A stretch of DNA of 64,000 bases, taken from IMG/VR virus record IMGVR_UViG_3300010429_001449; one strand, given 5' to 3'. This document shows, in pieces, positions 1 through 64,000 of this stretch. Under the pieces are notes generated by a model. That model was not told where the DNA came from and ran no database searches. It saw only the letters and a program-made list of their open reading frames with translations. Numbering within the stretch: position 1 is the first letter of the stretch; each line of letters opens with the position of its first letter. The translations under genes and the position numbers were made by a program. The DNA is from a virus. Its lineage: Duplodnaviria > Caudoviricetes.

Positions 1-23
1 AATCTTGCAATGGTGAATTGTGC

Positions 24-440
24 GGGGGGACGGGGACGGCGGGGACGATCCGGACAGGGGACGCCGTCATCGGGGACGGGGACAGCGACGTCGGCGGGGA
101 CGCCGGACGGGGACGGGGGGACGCCGTCAAGCGGGGGACGTTCCGGACGGGGGACGGGGACGCCGGACAGGGGGGACGGGGACGGGGACGCGAATAGGTA
201 ACGCTCCGTGCAGGGGGACGCCGTCGGCGGGGGACGGCGGGGACGGTCCGGACGGGGGGATCAACGGCGGGGACAATCGGCGGGGACGGGGACGCCGGAC
301 GGGGACACCGTCGGCGGGGACGGGGGGACAATCTGCAGGGGGACGCGGAGCAGTACGGACGGAGACGACGCCGTCGGGGGACGCGGGGGACGCCTGGCGA
401 AGACCGATTGATAATAGGAGCGGGGAGCGGGGGTGGGGAC
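24..440 (+). repeat. G-rich degenerate repeat block dominated by GGGGAC(G)
   Basis: Dozens of GGGGAC copies, all on the + strand; ORFs here translate to low-complexity G/R/T/D sequence. Confidence 0.85.
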
Positions 441-1049
441 TGGGCGGCGGGGGGCACGGGGGAGCGGGGCGGGGCGCGGGAGCGGGGAGCGGGGTCGACG
501 GCGCGGAGCGGGCGGAGCGGGCGACGCCAGCGACGGGGGCGTCAATGGTGAGCGCGTACTGCGGGGGCGCGGGTTACGGGCGGCGGGGCGGCTGCAGCGC
601 GGGGGTGACGCCAGCGGCGCGGGCGACGGGGCGGTCATCGGCGCGGCGCGGCCAGGCGGGGGGAGCGGGGCGACGGCGCGGAGCGCGAGCGCCGGGCGCG
701 GGGCGTATCACTGGGGCGGGCCTTGCGGGGTACGGGGCGGCGCTGGGCCTTGCGGCGGCACGTCAGGGGCGGCAATGGTGAGCGAGAGCGAGCAGGGCGG
801 GGCGTGAGCGGGCAACAACGGGGCGCGGCGGGGGCGACAGCGGCGCGGGCCGACGGGGGAGCGCGGCGGGTCGACGGCGAGACTGTTCCGCACGGCGGCG
901 CGGCGGAGCCGGGAACCGGAGTTCGTCCGCCGGGGCGCGGAGCCGGGGCCAGCGACGGGGCGACGCCGATTGATAATCGTGCGGGGCTGGGCGGGGGCGG
1001 GGATCGACGAGGGTCGTCGACCGACGGCGAGGACGTGCCGGAGTCGGCG

Positions 1050-1660
1050 CGGTCAGGGGAGCCTGCCGTTTGATAATCGTCGCCTCCGGTGGGGGCGTCT
1101 GCGCCGTGCGGGGCGGTCACGGCGCGGCGGGGTGCGGGGTCAGGGGTCGACGGTGCGGTGCGGGGGCGGTGCTGGGCAATGGTCAGGGGTCGACGGTGCG
1201 GCGGGTCAGGGTCAGGGGCGGCGGACTGGGCGCGGGTCAGGCTACACGGGGCGCGGCGGGGGTCAGGGGCGCGTACGCGGTCAGGCGGGGCAATAAGTCA
1301 GGGGTCAGGCGATACGCGGCGCGGCGGGGCGCGTACGCGGTCAGGCGGGGCAGTACGGGGCGGGTCAGGGAGCGGAGCGGGTCAGGGGTCAGGCGGACGA
1401 CGGGGTCGTCGGGGCGGGGGTCACGGGGCAAGAGCGAATAGGTAACGGGTCGACGCGGCGCGGGGTCAGGCGATACGCGGCGGCGGGGGTCAGGCGGTCA
1501 GGCGTGGTCACGCGGGGTCAGGGGGTCACGGGGTCACGGCGCGGGGCGGGGCGGCGGTCACGGGGTCACGGGGTCACGACCAGGGGCGGGGCGGCGCGGT
1601 CAGGGACGCGGGGCAATGGTCAACGGTTGACGGGGCGGTCAGGCGCGACGCGGTCACGTA
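1050..1660 (+). repeat. G-rich degenerate repeat block dominated by GGTCA(G/C)G
   Basis: Many copies of GGGTCAGG/GGGTCACG/CGGTCAGG on the + strand only; the same block type recurs at about 2540-2985. Confidence 0.8.
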
Positions 1661-1804
1661 AAAAAAAAGTTACGCGGCGCATAAAAAAACTTTCCGGCGC
1701 GGCGCGGGGCAATGGTCTACTTGTGCGCGAAAGTGCCGTTTTGCTGCATTATACAACGTAGAAAAGATTTCGCGCAAATAGTCCAGATTAGTGTAAAAAG
1801 ATAC

Positions 1805-1833
1805 TTGACATAGGGCAGAAAAGCGTATATACT
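1805..1833 (+). promoter_or_regulatory. Canonical sigma70-type promoter (17-nt spacer) of first sigma gene
   Basis: TTGACA 1805-1810, 17 nt, TATACT 1828-1833; RBS GGGAGA upstream of GTG 1885. Confidence 0.75.
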
Positions 1834-1884
1834 TACTTGTGTTGTGACGGTCAGACAGTCAAACACTTTTCAGGGAGAAACAAA

Positions 1885-2475
1885 GTGAAGAACGAAACAG
1901 TCAGGGAAGCGCAGAACGGGTCACGGACGGCGGTCGATGCGATAGTGGCGCAGTACGCGGATATGGCAAGCAATGCGGCGTACGGCGGTTTTGGGGCGGC
2001 GCGGTACGAAGACAAGCGCCAAGCGGCAATGGTCGGAATTCTGGAAGCTATCCAGACTTTCGACGCGGCGCGGGGCGCGGATTTTGGGACGCATGTCTAC
2101 TGGGCAATCAAGGGCGCGATCACGGTAGAATGCCGGGCGTACGCGGATAATATGCGCGACATGGTCGCTCGGGATGAAGACGGAGACGTCGCAACGGTCA
2201 CGGAAGTTAGCGCCGATCTCAATATGCTTTCACCGGACGCGGAAGCGGAAGCGAGAGAGACAAGCGCCGAAAATACAGTGAAGCTGCAGAACGCAATCGA
2301 CGCTATCAGGACGTTGAAAGATAGGGACGCGGAAGCGGTCACGCTCTATCTGGGTCTTGACTGCGGTCGGGCGCGGTCTTTCGCGGAAGTCGGGTCGATC
2401 ATGGGATTGACTCGGGAACGGGTCAGGCAGATTGTAGGACGCGGTCTGGAACAAATCAGGCAAGCTGCAGCGTGA
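1885..2475 (+). CDS. RNA polymerase sigma-70 family factor (sigma A of this window)
   Basis: Region 2-like QAAMVGILEAIQTFD..GADFGTHVYWAIKG; region 4 HTH SFAEVGSIMGLTRERVRQI; start placed at GTG after RBS. Confidence 0.9.
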   Translation: MKNETVREAQNGSRTAVDAIVAQYADMASNAAYGGFGAARYEDKRQAAMVGILEAIQTFDAARGADFGTHVYWAIKGAITVECRAYADNMRDMVARDEDGDVATVTEVSADLNMLSPDAEAEARETSAENTVKLQNAIDAIRTLKDRDAEAVTLYLGLDCGRARSFAEVGSIMGLTRERVRQIVGRGLEQIRQAAA

Positions 2476-2539
2476 CGCGGGGCAATGGTGAAGCGGCGCA
2501 AAAACGGGATGCTACGGAGCATCCCGTTTTTATGTACGG

Positions 2540-2985
2540 GTCAGGCGCGGAGCGGGTCACGGTCACGGCGGCGCGGGGCAATGGTCAGGCGGTCACGCGG
2601 GGCGGCGGTCAGGGGGTCAGGCAATCACGGAAGCGGGGCGGCGGCGGTCAGGCAATACGGGGCGCGGGGCGGGGTCAGGGGCAAACAAGCGGGGCGGGGC
2701 AATGGTTCAGGGTCAGGCGGCGCGGAACGGGTCACGGCGGGGCGCGTACGCGGTCAGGCGGTCAGGGTCAGGCGCGGGGCGGAACGGGGGGTCAGGGTCA
2801 GGCGGTCACGGCGGAACGGAAGCGGGGCGCGGTCAGTCAGGCGCGGCGGGGTCACGGAACGGACGGCGGCGGGGTCAGGCGCGGGGGTCAGGGAGACGGA
2901 GTCGAGCGGGTCACGCGGCGGGGCGGCGAGGGGCGGTCAGCCGAGCGAGAAGCGATTGATAATCGCCAGGAGGGGCCAGGTCAGC
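2540..2985 (+). repeat. Second GGTCA-rich, G-skewed repeat block
   Basis: Repeated GGTCAGG/GGTCACG and GCGGAACGG; no credible coding signal. Confidence 0.75.
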
Positions 2986-3376
2986 GGGGCGAGAGACGCC
3001 AGGACGCGGCGCGGGGGCGTTCGGGTCGGAACCAGGACGGGGGCCAGGACGGGATCAGCCGGAGGCATAATGCGATTGATAATCGTCACGCCGGACGGGG
3101 GCCGGGGCGGGTTCCAGGGGGCAGACTAGGTCGGCGGCAGAACGGGGCATACCGGCAGGGGCAATCCTAACGGACGGGGGCAAGCGGGGGCGGCAGAACG
3201 GCGGCGGGGCAAGTGGGGCGGGGTCAGGTGGCAGAACGGCAGGGGGCAATGGTACGTGGCGGGGCGGGGCATTGCAGGGCGGCGGGGGGCAGAATGCAGA
3301 ACGGGGCGCGGGCCGGGCGCGGGGGCGCAGTACAGGCCGTTGTCGACCGCCTGCAATGGTAGCCGATTAAAACAAC

Positions 3377-3404
3377 AAAGCCCCGTCCGCAGACAGGGCT
3401 TTGT
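3377..3404 (-). terminator. Intrinsic terminator
   Basis: AAAGCCC...GGGCTTT hairpin just downstream of minus-strand gene ending 3427. Confidence 0.65.
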
Positions 3405-3426
3405 TACTCCGCGCAGTTGCCAGCGG

Positions 3427-3795
3427 CTATTCCTCTTCGCGTTGCGCGGCGCATTCTTCGCAAGCGGCTTCAGCCGCTTCAACGCAATCGCCGAAACAAC
3501 CCAGGCGGAATTCGTTGTTTTCCGTATCGTAGACAATGGTCGTCTGGTACGTATCGCCGACGTTCAGCACAACCGCAACACAATCAAGCCAGTAGGAATC
3601 GACGTGACTGTGTTCGTGACGTACCGCGTCAGTCCCGTAGCAATGGGTGAGCGTAGCGATCTCGTTCATCACGGTATCCGGGCCGTTATGGCAACCCTTA
3701 ACCGCCTTGAGCATTGCCAGAACCTTATCCGCCTCTTCACTTGTCAGTTGAAGGGCCGTCATCAGTTCCGCCTTATCGATGCTTACCTTAGCCAC
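3427..3795 (-). CDS. Hypothetical phage protein
   Basis: GTG after GGGAGA RBS and own promoter cassette; LNVGDTYQTTIVYD motif. Confidence 0.8.
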   Translation of the reverse strand: MAKVSIDKAELMTALQLTSEEADKVLAMLKAVKGCHNGPDTVMNEIATLTHCYGTDAVRHEHSHVDSYWLDCVAVVLNVGDTYQTTIVYDTENNEFRLGCFGDCVEAAEAACEECAAQREEE

Positions 3796-4032
3796 TTTGC
3801 AATCTCCCTGAAAAGTAATGGTTGACTGTCCAGCACTATCCTTAATATAACAGAACATTAGGCTATGTCAAGAGACTTTCCAGAAATATTTTTACGCAAT
3901 AACAAGCGGCGCGGAACGGGACAGGTTAGACAACGGTAGGGCGGGGCGCGGAACAAGCGGCGGCGGGGCGGGGCTATAGCCTGGCGCGGCAAGACAACAG
4001 ACAGGTCCGTAGCGGGAGACGACAGACGTTGC

Positions 4033-4137
4033 GCGGAGCGGTAGCGGAGCGGTAGCGGAGCGGTAGCGGAGCGGTAGCGGAGCGGTAGCGGAGCGGTAGC
4101 GGAGCGGTAGCGGAGCGGTAGCGGAGCGGTAGCGGAG
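4033..4137 (+). repeat. Perfect tandem repeat (GCGGAGCGGTA) x9.5
   Basis: Nine identical 11-mers 4033-4131 plus a partial unit. Confidence 0.97.
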
Positions 4138-4446
4138 AACCGGACGCGGAACGGAGTCCGGCGGGGCGCGGGGACGCGGACGCCACGCCGATTGATAATC
4201 CCGTCGGATACGCCAGGAGGAGCCAGGAGGAGCTAGGCCAGGGAAGAGCCAGGAGGCAGGATTGATAATCGTCAGCCCTCTGGCGCGGTGCGGACGCGGC
4301 GGCCAGGGGGTCAAGCGTCGGCGGAATCGGCGGTCGGCGGGGCCGGGGCCGGGCTGTACGGGGTCGGGGGTAGGGTCGGGGCGTCCGTACAAAAAGAACC
4401 CCCGGCGGGGTTAGGGCCGGGGGTTTGTGGCCGTGCGAGTCAATGG

Positions 4447-4758
4447 TCAGGCCGTGACGCCAAACAACGTATCGACCAGCGTATCCGTTGCGGCGGACAG
4501 TGCGATGACGGCGGATTGCGCGTGACGCGCAATCCAGCGGCGGGCCGCGTCTTCACTCTCGAATTGCTTTTCAGCGGAGATTACGCGGCGGACGCGGCCA
4601 CGGTCAAAGTCGGCGGAATAACCGTAGCGTTGCGCCGTGATTGTGCGGTCATAGTTCAAGCGGAGTTCCCCGATAGAAACATCACCAGCGAAGCAATCCC
4701 GCGAATCACCAAGCCTAACAAGGGGTCTGTTGATCGACCACGAAAACGATACTGACAT
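4447..4758 (-). CDS. Hypothetical protein
   Basis: ATG with GAGGAG RBS; terminator-like hairpin at 4391-4428. Confidence 0.75.
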   Translation of the reverse strand: MSVSFSWSINRPLVRLGDSRDCFAGDVSIGELRLNYDRTITAQRYGYSADFDRGRVRRVISAEKQFESEDAARRWIARHAQSAVIALSAATDTLVDTLFGVTA

Positions 4759-4809
4759 GGTAAGCTCCTCGAAAAGAAACGGGGACCGGTCTCCCAGTCC
4801 CCTAGATGG

Positions 4810-5097
4810 TTAGCTAAGGCCACTGGCCACTTCAATGGCACGGCGGCCTTGTTCCTCAATGGCCTCGTCCAGCGGGTCATAGAGACTCCGCAGATAGGCG
4901 CGGGCCGCGTCCGGGTCTTCCCGCTCTAACAGACGGACGCGGCGCATAAGATCGTTGCGCCGTGACAGTGCGACGCCGACGTCGGCGTCTTCGGCCACAA
5001 TAGCCTGCAGCAGGGCGTTGTCGCGTCCACAGACAACGTCGTAACCGATTTCATGATCCAAGCGGTTAAGCTCATCGTAAAGGTCGAAAAGTTCCAC
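4810..5097 (-). CDS. Hypothetical protein (acidic, helical)
   Basis: GTG after cassette RBS TTTTTGGGAGA. Confidence 0.8.
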   Translation of the reverse strand: MELFDLYDELNRLDHEIGYDVVCGRDNALLQAIVAEDADVGVALSRRNDLMRRVRLLEREDPDAARAYLRSLYDPLDEAIEEQGRRAIEVASGLS

Positions 5098-5682
5098 GGT
5101 TATCTCCCAAAAAGGTTGTCTGTCCACTACACTTAATATAACAGCAATCAAGCCAATGTCAAGAGAGTTTCCGAGATTATTTCAGATATTTTTACGCAAT
5201 GGTTGATAGGCCGTTTCTCAGACTGGTCTCCGCGTGATAGTCGGTGTGTTGCGTTCCGCACTAACAGACCGCGCAGACGCGGTTGTCGACCGGAATCCGG
5301 TAGCCGCGTCAATAGAGATACAAGCGGTCATTACAAATCCGGTAGACGGCGGGGGAAGTCTTTTCGGGGTCGGCGCGGCCTGGGTGCGGCGGCGCGGCGG
5401 CCCGCTTCGACGTCGACGTCTATTGAAAATCGCGATCCCCAGCAGGGAGGGGGACGAGCAACGGGCTTGGACTCCGTCGCAGACTCAGTCAACAGCGGGG
5501 GCAGATTGAAAATCGCCACACCCCGCCAGGCAAGCGGACGAGCGGGGCGGCGCACTAGGGCGCAAGGGCGGGATACATCTAGGCGGGGCCGGGGTTAGGG
5601 TTCAAGCATTGCAAGGGACGGATAAACGGCCAATGTTGCGCGGGACGATATGTCCCGCGCAACAATGGTTGACGCGCAACGG

Positions 5683-5907
5683 CTACAGAACGAACGGCTG
5701 CAGCCGCGCACGGCGGACAATCCACGTCCTGACATATTGCGCGGGAAGGGCCGCGCCGGGGGTATGCTCGTCCTGATAGGCGGATAACGGTATCCATGTA
5801 TCATCCCGGCTATCGGCGGAAAATGCCAGCTTGATTGCCTTATCGCTGACTTCCAGTACTTCCGCGTATGCGCGTACCCGCGCCCAATCCTGAGTGATGG
5901 TAGTCAT
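5683..5907 (-). CDS. Hypothetical small protein
   Basis: ATG after GCCGGAG RBS of second-class leader; SDKAI..WIPLS pattern. Confidence 0.75.
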   Translation of the reverse strand: MTTITQDWARVRAYAEVLEVSDKAIKLAFSADSRDDTWIPLSAYQDEHTPGAALPAQYVRTWIVRRARLQPFVL

Positions 5908-5913
5908 AGTTGA

Positions 5914-5980
5914 CTCCGGCGGGGGGTTAATTTGTCCCGCTCTATAAGACGATACGGACGGCGGAAAAGAATCTGACAAG
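5914..5980 (-). promoter_or_regulatory. Second-class promoter/leader, copy 1
   Basis: CTTGTCAGATT-N8-CCGTCCGTAT..TATAGAG..CGGGA..TTAACCCCCCGCCGGAG; matches 7245-7313. Confidence 0.7.
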
Positions 5981-6120
5981 CGGCACGGAATTAAAATCCC
6001 CGTCGAGAACCGATAGGGGGCGCGTACAGACAACGAAGCTATAGCATACGCGGCGGAACATCAACGCGGCGGCGGACGCAATGCGGCGCACTGTACGCCG
6101 CGCAATGGTCGAGTTAAAAC

Positions 6121-6152
6121 AAAAAAGCCCTATCCAGCGGATAGGGCTTTTT
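6121..6152. terminator. Bidirectional intrinsic terminator
   Basis: AAAAAAGCCCTATCC-AGC-GGATAGGGCTTTTT. Confidence 0.85.
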
Positions 6153-6163
6153 GTATTCCGCCG

Positions 6164-6532
6164 TTATGGTTCGCGGGGGTCGACCGCTTCCATAACAAGT
6201 TCCTTGCCCAAGCTGACATAGTAGAGAACCGCCGTAGCTTCCGCGCCGTCAATCCACGCATAGTTACGCGGACGATACGTTACGGCGCGGCGGTTCAATG
6301 CCTTGCTGATAAGGCACAGAAGCAATCCCTTGCCATCATCCCGGAACGTAATGGTGCAGGGGATATGCCGCAGATAGAAACGGGGTCCGCGTCCGCGGTC
6401 CGCTTCCGTTGAAACGTCCAGCTTTTCCGCGTCCGCATGCGCTTCAAGCGCAGTTTCAACAGCGGCCACGACCTCGTCAATGGTCATGCTAGACGTTACG
6501 TTGACTTCGATGTTTTCCGTTGCAATCGTCAT
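6164..6532 (-). CDS. Hypothetical protein
   Basis: ATG after cassette RBS; terminator downstream. Confidence 0.8.
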   Translation of the reverse strand: MTIATENIEVNVTSSMTIDEVVAAVETALEAHADAEKLDVSTEADRGRGPRFYLRHIPCTITFRDDGKGLLLCLISKALNRRAVTYRPRNYAWIDGAEATAVLYYVSLGKELVMEAVDPREP

Positions 6533-6855
6533 TCTGACTTCTCCCGAAAAGAGGAATGTTGTCCGCGTCACTATCCTTAATATAACAGCACAGCGGCCTA
6601 TGTCAAGAGATTTTCCAGAAATATTTTTACGCAAAGACAAGCGGCGGCGGGACGGGGTCGGGACGGGAACGGACGGCGGGTATGCAGTTTGCGCGAAGGG
6701 CGGGACGGTTGCCTAGACAACGGCGGGGCGGCGGAGACTATCCCCCGGCGGAGCAACCGCAAGACGCAGTCGCGCCGCGACGCCGCCGGGGGTCGACCGC
6801 CTGGCGGGAGCCGATTGATAATCGCGCCCCACCTGGAGGGATCAGCCCACTCTGC

Positions 6856-6915
6856 GCAAAATATTATGCTTAAAAGTGTGTTAAACTTCGCACTGTTTTA
6901 AGCATAATATTTTGC
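6856..6915. repeat. 60-bp AT-rich inverted repeat element, copy 1
   Basis: GCAAAATATTATGCTTAAAA-N20-TTTTAAGCATAATATTTTGC, perfect 20-bp arms; second copy at 30575-30634. Confidence 0.92.
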
Positions 6916-6986
6916 TTAGCGACGAGGCGGGGGCTTGGAAATGTGCGGTCGGGGGCCGGGTCGTCTGCGCCAGGGCGGGGTCTGGC

Positions 6987-7238
6987 TTATTTGCGCCGTC
7001 GTTTCTTGTCGGCGGCGCATCGCTGGCAGTAATAATAACCGTCCGGGCCATACCAGACCATGTCGGGAGTTAAGTCCGGTTCTCCGCAATGGTCACAACT
7101 GAGACGTTGCGAAGCGCAACATTGCTCAACGCAACGCTCCGCTTGCCAGAACGTATCATACCGCGTTCCGCAATAGGAACACGTACAGACGCGCCCGTCA
7201 ACCGTTATCCTTCCGTCCTGAGTAACATAAGTCTTCAT
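6987..7238 (-). CDS. Small Cys-rich (zinc-finger-like) protein
   Basis: CSYC, CxxxC, CDHC, CQRC motifs; RBS GCCGGAG. Confidence 0.75.
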   Translation of the reverse strand: MKTYVTQDGRITVDGRVCTCSYCGTRYDTFWQAERCVEQCCASQRLSCDHCGEPDLTPDMVWYGPDGYYYCQRCAADKKRRRK

Positions 7239-7244
7239 CCGAAT

Positions 7245-7313
7245 CTCCGGCGGGGGTTAAGTTTTCCCGCGTCTCTATAGACCTATACGGACGGGCGCTA
7301 CAAATCTGACAAG
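7245..7313 (-). promoter_or_regulatory. Second-class promoter/leader, copy 2
   Basis: Shares all conserved blocks with 5914-5980. Confidence 0.7.
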
Positions 7314-7416
7314 AGAGTCACAGAATCTTTTTCGGGCCGCGCCGGGCGCAATGGTACACAAAAAAAAGCCCGCAACCCCTTGCGGGGTCTGCAGGCTTGT
7401 TTTGTTCGCTGTACGG

Positions 7417-7707
7417 CTACAGTTCCACCAACAGACAACCCTTGCCCGCTTGGGCGGGTAATGGTTCAACCGCCGCCCACAGTGCGCGGGCCGCACCGGG
7501 GTTGCGGGAGTCTGTTCCCGACCAGAACGTCACGACTTCCCGACGGTCATCATTGTAAATGGCGACTTCACCGTCCAGTTCCGGGCCGTTGCCTCTGACA
7601 GCAACCGTCGCCTTGCGAAACGCGGCTGCAGCGTCCACTTTCTCCGGGTGTTCCGTGCGCGAGACTACCGCGCCGAAACGGTCTTTTGTTTCAACTGAGT
7701 ACATCAT
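7417..7707 (-). CDS. Hypothetical protein
   Basis: ATG after AAGGGAGA; follows the 7715-7978 gene; terminator at about 7359-7404. Confidence 0.75.
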   Translation of the reverse strand: MMYSVETKDRFGAVVSRTEHPEKVDAAAAFRKATVAVRGNGPELDGEVAIYNDDRREVVTFWSGTDSRNPGAARALWAAVEPLPAQAGKGCLLVEL

Positions 7708-7714
7708 TTCTCCC

Positions 7715-7978
7715 TTAGACAATGGTAGCAATGAAACGGTCGATCTTGCTGTTCAATGCCGCGCTTCCGCAAGCAAGACAATGGTCCTCATCTTCCCACG
7801 CTTCCGCGAGTTCCCACGCATCCGCTTCCGTGAGTTCAACAACCCACGTGCCGTCTTCCGCGTCGCTCTCTCGCATGGCTTGCGAGAGTAAGTCCGACGT
7901 GAGATACCGTCCGCCGTGCCAGAAGATAGCTTCCGCTTCGCTGGCATCAAGAGTCAGGGTGTAAGCGTACCTTGCCAC
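7715..7978 (-). CDS. Hypothetical acidic protein
   Basis: GTG after cassette RBS. Confidence 0.8.
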   Translation of the reverse strand: MARYAYTLTLDASEAEAIFWHGGRYLTSDLLSQAMRESDAEDGTWVVELTEADAWELAEAWEDEDHCLACGSAALNSKIDRFIATIV

Positions 7979-8372
7979 GTTTCGATCTCCCAAAAAGAAT
8001 CTGGAATGTCCTGCACTACTGTTAATATAACAGCGGCGCAATCAATGTCAAGAGTATTTTCTGAAATATTTTGCGAGTGTGCGGGGCTTAGCGGAAAGTG
8101 TGCGGGCCTAGCCGTAAGAGTGTGCGCCGTGCGCGAAGACGTGCGCGGGGCCGGGCCTAGCCGAGCGGCGCAGAACGGGGGCCGGTTGGAAATCGCTACC
8201 CGGTACCGGGGGCGAGACGACGAGTCGCCGCGCCAGGATAATCGAGAGGGCGCGGGTCGGATTGGAAATCACGTGCCCTACCAGGCGGGGGCGGGGCCGC
8301 GACAACTGGATTTGTAACCCTGACAACCCGATTTGTAGAGCGGGGGGAATTGCCGGAGCAATGGTACAAGAG

Positions 8373-8400
8373 AAAAGCCCCGGAGAGTATCCGGGGCTTT
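8373..8400 (-). terminator. Intrinsic terminator
   Basis: AAAAGCCCCGGA-GAGTA-TCCGGGGCTTT. Confidence 0.8.
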
Positions 8401-8417
8401 GGGGAGTTGCGCCGCGA

Positions 8418-8708
8418 CTATCCGTCATAGTCGCCGCCGCCGTCCAGTTCCTCACCGAGCGGCGTTTCCCAGTCCCTGAAATCGTCATCGTGCGCGAAAT
8501 CCTGCCGTTCCTGCTCTTCCAGGATACGGTCGCGCTCAAGTTCGGCGTCCTCTTCGTACTTTTCCTCTTCCAACCGCTCCGACGCGGCATCATACTCGCG
8601 CTGTAACCGCGCTACGCGCTCATTGGCGCGACAAAGTTCTTGCCGGAGATTGTCGGCGTCACGCGACGCCTCCTCCAGTTCCCGTGCGATTGTGTCCAGA
8701 TCGGTCAT
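8418..8708 (-). CDS. Highly acidic coiled-coil protein
   Basis: Cassette promoter/RBS; E/D-rich heptad-like sequence. Confidence 0.8.
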   Translation of the reverse strand: MTDLDTIARELEEASRDADNLRQELCRANERVARLQREYDAASERLEEEKYEEDAELERDRILEEQERQDFAHDDDFRDWETPLGEELDGGGDYDG

Positions 8709-8895
8709 TGTCCAGTCTCCCGAAAAAAGGTTTGAAGTCCAGCACTACCGTTAATATAACAGCGGGCCGCGCAATGTCAAGAGTCTTTTTCCAGAATCTT
8801 AGAGATTTCTTTTTGAGCAATGGTCAAGGGCGTACAGCCGTTAAACGACAAAGCCCCGGTTTAGGGCCGGGGCTTTGCGTAGTGCTGTCTGTAGG

Positions 8896-9267
8896 TCATC
8901 CTACAGACTTCGGGAGAATGTTGTGTAGGGCAATGGTGTTAATGACGTTCGGGCGGGCCGGATCACGGCGGACCGTGATACGGACGGGAACGACCACGGT
9001 CGCGCCGCCCGGCGCAACCGCTTGATACTGAGCAATGCGCGTCAAAGCCAGCACGATACAGTCGATGGTTGACTCGCACGGCTCGTCCAGCACGATATCC
9101 GTATGCGTCTCGCGCTGGGCGTACGTTCCGGCGCTGGCGCAATAATGCAAGGGCGTAAGGCGCTCCCGCAACCGGACGACAAAGCGGTCGACCGTATCAA
9201 CGACGGTGTTTCCCCACTTGTGCCGAATCTCCGGCGTTGCCAGAAATGCAAGGGCGGCGTCTGTCAT
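8896..9267 (-). CDS. Hypothetical protein
   Basis: ATG after TTTTGTGGAGA; terminator at 8850-8877. Confidence 0.8.
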   Translation of the reverse strand: MTDAALAFLATPEIRHKWGNTVVDTVDRFVVRLRERLTPLHYCASAGTYAQRETHTDIVLDEPCESTIDCIVLALTRIAQYQAVAPGGATVVVPVRITVRRDPARPNVINTIALHNILPKSVG

Positions 9268-9633
9268 CGTTCCGTCTCCACAAAAGAAATGAATGTCTGT
9301 CACTACTGTTATTATAACAGCACGGCGTCCAGCGTCAAGAGAGTATTTCCGAAGATTCATCCTATTTCCGCGACGCCGGGAGACGGCCTGAGTTCGGGCA
9401 GCGAGACGGCGAGACGCTGACACCCAGTTGTCAGGGCCGGGCGGGGCCGAGGGCGGCGATTGATAATCGAGGCACTGAGGGCGGGTCGGGGGCGGAAATC
9501 CGGCGGCGTTGCTCGACGAAGAGCGGGGATTGATAATCGCGTCCCTCCCCCGGCGCGGGGCCGGGGCCGTTAAATGAACCCGGCCCGTCCGGAAAGTCCG
9601 GAGCGGGCCGGGAGAATGTCGTTACGCGGGCCG

Positions 9634-9909
9634 CTATGCGGGCCGCGTGTACTTGCGGAGCGTATTTTCCGATACGTCCAGCGCCTTTGACGTTGCGCGA
9701 TAGTTGCCGTTGCAAGCGGCAAGCGCCGCCGTCATATAGGCGCGAAGTACGGCGTCGACCGTCCGTACGCTGTTCGGGCCGTCAAGCGTTGTTTCGGGCT
9801 GCAGGTCCGTTGCCTTTGCAACCGGCGCAACCGTTGCCGTTGCCGTTGCAACCGGCGCGGTTGTTTCAACCGTTATCGTCACTCCGTTAACTTCAATGGT
9901 TTGCTTCAC
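9634..9909 (-). CDS. Fis-like helix-turn-helix DNA-binding protein
   Basis: C-terminal ALAACNGNYRATSKALDVSENTLRKY matches the Fis/NtrC-type HTH pattern. Confidence 0.8.
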   Translation of the reverse strand: MKQTIEVNGVTITVETTAPVATATATVAPVAKATDLQPETTLDGPNSVRTVDAVLRAYMTAALAACNGNYRATSKALDVSENTLRKYTRPA

Positions 9910-10268
9910 GGCGTCATTCTCCCAAAAAAGGTTGTCTGTCCTGCACTACCCTTAATATAACGGCGGGCCGTTCAATGTCAAGAGTCTTTTTTGTGTTGAC
10001 TGCGAAATACTTTTGACGGGCCGTATAAGGGCCGCGACGGGCCGCTATCCGGCAATGGTCCTGATATGCTCTAGCGGGCCGTTATGGGCCGTTATGGGCC
10101 GTTGCCGGGCCGCAAGGCGCAAGGCGCAATAAACGCCGCTATCGGGCCGCGCAACGGGCCGCTAAAAAAAAAATCCCGGAATTCCCGGAAAAGAGTCTTG
10201 ACATAGGCGGAATTGCTGTTATATTAAGGGTAGTGCTGGACAGACAACCTTTTTGGGAGAATGACAGA

Positions 10269-10832
10269 ATGACAGAGAACGAAACAATCAGGGCCGCGCA
10301 AAGCGGCGACAAAGGCGCAATGGACGCGCTGGTCGAAAAGTACACTCCGCTTGCAATGAGACTGGCGCTAGGCGGATTCGGCAAGGCGTCAAAGGCGGAC
10401 AAAAAGCAAGCCGCTTTGACGGGATTGCTTGACGCGATCCATACCTTTGACGAGACAAAGGCCAATGGCGGCGCATTCGGAACGCATGCGTACTGGACAA
10501 TCAAAGGCGCTGTTACGGTCGAATGCCGCAACTACGCCAAGCCGTTAGAGAACGCCGTTACGTCGGATGACGAATTGGCGACGGAAGTCTACGCCGATCC
10601 GGACGGGATATCTCCGGCGAAAAACGCCGAACGCAACGAAGATATCGCAAGGGCCGTTGCCAGCCTGGACAAGGCGACGGAACGGGAACGGGAAGCAACG
10701 CGCTTGTTCCTCGGGCTGGACAATGAGCTTGACCAAAGGTCATTGGTTGAAGTCGCCGGGATGATGAATGTTTCCCGGCAACGCGCAAAGCAACTGGTCG
10801 ACAAGGGCCTTGCGGCGATGCGGGCCGCGTAA
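10269..10832 (+). CDS. RNA polymerase sigma-70 family factor (sigma B; paralog of 1885-2475)
   Basis: FGTHAYWTIKGAVTVECRNYA aligns with sigma A; region 4 SLVEVAGMMNVSRQRAKQL. Confidence 0.9.
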   Translation: MTENETIRAAQSGDKGAMDALVEKYTPLAMRLALGGFGKASKADKKQAALTGLLDAIHTFDETKANGGAFGTHAYWTIKGAVTVECRNYAKPLENAVTSDDELATEVYADPDGISPAKNAERNEDIARAVASLDKATEREREATRLFLGLDNELDQRSLVEVAGMMNVSRQRAKQLVDKGLAAMRAA

Positions 10833-10842
10833 CAAACAACTA

Positions 10843-10875
10843 GGGGAGACCGGACGGTCCGGTCTCCCCGCTTTT
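10843..10875 (+). terminator. Intrinsic terminator/attenuator
   Basis: GGGGAGACCGGAC-G-GTCCGGTCTCCCC then CTTTT. Confidence 0.7.
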
Positions 10876-10891
10876 CTCTTTGGGAGTAACA

Positions 10892-11566
10892 ATGGTTGAC
10901 TTCAAAGACATAATCGAATGCGATTTGGTCAAGCGGGTGATGGAAGTTGCCGCAGTCGGCAATCACTCATTACTGTTGTTCGGGCCGCACGATTACGGCA
11001 AGACTCTTTGCCTGCAGGCAATGGCGGGCCTAACCGACGTCGACAACGTCGGGCCAGTGCAGGATATGACCGCCGCAAAGCAACGGGCCTTGCGGAATAG
11101 GCTTGACCGTCACGAACGGACAATAGTTGCGGAAATCGTGCCGTGCCCTTGCGGGAACTACTGCAACGCGCATGCGGTATGCCGTTGCTCCGCAGTAGCA
11201 ATCCAGCGATACCGCGCAAAGCTAATGGACACGGTGCGGAGTTTCGACGCCGTGGTCGGGATACGACGCCCTATGCCGGAAGCAATGGCGCGGGTCCGTT
11301 GGGATACAGAGGATACGGAAACCGTCAAGGCGCGGGTTATGGCCGCGAAGGGTATCCCGACGCCGTCGGGGTTGTCTCTTGACGCCAGCGATATCGTATC
11401 AATGGCGGTGCGCCAAGCGGGAATGACGCCGAAACAAGTTGTCATTGCCAAAGCAATCGGCGAAAGCGTTGCGCGGCTTGACGGCAAGGCGACGGTGGAA
11501 GTCTTCCATATGAGCGAAGCGATCCAGTACGTGCTCGGGTTCAACAACATATGGGGAAGTCTGTAG
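10892..11566 (+). CDS. Minimal ComM/YifB (Mg-chelatase-like AAA+) protein, internally deleted
   Basis: DFKDI..KRVMEVAAVGNHSLLLFGP..GKT, PCPCG..CRCS..IQRY, C-terminal VARLDG..HMSEAIQY; lacks N-terminal Lon-like domain and Walker B segment. Confidence 0.8.
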   Translation: MVDFKDIIECDLVKRVMEVAAVGNHSLLLFGPHDYGKTLCLQAMAGLTDVDNVGPVQDMTAAKQRALRNRLDRHERTIVAEIVPCPCGNYCNAHAVCRCSAVAIQRYRAKLMDTVRSFDAVVGIRRPMPEAMARVRWDTEDTETVKARVMAAKGIPTPSGLSLDASDIVSMAVRQAGMTPKQVVIAKAIGESVARLDGKATVEVFHMSEAIQYVLGFNNIWGSL

Positions 11567-11812
11567 CTTCCCCGTTCTCCCTGGAAACCGGAGCGATCCA
11601 AGCGGTCGCTCCGGTTTTTCTTTGTACGGATTTCCACTCCCGAACCGTTGCATTTTCTGCAACAGTTCGCGGGGATTGATAATCGCGTTTCGAGTTGTTG
11701 CATTTTCCGCAACAACTGCCCGCGCCGAGAGGGTTTTTCGAGGGAATGATAATCGCGTTCCGGAACGCCCGCGCCAGGGCGGGGGCGTTTCAACCGGGGT
11801 TGTAATCGGGGG

Positions 11813-12118
11813 TTAGAACAACTGGAACGCTTCAAACAATCCGGCGTTGCCAGTCAGGACGGGGGCCGCGTCCGCGTCGGTCAAGTAGATGAAGTCATTG
11901 CCTTGCACGGCGTTAATGTCCGCGTCGGGCGTTTTGTGCCAGCGGTACTCAAGTTCGTACGGGCACGTCAGGACGCGGCGCGTTCCGTTTTCCCAGTGGG
12001 GGATTTGATACGGTTCGTTCAGTTTCCGCAGTATCAACGTATTGACTCCCTTGCGGGCCGCACGGGCCGCGCCGGGGCACAAATCCGTAACGTCAAGTGT
12101 TTCTGTATCAACGGTCAC
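11813..12118 (-). CDS. Hypothetical protein
   Basis: ORF collinear with upstream cassette genes; weak RBS. Confidence 0.55.
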   Translation of the reverse strand: MTVDTETLDVTDLCPGAARAARKGVNTLILRKLNEPYQIPHWENGTRRVLTCPYELEYRWHKTPDADINAVQGNDFIYLTDADAAPVLTGNAGLFEAFQLF

Positions 12119-12177
12119 TTGTTTGCCTTAAACGCAAGCGGGGACGGCGCGGGCCGTCCCCTAGTAATGGTTGACTG

Positions 12178-12351
12178 TCACCGTTCAAGGGCCGCTTCGC
12201 GGAGTTCCGCAACGGCGGCGTCCCGCGCCAGCACCTTAGCGTAAAAGACTTTATGCGCATCCGCAAGGGCCGCTTTCGCGGTATCAAGTTCCGCTTGCGC
12301 GGTCTTGACCTTGTCATTGGCCTTGTCCACTTTGTTAAGGGCGGGTTTCAT
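12178..12351 (-). CDS. 57-aa coiled-coil protein (not in ORF track)
   Basis: CCTTTTCTGTGGAGA RBS then ATG; MKPALNKVDKANDKVKTAQAELDTAK... Confidence 0.75.
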   Translation of the reverse strand: MKPALNKVDKANDKVKTAQAELDTAKAALADAHKVFYAKVLARDAAVAELREAALER

Positions 12352-12408
12352 GGTTCTGAGTCTCCACAGAAAAGGTTGCAGGGGCCGGTTTCCCAGCCCC
12401 CAAAGAAA

Positions 12409-12594
12409 CTAACTGAGTCCGCTTGTCTTTTCGACAGCGTCGCGGCCTTGCTGCGCAATGGCGCGATCCAGCGGGGTCAAATCCTCATCCGCATCCTCAT
12501 CCACAACGACCGGGCCGCAAATCGGCTCGACCGCGTCCTTGCAGTCCGCGTAGTAACCGCAAGCCCTGCATCCGTATGGAAGGTCATTCGTCAT
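12409..12594 (-). CDS. Small Cys-rich protein
   Basis: CRAC..C..C; cassette promoter/RBS. Confidence 0.75.
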   Translation of the reverse strand: MTNDLPYGCRACGYYADCKDAVEPICGPVVVDEDADEDLTPLDRAIAQQGRDAVEKTSGLS

Positions 12595-12700
12595 TCTCGT
12601 CTCTCCACAAAAGGTTGTTTCTGTCCGCGTCACTACTGTTATTATAACAGCGGCGCGGCCACTGTCAAGAGTTTATTTCAGGAATTCTTGACGGGTGTAC

Positions 12701-12735
12701 AAAAAGAATCCCCCCGTAGCATTACGGGGGGATTC
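12701..12735 (-). terminator. Intrinsic terminator
   Basis: GAATCCCCCCGTA-GCAT-TACGGGGGGATTC with A-tract on plus strand. Confidence 0.8.
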
Positions 12736-12748
12736 AATGGTTGTTGCG

Positions 12749-13099
12749 TCAGGCGGGGCGCTTGGCGCGGCGCGTTTCGCGGGCGTCGACTTGCCAGGCG
12801 AATTCGACCGCCCGCTCATCACGCCAGCGGAGTTGCTCCGGGGTGTAATGGGCGAAATACTCCGGATCGACGTCGCCGTCCTGCAGCGTCAGAAAACCCA
12901 GCAGCGCAAGGGCCGCGTCGGGGGAGTTCCACTTGTGCATCGGCGAAACGGCGAGACCGTCGCCGGAAAACAGAACGGCGCAACCCTTCCAGTCCAGATC
13001 ACGGACTGAGTACGCGACAAGCGTATGCCATTCGCCCGCTTTCCGCCGGGGATTACTGAGCGTCACGCTCAAACTTCCAAGCCTGTAGGTGTACGTCAT
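12749..13099 (-). CDS. Hypothetical phage/MGE protein
   Basis: Cassette promoter/RBS; LLGFLTLQDGDVDPEYFAHYTPEQL motif. Confidence 0.85.
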   Translation of the reverse strand: MTYTYRLGSLSVTLSNPRRKAGEWHTLVAYSVRDLDWKGCAVLFSGDGLAVSPMHKWNSPDAALALLGFLTLQDGDVDPEYFAHYTPEQLRWRDERAVEFAWQVDARETRRAKRPA

Positions 13100-13499
13100 T
13101 TTCGTTTCTCCACAAAAGAAATGTCTGTCACTATCTCTAATATAACAGCGTCGCGGCCAATGTCAAGAGTCTTTCCAGAATATTTTTACGGATTTGTTTC
13201 ATCCCCCGGACGGCGGGTCGCGCAAGGCTAGGCGCGAACGGGCGGCGCGGGGTGGTAGTTTCCTGGCGGTGGTCCTGGCAGTGATCCTGGCGGTCGGGCG
13301 GCGCTCGGCGGAGCGATTGAAAATGTCGGGGGGACGGCGAACGAGGCGGTTTTCCGCGTCGGGGGCGCGGAGCGAGGGAAGGATTGGAAATCGGCGTCCC
13401 CCTGCCAGGCCAGGCCGCAACTTGGGTTGTAATCGTCGGGGGTTAAAGCAAAAAGCCCCGGCTTGTTAGGGCCGGGGCTTAGTGCCAGTGGCGGGACAA

Positions 13500-13955
13500 T
13501 CAGTCGGCTTTCAGTCGCCGACAGTGGAGAATGTCAGTATCGCGCCCGTAGCGGACGCCGTGCCAGCGTTTCCCGTCGGGGCCGATGAACCACAGATCAA
13601 GGCGCTCTCTTGCAATGTTGTGCTTTCCGTGAGTCCACGTCTTGACGCGGAACATAAGCGTGCCGGGCCAGTTCCCCACGCGGGAGACGGTCTTGTCGTT
13701 GTTGTCAGTTGCTCCGCAGACTACGCGCAAGCCGTCGGGGTTTGTGGGGGTGCGAGTTCCCGCAAAGTAGTAAAGCGTCGCCTTGCCGGTCTGACGCATA
13801 TCTTCAGCGTCACGCTTGCCGCAACACTCATAACAGACTTTCGCGCCGTCGCGGGCCACGCCGTAACCCGTGCCGCAAGAATTCGCGGGGGGTTCAATGG
13901 TCTTGCCGCAGTCCGCACAAACTACGGGGGTTGTTGTTGCCGTTGTCATGGTCAT
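13500..13955 (-). CDS. Hypothetical phage protein with Cys motifs
   Basis: CADC, CYECC, GNWPG; cassette promoter/RBS; terminator at 13450-13480. Confidence 0.85.
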   Translation of the reverse strand: MTMTTATTTPVVCADCGKTIEPPANSCGTGYGVARDGAKVCYECCGKRDAEDMRQTGKATLYYFAGTRTPTNPDGLRVVCGATDNNDKTVSRVGNWPGTLMFRVKTWTHGKHNIARERLDLWFIGPDGKRWHGVRYGRDTDILHCRRLKAD

Positions 13956-14092
13956 TGTCTCCACAAAAGGTTGATTGTCCACTATCCTTATTATAACAGT
14001 GGCCGCGCCAGCGTCAAGAGTCTTTTCAGGAATATTTCCTTAAACGCAAGCGGGGATAGTCCGCAAGGGACTATCCCCGACAATGGCCGCGC

Positions 14093-14485
14093 CTAGTCCT
14101 CGTCAGGGCGCATAAGGGTTATTACGGGTTCCCCGTTGTCGCCGGGGCCGATCATCATCTTGACCGTGTAATAGGTCTTGCGCCCGTTGTGCATGATGAG
14201 ATTGTAAAGGCGGGCGCTGTCATCGCCGCCGCGCCGCGCCGCAAGACGCCCCATATACAGAACATCCCAAAGACGCCCGTCATAGTCCTGAAAAGACTTG
14301 CTGGCGGGAATGTCTTTTATGTCCGCGTGAAGGGCCGCAGTAATGGCCACAGGAACGCGAAAGCCCGCTTCGCGGGCCGTTTCGGAAACGTCAATCAGCG
14401 TTCCGTCTTCAATGGCTTGTTCCCGCGAATAGCACGAAATCACTTCCCCGAACACGTCGCGCATTGCGTCATCATTTTCCGGCAT
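14093..14485 (-). CDS. DUF6573-like protein
   Basis: YSREQAIEDGTLIDVSETAREAGFRVPVAIT..GRLWDVL..PGDNGEPVITLMRPDED; family recalled from motif. Confidence 0.75.
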   Translation of the reverse strand: MPENDDAMRDVFGEVISCYSREQAIEDGTLIDVSETAREAGFRVPVAITAALHADIKDIPASKSFQDYDGRLWDVLYMGRLAARRGGDDSARLYNLIMHNGRKTYYTVKMMIGPGDNGEPVITLMRPDED

Positions 14486-14652
14486 GGTCTTTGTCTCCAC
14501 AAAAGGTTGATTGCCTGCCACTATCTCTATTATAACAATGGCCGCGCCAATGTCAAGAGTCTTTTTTATTTTCTATTTACGCTCTTGACACGGCCCGCGT
14601 CGCTGTTATATTAAGGGTAGTGGACAATCAACCTTTTTTGGAGAATGACGCA

Positions 14653-15018
14653 ATGACCAACAAAGAAACACAACGGGAAATACTCTGCTGTATATGGTAC
14701 GGCGAACACGCCGACCTGGACAGACTCCGCGCCGAAAAGGGCGTCGACGTCAAAGCGCCGGGATGGTGGAACATCACGCCGGGCGTCGACTTTGTTCACG
14801 CCGATATCCGCATAGGCGGGCGCGTACTCAAGACAGTCGGCGTTACGTTCTCTCTTGACGGCTACGCGCCAGCGGAACGGCCCGACGTGATAGTGTGCGC
14901 GGAAGACGGCGGTCGGACGGAATTCGAGGGTATCCCGGTTATCTGCCTGACGCCGTACATCGACAAAGACCTGGCAAGCCTGACGGACTGGGTCGGGAAG
15001 CAACCGGACAGGCCCTAG
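14653..15018 (+). CDS. Hypothetical protein
   Basis: Divergent cassette promoter at 14585 and RBS. Confidence 0.8.
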   Translation: MTNKETQREILCCIWYGEHADLDRLRAEKGVDVKAPGWWNITPGVDFVHADIRIGGRVLKTVGVTFSLDGYAPAERPDVIVCAEDGGRTEFEGIPVICLTPYIDKDLASLTDWVGKQPDRP

Positions 15019-15557
15019 TCCCCGACAGGGGGCGGCCCCGCCGAAGGGGGCGCGGGGCGAGGGGGCGATTGAAAATCGGCAGGGGGTCGGGATACGAGCG
15101 GGAACAGAGCAAACGAGAGCATCTCACGGCGTCGTTTCTCGGCTTCCTCCTGATAGCGACGAAAGCGGAGCGCGGTATCATCGTCGAGCTTAAGTTCGGG
15201 CCACTCAAGTTGCGTAGGCGTCTTTTGGGGTAGCGCGGCAGCCCCGTCTACGCGCATGAACAACGACATCGACGGCGGCAGTTCGGGCGGCGGGTGCAAG
15301 TACCACTCATGCTCCAGCCAGGCCGGGGCAGCGGCGGCAAGAGGGCTGGGGCCGTAAGTCGCACGACGGCGGCGCAAAGCCAAGTCCCGGCGAACCTCAA
15401 GGACGCCGTAGGCGTAGAACGCGAACGGCAGAGCGCACGACATAAGCGCGGCCTGCCACGAGACTTGACGGCGAAACGCCGACGCCGTCACCAAAAGCAC
15501 AGGGACGATAAGCAACACGAACAAAGAGAACTCAACGAAGAGTCGCTCGGCGAACAT
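15015..15557 (-). CDS. Possible membrane protein
   Basis: Two N-terminal hydrophobic stretches; no cassette RBS, start uncertain. Confidence 0.4.
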   Translation of the reverse strand: MFAERLFVEFSLFVLLIVPVLLVTASAFRRQVSWQAALMSCALPFAFYAYGVLEVRRDLALRRRRATYGPSPLAAAAPAWLEHEWYLHPPPELPPSMSLFMRVDGAAALPQKTPTQLEWPELKLDDDTALRFRRYQEEAEKRRREMLSFALFPLVSRPPADFQSPPRPAPPSAGPPPVGD

Positions 15558-15692
15558 CCGCGCTTTCCCGCTAGACAACATTGATAATCTTGCTCCTGTC
15601 TTGTGTTCGTTTGGAAATCGGTTTCGAGAACCCCGGCGTTTTTCGGTAAGACGCCAGGGTTGTTTTTCATTCTCCGCCGGAGCGACGCGGGG

Positions 15693-16346
15693 TTATACCG
15701 CGCCGCCCTTCTTGACGCCCTTCAACGCGGCGTCAATGGCGTCGAACAAGCCTATCGTGCGGTCGTCATTAACCAGCTTGTCGAGCGCGTCATTGAATGC
15801 CGTCCACTGAGCAACGGTCAGCTTGCTAAGTTTGTCGACGCGCCGCTCCAGAAATTCCGGCTTGTCGTCCCGAACATCATACCACTCGCTCCGCAGTTCG
15901 TCGTCACTGTCTGCGACGGCGAAGAGGGCGTCTTCCACTTCCTTCTCGTCGCGGGGGTTGTCCGGGCCGGGCAATGGCGGGAATTCGTCAAAGTATCCGG
16001 GGTCTTCAACAACGGTTCCCTTCTCTACGCAATCGTCGAGAAAGAGTCTTACGCAGTCCGCAACGCCGTCGCAACCTTCCGTATTAGCCCCGCAAGCGTT
16101 GTGCTGGCAGTCAATGTCTCTTGGCTCGTCATCAACGCCGGGGCAACGCCAGCCGAAAGACTCCGCAATAGACGGATAATCGTCGTCTGTCTGGATAAGA
16201 ACGGTGTTCTTTTCGTCGCGGGTGTTCCAGTCATAGTGCCCTTCCCCCGCTTCCGGGTTCGTTACCCTGCATATGAACAGACAGCAGGGCGCGTAGGACG
16301 GGTCACGGTCCAGCGCAATCAACGTCGTCGTCTTGGTCCTAGCCAT
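15693..16346 (-). CDS. Hypothetical acidic protein
   Basis: Cassette promoter/RBS. Confidence 0.85.
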   Translation of the reverse strand: MARTKTTTLIALDRDPSYAPCCLFICRVTNPEAGEGHYDWNTRDEKNTVLIQTDDDYPSIAESFGWRCPGVDDEPRDIDCQHNACGANTEGCDGVADCVRLFLDDCVEKGTVVEDPGYFDEFPPLPGPDNPRDEKEVEDALFAVADSDDELRSEWYDVRDDKPEFLERRVDKLSKLTVAQWTAFNDALDKLVNDDRTIGLFDAIDAALKGVKKGGAV

Positions 16347-16437
16347 GAGTCTATCTCCAAAAAAAAAGAGGTCTGTCACTACTGTTAATATAACAGCGGC
16401 CACGCCAATGTCAAGAGTCTTTTCTGTTTTTTCTGTC

Positions 16438-16585
16438 AAAAGAATAGGGGCCGGGCGGCAACCCGGCCCCAATGTCCAAGAGGACTGCCTGCAGGCTACA
16501 GGGACGGGAAACGTCCCGTTCAGAGATCAACGTACGCCGGGGAGAACCGGCCCTCTGCCCTGCCTGCGCCGTGACACTTGAGAAC
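16438..16585 (-). ncRNA. Candidate structured small RNA (about 150 nt)
   Basis: Own promoter TTGACA-N16-TATACT (16592-16619), no RBS, nested helices, ends in GGGGCCGGG/CCCGGCCCC hairpin plus TATTCTTTT. Confidence 0.6.
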
Positions 16586-16888
16586 AACCCCAGTATAACG
16601 AAGGTAAGCGGTCTGTCAAGGGGATTGGAAATCGCGCCCCCTGCCCCCGTAAACAAAAAGGGCCGCCCCGCGTCCGGAGCGGCCCTGTCCAGTCAATTAA
16701 TTTGAGACAAAAGAAAGTAAGTAGTATCACATGGTTTCCTCCCGGCAAGGCATTGTTGCCTAACAAGGCGCTGCTTGCTCCGCAACAAGGCGATCTGCTT
16801 CTCTCGCGTATTTCGAGGCGGTGCGAGTTCAACCGCCCTACTTTACACAATATCGCGCTTGTCTTGGGGTGCTTAACGCGCAGTCCTG

Positions 16889-17140
16889 TTATCTCGATTG
16901 GGGGGCTTCGCCGAAGTCCTCCACCAGGTGTTCCAACGCTCTAGCGTGATCCCACGCCAGATTGAAGGCGTGAACAAGGGTGTCATCGACGTCCCTATCC
17001 ATGTCCATGTACGACTTGGACGCGGCGTCCATAGCCTGCGAAAGGGCATCCGCCACGTCGTTAGCTACCTTAGCCTGTTCGGCAAGGCGCGTCTTGATGT
17101 CCGCTGTCTCTGGACGCTTCGGCGTCCGTACGTCCGTCAT
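16889..17140 (-). CDS. Hypothetical protein
   Basis: Cassette promoter/RBS TTTTGAGGAGA. Confidence 0.8.
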   Translation of the reverse strand: MTDVRTPKRPETADIKTRLAEQAKVANDVADALSQAMDAASKSYMDMDRDVDDTLVHAFNLAWDHARALEHLVEDFGEAPQSR

Positions 17141-17223
17141 TTTGTTCTCCTCAAAAGAAATTGGCCGTCCTACTGTTATTATAACAGCAAGACGGCCAGT
17201 GTCAAGGGAGAACCGAGAAAAGG

Positions 17224-17661
17224 TTAATCGCCGATGGCTTTGACGGTCACGATAAGCCGCTTGCCGTCGACCTTGACGGTATCCAGCACGACAGAGCCGG
17301 AGATTACCCAGTCGTTGCAACGCCGCCTATGGCACTCATCGCAGTCGCCGACGCAAGTGCGCTCGCTCAAGCCGACGCCGCCGAAGTCGGAACGGATTAC
17401 GTCCGCTTCATGCTCCGGGGTATTAGCGCTGCCGCTGACGTCGATGGCGACGGTCAGGTCCCCTTCCGCTTCCACGTAAGGGATATGGGTATGCCCCTCT
17501 TCGCTTCCGTAAGCGTAGGCAAAGCCCGAGTCCCCACTGTCCAGACTGAAGGCGTCCATGTTGTCTTCAATGGCCTGTTCCAGCGCGTAAATGGCCGCGC
17601 CGTCATCGCGGCGGTAGTCCGCCACAACTTCAACTATCTGATGGGTCTTGTTCATCGGCAT
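17224..17661 (-). CDS. Hypothetical acidic protein
   Basis: Cassette promoter/RBS. Confidence 0.8.
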   Translation of the reverse strand: MPMNKTHQIVEVVADYRRDDGAAIYALEQAIEDNMDAFSLDSGDSGFAYAYGSEEGHTHIPYVEAEGDLTVAIDVSGSANTPEHEADVIRSDFGGVGLSERTCVGDCDECHRRRCNDWVISGSVVLDTVKVDGKRLIVTVKAIGD

Positions 17662-17716
17662 GTCTCCAAAAAGGTTGACTGTCACTATCCTTAATATAAC
17701 AGCGCATTGGCCGATG

Positions 17717-18601
17717 TCAAGAGACTATTTCGGATTTCTTTTCTGAAAAGTCGTATTGCTGGAAGTCCGACGGGTTACGGTCGAGGGTGGCGGCTATACG
17801 GTTACGCGCCGCGCCTACGAATGCGGGGTCGATCTCAAAGCCGGTGAAGCTAACGCCGAGTTCGGAACACGCGAGAGCGGTTGAACCTATGCCGCAGAAG
17901 GGGTCAAGAACATGCTTGGTCTTGGCGAGGCCGTGCAACTTGATGCACGTTCGGGGCAAGGATATAGGGAACGACGCCGGATGCGGGCGGTCTTTGTCCT
18001 TTTCCTGGATCGTATCGTAGGGAAGGAACCAAGCGTTGCCCCGGCAATGCAACGGCTGTTTCGCGCCCCAGCGCTCGATGTTCGCGGGGTCGGCGTAGGG
18101 GACGCCGATTGATAATCTGTCTAGGGGCACTTCGCCCGTTTTCGTCAGGTGGAAGATGAACTCGTGGCAGGCGTTGAGGAACCGAGGGCTGTTGATTGGT
18201 TGGTAGTGGCCGTGTACGACTTCGGGAGACTTCTCGTTAGCGCCGGGGACGGCGATGGACTTCACCCACAGAATGAGGTTCTGCAACTTGAAGTACTGCC
18301 GGGCGACTTGCATGATCTCGAAGGGGCCGAGGGGACTGACGGGAACGCCGCCGATGTTGAGGAAGAAAGAGCCGTCGTCCGCTAGGCGCGAGGCCACGCA
18401 CGTCAACCAGCCGTGACACCAGTCGAGATAGTCTAGGCGGCTGATGCTGTCGTTGTAAGTGCGGTAGCCCGTTCCGACGTTGTACGGAGGGGATGTAACG
18501 ACTACGTCGTAGACCGCCGAGTCCTGTTTCATTCCGTCCACACAGTCGCCGACGATGAGGCGGTGCGTAACGCCGCCGTGCTGCAGTTCGTATGCGTTCA
18601 T
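17717..18601 (-). CDS. DNA methyltransferase, N4-C/N6-A, beta class (orphan)
   Basis: Catalytic VTSPPYN precedes SAM-binding VLDPFCGIGST; HPASFP motif. Confidence 0.93.
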   Translation of the reverse strand: MNAYELQHGGVTHRLIVGDCVDGMKQDSAVYDVVVTSPPYNVGTGYRTYNDSISRLDYLDWCHGWLTCVASRLADDGSFFLNIGGVPVSPLGPFEIMQVARQYFKLQNLILWVKSIAVPGANEKSPEVVHGHYQPINSPRFLNACHEFIFHLTKTGEVPLDRLSIGVPYADPANIERWGAKQPLHCRGNAWFLPYDTIQEKDKDRPHPASFPISLPRTCIKLHGLAKTKHVLDPFCGIGSTALACSELGVSFTGFEIDPAFVGAARNRIAATLDRNPSDFQQYDFSEKKSEIVS

Positions 18602-18615
18602 GCGCTTGGTAATCC

Positions 18616-19095
18616 TTACTTGGGGGTTGAAGTTCCAACTTTAGCGCGTCGCGCCAGTTGGCGCAACCGTTGTTTGAAAATGTCTGAGGGGGAGTCCGGG
18701 GATTTCGGCGGGCGTTCCTTTCGTTGTCGCGGGGTAGATGTTTCGCGGGTAGATGTCGAGTAATCCCAGGGCAGACAGAAGCGAGCAAAGCCGGTAATCC
18801 GTGCGCCGCGCCCGTCTTCAATGCGGTCGATCTCTTGCTTCAATGTCTTTTTCAGGGCGTCGGGAACTTTCCGGGCGCTGATATGCTCAATGGTCTCAGT
18901 GCGCCGCAAGGCGCGTAGTCCGGCCATATCGCTCTTGGTCAACTGTCCACGTATCACGTCGACGGGGCCGCAAGAACCGGTTTCCCGCGCCGCGCCCGTC
19001 TGGACCGGGACGTACACAATGTCGCCCTTGCCGACAAGTATTGCTTCAGTGGCAAGGGCGACATAGAACCGTAACCGTCCGCTGTTGTCGTTCAT
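18616..19095 (-). CDS. Hypothetical protein
   Basis: ATGA overlap with upstream sigma gene. Confidence 0.7.
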   Translation of the reverse strand: MNDNSGRLRFYVALATEAILVGKGDIVYVPVQTGAARETGSCGPVDVIRGQLTKSDMAGLRALRRTETIEHISARKVPDALKKTLKQEIDRIEDGRGARITGFARFCLPWDYSTSTRETSTPRQRKERPPKSPDSPSDIFKQRLRQLARRAKVGTSTPK

Positions 19096-19745
19096 GCTAT
19101 GGCAAGTCCGGCAACACCCTGCAGCTTGCGGAGTGCGCTTGTTTCGATCTGGCGTACCCGTTCCCGCGTAAGACCGCCTAGGGCGTTGCCTATTTCATCA
19201 AGAGTCGATGTTTGACCCCGATAGCCGTTAAGCCCGTAGCGTCGCTCCAGAACGTCCGCTTCGCGCTTAGTAAGCCGTTCCTTGATCGCGTTCGCAAGCA
19301 AGGTCGCGCTTTCGTTGAACAATGCAGACTTAGCCGGACTGCGATGGTCGACCGGGCCGTACGTATCAAACAGATAGTTGCTGATTTCACCGTGCGACAA
19401 GCCTATCTCGCTGACGGGGATTTCACAAACCCCGTCGTTTTCAGCGACGGCGCGACGTACCCGAGCAACAAGCCATTGCACGGCGTACGTCGTGAAACGC
19501 CCTTCCGCTTCATTGTACTCGCTTCCCTTGTCTCCGGGCGTAACGATATGGTCTATCGCTTCCGCCAAGCCAAGCAAAGCCGCCGCTTCGCGGTCCTCGT
19601 ACGCCAAACCGCTGTTGTTGAAACGATGCGCGACGCTTCGCGCAAGGTCATAGTAAGCTACAGCGATTTCGTTCCGCGCCGCCTTGTCGCCCGCACGTAT
19701 GCGAGCAATCAACGCCTGTTCCTGTTCAACTGTCAGTCGCGCCAT
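19092..19745 (-). CDS. RNA polymerase sigma-70 family factor (sigma C; RpoD/RpoS-like regions 2 and 4)
   Basis: GDKAARNEI..LARSVAHRF..GLAEAI..RFTTYAVQW; LTKREADVLERRYGL..TLDEIG..LTRERVRQIETSALRKL. Confidence 0.92.
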   Translation of the reverse strand: MARLTVEQEQALIARIRAGDKAARNEIAVAYYDLARSVAHRFNNSGLAYEDREAAALLGLAEAIDHIVTPGDKGSEYNEAEGRFTTYAVQWLVARVRRAVAENDGVCEIPVSEIGLSHGEISNYLFDTYGPVDHRSPAKSALFNESATLLANAIKERLTKREADVLERRYGLNGYRGQTSTLDEIGNALGGLTRERVRQIETSALRKLQGVAGLAIA

Positions 19746-19930
19746 TTTGTTCGTTCTCCACAAAAGAAGTGTTCCTGTCCTATCCCTAATATAACCGCGT
19801 CAACGCCTATGTCAAGGATTATTCCCGGAATTCCGTTTTTTTTTTCGCAGATATTTTTCCTCTTGACATTGGCCGTCGTGCCGTTATATTAAGGATAGTG
19901 ACAGACATTCCTTTTGTGGAGATAAGGACA

Positions 19931-20356
19931 ATGGACAGACCGCTACACCCGAAAGCCGCAGAACTGCGGTTGCCGCGCTTGTCAAAGCCTGGCAAGTGTT
20001 TTCTTGGCCCGGAACCCATTGGTTGTTTCAACACTGGGATGAGGCCGCGCATAATCCGTATGCACGACGGCTACTATGTCGGCTACGAAGTCGAGATAGA
20101 ACCCCTTGAGCGAGAGCGCTGGCGGGCGATTGCGCGGCACGAAAAGCCGCCAGTCAGTCGGAAGCGCATGGGCGGATTTGGCGCGAAGTGCTACAAGTCC
20201 GCCGGTCCGGCGCGGCAGAAGTTCATTGAACTGGTTTCCGACCGCCTGTACGAAAACGACGAAACCCGCGCCGAATACCGCAAGGCGCAAGCGGACGCCA
20301 GAAGCGCGGACCCCGCAACGGCCATTGCTGGAGCTTTGAGACTGAGCGACTTCTAA
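19931..20356 (+). CDS. Hypothetical protein
   Basis: Cassette promoter 19863 and RBS. Confidence 0.8.
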   Translation: MDRPLHPKAAELRLPRLSKPGKCFLGPEPIGCFNTGMRPRIIRMHDGYYVGYEVEIEPLERERWRAIARHEKPPVSRKRMGGFGAKCYKSAGPARQKFIELVSDRLYENDETRAEYRKAQADARSADPATAIAGALRLSDF

Positions 20357-20432
20357 GTCGCTCAGTCTTTTCCCCTTGACGTGGACGCCCTTGCCGTTAT
20401 AATAAGGGTAGTCCTTTTGCGGAGAACGGAAC

Positions 20433-20660
20433 GTGAAACGGAACGTGAAACTAAAGATAGAATTGACGCTGGACAATGCGGCTTTTGACATGCCGTACTC
20501 AGACAGCGACCTAGAGGAGAGAAGCGCTACGGAAGTCCGCCGGATACTATGGGAGATGAGTACCGGTCAAGCGAGAAGCGGCAACTTCCGCAAGGGCGAC
20601 AAGGGCGAACTGCGAGACTTCAACGGCCACAAGGTCGGGAAATGGAGCGTGACCGCATGA
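20433..20660 (+). CDS. Hypothetical phage protein
   Basis: Cassette promoter 20376; LDNAAF..LRDFNGHKVGKW. Confidence 0.8.
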   Translation: MKRNVKLKIELTLDNAAFDMPYSDSDLEERSATEVRRILWEMSTGQARSGNFRKGDKGELRDFNGHKVGKWSVTA

Positions 20661-21085
20661 TCGCGATTACACACAAGAACCGGGACGCATGGCTAGACCG
20701 CTTACGGGCGGAACCGTTCTTTCAGATAGGGAACAAGACACCCTACGATCCCGGCGCATGGTACAACCAGACGGTTGTTCTGGAAGTCCCGACCGGAGAA
20801 CTGGCGCGGGACGGGCTGACAACGATAGCGCTTATTGGCCGCAGTCCGCACGAAACGGCCCCGCTGACCGGGAAAGAGGGTTTCAACGCGCAAGGGTTGG
20901 AAGAGAAAGTCGTGATACACAAACCCCTTGTCAACGCCCTGCTCAATCTGGACATCATCCCGGAGAAGAGAGGGCGCGTCGTGATAGACGCGACCGCCGA
21001 AAAGAAGATTCGCGCAAAGATGCGCGATCAGTCCCTAAAGGTTGGAACGACAACAAAGTCAGGAAATGGATCGTGACCGCATGAT
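20630..21085 (+). repeat. 32-bp imperfect direct repeats (20630-20661 and 21054-21085) flanking one gene
   Basis: CAAGGTCGGGAAATGGAGCGTGACCGCATGAT vs CAAAGTCAGGAAATGGATCGTGACCGCATGAT (29/32). Confidence 0.85.
20657..21076 (+). CDS. Hypothetical protein
   Basis: ATGA overlap with previous stop. Confidence 0.75.
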   Translation: MIAITHKNRDAWLDRLRAEPFFQIGNKTPYDPGAWYNQTVVLEVPTGELARDGLTTIALIGRSPHETAPLTGKEGFNAQGLEEKVVIHKPLVNALLNLDIIPEKRGRVVIDATAEKKIRAKMRDQSLKVGTTTKSGNGS

Positions 21086-21335
21086 TACAGAAAAGCAAAT
21101 CAAAGACGCCAAAGCGAAAGACCCGGAAGCGGGTCTGCTGTTTGACGGGCCTTGGGCTGAACCGACCGACGATGGCGACGAAATCCCTGTCTGGTCTATC
21201 TCCCTAATAGACAGTGCGGGGGATGACTTCGGGCCGGTCGAAGAATATTACGACTATGAAGTCGCAAAAGACCGGGCGGAACAGTTGGCGAAACGCAGCG
21301 GGCTAGAATTCCTGTGCGAAGGAAGGCCCGCATAA
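21081..21335 (+). CDS. Small acidic protein
   Basis: ATG lies in second direct-repeat copy. Confidence 0.75.
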   Translation: MITEKQIKDAKAKDPEAGLLFDGPWAEPTDDGDEIPVWSISLIDSAGDDFGPVEEYYDYEVAKDRAEQLAKRSGLEFLCEGRPA

Positions 21336-21587
21336 GCAAGCAGGGCGGCAAGTAGCCTTGAAGGGGTTGGACAACACACCCGCCCCGCAAGACCGATAGC
21401 CCGTGAACTACCGACAACCTTGCGGGGCGAAGAGGCGTCAAGTCAAGACCCTGGAGCCAAAGCCGCTCCGCTCTTTTTATTGCTGGGGGGATTGATAATC
21501 CTGCGGAAACACACCACGAGATCAAAGAGGGTCGGAAAGGACTTACGACAAGCGGGGGTCGGAAAATATTGATAATCTTGCGCCGAA

Positions 21588-21620
21588 GCAAAGCGCAAAA
21601 GCAAAGCGCAAAAGCAAAGC
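21588..21620 (+). repeat. Short tandem repeat (GCAAAGCGCAAAA) x2.5
   Basis: Read directly; between convergent genes next to paired ATTGATAATC sites. Confidence 0.85.
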
Positions 21621-21635
21621 AACTGCCGCGCTGTT

Positions 21636-22007
21636 TTAGCCGTTCGGGACGCCCGCCCTAGCCTTTGCCTCGTCGGCCAGGTCGATCATCGCCGCCCACG
21701 TTACGGGCTTGCCGTCGCCGTCAACCAACCAACGGTAACGGAACTGTTCTTGATTCCGCGCCAAGTGCGCCAGCAAGTCCAGCAAGTGACACTCCACGCG
21801 CTCAAGAGGGAACTCCGGGCATAACCGGATATAATTGGCCACTTGACGAGCAATGCTCTTTGCCCGATATACGTCCGTAAAACAGCCGTAGCTTACGCTT
21901 TGATCCATCGCGTCAAAGTCGGGGCCGTCGGCTACCGCCACGTTGTACGTGCCGTCCTCATTGTCTTCAACGGCTACGGCGAACTTACCCGGAAATAGTA
22001 ACTCCAT
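21636..22007 (-). CDS. Hypothetical protein
   Basis: RBS GAGGG; collinear with upstream gene. Confidence 0.75.
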   Translation of the reverse strand: MELLFPGKFAVAVEDNEDGTYNVAVADGPDFDAMDQSVSYGCFTDVYRAKSIARQVANYIRLCPEFPLERVECHLLDLLAHLARNQEQFRYRWLVDGDGKPVTWAAMIDLADEAKARAGVPNG

Positions 22008-22018
22008 GTTTTACCCTC

Positions 22019-22237
22019 TCAGCAAAGGTCAGACGGATCAACAAGGTCAGAATAACCGATCAAACGGTAGTAATCTGTCCACTCCGCGCCGCAAGCCTCG
22101 CACACGCAAGACGCATAAGCGCTACCACCGCCGTCTGACTCCAGCGGCCCGCCGCTGACATTATCCGACTTGCACACGGGGCAAACAGAACCACCCCGCG
22201 CAACATACTCCGAATCTGTTAGGTAGTCTTTAGCCAT
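22019..22237 (-). CDS. Zinc-ribbon protein
   Basis: CPVC...CEAC; promoter 22280 and AGGAGA RBS. Confidence 0.8.
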   Translation of the reverse strand: MAKDYLTDSEYVARGGSVCPVCKSDNVSGGPLESDGGGSAYASCVCEACGAEWTDYYRLIGYSDLVDPSDLC

Positions 22238-22381
22238 CGCAAAATCTCCTTATCCTTATTATAACAGAATGTGGCACGGCGTCAAGTGACTTATTTATCT
22301 GAATTATATGTCTTGACACGACTGGCCGTGCTGTTATAATAACAGTAGTGACAGAACAACCCTTTTGTGGAGAACCAGACG

Positions 22382-22888
22382 GTGAAGAACACAATCACCC
22401 CCTTAGTTGTAAAAGACGTGACGGGCTTGCCGCGCATTCGCGTAACAATGCCCCGGCTGAACAAGAACGACACTCTTGACCAGAACCGCAAGGAAGTCGA
22501 CGCGGGCCATTACATCGAAGACGCCGCGATAGAGCGCGTCGTTGTTCTGAGCGACGCGGACTATCGCACATTCTGCAAGAGTCTGTTGACCGATCAGGAC
22601 TGGCTTAACGACAAGGGCGGATCAAACAGCGACTACGATTGTCCGGAAGGCGTTACGTCAATCTGGCAGTTGACGACGGAACAACTGAACTTGTGGCGGA
22701 GACAGGCGTACATCTTCGTCGTGGTTGTCGCCAAAGAATCCGATCCGCATCAACATCTTCTGGTCGACCCGCAAGGCTACGCCTATGCGCGGTACGCCGG
22801 AGAACCCACAGACACCGAAAGCCGCCAGATTGCGGCCAGCGCGGCCAGCGCGGCCCTGGCAGAGAAGGGAGCAGTAACATGTCAGTAA
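22382..22888 (+). CDS. DUF6329-like hypothetical protein
   Basis: LLTDQDWL..GG and LVDPQGYAYARYAG; family recalled from motif. Confidence 0.65.
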   Translation: MKNTITPLVVKDVTGLPRIRVTMPRLNKNDTLDQNRKEVDAGHYIEDAAIERVVVLSDADYRTFCKSLLTDQDWLNDKGGSNSDYDCPEGVTSIWQLTTEQLNLWRRQAYIFVVVVAKESDPHQHLLVDPQGYAYARYAGEPTDTESRQIAASAASAALAEKGAVTCQ

Positions 22889-23316
22889 TGACCATCAAAC
22901 AGTTTCAGAACGTCAACGGTTACACAGAATCCGCCGCGAGCGTAAAGGCGGATTTCCTTCGGACAGGGCGCAAGGTCCTGAAGGCCGTAGGCAAGGCGCT
23001 TGTCGCCAGAGGATTCACGGAGCAGGATATCAGGACAAACGCCGCTGGCGTCGCCGTCTCCGGCGACGTGTACGCGGACTACTTTAGGCCGGGCGAGCCT
23101 ATCGGCGTCTGGATCGAGTGGACGCAAAGCTGCGTAGGCGCGGGCGGCACGACGATCATGTACCGCTGGACGGAACGCCGCGAGCAGGGCAAGCACACCG
23201 ATACCGGGCCGAATCAATGGCTTGCCGTCAACGGGGCCGTTGACATCGACAAGCTGGCCGACAGCGCAGCGAAGCAAGCGAAACTGCGCCCGGCCTTCAC
23301 CGGGAAGATATGCTGA
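22879..23316 (+). CDS. Hypothetical protein
   Basis: AGGGAG RBS; DIRTNAAGVAVSGDV; terminator at 23322-23349. Confidence 0.8.
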   Translation: MSVMTIKQFQNVNGYTESAASVKADFLRTGRKVLKAVGKALVARGFTEQDIRTNAAGVAVSGDVYADYFRPGEPIGVWIEWTQSCVGAGGTTIMYRWTERREQGKHTDTGPNQWLAVNGAVDIDKLADSAAKQAKLRPAFTGKIC

Positions 23317-23455
23317 GAACGAAGGGAGCGCAGGACGCGCTCCCTTTTTCTTGCCCCGACTCTGATTGATAATCCTGAGTCGATAACCCCGCCAAGTTAC
23401 CCCTCAATACCGCCCTTATCACCCGATTGGTAATCTTGTTCCAGGACTCGCCGCG

Positions 23456-23686
23456 TCATACTCTCGGCGCGAGTCCCATTGCCGTAAGCGCGGCGATCAA
23501 CGCCCGCGCCTTCGGATTAGGTTTCAAGTCCTCACGCGGGACCGCGCTCCAGTCAACGACAAGATCGCCCTTCTTTGTCCGGCGGGCTTTGGCCCCTTCG
23601 GGGAAGGGCGGGCCTAGCTCTTGAAGCTCCCGCGACGTTACGCGGCGCAAGGCCGCAAGCATTTCGTTGTGGTTGTCCGTTGTCAC
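23456..23686 (-). CDS. Hypothetical protein
   Basis: Directly follows the 23689-24012 gene. Confidence 0.65.
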   Translation of the reverse strand: MTTDNHNEMLAALRRVTSRELQELGPPFPEGAKARRTKKGDLVVDWSAVPREDLKPNPKARALIAALTAMGLAPRV

Positions 23687-23688
23687 GG

Positions 23689-24012
23689 TCAGCCTTTCTG
23701 AAAGAAAGCCTCTCCGGTTTCAAGCAACCGCTCTTGAACCGAAATGACTTGATAGTCCATGAAGCCGTAGGCGTCAACGACGTTACCGTCCTCGTCCCTT
23801 GTCACAAGGATCGGGGCGGCGGTCAATGCGCCTATCTCCCGCGCCTCACCCCAACTGAACTCGTCGTTGCAAATGGCGGCGTCCAGGGCATCAAACATCA
23901 CGGCGTCCGCCTGAAAGGCGTCGGGATTGCCGTCGCGCAATTCGCGCAATGCGGCGCGGTCATCGGCGTCCGCAATCACCTTCAAACCATTTTCTACTTT
24001 CTGAAAGTGCAT
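23689..24012 (-). CDS. Hypothetical protein
   Basis: Cassette promoter/RBS. Confidence 0.8.
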   Translation of the reverse strand: MHFQKVENGLKVIADADDRAALRELRDGNPDAFQADAVMFDALDAAICNDEFSWGEAREIGALTAAPILVTRDEDGNVVDAYGFMDYQVISVQERLLETGEAFFQKG

Positions 24013-24186
24013 CGTTCTATCTCCACAAAAGGTTCGTATCAACTACCCTTATTATAACAGTGGGGTCGCCGCTGTCAAGACCTAATCTCCGTAAAATAAA
24101 CTGCATAATCTGTCTTGACGTAACCCGACGCTCTGTTATAATAATAGTAGTTACAAACAGCGGGCGAGTCCCGCGAGGAGATTACA

Positions 24187-24777
24187 ATGGGCTGGACATA
24201 CACCTACGGACAGGACAAGGCCGGGCTTGTTGCGGAGCGCACGAAGGCGCAAGAGAACGCAACGACGCGCTGGACGTGCCTGGCGCATTCAGTGCGCGGA
24301 AACGTGTTGTGGGCTGTTTGGGAGAGCGTGGACAAGGCAACCGGCGCGGTCAAGACGCGCTTTATCGGTTGTGACGTGATGGGAAGTCATAGGGGCTACG
24401 GATGGGGGTACAAGGACATGGAAGAATCCATGCACCCCTACTACTACTCATGCCCCGTCAAGTTTCTGGACATGGTTCCAATGGACCAGTACCCCGGTTC
24501 TGTCAACTGGGAATGGCGGGCGGAACTGTTTGTCAGACTCCGCAACGCGAAGGAACAGAACAAAAATAACGCGGCGGTTGCGGTCGGCAAGATCGTGACG
24601 CTGAAGGATACGTGCAAACCCCGGACGTTCGTCATTACGGACATCTACAAGGGCGGGCGGCGGGGCAACAGGACAAAGATCGCGGGTCGCGCCGACAACG
24701 GCAGAATCTACACGATCCCGAAGCGCTGGATCGAGAAGGTCGAAGACGCGCCCGTAGCAGAGGCCGTTACGGCCTAG
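24187..24777 (+). CDS. DUF6927-like protein
   Basis: MGWT..WGYKDMEESMHPYYYSCP..WR; family recalled from motif; GAGGAG RBS. Confidence 0.7.
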   Translation: MGWTYTYGQDKAGLVAERTKAQENATTRWTCLAHSVRGNVLWAVWESVDKATGAVKTRFIGCDVMGSHRGYGWGYKDMEESMHPYYYSCPVKFLDMVPMDQYPGSVNWEWRAELFVRLRNAKEQNKNNAAVAVGKIVTLKDTCKPRTFVITDIYKGGRRGNRTKIAGRADNGRIYTIPKRWIEKVEDAPVAEAVTA

Positions 24778-24789
24778 AAAGGACTGATC

Positions 24790-25173
24790 GTGAAACGCGA
24801 GACCAAACAGGAATTCATCAAGCGGCTCACAACGACTTGGCGGACGGAAGACGCCAAGACAGTCAATGAGTGCAAAGACAAGACCCTGGTCGGAAACGTC
24901 CTTTGGACGTGGTGGGAAGTTACGATTTACAACCCCCTGTTCCCAGACGGCATGAGCAAGCGTCGCATCATCTGCCGCGCCGAACTCCTCCGCATAGACA
25001 AGACGTGGCGTCACACCTGGCGGCGAGAGGCAGAGGGCTTCAACGACTACACGTGCCCGCAACGCTTCCTTGAACGTGTGCGCCCGAGCGACTTCACAAA
25101 CAAGTGTTGGCGCGAAGAGTGGCTGCGGGAACGCGAGCGGCGGACAGGACGGAAAATCTATCTCCCCGGATAA
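24790..25173 (+). CDS. Diverged paralog of the preceding gene
   Basis: GNVLWxxWE and YxCPxxFLxxV..WRxE shared with 24187-24777. Confidence 0.75.
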   Translation: MKRETKQEFIKRLTTTWRTEDAKTVNECKDKTLVGNVLWTWWEVTIYNPLFPDGMSKRRIICRAELLRIDKTWRHTWRREAEGFNDYTCPQRFLERVRPSDFTNKCWREEWLRERERRTGRKIYLPG

Positions 25174-25408
25174 CAGCCGGGGCGAGGGAATCGAGGGCGG
25201 GACGCTTTACCAAAGCGTCTCGCCCTTTTCCGTTGGCGCGAAAGGGATTGATAATCTTGGCGAGAGGGCGCGACGCCCCGACGGGGATTACCAACGAGAT
25301 CGTTGTTCCACAGGAATGATAATCCTGTCCCGGACTTAAACGGAACTGGCTGGCGGATTGTCGGGTCGCCCCAAAAGCGCCCATCGCGTCGCGCCAGCCG
25401 TCCGTTCT

Positions 25409-25609
25409 TTACATCGCCAGGAAAACATGCGCCTTCTGCCGGTAGGACTCCCCGGCCTCCAGCGCAAACTTCTTTGTCGCGTAGCCGCCCGCCTCGTACG
25501 AGAAGTGCCAGCAGACGGTAGGATGATTGTTTGAAAGGCGGAACGCCCAAACCTTACGGCCCATCTCGATGTACGACCATACGTCCAGTCTCAATCCGTA
25601 ATTGTCCAC
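25409..25609 (-). CDS. Hypothetical protein
   Basis: GTG after AGGGAGA. Confidence 0.65.
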   Translation of the reverse strand: MDNYGLRLDVWSYIEMGRKVWAFRLSNNHPTVCWHFSYEAGGYATKKFALEAGESYRQKAHVFLAM

Positions 25610-25668
25610 TGTCAATCTCCCTTCCTGAAAGGCGGCGGGCTGAATTGCCGCGCCGCAGCACAACCGCT

Positions 25669-25854
25669 TTATCTAACCTCAACACGCTTTCCTTTGCGCC
25701 GTTTCGTGATTCGCGGCTCCTTACGGACGTGGCCGCAGCTAGAACACGCCCACGTCTCGCGGCTTCCTTCTTGACCGTGAATCACGTTGCTCCAGAGAAA
25801 CGCGCCGCGCTTGCCGCAAAAGGGGCAGTCGCTTTCGTTTTGCCGCAGAAACAT
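25669..25854 (-). CDS. Zinc-ribbon protein
   Basis: CPFC...CSSC, basic tail. Confidence 0.7.
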   Translation of the reverse strand: MFLRQNESDCPFCGKRGAFLWSNVIHGQEGSRETWACSSCGHVRKEPRITKRRKGKRVEVR

Positions 25855-25867
25855 TCGTTGCCCCTTT

Positions 25868-26143
25868 CTACATGCTGAACAACACCCACGTCGGGGTAAA
25901 GTCGCTCAGGCCCAATTCCTTCTTGACCTCAGCAAACGCCGCCTCAGCGTCCGCCCCGATCTTCAGGTGGCACGGGTCAATGTCCAACGGCCCGTTGTCC
26001 GCCCACCAACACAAGCGAAGGTAGTACAGAACGCCGTCCTGAATGTCGAAGGCGCTTGGTAGCGCGTCTTCTTCCACCGCACCGTAGACCTTTTTAAGGT
26101 CTTCAACAGGCAGAGCGACGCCGTATGCTATCGCTGCGCTCAT
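25868..26143 (-). CDS. Hypothetical protein
   Basis: GAGGAG RBS. Confidence 0.75.
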   Translation of the reverse strand: MSAAIAYGVALPVEDLKKVYGAVEEDALPSAFDIQDGVLYYLRLCWWADNGPLDIDPCHLKIGADAEAAFAEVKKELGLSDFTPTWVLFSM

Positions 26144-26175
26144 GGTCTTGTCTCTCCTCTAATTGTTCCTAGACG

Positions 26176-26412
26176 TTAGTCGATGTCGTTCCCGTCAGCG
26201 TCCAGAGAAAAGAACTCAGGATCAGAACCTTGCGCTTCGCAAGCCGCCACGAAATCCTCGCGGGAAAGCTCGACGGACTCGCCGTCTTCGATCTTGCCGG
26301 AGCAATCGCCGTCTGTGATGTCGTCAACGACTTGCCGCAACGACACAAATTCGTACGGCCCTTCGCTCAGGACTTCCACCGTGATGACTGTCTTGTAGAA
26401 CTTGCGTTCCAT
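26176..26412 (-). CDS. Small acidic protein
   Basis: CCTTTTGTGGAGA RBS without its own promoter. Confidence 0.8.
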   Translation of the reverse strand: MERKFYKTVITVEVLSEGPYEFVSLRQVVDDITDGDCSGKIEDGESVELSREDFVAACEAQGSDPEFFSLDADGNDID

Positions 26413-26434
26413 CGTCCTGTCTCCACAAAAAGGT

Positions 26435-26611
26435 CTAGTCGGGCTGCGTCACGTCCTGCATAGCCTGTGTAATGTCAGCAAGACGCCCCGCGTTGTAGTT
26501 GATGAAGTTCTCCAGATCGGCAACGCGCCGCGAAAGGCGGTCTCGCTGCTCTTTGAGCGCGGCGATCTCCGCCGCCTGATCTGCACAACGACACTTCTTG
26601 TCTCGGCGCAT
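26435..26611 (-). CDS. Small coiled-coil protein
   Basis: Cassette promoter 26683. Confidence 0.7.
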   Translation of the reverse strand: MRRDKKCRCADQAAEIAALKEQRDRLSRRVADLENFINYNAGRLADITQAMQDVTQPD

Positions 26612-26753
26612 CGGAAACTCCACTTCTCCGAAAAAGGTTGTTGAATCCGTCTCTACTGTTATTATAACAGCAGAGCGGCCTATGTCAAGGGGGAGTTAAA
26701 GAAAGAAGGGGGGCGCTCTTCCTCTGAGAGCGTCCCCCTTGTCAGGGAGTTGT

Positions 26754-27734
26754 CTAGTCGTCGACCCGCTTGCCCGTCAGGGCGTCCACAACGCGCCAGC
26801 GCATAGCCGGGGCGGGCTTGTGCTTCTCCAGAAGTTCCTTGTACTTCTCTTGGCCGTACTCCTCTTTGACGATGTTCGGCCAGGAACGGTTGCCCGCTTC
26901 CTCTTGCTTCTGGATCGAGAGCGCTCCGGCCTCGATCACCGCGCCCTCAGAGGCCATTGCCGTTACAACCGTGAACGCCTCTTTCTTGGCGTCGTTGATG
27001 ACCTGCAGATACTTGTTGATCTCCACAAGCTCCGCCAGGTCTTCTTGCGTCACAACCGCCCGCCCGCCGTTCTCTTTGAGAGCGGCACGCTGGGCAACCA
27101 ACCTGTCACGAAGTTCCGTGACCCGCGTAACCAGCTTCTTGCGTCCGTTTCCGTTTCCGTTCGGCATCTTTCTCTCTCCACAAAGGTTAGCCGTCATTGG
27201 CTTGTCCTTTACTACTCTTATTATAACAGCGGGATTGCCGCTGTCAAGAGTCTTTTCCTGTTTCTTTGCCGAAGATTTCTTCGCTTGCCGTTGTAGCTTC
27301 AAGCACCGGGGGCAGTACACGCGCCCGTTGCGCTTGGCCCATCCCTTGCGGACAAACTCAGCAAGCCCGGCGTGTGTGAGACATTCCCGCGTACCGCAAC
27401 GGGAACACGTAAGGCGAGTATCTTTCACGTCAAGAACGGACAACTTGCCGTTCTTGCTTACCGTCTTGCGGACATCAGCGACAAACCCGCGCCAGTCGGC
27501 CTCGTCCTTTGCCTTGCGCTGTTGTTCGCGCTGCGCTTGCTTGCGGGCGTCGTACTCTCGCGCACAAACAAGACAGAAGACCCTACCGGCTATCTTGTAG
27601 TAGCCGCCCAAAAACGTCGCCGCGTCCGCGCCCTCATTGGTCGCGGGATAATGGGCCGTCGCCCCGCACTGGGAACAAACAATCTGTTCCCCGATAAGGT
27701 CGGCGGTACTTACGCAACCGTAGTCCAACATCAT
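26754..27734 (-). CDS. Cys-rich protein reading through an internal promoter cassette into a second gene (internal start 27167)
   Basis: Four CxxC pairs in N-terminal half; full promoter and RBS at 27175-27247 in frame with MPNGNG at 27167. Confidence 0.75.
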   Translation of the reverse strand: MMLDYGCVSTADLIGEQIVCSQCGATAHYPATNEGADAATFLGGYYKIAGRVFCLVCAREYDARKQAQREQQRKAKDEADWRGFVADVRKTVSKNGKLSVLDVKDTRLTCSRCGTRECLTHAGLAEFVRKGWAKRNGRVYCPRCLKLQRQAKKSSAKKQEKTLDSGNPAVIIRVVKDKPMTANLCGERKMPNGNGNGRKKLVTRVTELRDRLVAQRAALKENGGRAVVTQEDLAELVEINKYLQVINDAKKEAFTVVTAMASEGAVIEAGALSIQKQEEAGNRSWPNIVKEEYGQEKYKELLEKHKPAPAMRWRVVDALTGKRVDD

Positions 27735-27900
27735 CTTGTCTCCACAAAAGGTTGTCTAATCCTACTTTTATTATAACAGCGTCGCGGCCAATGTCAAGAC
27801 GTGTTTTTCCAGAAAAGAATCCCGATTTTCTCTTGACGTTCCGGGCCGCGCCGTTATAATAAGAGTAGTTGATACGAAACCCTTTTGTGGAGAACAGAAG

Positions 27901-28374
27901 ATGACAGAGACCAAACAGCGCGTAAGAGTAGCAAAGATCGAGATCGTCACGGCGGTCGACGAAATCAGTCAACCGGACTATCTAGGCGTCTATGACGCTG
28001 CGCCGGAAGCGGCTAACAAGCCGGGAGCAATCGAAGTCAACGACGCCGGAAAGCGTTATTGGTTCGTTCCAGAGAACCCCGAATACGCAAAAGAGGACTA
28101 TGAACGCCTGCTTGCGTTTGAGCGGGGGGACTGGCACTTTGTCGGCGTCTTCGCAAGGGCGACCCTAGAAGTCAACGTCGGGAACGTCATATGCCAGACG
28201 ATACAGTCGGGCGGCGTATGGGGTACGGAGTGCGATTCTGACCCCGACTACATTGAAGAGGAGCTTGGCGTCGACCAGTACGAAGAACTGGTCGACATCC
28301 TGAAGGCACTAGGCATCCCGGAAGACGACATCCCCGCGTGGGAAGACGTTGACCCCGCCAAACACGGCGAATAG
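27901..28374 (+). CDS. Hypothetical acidic phage protein
   Basis: Cassette promoter/RBS; GDWHFVGV..SGGVWGTECD. Confidence 0.85.
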   Translation: MTETKQRVRVAKIEIVTAVDEISQPDYLGVYDAAPEAANKPGAIEVNDAGKRYWFVPENPEYAKEDYERLLAFERGDWHFVGVFARATLEVNVGNVICQTIQSGGVWGTECDSDPDYIEEELGVDQYEELVDILKALGIPEDDIPAWEDVDPAKHGE

Positions 28375-28383
28375 GAGTAACCC

Positions 28384-28782
28384 ATGTCAACCGAAGACAA
28401 GGCCCTTGCAATCTACCGGATCAAGAAGACGGGCGGGCGCGTCGCGCTAATGCCAAACGTCTTTGGGCAGATTTTTATTGCACGTCTTGACCACGACGGC
28501 ATTCCGTCGGGGGCAACCGCCGACTTTACCCCTACGGCGCTCTCGTTGTTGAAGGAACAGCAAGCCAATGGGGGCATTGAATGGATCAAGACGCCGCAGA
28601 CACCATACGACGTATGGCATATCTGCACTTGCGAAGACTGTTGCCCGCCGTCCGCTGGCATTTACAAGGGTCGCTCGGGCGGCACAATCAAGACCCACTC
28701 GCAAGGCGACTGGGATTCACACTTGCGCGGCGTGGACAACAAAGACATAGGAACTTTCCCGACAATCCAGAATCGCACTTGA
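28384..28782 (+). CDS. Hypothetical protein
   Basis: AGGAG RBS; stop is the TGA of the next TTGACA. Confidence 0.75.
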   Translation: MSTEDKALAIYRIKKTGGRVALMPNVFGQIFIARLDHDGIPSGATADFTPTALSLLKEQQANGGIEWIKTPQTPYDVWHICTCEDCCPPSAGIYKGRSGGTIKTHSQGDWDSHLRGVDNKDIGTFPTIQNRT

Positions 28783-28847
28783 CATAACACGGCCTGCTGT
28801 TATAATAACAGTAGGAAGTCAACAGTCCTTTTGAGGAGAACAAGACC

Positions 28848-29018
28848 ATGAGACTCTTTGTTACGATTTCGCTGGACATTGCGGACGCGGACGATATTGA
28901 TCCGCAAGACATCGTGAACGAACTGGACTACGAAGTCAAACTTGCCGAAGGACACGGCGAGTTGCTCGATACAGAGATCACGGACTGGGCGAAAGACGAA
29001 CACGAGGACGAAAGATGA
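28848..29018 (+). CDS. 56-aa very acidic protein (not in ORF track)
   Basis: Cassette promoter 28779, TTTTGAGGAGA RBS; 19 of 56 residues are D/E. Confidence 0.8.
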   Translation: MRLFVTISLDIADADDIDPQDIVNELDYEVKLAEGHGELLDTEITDWAKDEHEDER

Positions 29019-29260
29019 GCTACAGAATCACCATCGGCGTCACAGAGGCGGGTACGCCGCTCTTCGGGGCGGATACCTGCCGCGCACACGGCGCGGTTAT
29101 GACGACCAAAGTCTACGGGAGCCAACTGGCGCACAGAGTCACCGTAAGGCTTCCCGACGGCGGCGTTGACATTGTGACGCCGACAGAGGCCGATAAACGC
29201 GGCCTGGCGGTTCTCGGAAGTTTCTACGCGCCGCCGGGGGCGCGAGGGAGATCGAGATGA
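29015..29260 (+). CDS. Hypothetical protein
   Basis: ATGA overlaps on both sides. Confidence 0.7.
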   Translation: MSYRITIGVTEAGTPLFGADTCRAHGAVMTTKVYGSQLAHRVTVRLPDGGVDIVTPTEADKRGLAVLGSFYAPPGARGRSR

Positions 29261-29619
29261 TGAAGTACTACGAAGGCTGGCGGACAGCACGCGATGAGGT
29301 AAAAGTCCGTGTTGTCTTGCTCTCTATGGAGCAAAAGACGCTGGAACGCAAGACGCTGCCCTTGCGCCTGGACTTGGTCAATCACAGCCCGACGGGCTTT
29401 GAGTGGGGCTACAACGGCAGCGGCCCGGCGCAACTCGCCATAGCGATACTAGCGGACGCTATTGGAGACGAGCAGGCTAAGGAATTTTACCAAGACTTCA
29501 AGAACCGCATCGTGGCTCGCCTGCCCCGCGACAAGTGGCAACTGACTGCGGCAGAAGTGATAGCGGACGTTGACGACATCAAGCAAGAACAGGCGTGGCA
29601 CGCCTGCACAGGAGACTAA
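29257..29619 (+). CDS. DUF6166-like protein
   Basis: LPLRLDLVNHSPTGFEWGYNGSGPAQLAIAILAD; family recalled from motif. Confidence 0.8.
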   Translation: MMKYYEGWRTARDEVKVRVVLLSMEQKTLERKTLPLRLDLVNHSPTGFEWGYNGSGPAQLAIAILADAIGDEQAKEFYQDFKNRIVARLPRDKWQLTAAEVIADVDDIKQEQAWHACTGD

Positions 29620-30555
29620 ATGCAGATCACCGAGAAAAATGTTTTTCCAATCTTCGAGGCAATCGCCGGGAGCAAGCTGTACGGAACGGACGGCCCGGAG
29701 AGCGACACCGACTGGCGCGGAGTGGTAATCCCGCCGGTTCAGGTCTATTTCGGCACACAGCGGTTCGAGCAGATCGAGACGAAGAAGCCCGACCGAGTCC
29801 TGTACGCGATTGATAAAGCCGTGAAGCTCGTCGAGGCATGCAACCCGAACATGATCGAACTGCTGTACACGCCGCCCCAGCATGTCAAGTTCTGTCATCC
29901 ACACTGGCAACGGATGATCGATAACCGTCATCTGTTCCTGAGCAAGAAGGCGCGGCACACATTCTCCGGCTACGCCTTCTCCCAACTCCAACGCATCAAG
30001 CTGCATCTGCGCTGGCTTGGGGGGCCGCCGACAAAGCCCGACCGCGCCGCTATGGGCCTCAACCCGCACGGCAGCGAGTTCCCCGAAGATCATCTCAAGG
30101 CTCTGAGCATCCTGCCGAGAGAACTAATCCGCGAGGAAGACCGGGAGCGCGTCCGCCAGGAACTTGCCTACAGCGCGGCAATCCGAGAGTGGCAGGACTA
30201 CCAGAAATGGTTGAAGGAGAGAAACCCGTCGCGCCTGAAACTCGAACAGGAGTACGGGTTCGACCTAAAACACGCCCTGCACCTCGTCCGGCTCTTGAGG
30301 ATGGGCGTAGAGATTCTGACCATAGGAGAAGTCATCGTTGACCGCCGAGGGCGGGACGCAGACGAACTGAAAGCCATCTTGCGCGGGTCAATGACCTACG
30401 ATCAGATCATCGCCTACGCACAAGATATGGACGCCAAGCTGGGAGAACTTTATGAAACCAGCACGTTGCGCCACGAGCCGGACCACGCGGGCATAGAAGC
30501 CCTGCTTCTGTCCGTGTTCGAGGAACACTACGGCATCCGCGTCAGACGCGATTGA
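29620..30555 (+). CDS. Pol-beta superfamily nucleotidyltransferase (RlaP/YcgL-like)
   Basis: GSKLYGTDGPESDTDWRG (GS..DxD), NPNMIELL, FDLKHALHLVRLL. Confidence 0.88.
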   Translation: MQITEKNVFPIFEAIAGSKLYGTDGPESDTDWRGVVIPPVQVYFGTQRFEQIETKKPDRVLYAIDKAVKLVEACNPNMIELLYTPPQHVKFCHPHWQRMIDNRHLFLSKKARHTFSGYAFSQLQRIKLHLRWLGGPPTKPDRAAMGLNPHGSEFPEDHLKALSILPRELIREEDRERVRQELAYSAAIREWQDYQKWLKERNPSRLKLEQEYGFDLKHALHLVRLLRMGVEILTIGEVIVDRRGRDADELKAILRGSMTYDQIIAYAQDMDAKLGELYETSTLRHEPDHAGIEALLLSVFEEHYGIRVRRD

Positions 30556-30574
30556 AAATCCGTCGAGTCGCTGC

Positions 30575-30634
30575 GCAAAAAATTATGCTTAAAAGTGTGT
30601 AAAGTTTCGCACACTTTTAAGCATATTTTTTTGC
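30575..30634. repeat. 60-bp AT-rich inverted repeat element, copy 2
   Basis: GCAAAAAATTATGCTTAAAAGTGTGT-N8-GCACACTTTTAAGCATATTTTTTTGC; same CTGC/TTAG flanks as copy 1. Confidence 0.92.
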
Positions 30635-30680
30635 TTAGGAAAGAAACGGGGGCGGGCCGCAATGGTCCGCCCCCTGTTTG

Positions 30681-31964
30681 TTACTCGCCGTCCAGCAGCT
30701 TGGCCAGCGCTGCGGCGTCGGGCGTCGCGCCCTTCAAGAAGTCCTTGTGGGCGTCTTGTCCGCCGCCCAAGACTCGTTGCAGCCAAGAGCCTACCTTAGC
30801 CTTCGGCTTGGCCGGGCGCGTTCCGTCATCGCTGGCCGTCCAGAATTCTTCCCACGCCAGCTTGACGGGCTTCTTCTCGTGGGCGGGGCAATCGGCGGCA
30901 GCCAGGCCAACCAGTACGTCGAGCGTCGTAGTGTCTACTACGACAGTTTGCAGCGTAATGGCGTTGCCTACCGTGCCGACGATCTCCCACATATCGTAAA
31001 GGTCGAGACGGTCATTGTCCGTCATCTGCGTCATGTAGGAAGCAAGTTCTCTCATTGTCGCGGACAAATGGGAGAGCCGTCCACACGCGCCTTGATCTAC
31101 CCGCGCCTGAAAAGAGTTCGTGCAGGCAAGCCACGTCTCCCCGACGTTCGGCAGACGGCGCGTTACGCCGTCGTCGTGGGTGCGGTCGTCGTCGTACTCA
31201 AGGACGCAAGCGCCTGTGCGCCCGGCGACGTGCAGGCTACTCCCGCGAATGGTCGGGTAGCGGCGCAGCGCGTCCGCCGCGTTAGCGGTGAAGCGCGGGC
31301 CGTTGTCCACGTCCTGCAGAAGGGCTTGGAACGCCACTTGGCGGGAAACGTACTGACGGTTCCGCTTCTGCTTACAAGCCCAAGCGTCGTGAACCATCGC
31401 GGCCACACCGTTCGCGGAGAACCCGGTATAACAACCCAGTGCGCCGGGCCAGCAGAAGCTAACCCACGCTGTTCCGTCCTTCGGCTTGCGGGCGATAACA
31501 ACATGATTCCGCGTGCAAGTGTCGAAAGGCATGTAGTCCAGATTCCGCGCAAGCAGAGTATGGCCGTCCCGCGTAATACTGCCCCACGCGGAGACGCTGG
31601 AACAACCCAGACCCGTCCACTCGCTGTAGGTGTTGACCGCCCACAAGTCGAGCAGGCCGATCTCCCGACCCAGCGCAGCGATCTTTCGCTTGGCGGGCGG
31701 GAGCGCGTCTTGCAATCCCTTAAGCAGTCCTACGGCCTCTGCCTTAGCCCAAGCAGGAGCTATCAACCGACGCTGGCAAGCCCGCAGCACGTTTTGGTAC
31801 TGCAAGCCCCCGACGCCGATAAGCTCGGACACGCCGTCCATTATCTCTTGGGCGAGCAGATAGCCGTGGGCGTAACCCATATCTTCCGGAGTGCCCCACA
31901 CCCGTAGGATGCGGATGCCCTTCCGGTGATAGATCACACCGTTGAGCTTCTTCTCGTCTGTCAT
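30681..31964 (-). CDS. Peptidase C45 family (Ntn-hydrolase; acyl-CoA:6-APA acyltransferase-like)
   Basis: GTPEDMGYAHG, autocleavage G|CSS, GHTLLARNLDY, ACTN. Confidence 0.85.
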   Translation of the reverse strand: MTDEKKLNGVIYHRKGIRILRVWGTPEDMGYAHGYLLAQEIMDGVSELIGVGGLQYQNVLRACQRRLIAPAWAKAEAVGLLKGLQDALPPAKRKIAALGREIGLLDLWAVNTYSEWTGLGCSSVSAWGSITRDGHTLLARNLDYMPFDTCTRNHVVIARKPKDGTAWVSFCWPGALGCYTGFSANGVAAMVHDAWACKQKRNRQYVSRQVAFQALLQDVDNGPRFTANAADALRRYPTIRGSSLHVAGRTGACVLEYDDDRTHDDGVTRRLPNVGETWLACTNSFQARVDQGACGRLSHLSATMRELASYMTQMTDNDRLDLYDMWEIVGTVGNAITLQTVVVDTTTLDVLVGLAAADCPAHEKKPVKLAWEEFWTASDDGTRPAKPKAKVGSWLQRVLGGGQDAHKDFLKGATPDAAALAKLLDGE

Positions 31965-32116
31965 CGTCTTGTCTCCAAAAAGGTTTGGTTCGATCTCCTA
32001 CTGTTATTATAACAGCAAGAACACGAGTGTCAAGAGTCTTTCGGGGATTAAATGGAAGCGGGCATTGTGCTGTCTAAAAGCACAATGCCCTAGTAGAGAA
32101 TGGGTTGTTGTTCGCC

Positions 32117-32392
32117 CTACGCCGGAAGCGGGGGCTTTGCCGCCGCCTGTTTCAAGACGGCGAGCAGCTTTTGCATGGTCTTGCGCGGGGCGCGGAGAAA
32201 CATGGGGGAGCCGTCCCGCGACTTTGCCGACCGCACGTGTATTGCGATCTCCGGCGAGTCGTGGTCATCAGGGTCGACGTAGACCTCGATATGATCCGCC
32301 TGGAAAAATCCGTTGCGACCCCAGCCTTCCACGCCAAGACCCTTTACGTCAATCCGCTTCGCGTCTTCGTGAAACCTGATTCTGTCAACCAT
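32117..32392 (-). CDS. Hypothetical protein
   Basis: Cassette promoter/RBS. Confidence 0.8.
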   Translation of the reverse strand: MVDRIRFHEDAKRIDVKGLGVEGWGRNGFFQADHIEVYVDPDDHDSPEIAIHVRSAKSRDGSPMFLRAPRKTMQKLLAVLKQAAAKPPLPA

Positions 32393-32464
32393 CTTTCTGT
32401 CTCCACAAAAGGTTTGTTGAACTGTCCTACTGTTATTATAACAGCAGGGCAGCCGATGTCAAGA

Positions 32465-32779
32465 CTACTTCCGTCTCTTTTTCCGTCCCCGCCAGTGTTT
32501 CTTTTTCTTGCTCCCGGCGAGACGGTCGATATCGTCGCGTATGCGGTCTTGGGTTGCGCCCTTCTGCGCGTCGTTCGCGCTTTGTCCGGCGGCTATCTCA
32601 TCTTGGAAGAGGCGTTGTTCTATCTGGAAGCAAGGGGAGCAGTAGCCTACCCAAACGACGTTATTGGGGGAGCTTCCCTCCACTACCTCACCCACAACGC
32701 GCCAATCCTGTTTGGCTTGGCCGATATGGGCGTAGTGGTCTTGTCGATCACAACGCATACAATGAATGACGACGCTCAT
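32465..32779 (-). CDS. Hypothetical protein with CxxC pairs and basic tail
   Basis: CMRC..CSPC; start uncertain. Confidence 0.55.
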   Translation of the reverse strand: MSVVIHCMRCDRQDHYAHIGQAKQDWRVVGEVVEGSSPNNVVWVGYCSPCFQIEQRLFQDEIAAGQSANDAQKGATQDRIRDDIDRLAGSKKKKHWRGRKKRRK

Positions 32780-32844
32780 GTTAATGGCAGACAGCCCGAC
32801 GGGGGAAGGTCCACCCCGCCGGGCGTCTGCACCTTTCGTGGAGA

Positions 32845-33447
32845 TCACTCCGAAAAATCCCAGCCGCAATTACGGCAGCGGTAATGAGTCACTTTGCCCA
32901 GCTTACCCAAGACGACGCCGGGGCCTCCGCACTTCGGGCAATCGGGCACAACGTCGTCGTCATCGTCGTCGTTCACGCCTTGCGGGGCGCAATCGTCACA
33001 GTAGCCGGTACACTTGTCTTCCTCTTCGTTTGTGAGATCGTTGCCGCAGACAATGCACCGCGCATCTTCCTCATCGTCATCCGTTCCGGCAAGGAAGTAT
33101 TCCCGGACAACTTTCGGGCCGGGACTCCCGCGATCCAAGTCGCGCAGAGCGCAAGCCGCCCGCGCATCGCCCGGCGTGTCGTACTGAGCAACGGCGTCGT
33201 TGCGCGTGTCTATGACCTGCACTTGAACCGCCGTAACACAGTGAACCGCCACGACTTCCCCACAGTCCGTAACGACTATGACGCGGGGTATTTCTCTGCC
33301 CTTGCAATCGCAAGGCCCGGCGTCTGTCACGGCGTCCAAAATGGTACTGATGTTGGAGCGCATTTCCTCCAGGCTCTCCGGAGAGCCGTCATACGCTTCC
33401 GTCCATTCCCTTATTTCCTTCAATGCTTCTTTCGCGGTCAGTTTCAT
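32845..33447 (-). CDS. Multi-zinc-ribbon protein
   Basis: CIVC, CDDC, CPKC, CRNC; cassette promoter/RBS. Confidence 0.8.
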   Translation of the reverse strand: MKLTAKEALKEIREWTEAYDGSPESLEEMRSNISTILDAVTDAGPCDCKGREIPRVIVVTDCGEVVAVHCVTAVQVQVIDTRNDAVAQYDTPGDARAACALRDLDRGSPGPKVVREYFLAGTDDDEEDARCIVCGNDLTNEEEDKCTGYCDDCAPQGVNDDDDDDVVPDCPKCGGPGVVLGKLGKVTHYRCRNCGWDFSE

Positions 33448-33521
33448 CTTTGTCTCTCCACAAAAGGCTGTCAGACTGTCCTACTGTTATTATAACAGCA
33501 GGACAGTCTATGTCAAGTCCT

Positions 33522-33890
33522 TTAATCCCACCACAGGCGCAACGCGCCGTTCTCTATGTCGGACTCGTCGGCGTGAAGCGCCTTAGCCTTGTCCGCAACC
33601 TTGCGGAGCAGGGCGGGGTTGCCGCGCCCGTAGAGAACAACCGAGAACTCGCGCCCGACGTGCCAGACAAGCTCGTCGTCGGGATCGAGGGCCACGATTT
33701 CGCGGGCAACGACTTCCGGATAGAATTCGTTGTAGCCGCCGATACGAGAAAGGACGCGCCCCAAACAACTTGTTGGAACGCCGCGCCTGACCGCCCACCC
33801 ATAGATCGGGAACTCCCGGCGGTCGCCGTAGTAACCGGCACTTACCACACGAACACCATCACGTAAAGCGTGACTTGCTACAGTAGGCAT
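33522..33890 (-). CDS. Hypothetical protein
   Basis: Cassette promoter/RBS; C-terminal ADE..LRLWWD. Confidence 0.8.
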   Translation of the reverse strand: MPTVASHALRDGVRVVSAGYYGDRREFPIYGWAVRRGVPTSCLGRVLSRIGGYNEFYPEVVAREIVALDPDDELVWHVGREFSVVLYGRGNPALLRKVADKAKALHADESDIENGALRLWWD

Positions 33891-33960
33891 CTTTCGAGTC
33901 TCCACAAAAGGTTTGTTCTGTCCTACCTTTATTATAACAGCACGACGGCCTATGTCAAGA

Positions 33961-34446
33961 CTATTTCTTGAGGCGTTGCTTGTGCAGAGCCATGAGATAG
34001 GCGCTCAGGAGAGGGCCGCGCACCACGTCGTCCAATTTAGCGCGGGTGAGGGAGCTTTCGACGGCTGATACAGGCAGACTCGCGTAGTCCCCTTCTCCGT
34101 TACCGTGGCGGGCGGCTACGCTCTGGTGGTCCGGGCTGATATAGAGATAGAGATCATACGCTTCTTTCGTACCGTCGCTGCGATAGTACGAAGAGTCTGT
34201 GCTGCCGAGATACACGAATCCAGTAGCCTTACAGCCGGGCGTCGCCCAACGAGGCGGGCGGTCAACAACCGCGTCGAGATGGGGCTGCGCCAACTCCACG
34301 AAATTGAGCATGTAAAACGTGCGGTGGATCGCGAGTACCGCGTCATCAACCGCTGCCGTCCCTTGATCATCATCTCTGGGAACTACCGCCCAGTAAATCG
34401 TCTCTACAGCCTTGAGGGCCTTCGTCAGTTCCTCTCTTACACCCAT
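33961..34446 (-). CDS. Hypothetical protein, paralog 1
   Basis: FVYLG..YDLYL..ARHGNGEGDYAS..GPLL. Confidence 0.85.
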   Translation of the reverse strand: MGVREELTKALKAVETIYWAVVPRDDDQGTAAVDDAVLAIHRTFYMLNFVELAQPHLDAVVDRPPRWATPGCKATGFVYLGSTDSSYYRSDGTKEAYDLYLYISPDHQSVAARHGNGEGDYASLPVSAVESSLTRAKLDDVVRGPLLSAYLMALHKQRLKK

Positions 34447-34505
34447 TGCCGTCTCTCCACAAAAGGGGTTGTTCTGTCCTACCTTTATTATAACGGCAGC
34501 AACGG

Positions 34506-34970
34506 CTATGTCAAGAGATTTCTTTCGAGAGCAACGAGAAAGGCGGTCAGCAAGGGGCCTTGCACGGCGTTTGCCAGATTGACTTCTGTAAGTGATCGCC
34601 GGATTATCTTGGCGGACATACTCTCGTACTCCCCCGCGCCATTACCGAAACGGGCAAAAATCGTTTGGTGGTCAGCGCCATTAACAAGGTACAGATCGTA
34701 AATGACTTGCGTCCTATAAAGGCCGCTACGCGCCCTACCGAGAAAAACGAACTGCTCCTCTCGTTCGGGACGCCAACGGAAACACTCGCCGGGCAGACGC
34801 GCAGCAAGAGCCGCGTCTCTCAACTCTCGCACATTGAGAGCAAAGAAAGCCTCCAGCATCGCGTTTTCCGCAACGTCAAGGGCCTTCTTCGCGTCTTCGT
34901 TCTGAGACAAATCAAGCGTCCAACGAACGCGCTCTAAAGTCTGTCGCGCCGCGCATAACTGTTCTCGCAT
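34506..34970 (-). CDS. Hypothetical protein, paralog 2
   Basis: FVFLG..YDLYL..ARFGNGAGEYES..GPLL. Confidence 0.85.
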   Translation of the reverse strand: MREQLCAARQTLERVRWTLDLSQNEDAKKALDVAENAMLEAFFALNVRELRDAALAARLPGECFRWRPEREEQFVFLGRARSGLYRTQVIYDLYLVNGADHQTIFARFGNGAGEYESMSAKIIRRSLTEVNLANAVQGPLLTAFLVALERNLLT

Positions 34971-35030
34971 GACATTCCTCCTTTGAACCTATCTGTATTA
35001 TAACAGCGGTGGAGAAAGTGTCAAGAGTCT

Positions 35031-35465
35031 TTATTCGACAGATTCGCCTTTTTCGTCAACGGCGGAGGTGATAGTCTGGCCGCGTCCTTGTCCTTTGCGC
35101 GAATCATAGAGAAATAGGACGGGCTTATGCACTTTGACGCACTCGGTAGCTAGGACGGCGAGCAGGAGGTTGACTAAGGTCGGTTTATCAAACGGCCCGC
35201 TGGGGAGATCGCGGCCACGCCGCCAGTCTTCACCGGCGCGGGGCTTGCGGGAGCGCACGGAGCAACTGATGCTACCCGTCTCGACCTGGCCGCACGGAGG
35301 TATTAGCGTGAACACGTACTCGTTAACATCGGTAAAGAGGTGGAAACGGATACGCCCGCGCCGCGAATCAACGTAGGAGAGATCGTTGGCGCGGCAACCG
35401 ACCCGATTGAAAAAGTCCGGGGGGAACCACGATAGGAAAAGTTCCAGGCTTTCGTCGAGAGTCAT
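35031..35465 (-). CDS. Hypothetical phage protein
   Basis: AGGAG RBS; RKPRAGEDWRRGRDLPSG. Confidence 0.75.
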   Translation of the reverse strand: MTLDESLELFLSWFPPDFFNRVGCRANDLSYVDSRRGRIRFHLFTDVNEYVFTLIPPCGQVETGSISCSVRSRKPRAGEDWRRGRDLPSGPFDKPTLVNLLLAVLATECVKVHKPVLFLYDSRKGQGRGQTITSAVDEKGESVE

Positions 35466-35603
35466 GGGAAATACTCCTTTTGGGCGTAACGCCGTATTGA
35501 AAATAATAGCCCAGGGCGGGGGCGGTGTCCAGTTAAACACCGAAAGCCCCGTCGGCGGGGCTTCGGTGGCCTTTGTGGAGGATTCTATACTCCCCCGGTA
35601 ATC

Positions 35604-36026
35604 TCAGAAAGGCGGCTCCTCACGAGCAACAGGCGGCGTCGCAACCGCAAGGCCGTGCCGGAGAAAGAGTTGATGCTTTTCCTCTGCCACGTCCAGACAC
35701 CCGTCGTAACGGGCGCGGATAAGCTCTGCCGCGACATGCCAGAGCGCGTCGGCCAGTCGCCAGAGCGTCCTTTCCTCAAGACTCGGGTCGATGTCAACCA
35801 GAGCAAGCGTCTCTCCCGCATGAACCACGCGCAGCGCGATTACAGGGGGCGTCTCGGAAGGCTCTTCGTCCCAAAACGGGCAGACAAACACAGCCTGAGA
35901 CAACTCGGCAACCGTCGGATGATCCGGCAGGTACGCAGAGTGCCAAACGCGCTCCTCGCCGTCCGCGCCAGGCGTGGTCACAACCACTTCCATGTTGAAG
36001 GTGTCAGCGATATGTACGTGCGGCAT
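35604..36026 (-). CDS. Hypothetical protein
   Basis: ATG overlaps the TAA of an 11-codon leader ORF (36026-36061). Confidence 0.7.
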   Translation of the reverse strand: MPHVHIADTFNMEVVVTTPGADGEERVWHSAYLPDHPTVAELSQAVFVCPFWDEEPSETPPVIALRVVHAGETLALVDIDPSLEERTLWRLADALWHVAAELIRARYDGCLDVAEEKHQLFLRHGLAVATPPVAREEPPF

Positions 36027-36136
36027 TAGTTGCCCCCTTCCTCTGTGAGCGTCTTGGTCATTTTCTGTCTCCACAAAAAGGTTTGTTCTATCCTACCTTT
36101 ATTATAACAGCAGGACAGCCAGTGTCAAGGGGAGGT

Positions 36137-36508
36137 TTAACCTAGTTCGGTTGCGTCCACGACACCATCAACCGACACTACAGCACTGCACAAGTGCCAT
36201 TGCAAAGTGCCCATCTTAATCTTGTAAGCCTTACAGAAGAGTTTGACACGATCATACACACCGGCGAGATCGCCCAAATCAAACACGGAAGGGTCAACGA
36301 CAGCGCTCTCCGACGTCGACACGCGGCAATGCGACTTGTCCAGCAAGACGCAGAGACGACCCACATGGTCGCTGTGCAAGATGCCCACACAGATATCATC
36401 CCCGACGGGATAACACCCTATATCCGACTGGTAGTAGTTCAGCGCTTTCACGCTGGCCGCGTCAGTCACAAAGAAACCAAAGAACAATGTCGCGTAACTT
36501 TTCTGCAT
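36137..36508 (-). CDS. Hypothetical protein
   Basis: Promoter 36552 and AGGAGA RBS. Confidence 0.75.
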   Translation of the reverse strand: MQKSYATLFFGFFVTDAASVKALNYYQSDIGCYPVGDDICVGILHSDHVGRLCVLLDKSHCRVSTSESAVVDPSVFDLGDLAGVYDRVKLFCKAYKIKMGTLQWHLCSAVVSVDGVVDATELG

Positions 36509-36651
36509 GGCTTTGTCTCTCCTACTGCTATTATAACCGCGCAACCGTCTATGTCAAGTCTTATTCAGAAAATATTTATCCCCTCTTGACAGAGGCCGCG
36601 CCGCCGTTATAATAAAAGTAGATTCAACTAACCTTTTGTGGAGACAGGACA

Positions 36652-36951
36652 ATGACGAAAGCGAAGCGACGCAAGACGGACCTCTTTCACACGCTCAAGG
36701 ACTACTACCTTGAGGGTCAGTGGTTCCTTGACCGCGTAGGCAATCTGTACATCGTGCCCGCAACCTACGCATCGTGCCAACCGATAATCGGCCCCGGCGA
36801 TGACGACGCCCGCGTCATCGAAGCCCTGGAAGAATCCCGCGCCGCCAATGACGGCGAAGTCACGGAAAGCGTCATGCTCGACTGGGATTTGCTCCCCATA
36901 GGACCAGACGTGCGCCGATTCTCCGAACAGCGGGGTTATTTCTATCTTTAA
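36652..36951 (+). CDS. Hypothetical protein
   Basis: Cassette promoter/RBS. Confidence 0.8.
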   Translation: MTKAKRRKTDLFHTLKDYYLEGQWFLDRVGNLYIVPATYASCQPIIGPGDDDARVIEALEESRAANDGEVTESVMLDWDLLPIGPDVRRFSEQRGYFYL

Positions 36952-37023
36952 CCCTTGACATAGGGCGTCCTGCTGTTATAATAACAGTAGGATAGAACAA
37001 ACCTTTTTGTGGAGAACAAAGCA

Positions 37024-37221
37024 ATGACGAAAGAAACGACCGTCAAAGAGACGACCGCCAACGACAGGCTGATAGCCGCCGCGCCGGACCTGCTGGAAGC
37101 GTGTAAGCTGGCTTACGCGGCGCTGAAGCCCGGTGATGTTCGCAAGGACTTCAGCGGACACGTTGCGAAAGCCGCTCTGGGCAATGCAATCTACAAGGCG
37201 GAAGGGAAAATACCTCAGTAA
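37024..37221 (+). CDS. Small phage protein (ANxRLIAAAPDLL motif)
   Basis: Motif common in small phage proteins; cassette promoter/RBS. Confidence 0.8.
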   Translation: MTKETTVKETTANDRLIAAAPDLLEACKLAYAALKPGDVRKDFSGHVAKAALGNAIYKAEGKIPQ

Positions 37222-37239
37222 CCTTTTTGGAGAGAGACA

Positions 37240-37593
37240 GTGATACACACAGACGACAAAGTAATAGTTACGAGCAGCGTACCGGATGGCTACGCTCGTT
37301 TCGTGAGTGAAGTCGGGATAGTCCTAGACGTTTCCGATGACGGGATTGCACTCGTGGAAGTGTACGACCCCGATTCGGATAACATCGAGGAAGTGCCTTT
37401 CGAGATCGAGCATCTGACCCTTGCCAGCGATGACGATGCAAGGCTGGCGATGTTCCGCCTGCTGGCTAACGCGGCGGCGGACGCGGCGGGCGTGGGCGAG
37501 TGTGACGCCGAGACGCTGGAGAAGATGCTCGACGCGATGCTGAACGTGTACAACAAATCCGATTACATCCTCACCGTCAAGAAAGGGGGCTAA
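37240..37593 (+). CDS. Hypothetical acidic protein
   Basis: CCTTTTTGGAGA RBS. Confidence 0.8.
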   Translation: MIHTDDKVIVTSSVPDGYARFVSEVGIVLDVSDDGIALVEVYDPDSDNIEEVPFEIEHLTLASDDDARLAMFRLLANAAADAAGVGECDAETLEKMLDAMLNVYNKSDYILTVKKGG

Positions 37594-37594
37594 C

Positions 37595-37831
37595 GTGCCG
37601 CCTACTGTTTTGGTACCCATACAAATGACTCCCGAAATGTGGGAGAGAGTCCGCGAGTCCGCCGACGCTTCCCGCGTAGGGAGCGTGGACGCTGACGACA
37701 AGGCGTACAACGCGAAGCTGGTCGATGACGCGGAGAACTTCCGGCTGACGAGAGCCGTCCGTATGGAAGTCTGCGACTTGGTCTATCTCGCTCTGTTCGG
37801 CGCAAGCCCTCAGCCTGGAGCAAAGATATGA
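37595..37831 (+). CDS. Hypothetical protein
   Basis: Tight operon spacing. Confidence 0.65.
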   Translation: MPPTVLVPIQMTPEMWERVRESADASRVGSVDADDKAYNAKLVDDAENFRLTRAVRMEVCDLVYLALFGASPQPGAKI

Positions 37832-38028
37832 ACCCGAAATACCCGGAAATTGAAGTAGAGTTGACGGGGCGGGACAGCAACGCCTACGCCATACTAGGCG
37901 GCGTGACCCGCGCCCTACGCCTGGCCGGAGTCTCGAAAGAGGAACAGGAAGCGTTCTGCGCCGAAGCCACAAGCGGCGACTACGATCATCTGCTGCAGAC
38001 AGCTATGCGGTGGGTAACAATCACCTGA
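37828..38028 (+). CDS. Small conserved-type phage protein
   Basis: LTGRDSNAYAILG..ALRLAG..EATSGDYDHLL. Confidence 0.8.
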   Translation: MNPKYPEIEVELTGRDSNAYAILGGVTRALRLAGVSKEEQEAFCAEATSGDYDHLLQTAMRWVTIT

Positions 38029-38044
38029 AAAGAGGAATCTTCCC

Positions 38045-38833
38045 GTGACATGGAATCCTGAAAGTCTGAAACATCTGAACTCGCTAACCAAGTTTCCGTC
38101 GATTTTCCAACCGTGGGCGGCGGTACAGCAAGACAAGCGACCGTGCTACGTCGGCGACATCATTTCCAACAAGTTCAGCCAATCTGTGTTCCGCGTCACC
38201 GAGAAGGTGGACGGAACCAATGCGCGGCTGATCGTTACGGACGATGGATGGTTCATCGGCGCTAGAGAAGAACTGCTGGCCTACAGCTACGACTTGCTGG
38301 TCCACGAACAGAACTTCATCGTGGAGACCTTGCGGCCTATCGCCGAAGTCGTTGCCCACGGCATTGCCGAAGGCTTGCGGAACGAACCGTTTGGCGCGGT
38401 CGTGCTTTACGGAGAGGTGTTCGGCGACGGTATCCAGAAACGGTACCGTGGACAGCCACGCGGTTTCCGCGTGTTCGCAACCCGACGTTGCATGTGGGAA
38501 GTCTCGCCGAATCCCCAAGTCTGGCGGCAAACCAGCACGGGCTTCGACTTTCGAGGCAGTCTCAATGCGGCGCAAGAATTCGTTGACGCCTACGGGCGCG
38601 GCGTGTTGACTACCGTACCCGACCTAGGTTGGGTTTCCGGCGACGTTCTCGCCGATCCCCGCGCTGCGCTGGCGTGGCTAAGACGGTTTTCCGACTCCCG
38701 CGCCGTGCCGGGCGCTCAGTGCGAAGGCGTAGTGTTACTGAGCGACGGCGACTACACGAAGGCGGACGACGGCAGTCTTCAACGGAACATCCACAAGATC
38801 AAGTTTGAGGATTTTCCGAGGGAGTGGCTATGA
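38045..38833 (+). CDS. ATP-dependent RNA ligase (Rnl2-like adenylation domain)
   Basis: Motif I TEKVDGTN, III LYGEVFG, IIIa FRVF, IV EGVVL, V KIK. Confidence 0.85.
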   Translation: MTWNPESLKHLNSLTKFPSIFQPWAAVQQDKRPCYVGDIISNKFSQSVFRVTEKVDGTNARLIVTDDGWFIGAREELLAYSYDLLVHEQNFIVETLRPIAEVVAHGIAEGLRNEPFGAVVLYGEVFGDGIQKRYRGQPRGFRVFATRRCMWEVSPNPQVWRQTSTGFDFRGSLNAAQEFVDAYGRGVLTTVPDLGWVSGDVLADPRAALAWLRRFSDSRAVPGAQCEGVVLLSDGDYTKADDGSLQRNIHKIKFEDFPREWL

Positions 38834-39045
38834 AACCGTGTAATCGCTGCGGCAAGTGCTGTAAGGGAAGTCCCTGCGGTCTCGCCGAGAAGCACGGCAT
38901 GGTTCAACCCCCGAACCGTCCTTGCGTCGCCCTAGTAAGGATCGGCGGCTATTATAGCTGCGGTCTGCTTGTGAACGCGAAGCCCCGCGAGGCCGCCGAG
39001 ATCAGGAAGGCCCTGAAGATTGGGGAAGGCTGTCATTTGTGGTGA
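38830..39045 (+). CDS. Small CxxCxxCC (YkgJ-like Fe-S/Zn) protein
   Basis: CNRCGKCC..C..C..C. Confidence 0.7.
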   Translation: MKPCNRCGKCCKGSPCGLAEKHGMVQPPNRPCVALVRIGGYYSCGLLVNAKPREAAEIRKALKIGEGCHLW

Positions 39046-39313
39046 CGCCGAGAGCAGCCTTGAGGCCGTCCGATGGAGGCACTTGATGCACGAATCGGGC
39101 GGCCTCTTTTCCATTCAGGAAAACGATGGTAGTCGGGATTTCCAATACGTCATAGAATGCGGCCCGAGCGCGGCCTTGCGGATCGTCGGTATTGAAAAAC
39201 GTAACGTCCGCCGCGACGCCCCATTTGGGGAGTTTGACCGCCATCATGCTTTTGGTACTGGCGCACTTGGGGCAGCCGGGTTTGCCGAAAATGAAAATCT
39301 CTTTGTCGTTCAT
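39002..39313 (-). CDS. Glutaredoxin/thioredoxin-like protein (NrdH-like)
   Basis: GCPKC active site, IPT cis-Pro motif; overlaps nrdD stop. Confidence 0.85.
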   Translation of the reverse strand: MNDKEIFIFGKPGCPKCASTKSMMAVKLPKWGVAADVTFFNTDDPQGRARAAFYDVLEIPTTIVFLNGKEAARFVHQVPPSDGLKAALGVTTNDSLPQSSGPS

Positions 39314-41418
39314 GCGTGAACCCCTACGTGATACTGTCCTCGCCTGCGAGCGTGAAGCTCTCCAATCTTCGACTGGTTCCACTTGCTCGTGCGGCTGAAG
39401 TAGCCGACGATACGCGACATTCCGTCAACTTCTGTGCAACCACAAAACAGGCACTTCTCGTGGACGCCCACAGACTTACGATGACAGGAGTGGCAGATCG
39501 TGAACTCAGGCGAGATGGTTAGTTGCGCGGTGTTGGTTTTGGCTAACGTCAGATCAACTAGGCGATAGAGACTCTGCGCATCGGGAAGTTTCTCACCAAC
39601 GAAGGCGTGGGTGATTGCGCCCGCGTCGATCATGCCGTGGAACTTGGCCTGCAGCTTGATGCGCGTTACGAGGTCCACGTCGGCGTCGGCGCGGACATGG
39701 ACACTGTTGGTGTAATAGATATCGTCGTTCTCCAGACTGCCGCGTACAACGGACTTGGCCTCCTGGTAACGCGCAACATCCAGCTTGGCGAGCCGCCGAG
39801 TAGCGCTTTCCGCCGGGGATTCCTCTAATGAAAATCCGTAGCCGGTAGCTGCGGTCTCCTTGACACACCGATCCTGCATGTGGGACACGATGTCCAGACC
39901 GAGCATCAGTGCCTCGTTGGACTCGTGCAACTCCTTACCCGTGCAGTGTTTAACGCACTCGTTCAAACCGAGCAGCCCTACGATGTACGTAGCCTTCTTG
40001 AGATCGATGTAAGGCGATCCGTCCGGCGTCTCGCGGCCAACTTGCCAGAGCGGAAGACCCGCGCCCATCAAGGATTGGACGAAGTCGCGCTTGACGCTGT
40101 GCGCCTCGAACGCCAGCGACATGGCGGTATCGATGTGGTGATAAAGCGCTCCCACATCCCCTCCCGCCCGATACGCGGCCTGTGGGAGATTAATCGTGAC
40201 GTTCTGGAAGCCGCAGAAGCGCAGGCGTTCCGGGTGCTTGATCATCTCGATGTCGGTAATGATCGTTTTGAGACGGCAGCAGGCAGCCACGGTCATGGCG
40301 TTGCGGTCGAACACGAAGTACGGAGAGCCGTTCTCGCTGGCGACTTGGCAAGCGTATTCGAGCAGCTTGCGCTGTCTGGCCCGCTTGAACGTCATCTTGT
40401 CGATGTGAATGTCGCATTTCGGGAACGGGAAGATGTTGCCGTCGGCGTCGCCTTCGCGGTACACGTCGAGCAGGGCTTTAGCGAAGCGTTGTACCTCGCG
40501 CTCGTACTCGCCGTAGGTTTTGCCTGTCGGCTTGCCGCCCGGCCCTATAGCCGGAATATTGCGAAGATAAGAAGGGACGCCTAGATGGATGTTGAAGTCC
40601 AAGAAGAGCGTCTGGCCGCCCCGCGAGAAGGCGTTTTGGGAACAGGAGTAGATGAGGTACTGGGCTTCCTGCTTCACTTCCTTGTCGGAAAGGCCGACGA
40701 GGTAAGGGGCATAGAAGATGTTGAGGTAGGCCAACCCGAGCGCCCCGGCGTAGTAAGCCTGCATTGAGGCTAGGAAGGTGTTGAGGTGTCCTGTCAGAAC
40801 GCGGGCGTGTTTGGCGGGGGAACTGGCCGTGGCCAGGTTGTCCAGGCGCAGCCCAAACATCTTCAGCCATTCGAGCGAATGACCCGAGCAGTAGACGCGG
40901 ATGGGGTAGCCGAGATCGTGGAGATAGATACGTCCTTCGCGGTGGGCGTCTGCTATGTGTCGCGGGAAGACGCACTCAAGGGCGTACTGTTTGAAGATGA
41001 TCTCGTTGACCGTCTGCGCCACGGCTTCTGGACTGTTAGCAACGATGTTGCTGTTCTCTTTGTTGGGAGTGCGAATGATGTTGTCCAGGTCGTACTTCGG
41101 AATGCCTATGACGGTCTGCTGGCGCAACTGAGTCGTCAGGCCGCGCTCGAACAACTCGTTGTTGACCAGCGAACGAACGAGAGTCGTGTCTACACGGGCC
41201 ATACCACTTTTGATAATCCGTTCCTCCACGACGCGGGCGATATCAAAAGCGGTCTCGTGGGGCACTCCGGCTTCGCGGCTCAGGGCGTCTGCGATCTTGT
41301 CCCTATCCCAGGGATGGTACTCTTCCGCAGTTGCGCCGTTGACGAGAAGGGAAAGGTCTGTAGCGGACGTTTTGACACGGGTTTTACGGACGGTTATACC
41401 CGCAGCTTGTGGGTTCAT
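39310..41418 (-). CDS. nrdD: Anaerobic (class III) ribonucleoside-triphosphate reductase with ATP cone
   Basis: ATP cone, IYLHDL, ACCRL, VTINLP, ESPAES, YYTNS, CxxC..CxxC, glycyl-radical RIVGYF. Confidence 0.96.
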   Translation of the reverse strand: MNPQAAGITVRKTRVKTSATDLSLLVNGATAEEYHPWDRDKIADALSREAGVPHETAFDIARVVEERIIKSGMARVDTTLVRSLVNNELFERGLTTQLRQQTVIGIPKYDLDNIIRTPNKENSNIVANSPEAVAQTVNEIIFKQYALECVFPRHIADAHREGRIYLHDLGYPIRVYCSGHSLEWLKMFGLRLDNLATASSPAKHARVLTGHLNTFLASMQAYYAGALGLAYLNIFYAPYLVGLSDKEVKQEAQYLIYSCSQNAFSRGGQTLFLDFNIHLGVPSYLRNIPAIGPGGKPTGKTYGEYEREVQRFAKALLDVYREGDADGNIFPFPKCDIHIDKMTFKRARQRKLLEYACQVASENGSPYFVFDRNAMTVAACCRLKTIITDIEMIKHPERLRFCGFQNVTINLPQAAYRAGGDVGALYHHIDTAMSLAFEAHSVKRDFVQSLMGAGLPLWQVGRETPDGSPYIDLKKATYIVGLLGLNECVKHCTGKELHESNEALMLGLDIVSHMQDRCVKETAATGYGFSLEESPAESATRRLAKLDVARYQEAKSVVRGSLENDDIYYTNSVHVRADADVDLVTRIKLQAKFHGMIDAGAITHAFVGEKLPDAQSLYRLVDLTLAKTNTAQLTISPEFTICHSCHRKSVGVHEKCLFCGCTEVDGMSRIVGYFSRTSKWNQSKIGELHARRRGQYHVGVHA

Positions 41419-41476
41419 CGCGGCCTCCTATTTGTCCCGGTAAGCCATAAAAAGAAGTACGGTTCGGTAGATTTAT

Positions 41477-41505
41477 ACTATACAGCCACGATGTCAAAAA
41501 GTCAA
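41477..41505 (-). promoter_or_regulatory. Putative nrdD promoter (17-nt spacer)
   Basis: TTGACT-N17-TATAGT. Confidence 0.5.
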
Positions 41506-41813
41506 GCGACGCTCTCAGAATTCGCTTGCTGTCGCTCCAATTCTTCCGGCGTTATTCCCATGAAGGTGGATAGAGACACGAGCATACGGGTCTTATGGAT
41601 AGTTTCCACGGCGATAGCGGTCTCGAACCACAGACGGCCACGGTAAAGAATGGTCGGCATTCGAGCGAAGTACCGGCACTTCGGGCAGACGACAAGAGAG
41701 TCGTCGCCCAAGCGATCTGCAATGTTGGCGACCAATTCTTCCTGGCACATTTTGCAGAAAGCGCCCGTGCGCCGGAAAGAAGTCAGGTTGCCGGAATACA
41801 AGGCGTACGGCAT
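41502..41813 (-). CDS. Zinc-ribbon protein
   Basis: CKMC..CPKC. Confidence 0.7.
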   Translation of the reverse strand: MPYALYSGNLTSFRRTGAFCKMCQEELVANIADRLGDDSLVVCPKCRYFARMPTILYRGRLWFETAIAVETIHKTRMLVSLSTFMGITPEELERQQANSESVA

Positions 41814-42307
41814 TAGCCAGCCTCCTGCAAGGCGATGCGAAGAAGTTCTTCGGGCGGCGCGTCAGGATGCTCCGCCTTAACCCTGGCAGCCACGTTCTCC
41901 GCTTCCCTAGTCGCAAACCCCATCTTTTTCAGCGCCGCCACGATGTCAGCAGGCGCTTCCGGGGCCGCTGGCGGGCCTACAGGCGTAGAAACGTTGTTAG
42001 AGGTGTCAGAAGCCCTCTTCGAGGGCTTTCGCTCCCTGGCGGGTCGTTGCGCGGCGTTGTTCACGGCTTTCAGCGAGTCGCAACCGCACTGGAAGCACAG
42101 ATACTGCTTAATGGGGACGCCCTGTTCGAGAGAAAGCCAGCAACCGTCGGGCTGTCCCCAGCCACAGTTCGTGCAAACGCACCGCACCGAGTACTTTTCA
42201 GGTTGAAGGGGCACGTGGTGTTCTCTCTGGATCGGCGGGGGTGTCCGACTTCGATCCAACACCCACGCGGCAGTGAATGCACTCAAGATTTTTTGGATCG
42301 GATTCAA
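41813..42307 (-). CDS. Zn-ribbon plus RuvA C-terminal (domain III)/UBA-like protein
   Basis: CTNC..CFQC, Pro-rich linker, DIVAALKKMGFATREA..EELLRIAL. Confidence 0.7.
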   Translation of the reverse strand: MNPIQKILSAFTAAWVLDRSRTPPPIQREHHVPLQPEKYSVRCVCTNCGWGQPDGCWLSLEQGVPIKQYLCFQCGCDSLKAVNNAAQRPARERKPSKRASDTSNNVSTPVGPPAAPEAPADIVAALKKMGFATREAENVAARVKAEHPDAPPEELLRIALQEAG

Positions 42308-42402
42308 CGGGTTCCTCCCACGGATACGCCCACAGCTTGCGCCCGCACTTGCGGCACTTCCCTACGACAACCATCTCGTCCCAAGCATCAAATGCCGCCA
42401 TA

Positions 42403-42714
42403 TCACTCTCCTTGCGCGTCGGGAGTAACCACGCCGAGACGGTCGTTGACCGCTTCCACCTTGTCCATATCTACCGTCCGAACCCGGCGCTTGCGGGATA
42501 CGCCGCCAACCACCGTCTTCAATTGCACAAGACGGTTGTTACGCCGCCCGCTGAGCCGCCAGACGGGTTCTCCGGAAAACCGGTCGTCCGGGATGATCTC
42601 GATTGCCGTGACCGTACGCCCGCGACAATCCGAAAGATTCTCTCTGATGTTGATGATGCCACCGTCAACTTCAATGTGCGTCCAACCCAACACGTTTTTC
42701 GAGACCTTAGCCAT
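42403..42714 (-). CDS. Hypothetical protein
   Basis: Cassette promoter/RBS. Confidence 0.8.
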   Translation of the reverse strand: MAKVSKNVLGWTHIEVDGGIINIRENLSDCRGRTVTAIEIIPDDRFSGEPVWRLSGRRNNRLVQLKTVVGGVSRKRRVRTVDMDKVEAVNDRLGVVTPDAQGE

Positions 42715-42803
42715 GTCCGTATCCTCCGTAAAAAAGGTTTCTGTCCTACTGTTATTATAACAGCAGGACAGCGTATGTCAAGAGAGTTAACAGAGAAAGA
42801 AGC

Positions 42804-43184
42804 TTATCCAGCCGCCTTGATCAACCGCTGGATTTTCGGCGTGACGCATTCCGGCGCGGCGTCCGCCCACTCGATCACGTCATCTAGCGTAACGGTGTCA
42901 GTGCCGGGAACCGTGTAGTCCCAGCCCGCACTTTTGCACATGCGCTTGCACAGGGCAATAATACGGTCCTCTCGATCCAACCACGGCACATTGCCGTATT
43001 GGTCATCCGTCATTATCGCCACCGTATGTCCGGACGATTGGACCTCCCGGATTTCGTAGGTGCGATTCTTTAACACTCTCTCCCACACATGCACCGTCAG
43101 GTTGTTCAGCTTGCCCAGTTCAAACAAACGGGCCGCCGCATTGCTCTGCTGGCGAAATGCTATCGCTGCAAAATCTGTAGACAC
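42804..43184 (-). CDS. Hypothetical protein
   Basis: GTG after GGAGG; cassette promoter. Confidence 0.8.
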   Translation of the reverse strand: MSTDFAAIAFRQQSNAAARLFELGKLNNLTVHVWERVLKNRTYEIREVQSSGHTVAIMTDDQYGNVPWLDREDRIIALCKRMCKSAGWDYTVPGTDTVTLDDVIEWADAAPECVTPKIQRLIKAAG

Positions 43185-43255
43185 GTTCGTATCCTCCGAA
43201 AAAGGTTTCTCTACCTTTATTATAACAGCGGAAACATCTATGTCAAGACGCATTA

Positions 43256-43287
43256 AAAGAAAAGGGGCCGGGATTTCTCCCGGCCCC
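43256..43287 (-). terminator. Intrinsic terminator (near-identical copy at 44396-44422)
   Basis: GGGGCCGGGA-TTTC-TCCCGGCCCC with A-tract on plus strand. Confidence 0.8.
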
Positions 43288-43301
43288 AATCAGGACGGCG
43301 G

Positions 43302-43883
43302 TTAGGCCGCTTTGCGAGCGGCGGCGTTGATGACTTTTTCGCCGAAGGCGGCGACGAAGGCGGCCCGCAGCTTGGGATCGTTGTGGTACGGATCGCCCTT
43401 CGTAGGCTTGCCCAAGAAGCTGCCGAGCAGAAACATATCGCCAGCGGCGAGACACTTGCCGATTTCCTCTTTGATCCACTTGTCGCGGAGCAGAGCTTCC
43501 CACACCGCGCCGCTCACGTCCTCGAAGTGGCGCTCCGCGACTTGATGAAGGTTGTAGCCGTCCTTGCAGTAGCCGCCCGCCTTGTCTTTGGCGTCCAGGT
43601 GGTCGGGACCGGCTAAATCGGGCGGAACGAACTTGCCGGGATCGGAGTAATCACCGGATATGACGATTTGATCCCCAGCCCAACTGCCGACGACCGGAAG
43701 ATCGTCGACGCCCATAAGATCACCGCCGCCGCGCCCGTTGCCGTCCGCCAGAAGAATGGCGAGACCGAGCATAGTGGCGTTGCCGCTGGAACCGAACTCC
43801 AGCAACTTCAAGCCGTCGCTGAACTTGTGCGGATGAATGAACTGACGCTTGGTCACGTTCACCGGAAAGTAGTACTGACCCAT
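43302..43883 (-). CDS. Hypothetical phage protein (MGQYY type)
   Basis: MGQYYFPVN..GLKLLEF..GSWAGD..GDY. Confidence 0.85.
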   Translation of the reverse strand: MGQYYFPVNVTKRQFIHPHKFSDGLKLLEFGSSGNATMLGLAILLADGNGRGGGDLMGVDDLPVVGSWAGDQIVISGDYSDPGKFVPPDLAGPDHLDAKDKAGGYCKDGYNLHQVAERHFEDVSGAVWEALLRDKWIKEEIGKCLAAGDMFLLGSFLGKPTKGDPYHNDPKLRAAFVAAFGEKVINAAARKAA

Positions 43884-43962
43884 CGTTCTGACCTCCACAA
43901 AAGGGAAAAGGTTTGTTCTGTCCTACCTTTATTATAACAGCAGGACAGCCAATGTCAAGGGA

Positions 43963-44316
43963 TCAACTGGCCGCAAGGCCGAAAAAGACGAAAGGCTTTC
44001 CGCCCTTCTTGGCAAGCTGTTCCAGCAGCCAGCGGGATGTTCCGCAACCGGCTTCCGCGAGCTTCTTGATGCGCGGCACGGAAAGAGGAATGCAGCCGCA
44101 CTCTCCCCACTTATCGAAATCGAAGCCGTGCCTCTCCGCATACTCGAAGGGGTCTTCGCCCGCCGGAACGCGCACGATAGTAAAGCCGTCCGTCGTACTG
44201 ATCGTGCCGTTGTAAAGATCATGCCCGTAATCGTACACAGCGGCACGAACAGCAGCCTTGTAAGCGGCCTCTGCCGTCTTACCCACAGCAGCTTGAACGA
44301 ACTTCTCAGCACCCAT
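43963..44316 (-). CDS. Hypothetical phage protein
   Basis: MGA..AY..AV..YGH..YNGTI..DKW. Confidence 0.85.
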   Translation of the reverse strand: MGAEKFVQAAVGKTAEAAYKAAVRAAVYDYGHDLYNGTISTTDGFTIVRVPAGEDPFEYAERHGFDFDKWGECGCIPLSVPRIKKLAEAGCGTSRWLLEQLAKKGGKPFVFFGLAAS

Positions 44317-44428
44317 CTTTGTTCTCCACAAAAAGGTTTGTTCTGTCCTACCTTTATTATAACAGCAGGACAGGCTATGTCAAGAGCAGGAAACGAAAAG
44401 GGCCGGGATTTCTCCCGGCCCTGGTTGA

Positions 44429-44902
44429 CTACTCGACGCGGGCGGCGACGAGTTTCTTCTGTTCCTTGATCTTGCCGTTGACCCACTTGGCGAAAGCGGG
44501 GCCGTCGCCCTTGAACAGCACCTTCTTACCGGACTCCATGACGGTGACAGTGACGGTGCGAGATACAACGCCACCCGGCTCTCCACAGTACGATCCTCTG
44601 TTGATGACGTACTGGTAGGACGTGTCTTTCCAGTCCTTCTTGGGCCAACGGCCTTCGACGTAAACGTTGCCGACGCAGTCCTTGAGCCGCGCCACAAGCT
44701 GCGCCGCCAAACAGCCCATGCCGTTGGCGACCTTGCCCAACCGGTCACTGTCGCCGCTGCCAAGTCCGTTGATGATCTGCACCTTCCCCAGCAACGCGGC
44801 AAGGTCTTCGCCGTGCCTTTCGGGATTACCGTCAAACTGACGGTAGAGCGTCATCACGTGCCGCTTGCCGTCCATCACAACTGTCAGTGATCGCGTTCCC
44901 AT
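44429..44902 (-). CDS. Hypothetical phage protein (MGTR type)
   Basis: MGTRS..YRQFDGNP..G..NGMGCLAAQLV; tandem promoters at 44974 and 45004. Confidence 0.85.
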   Translation of the reverse strand: MGTRSLTVVMDGKRHVMTLYRQFDGNPERHGEDLAALLGKVQIINGLGSGDSDRLGKVANGMGCLAAQLVARLKDCVGNVYVEGRWPKKDWKDTSYQYVINRGSYCGEPGGVVSRTVTVTVMESGKKVLFKGDGPAFAKWVNGKIKEQKKLVAARVE

Positions 44903-45018
44903 CTTTACGACCTCCACAAAAAGGTTTGTTTTGTCCATCCGTCCTACCTCTATTATAACAGCAGGACGGCCTATGTCAAGTATTATAACAGCGAAACCGC
45001 CGTTGTCAATACAGAAAA

Positions 45019-45105
45019 TGGTAGGGATGGGGGGATTCGCACCCCCAAGGGCATTGCGCCCACGGCGTCTTAAGCGCCGTGCGTTTGCTGTTTCGCCACA
45101 TCCCC
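45019..45105 (-). tRNA. tRNA-Leu(TAA)
   Basis: Cloverleaf, CGGCG-CTTAAGA-CGCCG, long variable arm, CCA; T-loop TGCGAAT. Confidence 0.9.
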
Positions 45106-45450
45106 AGCGGACGCCAGCGGCGCGAACTTTAAGTCCGGTATGAGACCTTTGGCCGCGTGATAGGCGAACGACATAAGTTCCGGAGGCATGTCTTCGCCTG
45201 GATGCCCCGTGTTGATGATATCGAAACCAAACCCGCGCACGAGATAAACGAAGCGGCGCGTTTCCTCGGCGGTCAACCACTCGGTCTTCTCGTCGAACGC
45301 GACCATGATCCGTGCGCCCTTGTCCACAGAGGAGGCTTGATAGTCCCTCCACAGGTCAAGGAGCCACTGTCGATGCTTTTTGGAGAGCTTAGGACGGAGT
45401 TCGTCCAGCATCTCGGCGTAACGCTTGGCAGTATGCTTTGGTTCGTGCAT
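45070..45450 (-). CDS. Hypothetical protein (3' end overlaps tRNA-Leu)
   Basis: Plausible ORF; weak RBS. Confidence 0.55.
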   Translation of the reverse strand: MHEPKHTAKRYAEMLDELRPKLSKKHRQWLLDLWRDYQASSVDKGARIMVAFDEKTEWLTAEETRRFVYLVRGFGFDIINTGHPGEDMPPELMSFAYHAAKGLIPDLKFAPLASAGDVAKQQTHGA

Positions 45451-45527
45451 GTGAAAGACGGGGGCGCGGACAGCCGTCGGGTAGGTCTCGGGAATGACTT
45501 GTTAACTTTTGCCCGCGCCCCACGAAA

Positions 45528-46067
45528 CTAAACTGACGCTTCTATCGCGTCGCTGCACTTGGGCGAAGAAGGCGGCGGCTCTGGCGGTTCTGCCGGAGGC
45601 AACTCCGCGAGGGGCACTACGGCTGGCGCGGGCTTCGGCTCTTCCAGGCCAACAACCACGCCGCTGACAGAGAACACGGCGGCGGGCTGCGATAAGACGA
45701 ACTTGGGGTCTTTCCGCGCCGCTTTGATCTCCTCGGCGAGCACGGCGCGAGGATCGGTCGTTTGATAAAACTTGGGGTTGACGCTGTACTCGACGTTGAA
45801 TGTCAGTGTGAGACGAAGAGGCACTCCGCCGCCGTCCTCCGTGACGCGAGTGATAATCGCTTCCGGAACGAGACTGGCAATGGGGAGCGAGAGCGCCTGA
45901 ACAAACTGGCCCTGGATACTGAGAGGCCGTTCCAATGCCACGATGCAAATGCCCTGCGACACCTGCTGCGGGTTCTGCGTGTGGATCGTTGCCGCCGCGC
46001 CGTGCCACGGCTGGTAAGGGTCGTTGATCGTAACCCTTGCGCCCATCTGAACTTGTTCTTGAAGCAT
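45528..46067 (-). CDS. Hypothetical protein
   Basis: AAGGA RBS; Pro-rich tail. Confidence 0.7.
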   Translation of the reverse strand: MLQEQVQMGARVTINDPYQPWHGAAATIHTQNPQQVSQGICIVALERPLSIQGQFVQALSLPIASLVPEAIITRVTEDGGGVPLRLTLTFNVEYSVNPKFYQTTDPRAVLAEEIKAARKDPKFVLSQPAAVFSVSGVVVGLEEPKPAPAVVPLAELPPAEPPEPPPSSPKCSDAIEASV

Positions 46068-46091
46068 AACGCATTCCTTTCTGTCGAGAAA

Positions 46092-46167
46092 TGGTACTCG
46101 CGCCGGGACTTGAACCCGGAATCTCCGGTTTAGGAAACCGACGCCTTGTCCGTTGGGCTACGCGAGT
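46092..46167 (-). tRNA. tRNA-Arg(CCT)
   Basis: Loop TTCCTAA, GGTTCAAGTCC, CCA. Confidence 0.92.
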
Positions 46168-46179
46168 TTGGTAATCTTG

Positions 46180-46256
46180 TGGTACCCCGGACGGGATTCG
46201 GACCCGTAGTCTCGGCCTTGAGAGGGCCGCGTCTTAGCCAACTAGACCACCGGGGC
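46180..46256 (-). tRNA. tRNA-Glu(CTC)
   Basis: CGGCC-CTCTCAA-GGCCG, T-loop TCCGAAT, CCA. Confidence 0.9.
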
Positions 46257-46257
46257 A

Positions 46258-46545
46258 TCATGGATGTTGTCCATCGTACTTCGCCAAAAACTCGGTCAAC
46301 CAATCGGGCGGCATGTTCATCGTAGCCATGAACTCCTGTAAGTCCTTAACTTCAACACGCCGCGCCCGCCGCGAGCCACGCGGCAGGTAGTGAAACTTCA
46401 ACAGGCCGTTGTTTGTCCAGCCATGTACTGTCGGAATGGTCGTGCGGCAGATGTCGGCAACTTGACCCGTCGAAAGGATTCCGCGCCGCACCTGCCGAGT
46501 AAACCGCTTCAAACAATCCGTCGCTTCCGCACGTTCATTCGCCAT
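46258..46545 (-). CDS. Excisionase/MerR-like (HTH_17) DNA-binding protein
   Basis: LSTGQVADICRTTIPTVHGWTNNGLLK..P.GS..RRV...DL.EFM...NMP. Confidence 0.85.
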   Translation of the reverse strand: MANERAEATDCLKRFTRQVRRGILSTGQVADICRTTIPTVHGWTNNGLLKFHYLPRGSRRARRVEVKDLQEFMATMNMPPDWLTEFLAKYDGQHP

Positions 46546-46569
46546 AACAGCGTCTCCTCAACCTCGAAA

Positions 46570-46646
46570 TGGTAGGCCCGTCCGGCTACGATCCGGAAAC
46601 CTCCTGCTTGTAGGGCAGGCGCTCTAGCCAATTGAGCTACGGGCCT
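46570..46646 (-). tRNA. tRNA-Val(TAC), atypical
   Basis: CCTGC-CCTACAA-GCAGG (C33), T-loop ATCGTAG, CCA. Confidence 0.75.
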
Positions 46647-46648
46647 AC

Positions 46649-46723
46649 TGGAGAGCGCGGAGGGAATTCCACCCTCGTAAAACAGCTTTGCAGGCTGTTG
46701 CAATAGTGCTCTGCCACGCGCTC
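46649..46723 (-). tRNA. tRNA-Cys(GCA)
   Basis: ACAGC-CTGCAAA-GCTGT, U73 discriminator, T-loop TGGAATT, CCA. Confidence 0.8.
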
Positions 46724-46739
46724 ATTATCACCGCAAGGA

Positions 46740-46829
46740 TGGTGGAACGGGGAGGACTCGAACCTCCAGTTGGCCCTTTCGGTACCGCCAGATTTACAGT
46801 CTGGTCCGCTGCCATTGCGGGACCGTTCC
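46740..46829 (-). tRNA. tRNA-Tyr(GTA)
   Basis: CCAGA-CTGTAAA-TCTGG, long variable arm, CCA. Confidence 0.92.
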
Positions 46830-46832
46830 ACA

Positions 46833-47054
46833 TCAACGACGAACCACGCTTGCAGCACGACAAGCTGGACAAATCCACTTGATCCCGACCTTCACCCACT
46901 TCCCCTTCTCGGCGTCCTGAACGGCTTGTTCCGGCGTCGGGCGCATAGGCGTGTACTCAAGGCAGTCTTCCGCGCCCGTATGTGAACACTGAATATAGTA
47001 TCCGCACTCACTGATGTGCTCGACGCCCAACTGCTGTACGTCATGCTCGTTCAT
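46833..47054 (-). CDS. Small Cys-containing protein within tRNA cluster
   Basis: GGAGG RBS; GKW..WICPAC. Confidence 0.7.
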   Translation of the reverse strand: MNEHDVQQLGVEHISECGYYIQCSHTGAEDCLEYTPMRPTPEQAVQDAEKGKWVKVGIKWICPACRAASVVRR

Positions 47055-47073
47055 CACAACCTCCGAGAGGAAG

Positions 47074-47163
47074 TGGCGGACGGAGGGGGACTTGAACCCC
47101 CAGAACCGTGTTAGGGTTCTCCAGATTTCGAGGCTGGTGCCTTGCCAATTAGGCTACCCGTCC
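47074..47163 (-). tRNA. tRNA-Ser(CGA)
   Basis: Loop CTCGAAA, long variable arm, G73, CCA. Confidence 0.9.
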
Positions 47164-47175
47164 GTACGAAAAGAG

Positions 47176-47266
47176 TGGCGGAAGGAGGGGGACTCGAACC
47201 CCCAAGAGAGCTTTTGGCCCTCCGACGGTTTAGCAAACCGTTGCCTTGCCATTAGGCAATCCTTCC
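47176..47266 (-). tRNA. tRNA-Ser(GCT)
   Basis: ACGGT-TTGCTAA-ACCGT, long variable arm, G73, CCA. Confidence 0.92.
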
Positions 47267-47267
47267 G

Positions 47268-47343
47268 TGGCGGTCTGTAGGGGAACTCGAACCCCTTCCT
47301 TCTGGTTGACAACCAGACATGCAATCCTTTACACCAACAGACC
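47268..47343 (-). tRNA. tRNA-Asp(GTC)
   Basis: TCTGG-TTGTCAA-CCAGA, G73, CCA. Confidence 0.88.
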
Positions 47344-47349
47344 AGAAAC

Positions 47350-47460
47350 TGGTGGGCGGCTGGCCGGATTCACACCGACATTCTCACCGAGAAGGATCGT
47401 TGTTGCAGACCACTTCCTTCTAATTGTGAGACCTTACCAGGCTGCAAAATGCAGCCGCCC
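47350..47460 (-). ncRNA. Enlarged tRNA-like RNA 1 (111 nt)
   Basis: GGGCGGCTG/CAGCCGCCC-A-CCA closing stem, T-arm GTCGG-TGTGAAT-CCGGC, elongated middle arm. Confidence 0.7.
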
Positions 47461-47470
47461 GAAAACTGTT

Positions 47471-47585
47471 CGCGGCTGGCCGGGTTCATCCGTTCCGCCT
47501 TTGGGTTTGTGGCGGGTAGCTACTCCCGCTCTCACGCGCCCTGGTACGCTCCGTAGGGCATACGATCCCAAGATTACGCAGCCGC
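47471..47585 (-). ncRNA. Enlarged tRNA-like RNA 2 (about 115 nt)
   Basis: GCGGCTG/CAGCCGC stem; 3' GAACCCGGCCAGCCG junction; no encoded CCA. Confidence 0.6.
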
Positions 47586-47596
47586 TAAAGATTGCG

Positions 47597-47759
47597 TGGC
47601 GACTGGCCGGTTTCCTCACCCGGCTCCCATTTGGTCACGGACGGCCCAATGTTGGCTTCACAGAAGCTCCGAACCAAGAGCAATATGTTCACAGCTTCTC
47701 AGCAACTCTGACGCGCCGCGTTGAATTGCAACCAGACGATTGCTTCGTCTCAGTCGCCA
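47597..47759 (-). ncRNA. Enlarged tRNA-like RNA 3 (about 163 nt)
   Basis: TGGCGACTG/CAGTCGCCA stem; GCCGG-GTGAGGAAA-CCGGC arm; internal hairpins. Confidence 0.65.
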
Positions 47760-47767
47760 AAAATGAC

Positions 47768-47842
47768 TGGCCAAACGGGGAGGAGTCGAACCCCCCTCTC
47801 CCGTTGTACATCGGGTGTTCTGCCATCTGAACTACCGTTTGG
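47768..47842 (-). tRNA. Atypical tRNA, 8-nt anticodon loop (identity undetermined)
   Basis: D arm GTTC/GAAC, CCCG-ATGTACAA-CGGG, GGTTCGACTCC, CCA. Confidence 0.6.
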
Positions 47843-47850
47843 TCGAAACC

Positions 47851-48020
47851 GCTGACTGGCAGGATTCCCCACCCTGCTCCGCACGGAAGCATTGCGCGTT
47901 ATTCCGTGGCATCGGGCCGTCTCACTGTCCCCCGGCTTCCACCGAGTCGCGGCTCGTCTCTGAACTAACGGTTCTCGTCGTCCAGACTCTTACCCGACCA
48001 GCGCACTGGCCGCAGTCAGC
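47851..48020 (-). ncRNA. Enlarged tRNA-like RNA 4 (about 170 nt)
   Basis: GCTGACTG/CAGTCAGC stem; GCAGG-GTGGGGAAT-CCTGC arm; internal hairpins. Confidence 0.65.
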
Positions 48021-48026
48021 AGAAAC

Positions 48027-48171
48027 TGGCTGCTCGCGGGGAGGATTTGAACCCCCGTCCACAGACCCAAGCGTCTGGCGACGCTTGTTCGCGGCGCGGC
48101 CTACCCCGCCAGAGGCATGACCGCTTAGCCCGCAGCCTGCGTGTTTTAAGCCAGACCTAAACTACGCGAGC
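48027..48171 (-). ncRNA. tRNA-like RNA with about 70-nt structured insertion in place of the anticodon loop
   Basis: GCTCGCG/CGCGAGC acceptor, D arm GTTT/AAAC, CGCAGGC/GTCTGTG stem, GGTTCAAATCC, CCA. Confidence 0.7.
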
Positions 48172-48178
48172 GCAGCAA

Positions 48179-48190
48179 TGTCAAAGAGCG
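48179..48190 (-). promoter_or_regulatory. boxA-like antitermination element
   Basis: CGCTCTTTGACA vs rrn boxA TGCTCTTTAACA, between promoter 48277-48304 and the first RNA gene. Confidence 0.55.
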
Positions 48191-48317
48191 GTACGACAAC
48201 TCAGGTCATCTTACCATCCTCCGCAAGAAATGTCTCGGCGAAACAGCAAAGACAATCACTCACGTCTGACACTGTTATTATAACAGCGGGGAGGAAGATG
48301 TCAAGAGATTTTTCCGA

Positions 48318-48665
48318 TTAATCGTTGGTTCCTTCAATGATAGTTACGCGCTTCTTGCGGACACCGGCTGCTTCCTCTTGGAGTTTGCGGTGGAGGTCGC
48401 CCTGTTTGCCGTCGAGACGGTACTCGAAGCCGACGACGTTCATGCAGTTGGAGTTGGTACACATCCAGATGTTCCGCTTGACGGGGATTAGGTTCTTACG
48501 CTTGTCGCGTGAGAGACCTGGAACAGTCCTGGCGAAGACCATGTTCGCGTGGCAAAGGGGGCAGGCCACGCCCTTGCGCAAATTGAAGTTGACGCGCTTA
48601 ACCGCCGAGTTGGTCTTCGGCGGGGCGTCCGTTTTGCCCTTGCTCAGACGGCCTTTGTGACTCAT
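48318..48665 (-). CDS. Basic zinc-ribbon protein
   Basis: CPLC..CTNSNC. Confidence 0.7.
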   Translation of the reverse strand: MSHKGRLSKGKTDAPPKTNSAVKRVNFNLRKGVACPLCHANMVFARTVPGLSRDKRKNLIPVKRNIWMCTNSNCMNVVGFEYRLDGKQGDLHRKLQEEAAGVRKKRVTIIEGTND

Positions 48666-48867
48666 CAGAAAGCTCCACGCCCATTTCTTGCGCGGCATCC
48701 TTCACCGCGTGGGCGAATTCTTCAGATGTGAAAACGCCTTTTTCTATCAACAGGGACACGAGAGCAACGCGACTGACCACATTGACATTGGTAATGCGTG
48801 CAGTCGTCGCCAGAGTTCTACGAACTTCTGTGTCGGAGGCCAGCAGCCGCTGGAGCAACTGGGCCAC
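48598..48867 (-). CDS. Hypothetical protein
   Basis: LLIEKGVFTSEEF; start uncertain. Confidence 0.5.
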   Translation of the reverse strand: MAQLLQRLLASDTEVRRTLATTARITNVNVVSRVALVSLLIEKGVFTSEEFAHAVKDAAQEMGVELSDESQRPSEQGQNGRPAEDQLGG

Positions 48868-48869
48868 CG

Positions 48870-49283
48870 CTACAGACGGGCGGCCACCGCTGCGGCCAAC
48901 TCCTCCCGGCTCATTTTGATCACACATCGTTCGCACGCCACCAGAACATGGTCCTTTGTCCAGACGGCCTTGTCGCTATCCTTACGCGGCTTCCTGTGAC
49001 AGAAAGGACAGGTCTTAGACGGATCGTTGTCATCAATAGCTTGGAGAGCCAGCTTGGCCGCCTCCACGTGGGGGCCTTCAACGCCCAAGTTGACCAGCGT
49101 TTGAAGAATCTCCACCCCCGCCACAAATAGGCCCAAGCCGGTTTTGACTTCTGTCGGCGAGAAGACTACGCGGGCGGATACTTCGCCGTCCGGGTTGTTA
49201 GACACGGTAACAGCCGTTACGAAGTCGCCCTCATAACTGCGTTCGGTCCTACGATCTTTGAGAGTTACCTTAACAGAACTCAT
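48870..49283 (-). CDS. Hypothetical protein with ClpX-type-like Zn motif
   Basis: CPFC..ACERCV; AGGAGA RBS. Confidence 0.7.
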   Translation of the reverse strand: MSSVKVTLKDRRTERSYEGDFVTAVTVSNNPDGEVSARVVFSPTEVKTGLGLFVAGVEILQTLVNLGVEGPHVEAAKLALQAIDDNDPSKTCPFCHRKPRKDSDKAVWTKDHVLVACERCVIKMSREELAAAVAARL

Positions 49284-49738
49284 CAGCTTTCTCCTATGCC
49301 TAGCGAAACTGTAGCCCCACACGAGGGACAACGCAAGAAAACACCATCTCCAATCTGGGTCAGAGGAATGTTCTCCGGCCACAGTTCAGAGCACGACGAA
49401 CAGCCAGCGGAGATCGCCCCGACCTTCTCCATGCGCTCGGATTGGAAATCCCGCAGGGATTCCAGCAAGCCGGGCGAGATGGGTCGACGCTCCGATTCTT
49501 CCTCTTTGATGCGACTGATCAGATCGATGGCCTCCCTGCGCGAGAGCGACGCCAGCCAGAACACGGGAGCCATACGAGAAAGCTCCAGGAAGCTGATGAT
49601 GCTCGGCGCGAACAGACCCTTCGTGATTTGCCAGTGATTGTACAGGAAGAAGAACTGCTTGTAAGTGATTCCCTGCGCGGGGAACCCGCCGGAAAACCAC
49701 GAGTCGTTTCGTTTGTTTCTGTGAACTCGCGCCATCAC
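49283..49738 (-). CDS. Hypothetical protein with C-terminal Zn ribbon
   Basis: CSSC..CPSC. Confidence 0.7.
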   Translation of the reverse strand: MMARVHRNKRNDSWFSGGFPAQGITYKQFFFLYNHWQITKGLFAPSIISFLELSRMAPVFWLASLSRREAIDLISRIKEEESERRPISPGLLESLRDFQSERMEKVGAISAGCSSCSELWPENIPLTQIGDGVFLRCPSCGATVSLGIGES

Positions 49739-50331
49739 GCGATCCCCCGATAATAAGGCGGCGGTGCGGCGTTGCGGAAGCCGTGTAACTCGACGATGTG
49801 AACCATGATCTTGAAGCCGGTCTTAGGCATGTAGATGCGCCAGACGCCCTCTTTGGGGAACGGGCAAACAATGCGCTTGTCCACCCCAGTGGCCTTGATG
49901 TGTGCGCCGATAATGCTCTGGCCGCTCATGTCGTAAGGATCGTCCTTCGGCAGATCAATGAAAATGTAGTACGTGTGCAACCACAGACCCAGACGGCTGA
50001 TTTCGCGTCGAGCCTCGGAAAGTGTAACAACAGTGCCTGGCCGATCATCCGTCGTCATGTCCACGTGCTTGCAGCGGTGACGGTACGCGTTGCCCTGGCA
50101 CGAACACTCACCCGTCGATTGGACGGTGTAGGTCGCGTCATGGACGAGTTTCGTTCCGTCAGGAGAGATGTTGAACTTCAACACGTGCGCCACGCCATCC
50201 CGGAAACCGGTAGGCTCGAAGTACACGTGCTGCGGCTCAACCTTCTTCCGCTTCGCCTTCTTCGGACTCTTCTCCGTCGTCTGCGGCGGCGAAGGCTGCG
50301 AGGGCGTTTTCTCCGTAGAGGACACGGACAT
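49735..50331 (-). CDS. SWIM-type zinc-finger protein
   Basis: CSC-x8-CKH. Confidence 0.7.
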   Translation of the reverse strand: MSVSSTEKTPSQPSPPQTTEKSPKKAKRKKVEPQHVYFEPTGFRDGVAHVLKFNISPDGTKLVHDATYTVQSTGECSCQGNAYRHRCKHVDMTTDDRPGTVVTLSEARREISRLGLWLHTYYIFIDLPKDDPYDMSGQSIIGAHIKATGVDKRIVCPFPKEGVWRIYMPKTGFKIMVHIVELHGFRNAAPPPYYRGIA

Positions 50332-51085
50332 CGTCTCCGGGTTCGAGAGCAATGACTTTGACACCAAACGTGCGCTCCAAACTGAGGCACAGTTTGCTAA
50401 GAGATTCCTTACGCCCATCCCATGCCTCAGCGTTGAAAGCAGTACAAATGCAAGCCAGGAGATGACCAGGTTTGTCGGACTCGGCTATGGTACGAGCACG
50501 CGCTTCTGCCTCCTGCCAGACAGCAAGCTGCTCCGCAAACAATGGAAAACGCAGAATCTTGACAGGATGATCCGGCGTCGGCCTTTCCGTCTTCTTGTCT
50601 GCCACGGCTGTCTCCAGCGCTTGGTTCACTTGCTCCTTGACCTGTTCCAGAGAAAGGTCTTGCGCCGTCTCCAACCACTCCTTTGCCGTATCTTCGTCCT
50701 TCAACAAACCGGCGTCGGCGAGTTTGCGCAGGCTGTTGGCCTTCGTCGTCGAGATAGTGCCCATCTCCTCTTTCGTGAGAGGGGTATTGTCTCGCAGCGA
50801 CCGGAATATCTGGACGTAGGTGTAACCCTGTCGTCCAGGCATTCCCAGTTCTTTCTCGCAGTACTCGTCGAAGGAGTTCCAACCATAGTCGTTGTAGAAC
50901 GACTTCTTGATAATGTGATCCAGCGTCTCCGCCAACGCCACATTCAGAACTCTCGAAGCGAAATACAAGGCGCGGGCGCGATCACGCACCTCCTCGGACG
51001 ACAACGACTCCAGGTCAACCTCGTCGGGAACACCGGGCACCAACTCTTTCTTCTGGACTGCTGGTAACATCTTTTCGTCTGGCAT
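50237..51085 (-). CDS. Hypothetical protein (possible DNA-binding)
   Basis: YGWNSFDEYCEKELG; acidic tail. Confidence 0.75.
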   Translation of the reverse strand: MPDEKMLPAVQKKELVPGVPDEVDLESLSSEEVRDRARALYFASRVLNVALAETLDHIIKKSFYNDYGWNSFDEYCEKELGMPGRQGYTYVQIFRSLRDNTPLTKEEMGTISTTKANSLRKLADAGLLKDEDTAKEWLETAQDLSLEQVKEQVNQALETAVADKKTERPTPDHPVKILRFPLFAEQLAVWQEAEARARTIAESDKPGHLLACICTAFNAEAWDGRKESLSKLCLSLERTFGVKVIALEPGDDVRVLYGENALAAFAAADDGEESEEGEAEEG

Positions 51086-51487
51086 TTACACCGCTCCCAC
51101 AGATCGCCCCTCGCGGAGAGCAGTTCTGACATCGTTCCAATGGACCCACACGGTGTGTAGTGAATGTCCTGTCATCTTCGCAACCTCGGCGTGCGGCTTT
51201 CGAGCAATCCTCGGACTTAAGAAAAAGTCCGGAATGGACTTGTAGCCTAGACCCTTCACTACTTCCGCGAAAGTAGGCTGCCGAGGCTTCACGTCCAGCT
51301 TTTTGATCACCCTTCTCACCGTTTCAGCCGAGAACTTCTTGTCGTCGCCTGCCAACAGCATCGCAATCTCCGGGGCCGTCTTTCGCTGCTCCACCGCTAG
51401 GTGTTTCAGAACGGCTCCTAACTCACTTGTTCCCAGATGACGCTCCCCCCAAGTCTGAGCCGCGATCACAAACGCTGTGCGTCTCAT
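51086..51487 (-). CDS. Hypothetical protein with HTH-like segments
   Basis: AGGAGA RBS; APEIAMLL..SAETVRRV and HAEVAKMTGHSLHTV. Confidence 0.65.
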   Translation of the reverse strand: MRRTAFVIAAQTWGERHLGTSELGAVLKHLAVEQRKTAPEIAMLLAGDDKKFSAETVRRVIKKLDVKPRQPTFAEVVKGLGYKSIPDFFLSPRIARKPHAEVAKMTGHSLHTVWVHWNDVRTALREGRSVGAV

Positions 51488-52073
51488 GCACGGTCTCCTT
51501 TTCTGAAAGGGACTTGGGAGCACCCAAAGCTTCCGGGTTGTCACACCAACCCAGAAAATCACGAAATACGCAGATGAATAGCGAACTCGCGCCATCCTCC
51601 TGCGTAACATCACGCCCGTCATCAAAACGCATGACCGGGAGCGCGGGCTTGCCCACACGATCACACAACCACCGCCATTCTCTGCGGCCCATCACCAGGA
51701 GGTGCTTGCCGCTCCTTACGGAAATGACCAGCCATCGCATTTTGCGTCCGCTGAGAACAACCTCGACTTGACCGAGTTCATTCCACCACCGGACAATCGG
51801 ATGATTGCCGGGCGATGCTACCAGCAGTCCAAACAAATCCTCTCGGTCGAACTCGCTGGGGCGACACTTGGCGTCCACCGCGAATGGAAATCCTTCCGCA
51901 GCCGGTTTGGCCGCCACAATATCGGCCTCAGCTTTTGCGCGAGGGAATGCGCCGGAGCAGGCGATGCGGGCGAATGCGTCTCGGTCTCCGCACCACCACT
52001 CGCCCAGTTCGTGGGCGAGCTTTAGCTCGAACGCTTTCCAAGTACCAGTGCCTTGATTACCCTTGCGCGACAT
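51423..52073 (-). CDS. Holliday-junction-resolvase-like PD-(D/E)xK nuclease
   Basis: KAFELKLA..FAR..SGA..ADI..AVDAK. Confidence 0.7.
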   Translation of the reverse strand: MSRKGNQGTGTWKAFELKLAHELGEWWCGDRDAFARIACSGAFPRAKAEADIVAAKPAAEGFPFAVDAKCRPSEFDREDLFGLLVASPGNHPIVRWWNELGQVEVVLSGRKMRWLVISVRSGKHLLVMGRREWRWLCDRVGKPALPVMRFDDGRDVTQEDGASSLFICVFRDFLGWCDNPEALGAPKSLSEKETVHETHSVCDRGSDLGGASSGNK

Positions 52074-52995
52074 CTTTCTGCCACTCCTCTACCAACTCAT
52101 CGACGTAATCATCGTCAAAACAACGAGACGCCCAAGGGCAGGAGCGCGTGTCGCACCCCAACAGTCTGGGCGGGAAATTTCTGTTCTTTTCGGCGGCGCG
52201 ATACTGACGGAGCAGAGCGAGCGTGCGCTCGACCAGGGCTTCGTCGTAGTCGATGACGAACTCCTTGACGAGCGCGGGGTCTTCGTTGCCTTTGTCGATG
52301 TAAACGATCCGCGCCTGCGTCAGCTTGAGCGGACGCATGTAAAGATTGGCCTGGAGCACGTGCGCGTCATACGGCTTCTTGAGAAACTGGTACGACTTGG
52401 GACCGGCAGACTTCAATTCGAGGATTGAAAAAGGCGAAGTGGCCAATACGCCGTCTGTGTGCCCGATATAGCCGGTATCCTCGTCCTTCACTCCCATCTC
52501 GACGTAATGCCAGTAACCGCCTCTCGGACACAACTGGCAGTGCCGCTCAACAACACTGTCGTCCGGCCAAATGCACTTGCACGTCTTGACATCCGCGCAC
52601 TTCTCGCACGGGCCGGAAGGCATCTTGACCCACAGGTCGCGGTCGAAACCGCCTACCCTGTGGCCGCACCGCTTGCATTCCCAGACACCGAGCAGGAGTC
52701 CTGCGGGGCCAAGATACTGATTCTGAAACAGATCGTGCAACGCCGAGCCGAAGTTGAACCGCGCCATCGTCAACGCATCAACGTCCTTGACGCCATCTAT
52801 AGGGTCAAGCAGCGAGAACAACTTTTTGCGCGGACAAAAGCCGTAGAGTTCAGAACAATGCAGCCCCGGCGCACGATTAGTAGGAACCCAGTTCAGCGTA
52901 CGAAGCACTTGCTTCAGGGCGTCAGATATCAACGAGGACGGTTCAGGGGTTGTACTTTCAACGAGGTCGCCTAGCACATCTGTCACGTCGGACAT
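52057..52995 (-). CDS. Cas4-like PD-(D/E)xK exonuclease with Cys-rich insertion
   Basis: CPRK, GSALH, GHTDG, LELKS, QANLY, C-terminal Cys cluster. Confidence 0.85.
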   Translation of the reverse strand: MSDVTDVLGDLVESTTPEPSSLISDALKQVLRTLNWVPTNRAPGLHCSELYGFCPRKKLFSLLDPIDGVKDVDALTMARFNFGSALHDLFQNQYLGPAGLLLGVWECKRCGHRVGGFDRDLWVKMPSGPCEKCADVKTCKCIWPDDSVVERHCQLCPRGGYWHYVEMGVKDEDTGYIGHTDGVLATSPFSILELKSAGPKSYQFLKKPYDAHVLQANLYMRPLKLTQARIVYIDKGNEDPALVKEFVIDYDEALVERTLALLRQYRAAEKNRNFPPRLLGCDTRSCPWASRCFDDDYVDELVEEWQKDVAQG

Positions 52996-53040
52996 TCATG
53001 TTTCCTTTCACAAGATATTATATCCGAGGTATTGGTAATG

Positions 53041-53493
53041 TCAAGACTGTTTTGCGCAGTCTTGTTTTTCTTGCTGGTCTTCCCACGAGAGAAGTAGCCG
53101 GGTTAGGACGGGGAGGGGAATCATTACCCACTGTTTGCCGACGGCTACGGGAAGCTGTTGAAACTCGACGGCCAACGCGGGAAGCTGGCTCTCGCGCTCC
53201 GCCTCGATGAACAGCTTGGTGAGCCAGTCGGACTTGACGCTGAGCGAGCGGAACTGAGTAGTTTTGCACTCAAGCTTGAAAAAGCGGGTGATGACATCGC
53301 CTTTGTGTCCGTCGAACGCGCCGGAGGCTGGCTGGACGCGCCCGACCATTGCCTCGGCGACGCGCTCCTGGTGACGGCGGGCGGCCTCGTTGTTACGGAA
53401 CTGCTTGGCGTGAGAGCGTTTGTTGGACGATTTATCGCGGTCACGCTTGTCTCCGGTGTGTTCCAACAGCTTGCTCTGATCAATGGGAGGCAT
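53041..53493 (-). CDS. Holliday-junction-resolvase-like PD-(D/E)xK nuclease
   Basis: QPASGA..KGDV..LECKTT..DWL. Confidence 0.75.
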   Translation of the reverse strand: MPPIDQSKLLEHTGDKRDRDKSSNKRSHAKQFRNNEAARRHQERVAEAMVGRVQPASGAFDGHKGDVITRFFKLECKTTQFRSLSVKSDWLTKLFIEAERESQLPALAVEFQQLPVAVGKQWVMIPLPVLTRLLLSWEDQQEKQDCAKQS

Positions 53494-54817
53494 CTTCCAA
53501 CTCCTCTTCTACTTTGCCTAAGCGCTCCTGGAACAAGGTCGTACGGACCTTCCACCAGAGTTGCAGGTCTTTCTCGATGCGGGCTGCTACGTCGGAAGAC
53601 GAAAGGATCAAGCCCTTCTTGAGGCAGGCTTCGTGAGCAGTAGCTACGTCCGTCAGCGCGGCGTCATTGAGAAGCTCCTGGCCGAGAGGAAGAGTCTCTA
53701 TGAGTTTGCCGTCCTCGTTGGCGGACAACGCCCATCCGGACTTCTGCATGGCTTTGGCGACCACCATCGGCTCGTTAGTCCAACCGGGAGGATGACCGTC
53801 GTAATTGTCGTGCCAGAGACGGAAGCTGCCTACGCGCTTGGGCGGCATCCCCGTTTTGTTCTTGGTGACGACGAACGAGAAGAGGGAGAGTACGGGATCG
53901 TCGTTGGGAGAGTACGTCTTGTTGCGCCGCATCCTGAGTTCGGCGCTCGACACGAACTCCTGGCCGCGCCCGCCCGGACGGACGATAGGATCGCCGAACA
54001 TCAGACCGACCTTCTCTCGAACTTGATTAATGAAAATCTGTGTCAGCACGCGACCGTCCTTACGGAGGTCGTCACTGTTCTGGAGACTGACAGCCTGGCG
54101 CATTAACCGGTTGACCAGGCGGGCCTGAACGCCTACCTGCATCTTCTCGGCGGTGTCCTGAATCTCGCCTAGAGGCGTCAGGGCCGCTATAGAGTCAATT
54201 ACGGAGATGTCGACGTCCAACTCCCTCAATGTCAGTTCGTAAGCGTCTATGGCCTGCTCAGCATACTCAGGACGCGAAACGTCAACGTACTCAGCGTCCA
54301 CCCCCAGCAAGGCTGCCCATGTGTTGGAGTAAACGCCCTCCATGTCGACCCAGAACGCCCGGTGAGGATTGAAAAAGCCGCACACAGGGCAGGACATCTC
54401 GAAGTCGCCGCAGTTCTCCCGCATCACCTTGATCTTCTTGTCGCTGCACTTTTCGCAGACTTCCTTCTTGGAACGAGAGCCGCACGTGGGGCAGCGCAGC
54501 AACGGCTTGGACAGGTCTTGCAACATCAAGGTGTTGTGGACACGGCAAATCATCTGCGACATAGCCACCAGCTTCAACAGCAGGAGAGTCTTGCTGCTTG
54601 AGTACTCGCCAAAACAACTGCCTATGCGCCCCTTTGGAAATCCTCCGCCAAGGGCGTAGTCCACGGCGAATATCCCGGTAGGCAACCACGGAATGTCGGA
54701 GTAAGGATTCTCGTCGGCAGGCATCAGTATGTTCTTGCCGTGCTTCCGAGCCAACTTCGTGGCGAGAGCCTTTAGCCGCTCCCGGTGCGTATCATGTCTG
54801 TTTTCTTCCTTGGCCAT
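53480..54817 (-). CDS. recA: RecA/UvsX-like recombinase with zinc-binding insertion
   Basis: TGIFAVDYALGGGFPKGRI, GEYSSSKT, VDME, VIDSIAAL, FINQVREKVG, PGGRG. Confidence 0.92.
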   Translation of the reverse strand: MAKEENRHDTHRERLKALATKLARKHGKNILMPADENPYSDIPWLPTGIFAVDYALGGGFPKGRIGSCFGEYSSSKTLLLLKLVAMSQMICRVHNTLMLQDLSKPLLRCPTCGSRSKKEVCEKCSDKKIKVMRENCGDFEMSCPVCGFFNPHRAFWVDMEGVYSNTWAALLGVDAEYVDVSRPEYAEQAIDAYELTLRELDVDISVIDSIAALTPLGEIQDTAEKMQVGVQARLVNRLMRQAVSLQNSDDLRKDGRVLTQIFINQVREKVGLMFGDPIVRPGGRGQEFVSSAELRMRRNKTYSPNDDPVLSLFSFVVTKNKTGMPPKRVGSFRLWHDNYDGHPPGWTNEPMVVAKAMQKSGWALSANEDGKLIETLPLGQELLNDAALTDVATAHEACLKKGLILSSSDVAARIEKDLQLWWKVRTTLFQERLGKVEEELEDASH

Positions 54818-55460
54818 CCGTTAGCTCCGCACATTCAAAGCCCGGCAAGGGCGGTGTCTGTTGAAGATTGTAGAAACGCCCGGCAGCCACTCTGTACCGC
54901 TTGGGCGTCAAAGGCTCCCGCGTCTCCGCTAACACGGCTTTGTGTACCTCTCCGTAATAGTTCATCCAAGCATCATACAACTGCTTGTAGGGAGCAAACA
55001 TTTCGGGCGTATAGGTTGTGCTTTGGAGGACGTTCCTAGCTCCTTCCAACATAGCCAGGATTTGCTCTCCGATACAATCGGGGACGCCGCGAGAGGTGCG
55101 GTATTGAGCAAGTCCGATGCAATCGGGGACGCAGTAAGAGGCGCGATAGCGAGCAAGCTTGGCGCACAACGGAGGAAACTCGGCGTTCAGACGATCCTGG
55201 ATGAGCGCGTCAATCGCCGGGTCGCTGAGGGGATGAACATAGGTAATGAAAATCTTTACGGCGTCTCTGTAACGGCGCAACCCGCAGAGGATGCGCTCCT
55301 GCAAGTCCGGCACGGAACTGCGAGGAACCAGGTAGACCTGTGGGCGGATCGGGATGCCGCACGGCTTGAGGCGGCTGTTCATACGATGCGCCGTCCAAGG
55401 CCGTTTGGCCGGATAGGAGTACGTCACCAGCGCCCACCGCGTGTCGCCAAGATCAGTCAT
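54792..55460 (-). CDS. Hypothetical protein
   Basis: Overlapping operon spacing. Confidence 0.65.
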   Translation of the reverse strand: MTDLGDTRWALVTYSYPAKRPWTAHRMNSRLKPCGIPIRPQVYLVPRSSVPDLQERILCGLRRYRDAVKIFITYVHPLSDPAIDALIQDRLNAEFPPLCAKLARYRASYCVPDCIGLAQYRTSRGVPDCIGEQILAMLEGARNVLQSTTYTPEMFAPYKQLYDAWMNYYGEVHKAVLAETREPLTPKRYRVAAGRFYNLQQTPPLPGFECAELTDGQGRKQT

Positions 55461-55701
55461 CGCCGTTCTCTCTCTTTTGGAGGGCGCGAACCTTTTCTTT
55501 TACCGCGTCAATCTCGCTGCGCACGCGGTCGAAACAGAATTCCTTGCCAGCCAAGAAAGCAGCGTCTCGCGCCTCCGGCGTGTCCGCGCAGGGCATCCTA
55601 ACGCTCACGTCAACACGAAAAGAGTTGAAGTTAGGAAGTCCCAAAGTCCTTCCAATCGCCACTTCCACGTGAGAACTTTTGGGGTCTGACGGCTCGGCCA
55701 T
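55453..55701 (-). CDS. Hypothetical phage protein
   Basis: GRTLGLPNFNSFRVDV. Confidence 0.7.
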   Translation of the reverse strand: MAEPSDPKSSHVEVAIGRTLGLPNFNSFRVDVSVRMPCADTPEARDAAFLAGKEFCFDRVRSEIDAVKEKVRALQKRENGDD

Positions 55702-55852
55702 CTTCCAATTCTCCCGATTCAATTGACTCGAAAACCACGCGCTTGCCTTCACCGAACCCCACTGGCTCCGTGATCGTCACCGAAACGGCGTAAACAGGGT
55801 TCTGAGCGTGAATGATAATGTTGCCGGGACGTAAGAGGGAGCTACCCGCCAT
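55631..55852 (-). CDS. Hypothetical protein
   Basis: TAATG coupling to upstream gene. Confidence 0.5.
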   Translation of the reverse strand: MAGSSLLRPGNIIIHAQNPVYAVSVTITEPVGFGEGKRVVFESIESGELEDGRAVRPQKFSRGSGDWKDFGTS

Positions 55853-56439
55853 TACGCACCCCGTTCCTTCGCCCGATCTCTCGATTCCCGTACGCGGTCG
55901 CGGACAAACTCCTTCTTGAACTCTTTCTTGACGGCGTCGAAGAAGGCGGCTCGCCCAAGACACAGGTAAGGACGTAGACGATACATTCGCTGAACGTAGT
56001 CAGGAGTAAACCACCGGCGCACAAGCGGAGCACCCGGATAATTGGCCTCCGTCAAAAAGTCGGGACCGGGTATCAAGCCGTCCGTCGCCCATCCAGCTAC
56101 CGTACGTGGAGCTACGTCCAGCGCCGCAGCTACCGCCGCCGGGGAGACCAGTAACTTCGCCTCACCCTGGAGCTTGACCACGATCTCGCGGTGCTGACAC
56201 GTGCTTAGGTCGAAATTGGGCGTGGCAGCTATCTCAGCCTGCGCGGCCTCAAACAACTTCCGCTTCTTGCCCTCGCGCCACTCGCGCTCCCGGCGCAACA
56301 CCGCCTTGCGGTAGTCGTCGCTCTTCCAGTAACGATCCTTGCGATGCTGCGATATCTCGGCCTTGTGCTCAGAGTAGTAACTCGCGTTATACTCGGGGGT
56401 GTTACGGCTCTTGTTTGCAGACTTACTTTTTCTTCCCAT
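55852..56439 (-). CDS. Basic protein with MerR-like HTH
   Basis: PAAVAAALDVAPRTVAGWATDGLIP..RRWF; own promoter 56481. Confidence 0.75.
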   Translation of the reverse strand: MGRKSKSANKSRNTPEYNASYYSEHKAEISQHRKDRYWKSDDYRKAVLRREREWREGKKRKLFEAAQAEIAATPNFDLSTCQHREIVVKLQGEAKLLVSPAAVAAALDVAPRTVAGWATDGLIPGPDFLTEANYPGAPLVRRWFTPDYVQRMYRLRPYLCLGRAAFFDAVKKEFKKEFVRDRVRESRDRAKERGA

Positions 56440-56469
56440 CTTGGAGTCTCCTAGTCCTAGTATAACAGA

Positions 56470-56709
56470 TTATACGGATTTGTCAAGACCCGGCACGGGG
56501 AATTCCGCGAACTCGGCGGTATCTCCGGCTTCGAGCCTGCGCTGAAGGTCGTCGGTGAGGACGAAGGTGAAGTTGATGGGGATTTTCGCATTTGGCGGCC
56601 CATTCAGGAAGGCGCGGATGTTCTCATCCACCTTCGAGCCGCGCACGAAACGAGAGAACTGCCAAGCCATCCAGCGCTTGACCAGATCAACCTGTTCTTG
56701 CTTTGCCAT
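56470..56709 (-). CDS. Hypothetical protein
   Basis: TAATG coupling to helicase. Confidence 0.7.
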   Translation of the reverse strand: MAKQEQVDLVKRWMAWQFSRFVRGSKVDENIRAFLNGPPNAKIPINFTFVLTDDLQRRLEAGDTAEFAEFPVPGLDKSV

Positions 56710-58148
56710 TAGAAGTCTCCTTCGAGAGAAACAGAAGCGTAGTCGGGGGCGACCTTGACGTTGTAGCCCAGCCGCTCGTACTGCTTGAGGCGCTTTTTGC
56801 CCCAATCAAGACAAAGAGGTATGTCGTCTACGGGGTCCACGACCACGGGCGTCTTCTTGCCGTCGTGGTTGCGGAGAATACGACCTGTCGCCTGCTCAAC
56901 GTCAGCCATCGGCGTTGCGAGGTACAGCGTGTCCATAGCGGGGATGTCCAAGCCCTCGGCGGCCATCGAGTACGTGCCGAAGATGGCGTCGCACTGTGCG
57001 CTGGCATCCAGGTCCGCCTGCTTCATCTGGCCGACGTAAAAGCCGGAGGTGTAACGCCCACTGCACCCGGAATGGAACATGGAGCGGAGAATGTCGAGGT
57101 GTTCCCGCCTAGCGGACAGAATGAAAATCTTGCGACCCTTGGCGCAGGCAGCCAACATCTCGGAAACGAGCCATTCGTTGCGCGGCTCGACCTTCACGAG
57201 CAGGTTGAGGAACGTGGCGAGGAAGGTTGTCTCTTCTCGACCCCCGGCAGCCTTGCGATGATACCGCGCTTCAGGGACGTAAGTGTGTCGCTGCACCTGA
57301 TAGACGTTCGGCACCAGCCCGTAAGACCACCCTTTGGCAAGGACATCGCCTATCGTCAGGGACAAAACCTTGGTCAGGCCATCCTTGCGACGCGGCGTCG
57401 CGCTGACGCCGATTCTGTACGCGGCGGGGAACAACGCGGAAACGCGGCACCACTTCTCGGCAGCAAGACGATGCACCTCGTCCGCCAAAATGACGCCGGG
57501 CCACGTAAACAATTCGGGGGGATACTCGCGGGACAACAACGACTGGATCATGGCGACTACGACCTTCTTGCCCTCGAACTGACACTTCTTCTGCTGCACG
57601 AGACCGATGTCGCCCTTCTCCATATCCGTGAACTTGAGAAGCTCCCGCACCCACTGCTTTTGAAGAAAACCCTTGTTCACAAGCACCAGGGTTGATAATC
57701 CGAGCCGCGAGGCAATCTTCAAGGACATGCACGTCTTTCCGCTCCCGCACGGGGCGCTGAGGATGCCGCCCTTCATGCTGCCCGGCTGCGACGCCAACCT
57801 CGCCAGAAACGTCTCGATAAGGCCATCTTGGAACTTTTTCTTAGAAGTTTCTTGAGACTGAACGTCCTCGCGGAAGGAAAAGGCGACCGGCTGACCGAGA
57901 GACGGGGCTTGTCGAATTTCGACGCGACCGCTGTTCGTCCAGGCGGAAAGGTCGTAGCCGCGAGGAAGCAGCAGCCCTCCGTCCTCGGATTCCTCATACA
58001 GACGGACCGGCGCTTTCTTGCCGAAGCCATAATCTTTCTTGAAATAGGTACGAAAAGTAAGGTCGTCCTCAATCCGACAAGCGTCTAGGGGCGTAACAGC
58101 CTCGGCAGGCACGCGAGCGACGGAGTCTATGATGATGGTGGGCGTCAT
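56709..58148 (-). CDS. Superfamily 2 DExH helicase
   Basis: APCGSGKT, DEVH, SAT, EGLDIP, QATGRILR. Confidence 0.93.
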   Translation of the reverse strand: MTPTIIIDSVARVPAEAVTPLDACRIEDDLTFRTYFKKDYGFGKKAPVRLYEESEDGGLLLPRGYDLSAWTNSGRVEIRQAPSLGQPVAFSFREDVQSQETSKKKFQDGLIETFLARLASQPGSMKGGILSAPCGSGKTCMSLKIASRLGLSTLVLVNKGFLQKQWVRELLKFTDMEKGDIGLVQQKKCQFEGKKVVVAMIQSLLSREYPPELFTWPGVILADEVHRLAAEKWCRVSALFPAAYRIGVSATPRRKDGLTKVLSLTIGDVLAKGWSYGLVPNVYQVQRHTYVPEARYHRKAAGGREETTFLATFLNLLVKVEPRNEWLVSEMLAACAKGRKIFILSARREHLDILRSMFHSGCSGRYTSGFYVGQMKQADLDASAQCDAIFGTYSMAAEGLDIPAMDTLYLATPMADVEQATGRILRNHDGKKTPVVVDPVDDIPLCLDWGKKRLKQYERLGYNVKVAPDYASVSLEGDF

Positions 58149-60115
58149 TTCTTCTTTGCCGCCTCCTCTCTGTCCTCAGCATCCTTCTTGGCTTTGAGCC
58201 AGTCAAGACCCACGCCGCCCCCGGCAACCAGCGGAACAGACAAAGGTAACGCACTACACATCTCGTGAGAGATCATCGCGCAGACTTCCTCGGCGGCCTC
58301 AGCTACGCACTCCGTCACCAATTCATCATGCACTTGATTGACAATGTGTATGTCGCACTTGGCCCACGCTCGTTCAGCACGCACGCGCCGACGAATGTTC
58401 CGCATGGCGAGCTTGATCATGTCGGCGGCACTGCCTTGAACGGTGAAGTTAACCCCAATCCGGAACGCCGACCCTGGATTCTGACTGAACAAATACGCCA
58501 AGTCCCGCACCCGACCAGTCAAACTCAACACGTAACCTTTGTCCCGAATCTGTTTGAAAATCTTCTCGTGATACTCCGCAATGCCAGGATACTTCTCAAA
58601 AAACGCTGTGTGCCAGTCAATACACTCCTCCACAGGACGCTCAATACGCGCCTTCAACCACAAGAAGTCTTTAAGTCCTTGTGGCGTCTGACCATACAAC
58701 AAACCGAAGTTTACGTTCTTGGCTATCGTCCGAGGAAACTTGGGATCACCGCTCTTTTCCGCCAGGGCGAGGCGTGTGGTTTCGTGGAGATCAATGGCGT
58801 TGGGGTTCGTCGCGGCGTCGATGTAGACCTTGCGCATGGATGGATCATTGCATTGATGGGCCATTATGCGCAGTTCGAGTTGGCTATAGTCGTGGACGAG
58901 AAGGACTTTGCCGGGTGGCGCGACGAACGCGGCTTTGATTGGATATGTGTACTGCCATTTGAAACCGCCCGCTCTCGGTATGTTTTCGATGTTAGGGTGC
59001 CTGCTGCTGAAACGGCCTGTAGCAGTGCCCGCCTGCCAGAAGTCGGAGTGGATGCGCCCCGTGCCGGAGTTCATGGCCTGCTTGCGCAAACCACGGACAT
59101 ACGTCCCAATCATCTTCTCGCGGCCCTTCCAGGCAAGATATTTGTCTACAAAGTTCGGCTTGTCGGGGTCTTTGGAAACCAATGTGGCCAACAAACCTTT
59201 GTCTACAGGGTAAGTCCCGGCCTTCGTCCGCTCCGTACCGGGAGGCGGAGACATTCCGAACTTGTCGTAAACGATGTAGGCGACCTGCTGAGGACTGCCT
59301 AAGTTGAACGGCTCGCCCGCTATCTCGTGTAGCTCGGCCTTGAGCGCGTCCATCTCGTCAACAATCTCGTCCTCGGCTTTGTTCAGGAAGTTGACGTCGA
59401 TGCCAATGCCGTGATACTCCATCTCAGCAATCAGCCGCGTGATCTCCATCTCAACGGCCCAGAACCATCTCAGGGTGCGCGGCTTCTTCTCCAGGGCGGG
59501 CAGTAACTTCTCACGCCAGACGCGCAGCGTCCAACGAGCATCGTCTGCGGCATACTCGTCTTCGCTTTTGATAATGTGCTCCATCCCCGGCAACGCCTCG
59601 CCCGCGAGAGCAGTCTGACGGTATTCGGGAAGAATCACGTCATAGAGGTCGTAAATGAGACCGCCCTTGCCCTTCAAACGCAGACGAGACGTTCCGGCGC
59701 GAGTCTCATCAACCATGTAGGCCGCTACCCAGGTGTCAGCATACTTGCAGAGAACCTCTATCCCCATCCGCATAAGAAACTGCAAGTCGAACGCCCCATT
59801 GTGCATAACAACAAGCTTGTCGCGCAGCGAGAGTATCCCCTTGACGTAACGCATTACGTCATCAAAGCGATACGCCCGGCTGCTGAGAACCGGGATATAC
59901 CACGCCCGATCCCCAGCAGCCAAGGCAACGCCGCGTATCGAGTCCTTGTGAGGACTCAGACCGGTGGTCTCCAAGTCGAATGAAAATACGCCATGTCGAG
60001 CAAGGACATCATCGATCTCGGACGTTAGCAGGGCGAAATTATTCGTCGTAATCAACGATGCCGCCGTCGTCATCGGCACCCTTATCCTTACCAGCACCGG
60101 CCTTCTTCTTGTCAC
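58145..60115 (-). CDS. polA: DNA polymerase, family A, with 3'-5' exonuclease
   Basis: FDLETTG, HNGAFD, YAADD, DYSQLELR, RTIAKNVNFGLLYG, VHDE; alternative start ATG 60073. Confidence 0.96.
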   Translation of the reverse strand: MTRRRPVLVRIRVPMTTAASLITTNNFALLTSEIDDVLARHGVFSFDLETTGLSPHKDSIRGVALAAGDRAWYIPVLSSRAYRFDDVMRYVKGILSLRDKLVVMHNGAFDLQFLMRMGIEVLCKYADTWVAAYMVDETRAGTSRLRLKGKGGLIYDLYDVILPEYRQTALAGEALPGMEHIIKSEDEYAADDARWTLRVWREKLLPALEKKPRTLRWFWAVEMEITRLIAEMEYHGIGIDVNFLNKAEDEIVDEMDALKAELHEIAGEPFNLGSPQQVAYIVYDKFGMSPPPGTERTKAGTYPVDKGLLATLVSKDPDKPNFVDKYLAWKGREKMIGTYVRGLRKQAMNSGTGRIHSDFWQAGTATGRFSSRHPNIENIPRAGGFKWQYTYPIKAAFVAPPGKVLLVHDYSQLELRIMAHQCNDPSMRKVYIDAATNPNAIDLHETTRLALAEKSGDPKFPRTIAKNVNFGLLYGQTPQGLKDFLWLKARIERPVEECIDWHTAFFEKYPGIAEYHEKIFKQIRDKGYVLSLTGRVRDLAYLFSQNPGSAFRIGVNFTVQGSAADMIKLAMRNIRRRVRAERAWAKCDIHIVNQVHDELVTECVAEAAEEVCAMISHEMCSALPLSVPLVAGGGVGLDWLKAKKDAEDREEAAKKK

Positions 60116-60875
60116 GGTACCACGTCAGGCCGTCCGAACACTTGACCGAGGACAACATCTTGCGGAGAACGTCCGGCTCCTTCGGCTTGAACATCTCGCG
60201 GTAGAAAGCCAACGCCTCGTCCGCCCTCATGCCGAAAGGCCGCAAGTCCAACGGATACTTGCTGTCAGCCTCCGGCCACAACCCCTTCTCCCGAAGATAG
60301 CCTTCAATGCTCTCCAACTTCTGCTCAGGCATGAAGTCAGAACCAGCACGCGCCGCCTTCATGTCGTGGCGGGCAACGCTGAACAACCAACCTTGAAGGT
60401 TGTTCAACCGCTTGTAGCGGGATTGAATAACGTTCAGGGCTTCGTTCACGGCAGGCAGAATGCTTACCTGCGGACGAATCACTTCCTTGCCGGTCTCAGG
60501 ATCGCGCCACCGCGCTATGTCGATGACGGAAAAGATGCCGACAAACTGGGACGTGAATCCGTTGGCGCACAAGACACACCCGCCACGCTGCGATACGCAA
60601 GGCTCGTGAACAGGATGCTTCCAGTCACCGTCCTTAACGATGTTGTGGAAACGCAAACAGAACGGAATCACGTCGTTCCCGTTCTCCGTCTTCCACGTAA
60701 AGTCGTCAAGGAAAATGATCTGCCGGGACTTGTCCTCCTCCGGCGACGATACGCCTACCCAAAACCAGCGACGCTTACCGTCCTGCGCCCGCCTCTCCTC
60801 CTGCCGAGCCTGCTCGGCCTCCTTCGCCCCCCAACCAGACGAATACCAGTGCCCGTCTACCTTGTCCGTACTCAT
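60039..60875 (-). CDS. Probable single-stranded DNA-binding protein (gp32-like)
   Basis: RRWFW..IIFLDD..H..C..CVLC, acidic tail, located between primase and polymerase. Confidence 0.65.
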   Translation of the reverse strand: MSTDKVDGHWYSSGWGAKEAEQARQEERRAQDGKRRWFWVGVSSPEEDKSRQIIFLDDFTWKTENGNDVIPFCLRFHNIVKDGDWKHPVHEPCVSQRGGCVLCANGFTSQFVGIFSVIDIARWRDPETGKEVIRPQVSILPAVNEALNVIQSRYKRLNNLQGWLFSVARHDMKAARAGSDFMPEQKLESIEGYLREKGLWPEADSKYPLDLRPFGMRADEALAFYREMFKPKEPDVLRKMLSSVKCSDGLTWYRDKKKAGAGKDKGADDDGGIVDYDE

Positions 60876-61118
60876 GAGTTACTCCTAGTGGCTTAAGCCA
60901 CACAAAAACGTGCCTGCGGCACAAAAGAAGTTGCGGCAACGTTGCCGCACACCAAACGAAAATGCTCGGGTTTTGTAGAGTTTGGAAATCCGTATTGCGG
61001 CAATTTCGAGAAAAATTGCCGTATCCCACTTGAGCGTCCTATACGCATCGGCTAAAGACCTCGAAAAGAACCTCGGCTGCCATCGATATGCCTTAGTATA
61101 ACAGCAGCGAGGCGAGTG

Positions 61119-62114
61119 TCAAGCCTTTTTTGGGCGAATGTAGGTGGATTTGGACAAAACGGACTGAAATTCGTCGGCACTAACACAGTCGCCGGGGTCT
61201 TTGCGGCCAGGGATGTGGGGTACGTCGAAGAGCTTCAGGCGGCGACCGAGGGCGTGGCTCAACAACAAACGGGCGTCGTTACCGGCCTTGTCGCGGTCTG
61301 TAGAGATGTAAACGGGCTTGTCCCAGAAAGCCAGCTTCTCGACGCGAACCTGAGTGACAGACGTGCCCATCATGCCCAAGACGTTCCGGAAACCTAACGA
61401 CCATAGCTTCAAAACGTCCATAGGCCCTTCAACAAGAATGATGCGCGGCTTGTCCAAGTCCAACAGATGCTCGCCAAAAAAGAAACGGCCTTTGTTGAAC
61501 CCGGAATAGTCCCGATACTTGGGAACACAATCCGCCTCCCAATCCCCTAAGTAACGACCTAGTACACCGACCAACGCCTTGTCCTTCTGCCGTCGTACTG
61601 GAAATACGACCCGCCGCTGAAATTCGTCGTAAAGAGCCGAGAACAACCGACATGTGGCCTCGTCTATCCCACGATCCTTTATGAGATACGGGTGGATGGC
61701 GCGGCGAAAATTGGCCAAAAACTCCTCCGGCCAGACAGAGTCGTCACTAACACCAGGCTGCGTCGCCTCCAGCGAGGCTACGTGCTTCCTGCCTGCGCGA
61801 AGCCACATCCCCGGAAGGTTCTCCGCCTCAGCCAACCGAACTTGCTCCACGAGACCTTCGGGTACAGAACCCTTAATCTTTTTTTCCAGTTCGGCAAGAA
61901 CGCTCACGAGGACCCCGTCGGTATGGCAGGTGAAGCATTGGACGAGGGAGCGGTCTGAGTCGGAGAAGGAGATGGACATTGACGGGTTATCGTCTTTGCC
62001 GGAGGCGTGGTGTATGGGGGCGAAGGGGCAGGGGATGGAGATATTTCCGTTGGATTCGGAGATTTTGGTGATGCCTAGGGTATGGACGAGTTCTAGGAGG
62101 GATGTTTTGTTCAT
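61119..62114 (-). CDS. DNA primase (Zn finger + Toprim)
   Basis: CPF..H..DDNPS..CFTC, RVVFPV, LVEGPMD, DRDKAG, KDPGD. Confidence 0.93.
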   Translation of the reverse strand: MNKTSLLELVHTLGITKISESNGNISIPCPFAPIHHASGKDDNPSMSISFSDSDRSLVQCFTCHTDGVLVSVLAELEKKIKGSVPEGLVEQVRLAEAENLPGMWLRAGRKHVASLEATQPGVSDDSVWPEEFLANFRRAIHPYLIKDRGIDEATCRLFSALYDEFQRRVVFPVRRQKDKALVGVLGRYLGDWEADCVPKYRDYSGFNKGRFFFGEHLLDLDKPRIILVEGPMDVLKLWSLGFRNVLGMMGTSVTQVRVEKLAFWDKPVYISTDRDKAGNDARLLLSHALGRRLKLFDVPHIPGRKDPGDCVSADEFQSVLSKSTYIRPKKA

Positions 62115-62140
62115 GGTAGTGGGGTGCGCCGCACGAGGTC

Positions 62141-63832
62141 TTAGCGGACTATTTCGGGGTCATCGGGGCTGTTGTCGTTGTCGTTGTCGTTTTGGTTTGG
62201 GTTGAGGGGGCGTTTTTTGTTTTTGAGAGGGGGGCGCGGCTCGTGATCCTCTGTTGGTGGGGGTGGCGGCGCGGGGGCGTCGTCGTTCTCGATTTCTCCG
62301 TCGTCCTCTACGTCGGTGGTATCTGGTTCCGGAGTAGAGGGGGCGTTTTCTTGAGACCCGCTAGAGGGGGCGTCCGCGCCCGGGTCGCCGTCTGGCTTGG
62401 GAGTTTCGTCGCTCCCGGAAACGTCCTTTTGGGCGTCTGAAGGAGTTGCGCCGCCGGAGACAACGTACAGATTCAGGTTGCCTTGATCCGATGACTTGGC
62501 GGCATCGGGCGATCTGGGGGGTACTAGGCCGGAAACGGTTGGCGAGGAGGGCGCGTGTGACGTGATCTTGGTGCCGGGCTGGGGGGCGTTGTTGACGAGG
62601 TGGCCGTCTTTCATGTAGCCGATTTCGTCGAAGTTCACCGTCACAAGATTCCAGTGGATCATAATGTCCTTGTAGTCGGCGGCGTCGCGGCCTTCCATCA
62701 TACTTATCAGGCAGCGGTTCTGCCCGCGAAGGTCGGGCGGACGAAGAATGCCCAGAACCATGTCCGCGTTCTGCGGAATTTCGTAGGCCAGGCCGATGTT
62801 GGCGGTGTCGCCCGCCGTAGCATCCTTCTTCTGCTTTCGGTTGAATTGCGTAGAGCAAACGATGGGGATGTTCCTGCGGATGGCGAGCTTTTGGAGTTCG
62901 TCGATGACCGCCGCCATACTTTCCCACCGGGATTGCTTGGAAGACCCTTCGTTTGGCTTCATTCTGTAGATGGCGTCGATGATGACGATATCCGGCTTGA
63001 CCTCGCTCATCATCAGTTCCACGTCACAGGGGCGCGAGACGCAGCCTGTCCCCGCGAGGTGCGGGCTTTTGTCGTCACACTTCAAGGATTTGATCTGAGA
63101 CGTGTAACTATCCACGTCGTCCTGAGTCAGCCGCCCCTTCAAGATTCCTTCGTACGGAACACGGAAATGAATGGCGTCGAAGCGGGCCGCGATGCGCTCT
63201 ATGCGCATCTCCATACTGACGAACAGGACTTTGAGATTCATGCGATAGAAGTGTGACATCAAATAGGTCATTATGAACGTCTTGCCCATTTTGAGTGCGC
63301 CAGCGAAAACCCACAGTTCTCCCGGACGAACGCCGTTGCAACAGGCGTTCAACGTCGCCCACGGCATGAGGTATCCAGGAACCTCTCCATTTCTACGCAT
63401 CTCCATAACGGCTTCGTAACGAGCGTCCGCCGTGGCGATAAGATCGATGAAGTCGCGTTCGATGATGCGAGTCGTCTCTGCCTTGGTCAGCGCGGCTTTT
63501 ATCTTGTCGATGCAGTCGTCGAGTTTGCCTTGCCCCAAGTCTTCGGAAGCGACGGAGAGTTCTTCGGAAAGGGTGTTCGTTATGAACCGCTCCTTGATGA
63601 GCTTCGCGTAGTAAGCGAAAGGTTCGGGGGCCGGGACGAGAAACTCTTCTCCGAACTTTTCTTGAATAGTTTGTTTCGCCGGAACAACGTCGTGTTCGCG
63701 GACGTGGGTCAGAATGAACGTTATGGCTTCTCGTTCCTTGCCGTAGAACATTTCGACGCGCAAGTTGTGCTTGTGGAACTCCGCCAAGCCGTGTTCCAAG
63801 GTTTTCGAGATGATGCTATGACCCATTCCCAT
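62141..63832 (-). CDS. dnaB: DnaB-like replicative helicase with long disordered acidic/Pro-rich tail
   Basis: GALKMGKT, VSMEM, IIDAI, TQFNR, QNADMV. Confidence 0.9.
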   Translation of the reverse strand: MGMGHSIISKTLEHGLAEFHKHNLRVEMFYGKEREAITFILTHVREHDVVPAKQTIQEKFGEEFLVPAPEPFAYYAKLIKERFITNTLSEELSVASEDLGQGKLDDCIDKIKAALTKAETTRIIERDFIDLIATADARYEAVMEMRRNGEVPGYLMPWATLNACCNGVRPGELWVFAGALKMGKTFIMTYLMSHFYRMNLKVLFVSMEMRIERIAARFDAIHFRVPYEGILKGRLTQDDVDSYTSQIKSLKCDDKSPHLAGTGCVSRPCDVELMMSEVKPDIVIIDAIYRMKPNEGSSKQSRWESMAAVIDELQKLAIRRNIPIVCSTQFNRKQKKDATAGDTANIGLAYEIPQNADMVLGILRPPDLRGQNRCLISMMEGRDAADYKDIMIHWNLVTVNFDEIGYMKDGHLVNNAPQPGTKITSHAPSSPTVSGLVPPRSPDAAKSSDQGNLNLYVVSGGATPSDAQKDVSGSDETPKPDGDPGADAPSSGSQENAPSTPEPDTTDVEDDGEIENDDAPAPPPPPTEDHEPRPPLKNKKRPLNPNQNDNDNDNSPDDPEIVR

Positions 63833-64000
63833 CGGAGTCTCCCTTCGTCCAATCTTGTCCCGACACCAGCAACAACGAACCGGCGTTCATCAGCATCGAC
63901 CACACAGAGGGGTAGAGTTCACTGAATTTTACGGGAGCCAGAGGGGTTGTTACGACTGTAGAGAGCATCTTGTTGTAGCGGCGGCGCACCATGTTCTCGA
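63816..64000 (-). CDS. DnaC/IstB-like helicase loader, C-terminal fragment (runs off window)
   Basis: Translated by hand: ENMVRRRYNKMLSTVVTT..YPSVWSML..LLVSGQDW; overlaps dnaB start. Confidence 0.65.
   Translation of the reverse strand, partial: ENMVRRRYNKMLSTVVTTPLAPVKFSELYPSVWSMLMNAGSLLLVSGQDWTKGDSDGNGS

What the first reader, a model, noticed from the sequence alone, without database searches (positions are those of the whole stretch)
1805..19745. Three phage sigma factors and a possible 17-to-16-nt spacer switch
Seen: three compact (about 190-220 aa) sigma70-family genes. A (1885) and B (10269) are paralogs. A and C keep the RpoD-like recognition helix TRERVRQI, while B has SRQRAKQL. Sigma A is driven by a canonical 17-nt promoter; apart from the tentative nrdD promoter, every other TTGAC promoter I measured is 16 nt. 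Known: the TRERIRQI helix reads TTGACA. Inference: host RNAP first makes sigma A, whose short region 2-4 linker favours 16-nt spacing and redirects polymerase to phage cassettes; B may read a different class.
Basis: inference. Interest (0 to 1): 0.72.

Follow-up and report, generated by a model that had tools for sequence, protein, structure and literature searches.

The report
Phage sigma trio, two promoter spacings
An uncultured 269-kb phage with no RNA polymerase of its own carries three small sigma factors and about 85 near-identical promoters with a 16-base gap, while one sigma gene alone keeps a 17-base promoter in all three known relatives; this points to a wired-in transcription cascade whose exact wiring is still open.

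Summary
The window encodes three sigma-70-family proteins with only two domains: A at 1885-2475 (+), B at 10269-10832 (+) and C at 19092-19745 (-). Exact TTGACA-N16-TATAHT occurs 43 times in the window, against 0.00 expected. The 17-nt form occurs once, in front of sigma A.

Across the whole genome (269 kb, assembles as a circle, myovirus-like, from anaerobic digesters) there are 87 sites at 16 nt, allowing one mismatch per hexamer. The structural module has essentially none.

Only two other phage lineages carry this sigma family. In both, the A-type gene again has TTGACA-17-TATACT without the G at -14, while the B-type and C-type genes have 16-nt promoters. So two promoter classes exist and the exception is conserved.

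- The -35-reading helix TRERVRQI is not conserved in A orthologs (SFQRVEQI, APGSAKYA), although TTGACA is.
- B and C have the same two-domain build as A.
- The 16-nt promoters match the full primary-sigma consensus, including the TG motif.

Which polymerase form reads which class remains undecided. I rate this a new variant of a known kind, the phage sigma cascade.

The parts
1805..1833 (+). 17-nt promoter of the sigma A gene: TTGACA-17-TATACT, with no G at -14
   Evidence: the only exact 17-nt match in the window; 0.01 expected. The same architecture stands before the A-type genes of two other phage lineages.
1885..2475 (+). Sigma A gene, 196 aa: two-domain sigma-70-family protein with region 4.2 helix TRERVRQI
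   Evidence: AlphaFold2 model: sigma-2 at residues 1-89, a low-confidence linker of about 27 aa, sigma-4 at 117-195, and no sigma-3.
10198..10225 (+). 16-nt promoter of the sigma B gene: TTGACA-16-TATATT with GCTGT before the -10 hexamer
10269..10832 (+). Sigma B gene, 187 aa: paralog of A, helix SRQRAKQL. It is followed by a gene with a Mg-chelatase-like (AAA+) domain at 10892-11566.
   Evidence: A metatranscriptome contig covers 10334-10837.
19092..19745 (-). Sigma C gene, 217 aa: helix TRERVRQI, sigma-2 carries an insertion, no folded sigma-3
   Evidence: The ortholog P0158 (51% identity) has helix SHERVRQI and the same gene neighbours.
19788..19815 (-). 16-nt promoter of the sigma C gene, back to back with a 16-nt promoter at 19863-19890 (+)
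3844..3871 (-). 16-nt family promoter
5135..5162 (-). 16-nt family promoter
6579..6606 (-). 16-nt family promoter
8024..8051 (-). 16-nt family promoter
8753..8780 (-). 16-nt family promoter
9311..9338 (-). 16-nt family promoter (TTGACG variant)
9954..9981 (-). 16-nt family promoter
12641..12668 (-). 16-nt family promoter
13139..13166 (-). 16-nt family promoter
13990..14017 (-). 16-nt family promoter (TTGACG variant)
14529..14612 (.). Divergent pair of 16-nt promoters: 14529-14556 (-) and 14585-14612 (+)
16387..16414 (-). 16-nt family promoter
16592..16619 (-). 16-nt promoter with a TATACT -10 hexamer
17178..17205 (-). 16-nt family promoter
17693..17720 (-). 16-nt family promoter
20376..61122 (.). 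They are mostly TATAAT up to about 48 kb and TATACT beyond about 56 kb.
41477..41505 (-). nrdD promoter: TTGACT-17-TATAGT, an ordinary-looking 17-nt promoter
   Evidence: NrdD identified.

Best explanation
The window is the early arm of a phage of about 269 kb with a contractile tail. It has no RNA polymerase genes and steers the host enzyme with three two-domain sigma proteins.

Its non-structural genes hang on about 85 copies of one stereotyped promoter: TTGACA, exactly 16 nt ending in G(-14)T(-13), then TATA(A/T/C)T followed by A. I call this family P16.

The A-type sigma gene is deliberately kept outside that family, on an ordinary 17-nt promoter without the TG motif (P17).

I read this as a sigma cascade with two promoter classes, used by different forms of the polymerase:
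- Inferred: unmodified host holoenzyme enters at the 17-nt promoters.
- Inferred: the strict 16-nt family is the regulon of a phage-altered holoenzyme.
- Shown by comparison: whatever reads the -35 element of the 16-nt family must have an unchanging TTGACA-reading helix. That fits sigma C or the host's primary sigma, not the drifting A/B helix.
- Inferred: the A/B paralogs therefore have small, fast-evolving target sets, most likely the promoters of the structural module, which lacks P16. Alternatively they act through their conserved sigma-2 on the extended -10 region.

How the product of a 17-nt gene would switch on the 16-nt family is an open gap in this model.
For: - P16: 43 exact sites in the window against 0.00 expected, and 87 genome-wide with almost none at other spacings. 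They sit a median of 42 nt before start codons.
- P17 at the A-type gene recurs in three lineages whose sigmas are only 37-48% identical and whose spacer sequences differ. The B-type and C-type genes and 21 of 22 other promoters in phage 2 are 16 nt.
- Good 17-nt promoters number 6 in intergenic DNA against about 0.6 expected. They include nrdD and a TnpB mobile element, that is, ordinary or foreign genes.
- The structural module (sheath, tape measure, portal, capsid protein; 68-148 kb) has essentially no P16.
- No RNA polymerase genes were detected.
- Relatives that share the capsid protein (64-74% identity, records of 80-156 kb) have neither the sigmas nor P16, so the two travel together.
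- Two-domain sigmas are known for strict spacer and hexamer requirements, unlike primary sigma (PMC6411747).
- The C lineage keeps (T/S)(R/H)ERVRQIE.
Against: - P16 carries the complete primary-sigma consensus, including TG at -15/-14. That motif is normally read by sigma region 3.0, which none of the three phage sigmas has. Host holoenzyme should therefore fire P16 unaided.
- The sigma B and sigma C genes themselves sit behind P16, so the only protein made from the conserved P17 is the A type, and its helix cannot read TTGACA in phages 2 and 3.
- The sigma-2 residues of all three differ from those that read TATAAT in primary sigma (alignment and my residue mapping).
- A-versus-B orthology rests on a 7-residue indel, gene neighbours and promoter type. 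The maximum-likelihood tree is unresolved.
- The host is unknown, so its preferred spacing is inferred only.
- The sigma-P16 co-occurrence is a single evolutionary event.
Confidence: 0.4

Rival explanations
1. Conventional layout. Every TTGACA promoter, at 16 or 17 nt, is read by the host's primary sigma as an early or middle promoter. The three phage sigmas redirect the polymerase only to a few late promoters in the structural module, possibly with a TGTTACAYT-like -10 element. The sigma A gene keeps its 17-nt, TG-less promoter so that it escapes whatever later shuts off or tunes the 16-nt family.
For: - P16 matches the perfect -35, TG and -10 of primary sigma.
- Characterised phage sigmas (SPO1 gp28 and gp34, T4 gp55) read sequences unlike the host consensus (my knowledge; SPO1 cascade in PMC13401047).
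- The A/B helix drifts between phages while TTGACA does not.
- The structural module lacks P16.
- TACACT and GTTACAC are mildly enriched in P16-free intergenic DNA (6 against 1.3 expected, 5 against 0.9).
Against: - It does not explain why 80 or more promoters never drift to 17 nt, although primary sigma tolerates plus or minus 1.
- It does not explain why the A-type gene keeps 17 nt in three lineages.
- Three sigmas for a handful of weakly conserved late promoters seems excessive.
- No clear late motif emerged.
- Capsid-related phages without sigmas also lack P16.
Confidence: 0.33
2. Host polymerase makes sigma A from the 17-nt promoter. Sigma A then reads TTGACA through its TRERVRQI helix, and its short linker imposes 16-nt spacing on all the other promoters.
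For: In this phage sigma A does carry the canonical helix, and it is the only sigma gene behind a 17-nt promoter. Two-domain sigmas demand a fixed spacer (PMC6411747).
Against: - A-type orthologs have SFQRVEQI and APGSAKYA, yet their phages keep TTGACA-16 promoters.
- B and C have the same two-domain build.
- Two-domain SigH prefers 17 bp (PMC6411747), so a short linker does not predict 16.
Confidence: 0.12
3. Template topology rather than sigma identity. The 16-nt spacer tunes host-sigma promoters to the twist or supercoiling state of the phage DNA. The 17-nt sigma A promoter responds differently as that state changes during infection.
For: Spacer length sets the supercoiling response of sigma-70 promoters (PMC9303308, PMC8695583). 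This model needs no special sigma specificity.
Against: Nothing in the sequence speaks to topology. The cited model works least well for 16-nt spacers, by its own abstract. It gives the three sigmas no role.
Confidence: 0.07

Closest known systems
Bacillus phage SPO1 sigma cascade (host SigA, then gp28, then gp33/gp34)
   Same: A large lytic phage without its own polymerase, with many strong early promoters, in which phage-encoded sigmas take over the host core in steps (PMC13401047 abstract; my knowledge).
   Different: In SPO1 the promoter classes differ in hexamer sequence. Here the only clearly separable classes share TTGACA and a TATA-type -10 and differ in spacer length and the G at -14. 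The three proteins here have no close sequence relatives in sequenced phages.
ECF (group 4) sigma factors
   Same: Two-domain build: sigma-2, linker, sigma-4. They match TIGR02937 above its cut-off (53-57 bits against 42.9). Strict spacer and hexamer requirements are typical of this class (PMC6411747).
   Different: The region 4.2 helices of A and C are RpoD-like rather than ECF-like. The promoters are not of the AAC/CGT type. No adjacent anti-sigma gene was recognised.
Sigma factors of jumbo phages that lack a polymerase (group 2 of Iyer et al. 2021, PMC7824862)
   Same: A genome over 200 kb with no polymerase genes, where sigma genes are presumed to recruit the host core.
   Different: Replication uses a family A polymerase and the capsid protein is not gp23-type. 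There are three compact sigmas, two of them paralogs. The family is restricted to three metagenomic lineages.
Sigma of phiEco32 and phage 7-11, with promoter classes inferred from sequence (PMC4331800)
   Same: A compact phage sigma with host-type early promoters, where the wiring is inferred by promoter census.
   Different: In those phages the phage-sigma promoters have their own consensus. Here no second consensus was found.

Membership tests
Sigma-70 family | Region 2 (binds core and the -10 element): Pfam Sigma70_r2 | tested here: met
   A scores 29.5 bits and C 24.0 bits against a cut-off of 24. B scores 21.4 bits, just below, but is 48% identical to A.
Sigma-70 family | Region 4 helix-turn-helix (-35 element and beta-flap): Pfam Sigma70_r4 | tested here: met
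   42.6, 26.7 and 45.6 bits against a cut-off of 24.1. The best solved relatives are the SigA region 4 of Bacillus and Clostridioides.
Sigma-70 family | Binds polymerase core and directs promoter-specific initiation | not testable with these tools
   Needs biochemistry. I ran no complex prediction.
Primary (group 1/2) sigma, RpoD/SigA | Regions 1.2 and 3.0/3.1 present; full-length match to the RpoD models | tested here: not met
   The best RpoD models score 62-80 bits against cut-offs of 354-572. The AlphaFold2 models show no sigma-3 domain.
Primary (group 1/2) sigma, RpoD/SigA | The -10-reading residues of region 2.3/2.4 (E. coli Y430, W433, W434, Q437, T440) | tested here: not met
   A has H, W, A, G, T at these positions. 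C has Y, Q, W, A, R. This comes from the alignment to SigA and; the residue mapping is my own.
ECF / group 4 sigma | Two-domain build (sigma-2 and sigma-4 joined by a linker) | tested here: met
   TIGR02937 scores above its cut-off for all three.
ECF / group 4 sigma | ECF-type promoter (AAC in the -35, CGT in the -10) and a cognate anti-sigma gene alongside | tested here: inconclusive
   No such motif is enriched. The neighbouring genes have no recognisable family.
16-nt promoter family as functional promoters | Over-represented, on the sense strand, at a fixed distance before genes | tested here: met
16-nt promoter family as functional promoters | Mapped transcription start sites | not testable with these tools
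   Only assembled RNA contigs were available.

The most novel reading that the evidence does not exclude
Spacer length alone, 17 versus exactly 16 nt, with the same TTGACA and a TATA-type -10, separates host-holoenzyme promoters from phage-sigma promoters. In addition, the three sub-families of the 16-nt promoter correspond to the three phage sigmas: TATATT with TAGTG, TATAAT with TAGGACAG, and TATACT. That would be a temporal programme encoded by geometry and by one -10 position, rather than by different hexamers.
Probability: 0.2. Interest if true: 0.8.

Novelty: new variant of a known kind. Interest (0 to 1): 0.55.

Why it matters
Phage sigma cascades are textbook, but in the known cases each class has its own hexamers. 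Here a whole 269-kb genome runs on one consensus promoter with an invariant 16-nt spacer, and a single sigma gene is held at 17 nt across diverged relatives.

If spacer length is the discriminator, it would be a new and very economical way for a virus to separate 'host-readable' from 'phage-only' promoters. It would also supply a natural set of orthogonal parts made of compact sigmas and their promoters.

If instead the host reads everything, the system is still a clean case for asking why selection holds spacing so rigidly. It also defines a previously undescribed jumbo-phage lineage from anaerobic digesters and sediments.

Tried and rejected
- **Close relatives by DNA or protein.** Searching sequenced phages gave nothing nearer than about 28% (sigma) or 33% (polymerase) identity. 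IMG/VR pattern scans with sigma A or with the family alignment found nothing. The word-based protein search found only sigma A itself.
- **IMG/VR scan with the promoter pattern.** It returned only single chance-like hits in unrelated records.
- **Promoter-plus-leader pattern in 185,000 genomes.** Two hits, in a Dehalococcoidales and an Anaerolineae bin. About 0.5 is expected by chance, and neither genome holds the sigma family. This is not evidence for a host.
- **Host from the NrdD or TnpB relatives.** The taxa are mixed. Genome relatives cannot be drawn for a virus record.
- **Second promoter motif.** K-mer enrichment in 104 intergenic segments without a 16-nt promoter gave only ribosome sites and tRNA pieces. 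Sigma-70-like sites in the structural region do not exceed shuffles (8 against 10.3).
- **Fourth sigma.** The region-4 hit at genome 151.9 kb is a plain helix-turn-helix protein.
- **Maximum-likelihood tree to prove A/B orthology.** Unresolved.
- **Metatranscriptome run X4.** Its contigs cover the sigma B gene and several small early genes. There is no cover on sigma A or sigma C, which proves nothing, and contigs cannot show transcript starts.
- **Fold search of the sigma A model.** It only confirms a sigma fold.
- **Inverted repeat around the -10 as an operator.** Real only in one sub-family, with weak covariation.


Full report
**What the window is.** The window is bases 1158-65157 of a 268,817-base IMG/VR virus record. 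An independent assembly joins the record's last base to its first across 63 extra bases, so the genome assembles as a circle of about 268.9 kb. CheckV's 77% completeness estimate is therefore too low.

The DNA occurs in anaerobic-digester metagenomes from three studies. The record encodes a tail sheath, tape measure, portal and a capsid-type virion protein in a minus-strand block at 68-148 kb. The window itself holds a family A DNA polymerase, DnaB-like helicase, primase, RecA-like protein, NrdD and nine to ten tRNAs. No multisubunit or T7-like RNA polymerase domain was detected, with the caveat that very divergent polymerases could be missed. The host is unknown.

**The three sigma genes.**
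- A: 1885-2475 (+), 196 aa
- B: 10269-10832 (+), 187 aa
- C: 19092-19745 (-), 217 aa

All three are sigma-70-family proteins by Pfam, PHROGs and NCBIfam. They are the only frames in the genome with a sigma-2 domain.

A and B are 46-48% identical.

AlphaFold2 models show a four-helix sigma-2, a low-confidence linker (about 27 residues in A, about 40 in C) and a sigma-4. Neither model has a sigma-3 domain or region 1. They match the general sigma70-ECF model above its cut-off and the RpoD models far below theirs.

Their best solved relatives are the region 4 of Firmicute SigA. The region 2.3/2.4 positions that read TATAAT in primary sigma are largely replaced. That mapping is my own, made.

**The promoters.** Exact TTGACA-N16-TATAHT occurs 43 times in the window against 0.00 in shuffles. 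The 17-nt version occurs once, at 1805-1833, in front of sigma A.

Genome-wide, with one mismatch allowed per hexamer, there are 87 sites at 16 nt, 5 at 17 nt and 3 or fewer at each other spacing. The consensus is cTTGACA, then 11 variable bases, then GCTGT, TATA(A/T/C)T and A. This gives a T at -15 and G at -14 as in an extended -10 element, plus a conserved T at -13 and A at -6. The sites lie on the sense strand a median of 42 nt before start codons, followed by a conserved leader.

Three sub-families are visible:
- TATATT or TATAAT followed by TAGTG (window 3.8-20 kb, including the sigma B and C genes)
- TATAAT followed by TAGGACAG (20-48 kb)
- TATACT (from 56 kb onward and the whole 148-263 kb arm)

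The structural block has essentially none.

Among intergenic sense-strand sites scoring at least 10 of 12, six have 17 nt, against about 0.6 expected:
- the sigma A gene
- a weak site at window 35531
- nrdD (window 41505)
- two sites in the structural block (genome 106832 and 140683)
- TTGACA-17-TATACT before a TnpB/IS605-type gene at genome 247.9-249.0 kb

**Relatives.** An exhaustive profile search of 1.8 billion representative proteins found only four true relatives of the A/B family, at E 1e-53 to 1e-32. The next hit is at 1e-20. Their contigs define two further phage lineages from other metagenomes.

Phage 2 also has a sigma C ortholog (51% identity) with the same neighbours: a 154-aa gene and an N6/N4 methylase.

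A 7-residue indel splits the family into an A type (A, P0010, P0011) and a B type (B, P0009, P0012). B and P0009 are both followed by the Mg-chelatase-like gene. The maximum-likelihood tree inside the family is unresolved, so orthology rests on the indel, gene neighbours and promoter type.

All three A-type genes have TTGACAtagg-17-TATACT without a G at -14, and their spacer sequences differ. All B-type and C-type genes have 16-nt promoters. So do 21 of 22 other consensus promoters on a 20.6-kb contig of phage 2, all 14 on a second, overlapping 13-kb contig of that phage, and most on the short phage 3 contigs. The exception is therefore conserved, not a one-off.

Phages that share the capsid protein at 64-74% identity (records of 80-156 kb, GC 46-67%) have no sigma gene. 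They have 0-1 consensus promoters per record. The sigma trio and the 16-nt family therefore appear together in the jumbo lineage. This is a single evolutionary event, and those records are fragments.

The two-class architecture, and the special status of the sigma A gene, are supported. The proposed reader of the 16-nt class is not.

The region 4.2 helices are as follows:

| Type | Phage 1 | Phage 2 | Phage 3 |
|---|---|---|---|
| A | TRERVRQI | SFQRVEQI | APGSAKYA |
| B | SRQRAKQL | SRERARQL | TSARIGQL |
| C | TRERVRQI | SHERVRQI | not recovered |

TTGACA is invariant in both promoter classes of all three phages. A protein that reads 80 or more TTGACA boxes should keep its reading residues. 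The A/B family does not, while the C lineage and any host primary sigma do.

The linker argument also fails. All three sigmas are two-domain proteins, and M. tuberculosis SigH, a solved two-domain sigma, is most active at 17 bp (PMC6411747).

Finally, the 16-nt promoters match all three primary-sigma elements, including TG. That motif is normally read by region 3.0, which the phage sigmas lack. By established knowledge, host holoenzyme should use such promoters.

**Weighing the alternatives.**

Points that favour a phage-altered polymerase at the 16-nt family:
- The rigidity of spacing. Two-domain sigmas are strict about spacer length and primary sigma is tolerant (PMC6411747).
- The conserved 17-nt entry point.
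- 17 nt on ordinary or foreign genes.
- The co-occurrence of the sigmas with the 16-nt family.
- The absence of any other enriched promoter motif that three sigmas could serve.

Points that favour plain host reading:
- The perfect primary-sigma consensus.
- Sigma B and sigma C themselves sit behind 16-nt promoters.
- The only product of the conserved 17-nt promoter has a drifting helix.
- The structural module clearly needs some other promoter type. Candidates such as TGTTACACT are only mildly enriched and are not significant in a consensus scan.

I put about 0.40 on a cascade in which the two classes are used by different polymerase forms, with sigma C or the host sigma reading the -35 element. 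None of these steps is shown; only the anatomy and its conservation are.

**Expression.** One metatranscriptome holds small contigs over the sigma B gene (10334-10837) and several neighbouring small genes. This is compatible with transcription in nature. Contigs cannot give transcript starts or levels, and the lack of cover on A and C says nothing.

**Verdict.** The system is a phage sigma cascade of a known kind with an unusual, conserved spacer-length dichotomy. It is a new variant of moderate to high interest, and directly testable in vitro.

Noticed in passing
window 1-1700, 2547-2923, 4033-4137: The sigma A gene sits inside about 4 kb of G-rich degenerate short repeats (GGTCAsG and GGGGAC units; 73% GC; GC skew +0.35). 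At 4033-4137 there is a perfect 11-nt tandem repeat (GCGGAGCGGTA, 9.5 copies). The 212-aa ORF called at 2532-3170 lies in these repeats, has no family hit, and may not be a gene. The region could be an origin, a packaging site or a protein-binding array.
   Followed up: partly
window 10040-10190; L015, L016, L020, L023 upstream of the sigma genes: The A-type and B-type sigma genes of all three phages are preceded by GC-rich repeats (GGGCCG or GCGCAAGG units) and then a run of 7-10 A just before the promoter. The C-type genes are not.
   Followed up: partly
window, about 40 nt after each 16-nt promoter (for example 10226-10268): A conserved leader, TAGTG(A/G)CAGACA...AACCTTTTGTGGAGA, links the promoter to the start codon. 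It is also present in phages 2 and 3 and, set further from the -10, behind the 17-nt promoters. Promoter, leader and ribosome site look like one repeated cassette.
   Followed up: partly
window 32000-45000, for example 33489-33530 and 42754-42795 (-): In one promoter sub-family the -10 hexamer is the centre of a near-perfect inverted repeat of about 31 bp (CTGTCCTGCTGTTATAATAACAGTAGGACAG). There is modest arm-to-arm covariation between copies (permutation p = 0.001). This could be an operator or a hairpin.
   Followed up: partly
window 45019-47343 and 47768-47841 (-): A cluster of nine tRNA genes. ARAGORN also calls a tRNA-like gene with a four-base anticodon (gtac), which Rfam does not confirm.
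   Followed up: no
genome 247934-249095 (outside the window; L167:2934-4095): A TnpB/IS605-type gene (HTH_OrfB, OrfB_IS605 and Cas12f1-like TNB domains) with its own TTGACA-17-TATACT promoter and almost no leader. Its nearest relatives are only about 57% identical.
   Followed up: partly
window 16701-16916: The deepest metatranscriptome contig (depth about 40, against 1-7 elsewhere) covers the 3' end of a small gene and the non-coding stretch before the promoter at 16619. It could be a stable RNA.
   Followed up: no
window 13500-13949 (-) and 10892-11566 (+): A 149-aa protein gives a weak hit, below the cut-off, to the DksA/TraR zinc finger. That fold binds the polymerase secondary channel. 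Separately, the gene after sigma B carries a Mg-chelatase-like AAA+ N-terminal domain and is conserved after the B-type gene of phage 2.
   Followed up: no
whole record (L009 against the genome ends): The record is listed as linear and 77% complete, but a second assembly closes it into a circle with 63 extra bases. Nearly all genes from 22 kb to 263 kb are on the minus strand.
   Followed up: yes
L168-L196 (IMG/VR): The capsid-type protein (genome 107784-109154) has about 30 relatives at 61-81% identity, in records with GC from 46% to 67%. The structural module is therefore shared with a much wider group of smaller phages that lack the sigma genes.
   Followed up: partly

Follow-up and report, generated by a model that had tools for sequence, protein, structure and literature searches.

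A repeated promoter-leader cassette with a constant 16-nt spacer in an uncultured ~269-kb phage, resembling the PeSLs of T4-type phages

Results

The genome of the uncultured phage is 268,817 bp long. The window, by which the whole analysed stretch of 64,000 nucleotides is meant, harbours an array of promoter-leader cassettes between a phage sigma factor gene (sigma 1) and a tRNA/small-RNA cluster (Table 1). Most of the array genes were of no known family, and a Pfam match was obtained for only about 14 of 75 array proteins. A gene was present directly downstream of 42 of the 45 array promoters. Twenty-three transcription units contained one gene, 11 contained two and 8 contained three to five, with a density of approximately one promoter per 1.7 genes. 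The arrangement of one gene to one promoter suggested in a preliminary description of this DNA was thus accurate for 55% of the units (23/42), but not for the array overall, with its 45 promoters for 78 genes. The six back-to-back promoter pairs of that description were all recovered by exact pattern search, and three of the six were conserved in a relative.

An exact search with the pattern TTGAC(A/G)-N16-TATA(A/T/C)T, for which about 49 promoters had been reported, returned 49 sites in the window (10 on the + strand and 39 on the - strand; 0.00 expected from 100 shuffles), of which 45 were inside the array, and 85 sites genome-wide. Only two sites with an N17 spacer were present in the genome, and none with N13-15 or N18-21, so the constancy of the 16-nt spacer held when the exact distribution was counted. 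When one or two mismatches were allowed, N16 was the only spacing above background (87 sites versus 2.8 in shuffled sequence), with N17 at 6 versus 4.0. The N16 sites were mostly intergenic (77 of 85), although intergenic sequence makes up only 12.7% of the genome, and none occurred in an 80-kb block of long one-direction operons at 68-148 kb. Exclusive N16 spacing was also a feature of two related contigs. The 16-nt spacer is itself ordinary among phage early promoters, as the perfect promoters of RB49 comprise 13 with N16 and 10 with N17; only its exclusivity is unusual. Shared ancestry of the copies, together with selection against length change, is the best explanation for the constant length.

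Each cassette is a module of 70-90 bases, combining a strong bacterial-type promoter with a standard leader and often a hairpin. Its elements are, in order, an A/T-rich UP-like tract, CTTGACA, a 16-nt spacer ending in GCTGT, TATA(A/T)T, a start region (..GTAG..) and a structure-poor leader of about 35 nt that ends in CCTTTTGTGGAGA (a U-tract and the ribosome binding site) before the start codon. The 25 nt upstream of the sites were 58% A+T, versus 44% for the genome, and the upstream tract attributed to the left-end copies was indeed common to them (GCGTAAAAATATTTCTGGAAA-type). In agreement with the earlier account of the spacer end and the conserved leader, GC[TC]GT closed the spacer in 38 of the 49 window copies, 43 copies had TAG at a constant distance beyond the -10, and the CTTTT..GGAG/GAGG leader (U-tract plus GGAG) was present in 39. 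A TG at -15/-14 (extended -10) was likewise present in 39 of the 49, and the ribosome site of the array promoters was mostly 26-31 nt after the -10.

In 19 of the 45 array copies (~40%), the sequence was predicted to fold below -12 kcal/mol into a hairpin with the -10 in its loop; its arms are the spacer's 3' half and the initial bases of the transcript. The mean fold was -11.4 kcal/mol for the sense RNA, -8.7 for the antisense RNA and -8.6 when the variable parts were shuffled, with related copies counted as independent. More than half of the copies had a weak hairpin or none, and several orthologous copies of a relative did not retain it. Two copies were scored as terminator-like by a scan; in most, the U-tract was located 3-16 nt past the stem, a poor geometry for a classic terminator. 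In read-through RNA from an upstream unit the hairpin would probably attenuate transcription, and this might weigh most at 32-45 kb, where genes run up to the next promoter and few separate terminators occur. The palindrome at the -10 (CTGTTATAATAACAG plus longer arms) could instead be an operator at which a dimeric phage repressor ends early transcription. About one third of the copies had a palindromic core with the fourth -10 base at its centre, and a phage with its own sigma factors would be expected to shut off its early genes. This is nevertheless very improbable, as the outer arms vary yet stay complementary (CTGTCC/GGACAG, CCGTCC/GGACGG, GGCCGTC/GACGGCC), owing to G-T pairs, folding is better for the sense than for the antisense strand, which fits an RNA structure and not a protein-binding site, and the palindrome is missing from many copies.

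The array was compared with the relatives L134 and L120, which are roughly 70-78% identical to it, a level at which breakpoints could not be placed. Several entire promoter-plus-gene units differed from the relatives. Approximately half of the gene differences involved promoter-less genes, and the ends of a 2.3-kb replacement (11811-14092) were a terminator region and a stop codon, not a promoter. Between copies, the leader began with TAGGA in 12 of 16 cases at 32-45 kb. TAGTG opened it in 10 of the 12 copies in the L120 orthologue of that region and in 15 of the 17 at the left end. Cassettes preceding unrelated genes were 87-91% identical over 68-77 nt, and those at 36954-37021 and 44317-44384 were 91% complementary over 68 nt, while only one substantial paralogue pair was found among the array genes. 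Spacer identity was 0.51 for orthologous and 0.48 for non-orthologous promoters, which fits saturation as well as exchange.

These data indirectly support the view that the cassettes may exchange sequence and that whole promoter-plus-gene units may be gained and lost. As the copies are homologous repeats, exchange between them would occur by homologous recombination or gene conversion, and the region would be comparable in function to the hyperplastic, PeSL-rich regions of T4-type phages. It is also conceivable, if rather doubtful, that the cassettes are simply strong promoters kept alike by selection, and that turnover reflects ordinary illegitimate recombination in a non-essential region. 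The promoter-less half of the differences and at least one replacement with both ends outside promoters are in line with this, and with an own promoter for 54% of array genes, single-gene changes will often include a promoter by chance. Against it, the same 2-nt leader difference is found in a dozen neighbouring copies of one genome and not in the orthologous copies, and non-essential spacer sequence such as GGCTGTCCTGC is common to copies before unrelated genes; both are hard to explain without exchange between copies. The recombinogenic character first proposed for the cassettes is hence favoured by the regional leader variants, the near-identical cassettes before unrelated genes and the unit differences, but not by the promoter-less half of the differences.

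Table 1. Features of the window and its cassette array. For promoters, the genes listed are downstream unless otherwise indicated; L134 and L120 are relatives.
Feature	Position	Strand	Remarks
Promoter-leader cassette array	3802..45009	mostly leftward	45 promoters, 78 predicted genes, 42 transcription units
Back-to-back pairs (first -35 bases)	14556/14585, 19815/19863, 22285/22313, 24078/24115, 27797/27833, 36557/36586		
N17 variant, TTGACA-N17-TATACT, no TG	1805..1833	+	window's only N17; precedes phage sigma factor 1 gene 1885-2475
N16 promoter	3844..3871	-	3427-3795
N16 promoter	5135..5162	-	4810-5097
N16 promoter	6579..6606	-	6164-6532
N16 promoter	8024..8051	-	7715-7978, 7417-7704
N16 promoter	8753..8780	-	8418-8708
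N16 promoter	9311..9338	-	8896-9267; entire unit absent from L134
N16 promoter	9954..9981	-	9634-9909
N16 promoter	10198..10225	+	phage sigma factor 2 gene 10269-10832; 10892-11566
N16 promoter	12641..12668	-	12409-12594, 12178-12351, 11813-12118; unit absent from L134
N16 promoter	13139..13166	-	12749-13099; unit absent from L134
N16 promoter	13990..14017	-	13500-13955; unit absent from L134
N16 promoter	14529..14556	-	14093-14485; paired with 14585, pair kept in L134
N16 promoter	14585..14612	+	14653-15018
N16 promoter	16387..16414	-	15693-16346, 15015-15581
N16 promoter	16592..16619	-	no ribosome site or reading frame; ~150-nt non-coding transcript to terminator 16470-16447
N16 promoter	17178..17205	-	16889-17140
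17-bp hairpin	17198-17162	-	-10 of promoter 17178..17205 in loop; terminator-like
N16 promoter	17693..17720	-	17224-17655
N16 promoter	19788..19815	-	phage sigma factor 3 gene 19092-19745 and two further genes
N16 promoter	19863..19890	+	19931-20356
N16 promoter	20376..20403	+	three genes (20433-21335)
N16 promoter	22258..22285	-	22019-22237, 21636-22007
N16 promoter	22313..22340	+	22382-22888, 22879-23316
N16 promoter	24051..24078	-	23689-24012, 23456-23686
N16 promoter	24115..24142	+	24187-24777, 24790-25173
N16 promoter	26661..26688	-	four genes (26611-25409)
N16 promoter and leader	27220..27247	-	within gene 26754-27734; in-frame start 27197; kept in L120
N16 promoter	27770..27797	-	26754-27734; paired with 27833, pair kept in L120
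N16 promoter	27833..27860	+	27901-28374, 28384-28782
N16 promoter	28779..28806	+	four genes (28848-30555); promoter and first three genes absent from L120
N16 promoter	32006..32033	-	30681-31964
N16 promoter	32435..32462	-	32117-32392; hairpin, -18.4 kcal/mol
N16 promoter	33489..33516	-	32845-33447, 32465-32848; 18-bp hairpin, -27.9 kcal/mol
N16 promoter	33931..33958	-	33522-33890
N16 promoter	34487..34514	-	33961-34446, paralogue of gene 34506-34970; unit absent from L120
N16 promoter	34997..35024	-	34506-34970; unit absent from L120
N16 promoter	36101..36128	-	35604-36026, 35031-35465
N16 promoter	36530..36557	-	36137-36508; orthologous L120 promoter precedes three unrelated genes
N16 promoter	36586..36613	+	36652-36951
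N16 promoter	36955..36982	+	five genes (37024-38833)
N16 promoter	42754..42781	-	five genes, including anaerobic ribonucleotide reductase (NrdD) gene 39310-41418
14-bp hairpin	42771-42741	-	at promoter 42754..42781; terminator-like
N16 promoter	43219..43246	-	42804-43184; G+C-rich terminator immediately upstream
N16 promoter	43931..43958	-	43302-43883
N16 promoter	44356..44383	-	43963-44316; terminator immediately upstream
N16 promoter	44952..44979	-	44429-44938
Second N16 promoter, tandem	44982..45009	-	30 nt upstream of that at 44979; directly after tRNA-Leu 45019-45105
N16 promoter outside array	48277..48304	-	tRNA/small-RNA cluster 47841-45019
N16 promoter	53017..53044	-	52057-52995 (weak PD-(D/E)XK nuclease match)
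N16 promoter (TATACT)	56459..56486	-	55852-56439
N16 promoter (TATACT)	61095..61122	-	after primase gene; downstream target uncertain

Discussion

The best reading of the N16 sites is that they would be early promoters for the host primary sigma factor, set in a PeSL-like cassette, and we put at roughly 0.75 the probability that they are early promoters of a giant non-T4-like phage, each in a repeated expression cassette of 70-90 nt. The sites match all three elements of primary-sigma promoters and have an UP-like tract in addition. A phage-encoded sigma factor might read them instead, the strict 16-nt spacing then marking phage promoters off from those of the host (a spacer switch), and the lone N17 promoter providing sigma 1 before all else. 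The phage encodes three sigma factor genes in the array region, and the -35-reading helix LTRERVRQI of sigma 1 and sigma 3 is almost as in primary sigma factors. A near-absolute promoter spacing typifies small alternative sigma factors more than primary ones, and RB49 mixes 16 and 17 nt. The window's single N17 site, which lacks the TG, precedes the sigma 1 gene, an argument that rests on one case. This explanation is quite unlikely. The phage sigma factors are small; the alignment of sigma 3 with primary sigma factors covered only regions 2 and 4 and skipped the TG-reading region 3, and region 2 of sigma 3 differs in the part that reads the -10, so sigma 3 is unlikely to read TGnTATAAT. In sigma 1, only about 23 residues separate regions 2 and 4, and the sigma 2 and sigma 3 genes are themselves downstream of N16 promoters, on which they would depend.

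If the host primary sigma factor is the reader, host RNA polymerase would fire all cassettes simultaneously on infection. The early products would then include dozens of small proteins of no known family, two phage sigma factors, a DNA methylase, RNA repair proteins and NrdD, and cassettes elsewhere in the genome would express tRNA and small-RNA operons.

The T7 A1-A3 and T5 early promoters are near-consensus promoters for the host primary sigma factor and strong competitors for polymerase as infection begins. The cassettes resemble them in promoter type, UP elements and extended -10, whereas the T7 and T5 promoters are few, lie at one genome end and serve long operons, and the present phage has 85 homologous copies. 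These 85 near-consensus promoters might also serve as a sink by which RNA polymerase is diverted from the genes of the host. The abundance and strength of these promoters, with UP-like tract, -35, TG and -10 at each, would suit such a role, and native PeSL promoters are reported to have been so strong that promoter mutations were present in nearly all clones (PMC2839356). A sink is nonetheless unlikely: no product-less decoy sites were found, and expression alone accounts for the sites, as almost every one has a gene or RNA downstream.

Promoter-early stem-loops (PeSLs) were described in the T4-type phages RB49/phi1, PST/T4 and nt-1/KVP40 (Arbiol et al. 2010, PMC2839356; Comeau et al. 2014, PMC4122927), and the analogy with them proved apt, since the module, the small-gene regions and the variable genes all correspond. 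PeSLs are likewise intergenic repeats of about 100 nt with an A/T-rich tract, a near-consensus sigma-70 promoter, a ribosome site and a start codon. Their stem-loop is often over the -10, this overlap being one of the two commonest layouts (PMC2839356). They are also concentrated among small genes of unknown family, are linked to genes in which related phages differ, and have copies alike enough to recombine. In contrast, the present phage is not T4-like, having a family A polymerase, a DnaB-type helicase and three sigma factors. Its spacer is N16 in 85 of 87 sites, whereas the PeSL consensus is given as N17 (PMC2839356, PMC4122927) and RB49 has a 16/17 mix. The stem is formed here from the spacer and the transcribed start, and in PeSLs from a GGGG..CCCC tract. 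Strong conservation of the leader itself is another difference. Unlike in PeSLs, promoter and terminator activity is here predicted from sequence, and mini-circles would be hypothetical. The morons of temperate phages are self-contained promoter-gene-terminator units similar to those at the left end of the array, but they have no common flanking repeat, and here the same cassette is found on all units. The cassette array would thus be a well-documented case of a known, PeSL-like design in a new phage lineage, in which most small early genes start with copies of the cassette.

Promoter number, spacer and cassette parts

An exact search for TTGACR-N16-TATAHT returned 49 sites in the window (0.00 expected) and 85 genome-wide, in agreement with the approximately 49 promoters counted in a preliminary description. 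The fixed 16-nt spacer reported there also held, as the distribution of spacers from N13 to N21 across the genome comprised 85 N16 sites, 2 N17 sites and none of any other length. With one or two mismatches allowed, N16 was the sole enriched spacing (87 sites versus 2.8 in shuffled sequences), and N17 was found 6 times versus 4.0. The preliminary description set the 16-nt spacer against the usual sigma70 optimum of 17 nt, but 16 nt is ordinary for phage early promoters. In RB49, the phage in which the promoter-early stem-loops (PeSLs) of T4-type phages were defined, 26 sites with a TTGAC -35 and a perfect TATAAT had spacers of 15 (2 sites), 16 (13), 17 (10) and 18 nt (1), and the promoter arrays of unrelated low-G+C metagenome contigs mix 16 and 17 nt. 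The unusual point in this phage is the exclusivity of the 16-nt spacer, not its length. This exclusivity is common to related contigs, with N16:N17 counts of 13:1 and 14:0.

The spacer ended in GC[TC]GT in 38 of the 49 window copies, as previously noted, and 39 had TG at -15/-14 (an extended -10). A TAG occupied a constant position downstream of the -10 in 43 copies, and a CTTTT..GGAG/GAGG leader in 39. In the consensus of the copies, TTGACA was preceded by a C and, at about -43 to -40, by an AAA block, and the A+T content of the 25 nt upstream of the sites was 58%, versus 44% genome-wide. Most sites (77/85) were intergenic, versus 12.7% of the genome. All six back-to-back promoter pairs of the preliminary description were real, and three were conserved in a relative. 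On sequence grounds, a function of the cassettes as promoter and leader is well supported.

Genes behind the promoters

The 3.4-45.5 kb part of the window contained 45 promoters and 78 predicted genes. A ribosome binding site and downstream start codon ended the cassette, and a gene followed directly behind 42 of the 45 promoters. The initial view of one gene per promoter applied to 23 of the 42 units, but 11 units comprised two genes and 8 comprised three to five. A Pfam family was matched by about 14 of 75 array proteins. The promoter at 16619 (TATACT; region 16438-16619) was followed by neither a ribosome site nor a reading frame and drives a non-coding RNA; the predicted transcript, of approximately 150 nt, would stop at a G+C-rich terminator (16470-16447). 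The 45009 promoter was a tandem duplicate. At 27220-27247, a complete promoter-leader cassette lay in frame within a 326-codon gene (26754-27734) with an in-frame start at 27197, which would allow production of the long protein as well as of a C-terminal form of 147 residues; this arrangement was conserved in the related metagenome contig L120 (reverse strand, 981). In another relative, L134, two cassettes, at 655 (-) and 9891 (+), drive near-identical tRNA-like RNAs (GTGGCCCGGTGGAAGCGGG...GGTTCGACTCCCGCG) and not proteins.

Polymerase reading the N16 sites

The N16 sites carried all the elements read by a primary sigma factor (sigma-70/SigA), namely a TTGACA -35, a spacer within 16-18 nt, a TATAAT -10, the optional TG at -15/-14 and an UP-like tract. 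Three small sigma-70-family proteins are also encoded in the window (listed in the table, numbered by their order), and the N16 sites might instead be switched on by one of these phage factors. The -35-reading helix LTRERVRQI of sigma 1 and sigma 3 was almost identical to that of primary sigma factors, which would favour such a switch, as would the position of the sigma 1 gene behind the sole N17 site of the window, which lacks the TG. However, sigma 3 aligned with SigA in regions 2 and 4 only, and region 3, which reads the TG, is missing because the alignment jumps from residue 114 to 120 of sigma 3 while SigA runs from 213 to 270. The residues of the -10-reading stretch of sigma 3 also differed from SigA, only about 23 residues separated regions 2 and 4 in sigma 1, and the sigma 2 and sigma 3 genes were themselves behind N16 promoters. 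The phage sigma factors probably read a TTGACA-like -35 together with a different -10.

The match to the primary-sigma elements, the gaps in sigma 3 and sigma 1 and the promoters of the sigma 2 and sigma 3 genes point to the N16 sites being host-dependent early promoters. These sites would be read by the host polymerase, and the phage sigma factors would act as the next step of the cascade. A switch by a phage sigma factor is unlikely, and is kept at that level in view of the TG-less N17 site before the sigma 1 gene. It also appears improbable that the 16-nt spacing, the GCTGT end and the fixed start form a private code, whereby a phage factor redirects the host polymerase to 85 look-alikes after the lone N17 step; that factor could be one of the small sigmas whose -35 helix is of primary type, or a protein that modifies the polymerase.

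No N16 site was found at genome 68-148 kb, a block of long one-direction operons, consistent with a late class of its own. Intergenic regions are scarce in this presumed late block, and several of them contained GTGTTACACT, for example at 77833, 80024 and 126405 (numbered in window coordinates but lying beyond its end), and at one such region a TTGTAA box was present 17 nt upstream. The GTGTTACACT sites may be a middle or late promoter class.

Hairpin over the -10

The best symmetry centre of the promoters was the fourth base of the -10, and the first transcribed bases were often reverse-complementary to the 3' half of the spacer. Of the 45 array copies, 19 folded below -12 kcal/mol into a hairpin with the -10 at its centre (three are listed in the table). 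The outer arms varied among copies with complementarity kept (CTGTCC/GGACAG, CCGTCC/GGACGG, GGCCGTC/GACGGCC). Mean folds were -11.4 kcal/mol for the sense RNA, -8.7 for the antisense and -8.6 with the variable parts shuffled, figures which overstate the support because the copies are related. A test of each copy's own duplex versus those of others was significant (1 of 5000 permutations) and is confounded by the shared descent of the copies. Fixed-register covariation between spacer and leader was weak except at columns 13/37 and 14/36, and covariation is not claimed as proven.

Two of the -10 hairpins were listed as terminator-like by the scan tool, ordinary terminators were not enriched at window 23-43 kb (20 found versus 22 expected), and stop codons in the 32-45 kb part lay 3-10 nt ahead of the next -35. 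Together these observations make it plausible that the -10 hairpin acts as an attenuator of read-through transcription. PeSL stem-loops most commonly lie between the boxes or overlap the -10, and terminate transcription in a reporter (PMC2839356). At window 3-23 kb ordinary terminators were enriched (47 found versus 24.5 expected), and several left-end copies were preceded by separate G+C-rich terminators. Whether stronger hairpins went with the lack of a separate terminator upstream was judged by inspection, with no clear trend.

Coordinates of sigma genes, of -10 hairpins and of units present on one side only in the gene-by-gene comparison of the window with its relatives
Feature	Position	Stem	Folding energy (kcal/mol)
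Sigma 1 gene	window 1885-2475		
Sigma 2 gene	window 10269-10832		
Sigma 3 gene	window 19092-19745		
Hairpin	promoter 33516	18 bp	-27.9
Hairpin	promoter 17205	17 bp	-28.5
Hairpin	promoter 42781	14 bp	-21.7
One side only, promoter and gene unit	window 9338		
One side only, promoter and gene block	window 12668/13166/14017		
One side only, promoter and its first three genes	window 28779		
One side only, promoter and gene units	window 34514 and 35024		
One side only, unit	L134 1926		
One side only, unit	L120 7153		

Possible exchange between cassettes, and gene content of relatives

Related contigs, with a nucleotide identity of about 70-78%, were found by a pattern scan of metagenome contigs and carried the same cassette as the window. 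L134 was collinear with window 2-16.4 kb, L120 and L172 with window 26.7-37.2 kb, and L177 and L178 matched other parts of the genome. L172 showed neither insertions nor deletions relative to L120 (99.95% identity) and gave no added information.

Among the 16 copies of the 32-45 kb part of the window, 12 had a leader that started with TAGGA. The start was TAGTG in 10 of 12 orthologous copies of L120, 13 of 14 copies of L134 and 15 of the 17 left-end copies of the window. Independent mutation is a hard explanation for one 2-nt difference common to a dozen neighbouring copies of one genome. Cassettes were up to 87-91% identical over 68-77 nt, and this likeness extended to spacer positions dispensable for the promoter. 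The 75 array proteins included only one substantial paralogue pair (33961-34446 with 34506-34970), a tandem duplicate unit absent from L120. The region-specific leader variant and the near-identical cassettes before unrelated genes argue indirectly for exchange, and recombination of the cassettes with each other is plausible.

The proposal that genes are gained and lost at the cassettes was examined by gene-by-gene comparison. About 7 of about 16 differences were whole promoter-plus-gene units and one was a swap behind a conserved pair, but the rest were promoter-less and junctions were not placeable at this level of identity. Moreover, with 54% of genes carrying a promoter of their own, changes of unit size would be expected to arise by chance. 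The swap concerned a conserved divergent promoter pair (window 36557 and L120 11677), with unrelated genes behind one arm. The ends of a 2.3-kb replacement (window 11811-14092) were a terminator region and a stop codon, not a promoter. Comparison of window promoters 33958 and 35024 with L120 7606 for a deletion junction gave 6/11 versus 2/11 informative bases; the spacer and leader similarities fit a crossover in the promoter core, with counts too small to decide. In L178, a homologue (1895-2695; 59% identity) of the window gene 38045-38833 adjoined homologues of genes near genome 252 kb, which is a long-range rearrangement between the two phages.

Phage lineage and likeness to PeSLs

The window spans bases 1158-65157 of one contig of 268,817 bp, which has a G+C content of 55.5%. 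Its genes include those for a family A DNA polymerase, a DnaB-type helicase, a Toprim primase, a RecA-like recombinase and an anaerobic ribonucleotide reductase (NrdD), and a tRNA cluster is also present. Megablast against public phage records matched no close relative. A search of IMG/VR with the polymerase returned only distant kin (≤40% identity), which lacked the N16 promoter, and a protein-based IMG/VR locus search with a 427-aa array gene found nothing. A cultured relative was sought with the RecA-like protein; matches were ≤29% identical. This is a giant phage, and not a T4-like one.

Several repeats were also observed. Window 1-1700 was approximately 73% G+C with a strong skew of G over C (0.345) and no convincing predicted genes, and short words such as GGGGTCA(C/G)G and GGCAATGGTC were repeated throughout it. 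Immediately upstream of the array's first promoter, at window 4011-4159, the 11-nt unit GCGGAGCGGTA was repeated in tandem approximately 10 times. Two copies of an A/T-rich element of 83 nt, with a stem of 17 bp (TATGCTTAAAAGTGTGT...ACACTTTTAAGCATA) and listed as terminator-like by the scan tool, occurred at window 6852-6934 and 30571-30653 (84% identity), and the promoter at genome 206,533 was preceded by a similar hairpin.

The PeSL analogy drawn in the preliminary description held for the near-consensus promoter boxes, the A/T-rich upstream tract, the leader end and the setting among genes of unknown family, in variable regions whose content differs from that of the relatives; it did not extend to the carrier. 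To our knowledge, the carrier was a T4-like myovirus in all cases of PeSL-type cassettes described so far. Given the non-T4 replication genes of this phage and a best phage polymerase match of 33%, the array is an analogue of the PeSLs and not a homologue. As judged from sequence, the early expression cassettes form an array that resembles the PeSLs, in a giant phage lineage that is new and not T4-like. The unrelated low-G+C contigs L092 (JAEEGL012547819.1), L005 and L126, of metagenome or viral origin, were likewise densely packed with consensus promoters, which had a TG extended -10, a mixture of 16- and 17-nt spacers and a conserved leader of their own (TGTAAAGAGAGG), and promoter-leader arrays of this kind are therefore widespread.

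The 85 sites provide a ready map of the predicted early transcription units of this phage and of its tRNA and small-RNA operons, and the cassettes form a compact and very regular set of promoter variants for tests of spacer length and of promoter-embedded attenuators. The composite design, with promoter, leader and hairpin over the -10 repeated before dozens of unknown genes and with signs of exchange between copies, recurs here in an unrelated giant lineage from anaerobic environments. This suggests that the design is a general solution, reached convergently, to the expression and reshuffling of accessory early genes.

Follow-up and report, generated by a model that had tools for sequence, protein, structure and literature searches.

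That bacteriophage tRNA clusters include stable tRNA-like RNAs whose function is unknown is an old observation, with species 1 of phage T4 and RNA1-3 of phage T5 as examples. In the tRNA cluster of T5, RNA1 (144 nt) and RNA2 (125 nt) are annotated as 'tRNA-like stable RNA with unknown functions' (GenBank AY543070). RNA1 (L029:3502-3645) has the appearance of an interrupted tRNA: with introns allowed, ARAGORN reports a tRNA-Leu(UAA) that carries an insert of 40 nt. All 487 of 487 T5-like records keep RNA1 at full length, including the insert. In an alignment of nine T5-like sequences with 75-100% identity, ten base pairs display compensatory changes, among them pairs in helices within the insert; the core of the insert is invariant, and no constant sequence is found at the would-be anticodon loop (UUAAAA, UCAUAAA, CGAAAAC). 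Since the insert is kept and covaries while the 'anticodon' is not conserved, RNA1 of T5 represents a kind of non-decoding tRNA-shaped RNA in which the insert is the selected part, and not an intron-bearing tRNA. The drift of its loop means that a canonical-looking loop in one member does not imply decoding, and RNA1 as a whole teaches that a tRNA restored by deletion of an insert does not show splicing.

Oversized tRNA genes have also been described in Lak megaphages, where the removal of an insert of tens of bases from the anticodon region leaves normal tRNAs (Devoto et al. 2019, PMC6784885). These 'enigmatic' short introns fall into no known intron class, and their splicing route is unknown (PMC6784885). 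The intron of the Tyr gene is predicted just 3' of the anticodon and contains the GGTTCGAATCC motif, and the intron of the Thr gene may itself encode a tRNA (PMC6784885).

The locus considered here, element E, lies in a window of 64,000 nucleotides taken from a virus record of 268,817 bp that is estimated to be 77% complete. The tRNA genes of the window are on the minus strand. The parts of E and the promoter preceding it are as follows.

48277..48304 (-): consensus sigma-70-type promoter, TTGACA, 16 nt, TG-TATAAT, matching at 12/12 positions, ~100 nt upstream of E
48027..48171 (-): element E, the whole gene of a 145-nt tRNA-shaped RNA (sequence reading, fold)
48165..48171 (-): 5' strand of the acceptor stem, GCUCGCG, pairing with 48038..48032 over 7 bp
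48143..48162 (-): D arm with a GUUU/AAAC stem and a 12-nt loop containing A14, G15, G18G19 and A21 (sequence, ARAGORN drawing)
48137..48141 (-): 5' strand of the anticodon stem, CGCAG, forming the lower 5 bp of helix P1 (fold, ARAGORN)
48072..48136 (-): insert of 65 nt (E36-100) between the 5' strand of the anticodon stem and position 32, its boundary ambiguous by 1 nt (ARAGORN 'cgcag-Intron-cttgg', deletion scan)
48091..48133 (-): P2, a long bulged hairpin of 43 nt within the insert, with the apical loop UGGC (MFE and centroid folds)
48068..48087 (-): P3, a perfect 8-bp hairpin, CAAGCGUC-GCCA-GACGCUUG (fold)
48065..48071 (-): would-be anticodon loop CUUGGGU, that is C32 U33 U34 G35 G36 G37 U38 (ARAGORN, fold)
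48060..48064 (-): 3' strand of the anticodon stem, CUGUG (fold, ARAGORN)
48057..48059 (-): variable loop GAC, 3 nt (sequence, ARAGORN drawing)
48040..48056 (-): T arm, GGGGG-UUCAAAU-CCUCC (fold, ARAGORN)
48039 (-): extra C that separates the T stem from the 3' strand of the acceptor stem (sequence, ARAGORN)
48032..48038 (-): 3' strand of the acceptor stem, CGCGAGC (fold and ARAGORN drawing)
48027..48031 (-): tail A-G-CCA, consisting of the discriminator A, one additional G and CCA (sequence)

Read on the minus strand, E begins with G1 at 48171 and ends with the A of its GCCA tail at 48027. The original prediction had described a normal acceptor stem, D arm and T arm, and all three are confirmed on the minus strand of 48171..48027. 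U8 and A9 directly follow the 5' strand of the acceptor stem and A26 follows the D arm. The bases of the elbow and the core are all present (U8, A14, R15-Y48, G18G19, A21, G53-C61, T54-Psi55-C56-R57-A58), with C48 of the variable loop able to form the Levitt pair with G15, and the acceptor, D, P1, P3 and T helices are free of mismatches. The body also has irregularities beyond those described originally, namely the extra C at 48039, the 3-nt variable loop and the A-G-CCA tail. The extra C is either a bulge or, in the ARAGORN drawing, part of an 8-nt T loop, and the tRNA call survives its removal. Together with the tail it leaves E with neither an unbroken 12-bp acceptor/T helix nor an N73-CCA end; the latter is found in 44 of the 45 tRNAs called by ARAGORN in the genome, against A-G-CCA in E.

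In place of an anticodon arm E has an arm of 82 nt, which is predicted to fold as a three-way junction of P1 (8 bp), P2 and P3 and not as a single domain, a feature missed in the original description. The dimensions given there are close to what the fold displays: an anticodon stem extended to 7 bp around some 70 nt corresponds to a stem of 7-8 bp, CGCAGGC(U)/(G)GUCUGUG, with 66-68 nt enclosed, and the perfect hairpin with a GCCA loop is P3, at 48087..48068. The last four nucleotides of P3 (CUUG) are at the same time the first four of the would-be anticodon loop, and in the predicted fold all seven of the seven loop nucleotides are paired to the insert. The fold, as predicted, leaves no free anticodon: instead of the 5-bp anticodon stem and free 7-nt loop of canonical elongator tRNAs, the loop bases are buried in the junction. 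Complete pairing of the loop was dropped as a sign of design, as it is seen in 19% of shuffled inserts.

Fold statistics lend moderate support to a structure better than chance. The whole RNA folds at -70.6 kcal/mol (z = -3.1), and the 82-nt arm is more extreme (z = -3.5), with 0 of 200 shuffled sequences equally stable. The 65-nt insert folded alone is no better than its shuffles (z = -0.4), and when the exons are held fixed and the insert is shuffled, 12 of 1000 sequences reach equal stability. The stability is therefore due to pairing between the insert and the exons and not to the insert alone.

At default settings ARAGORN does not call E, and the Rfam tRNA model RF00005 finds no match even at E <= 10 in the 181 nt searched. 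Nor do the Rfam models recognise in the insert a ribozyme, a riboswitch or an sRNA of any known family. A group I intron was rejected, in keeping with the original remark that the insert is too short for one: 65 nt compare with a core of ~200 nt or more, and there is no Rfam intron match. The insert is not a tRNA-shaped mini-intron of the Lak type either, having no T-loop motif, no CCA end and no similarity to tRNAs above that of shuffled sequences (p = 0.23 and 0.68), which also disposes of a nested or duplicated piece of tRNA. Assignment to tmRNA fails on the U3-A70 pair of E, which takes the place of G3-U70, and on the Rfam tmRNA model, which hits the T arm only (13.4 bits); ARAGORN calls a permuted tmRNA at the 80% threshold only. 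YrlA or Y RNA was discarded, with no TROVE gene in the record, no match of RF02553 to E and an opposite topology. Segment E43-51 (GCUAAGCGG) can substitute for E1-7 as the partner of the 3' strand of the acceptor (E133-140), giving an inner tRNA-like fold (48032-48129, minus strand). The Rfam tRNA-Sec model aligns this fold at 18.9 bits and E = 0.15, far below threshold, and it is probably a product of chance.

Running ARAGORN with introns enabled, as had been proposed originally, does recover a tRNA once the threshold is lowered to 90%: E is then reported as a tRNA-Pro(UGG) interrupted by an intron of 65 nt. Deletion of E36-100 (48136..48072) yields a tRNA-Pro(UGG) call at the default threshold. 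The restored tRNA has the 5-bp stem CGCAG/CUGUG in the standard register and the loop C32-U33-UGG-G37-U38, and removal of the 65 nt thereby brings together the tRNA-Pro traits UGG, G37 and A73, but E has G1-C72 where all three tRNA-Pro genes of the phage and the tRNA-Pro of T5 have C1-G72. In GenBank the 3' part of E matches best the tRNA-Pro(UGG) of T5-like phages, though weakly (expect value E = 2), and over the full body 58 of 80 bases are identical to T5-like tRNA-Pro(UGG).

The deletion test establishes a tRNA-Pro-like origin of E and not its splicing, for which the restored tRNA is weak evidence. Among 689 deletions scanned, 30 are called as tRNAs by ARAGORN, and the canonical loop is not unique to the deletion of E36-100: a rival deletion gives Arg(GCG) with a loop that looks equally canonical, and when the registers are counted, chance alone is expected to supply a loop of the form Y32-U33...R37 0.25-0.5 times. 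Any insertion of DNA into a tRNA gene would pass the same test. The restored tRNA remains irregular in its extra C, 3-nt variable loop, A-G-CCA tail and G1-C72 pair. The splice sites, moreover, are unmarked. There is no bulge-helix-bulge at the putative sites, as the original prediction had noted, both sites lying within continuous helices, seven stacked pairs apart; there is no ribozyme match; and the insert is not tRNA-shaped.

The genome has 45 tRNA calls by ARAGORN; three of these, Pro(GGG), Pro(CGG) and Pro(UGG), lie near 230 kb. The tRNA-Pro(UGG), at genome position 230680-230759 (minus strand), is intact; it has an unusually long variable loop of 8 nt, for a total of 80 nt. The phage encodes a CCA-adding enzyme, and the open reading frame at 38045-38833, in which a ligase had originally been recognised, is an RNA ligase of family PF09414. 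In the 268.8-kb phage record, estimated to be 77% complete, searches for the splicing endonuclease EndA (PF01974) and the RtcB-type ligase (PF01139) found neither, and a search of the same record for a Ro60 (TROVE) gene was negative as well. E thus does not show the hallmarks of a protein-spliced intron of the archaeal or eukaryal type, with no bulge-helix-bulge at the sites and neither PF01974 nor PF01139 in this record.

The promoter at 48277..48304 lies ~100 nt upstream of E. On the same strand it is followed by a weak 9/12 site at 45880, and the next consensus site is found only at 45009, which makes E the first RNA of a long array transcript. Downstream of E the array continues with units D, C, B and A; an odd tRNA whose anticodon loop has 8 nt and nine tRNAs of ordinary form complete it. 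Units A-D (47350-48020) are four tRNA-like RNAs without anticodons. They share the transcript with E and have, as E does, tRNA-like ends around an unrelated folded middle, but they differ in their acceptors of 7-9 bp ending in CUG/CAG, in a 9-nt loop of the GUGNGGAAN type and in having no D arm or anticodon stem. With neither that acceptor ending nor the GUGNGGAAN-type loop, E was rejected as a member of the A-D family. The suggestion that it might be a fifth scaffold-plus-payload RNA holds for the general design, a tRNA frame with a folded middle, and fails for the frame itself, which is different from that of the four neighbours. The odd tRNA (47768-47841, minus strand) is 74 nt long, carries CCA and is otherwise canonical, with a 4-bp anticodon stem and the 8-nt loop AUGUACAA; ARAGORN gives its anticodon as 'gtac', and its T arm is nearly identical to that of E. 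Another odd tRNA, called as 'tttt', is present at a different place in the array of the sister phage.

Viral contigs were queried with the flanking exonuclease, the T arm together with the acceptor, the D arm, three patterns running from the anticodon to the T arm and two insert patterns; they contained no homologue of E and gave one chance match in a coding region. A metagenome scan that used the conserved beginning of unit D as its seed returned only the sister lineage, which is without E, and scans of genome collections found no homologue. BLAST against GenBank phages gave only T-arm-level matches to tRNA-Pro genes of T5-like phages and chance matches in coding regions. Within the same genome, the search for paralogues of E with relaxed ARAGORN settings produced false positives only. 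The copies of E, one of them in a second assembly (L002), are 100% identical, and the copies of the same phage recovered through protein synteny agree at 100% over 20.5 kb.

Synteny traced through RecA and an upstream 126-aa protein leads to three other lineages (L007/L024/L017, L022 and L026), all without E; in relatives at a greater distance no tRNA array is found near RecA. In the closest lineage, whose RecA is 70% identical, the array is the same and unit D is nearly unchanged. E is absent from it as a clean indel with edges that coincide with the ends of the RNA, which indicates that E is gained or lost in one piece. In the sister phage, a gene for an acidic protein of 117 codons and a second promoter lie at L007:9080-9447. 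A remnant of this gene, a ribosome-binding site followed by ATG ACC TGA, is seen in the window at 48201-48222 (minus strand), and as nothing else of the gene is left, it must have been deleted in the lineage bearing E. Unit D (47849-48019, minus strand) is almost identical to L007:9510-9690 in spite of the RecA proteins being only 70% identical, which suggests strong constraint on this unit. Its 'GCCAG' is not a CCA end, as the relative reads GCCGG. Unit D is thus kept in the sister phage, and E is not.

The closest parallel to E among the RNAs described is RNA1 of T5. E resembles RNA1 and RNA2 in its size class, in its placement in a phage tRNA cluster, in the complete frame of acceptor, D arm and T arm and in the presence of a structured insert. 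E and RNA1 are each called as a tRNA by ARAGORN in intron mode, and the site of the insert is common to both, immediately after the 5' strand of the anticodon stem ('actgc-Intron-cttaa' in RNA1, 'cgcag-Intron-cttgg' in E). RNA1, unlike E, has the frame of a class II tRNA-Leu with a variable arm, an unrelated insert of 40 nt and no CCA, and its conservation extends over 487 records, against the singleton status of E. A covariance model built from the nine T5-like sequences does find the class II tRNAs of the window and matches E in the T arm only (7.1 bits, E = 0.14); membership of E in the RNA1 family was rejected accordingly. With no sequence kinship beyond the T arm, RNA1 bears on E by analogy only. 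The T4 species 1 RNA (rnaC, 139 nt; NC_000866) is like E in its length of ~140 nt, its location in a phage tRNA array, its canonical T arm, its paired ends and its large structured middle, and unlike E in having no recognisable D arm or anticodon stem and no sequence similarity. The insert of E is different from the introns of Lak phages in being located at 31/32, in having no T loop and in forming a three-way junction with the loop bases.

We favour, with a probability of about one half, the reading of E as the gene of a ~145-nt RNA that has the shape of a tRNA, does not decode and descends from a tRNA-Pro(UGG)-like gene. This reading draws on the build that E shares with RNA1 of T5, which does not decode; on the poor quality of the body as a tRNA-Pro; on the intact tRNA-Pro(UGG) already available to the phage; on a stability that comes from pairing between the insert and the exons; on the position of E at the head of an array with four more anticodon-less tRNA-like RNAs; and on the negative searches of the phage record for genes of a splicing endonuclease, RtcB and Ro60. 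Counting against it, the C32-U33-UGG-G37 loop on a 5-bp stem is exactly the pattern of an intron-bearing tRNA-Pro, the irregularities of E equally fit simple decay, and the sister lineage manages without the element. As a non-decoding RNA, E would be cut from the array transcript by RNase P at G1, trimmed at its 3' end near CCA in the manner of its neighbours, and accumulate unspliced. It would then act through its tRNA-like upper half and the inserted domain, away from the ribosome. It could serve as a decoy or partner of a tRNA-binding protein, either a tRNA-cutting defence enzyme of the host or the RNA-repair or CCA-adding enzyme of the phage.

A decayed gene, which we consider rather unlikely, would explain the same body differently. 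E would be a dead or dying copy of tRNA-Pro(UGG) that received a 65-bp insertion and is drifting, tolerated through redundancy with the gene at 230680-230759 and perhaps still transcribed and trimmed to no function. Two single-base insertions (48039 and 48030), the shortened variable loop, the singleton status of E across the viral, metagenome and genome collections and the GenBank phages searched, its clean absence from the sister lineage and the occurrence of other degenerate tRNA-like genes in the genome, for instance a Val(AAC) gene without CCA, are consistent with such a history. It is made doubtful by the intactness of every stem and of all bases of tertiary contacts, by an arm more stable than 99% of the controls with shuffled inserts, by the prime position behind a perfect promoter and by the comparable RNAs of T5, which are conserved and appear functional. 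An intron-bearing tRNA-Pro(UGG), in which a protein endonuclease would excise the 65 nt, the ligase of 38045-38833 would join the halves and the CCA enzyme would finish the product, we regard as unlikely. Its case is the restored tRNA with a canonical loop in the standard register, the call in intron mode at a relaxed threshold, the weak match of the 3' part to a T5-like tRNA-Pro(UGG), the pairing of the insert with the whole anticodon loop, often seen in introns, the RNA ligase and CCA-adding enzyme of the phage, and the short unclassified introns reported in tRNAs of huge phages (PMC6784885). These points, which lend partial support to the original idea of a non-canonical intron in need of a ligase, are opposed by splice sites that lie inside helices with no bulge-helix-bulge; by an insert that, unlike Lak introns, has neither a T loop nor a CCA end nor any tRNA similarity; by the lack of any ribozyme family match; by a record in which neither EndA nor RtcB is present; by the flaws of the spliced product (extra C, 3-nt variable loop, AGCCA tail, G1-C72) and the normal tRNA-Pro(UGG) elsewhere in the genome; by a loop expected 0.25-0.5 times by chance and rivalled by Arg(GCG); and by RNA1 of T5, which passes the same deletion test and is nevertheless non-decoding. 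That E is a working tRNA-Pro(UGG) with a true intron of an undescribed class, forming a junction with the anticodon loop and having no ribozyme, bulge-helix-bulge or tRNA shape, which an endonuclease of the phage or host would excise before the phage ligase reseals the halves, seems quite improbable.

A conformational role is the least credible. E might act as a switch or mask its 3' end by pairing of the UGGC loop of P2 with GCCA of P3 or of the tail, or through the inner acceptor pairing of E43-51 with E133-140; alternatively, the tRNA shape might merely direct the cuts of RNase P. The UGGC and GCCA loops are exactly complementary and the tRNA-Sec model does align the inner fold with the E43-51 acceptor strand (18.9 bits, E = 0.15), but hairpin loops of four bases are ill suited to kissing, the inner fold is far below threshold, and complementarities this short are expected by chance in a G+C-rich 145-mer. 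We consider this explanation very remote.

If E is a non-decoding RNA, the design in which a complete tRNA frame carries a folded domain at the 5' edge of its anticodon loop is not confined to the leucine frame of T5 RNA1 and occurs also with a proline-type frame and an unrelated insert, suggesting that tRNA bodies are a general means of presenting an RNA domain. Were E spliced instead, it would represent a new type of intron for bacteria and their viruses, and a true intron would imply protein-dependent tRNA splicing in a bacterial virus.

Outside the array, three other stretches of the genome bear a resemblance to tRNA genes. A Val(AAC) call at 205222-205307 (minus strand) looks degenerate, with a mismatched acceptor and no CCA, as does a stretch of 169 nt at 205787-205955 (minus strand) with two partial tRNA bodies. 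Beside a tRNA cluster, a region of 263 nt at 228197-228459 (minus strand), which ARAGORN calls at a relaxed threshold only, has at its end a T-arm-like hairpin followed by an acceptor strand and ACCA, and may be another oversized tRNA-shaped RNA.
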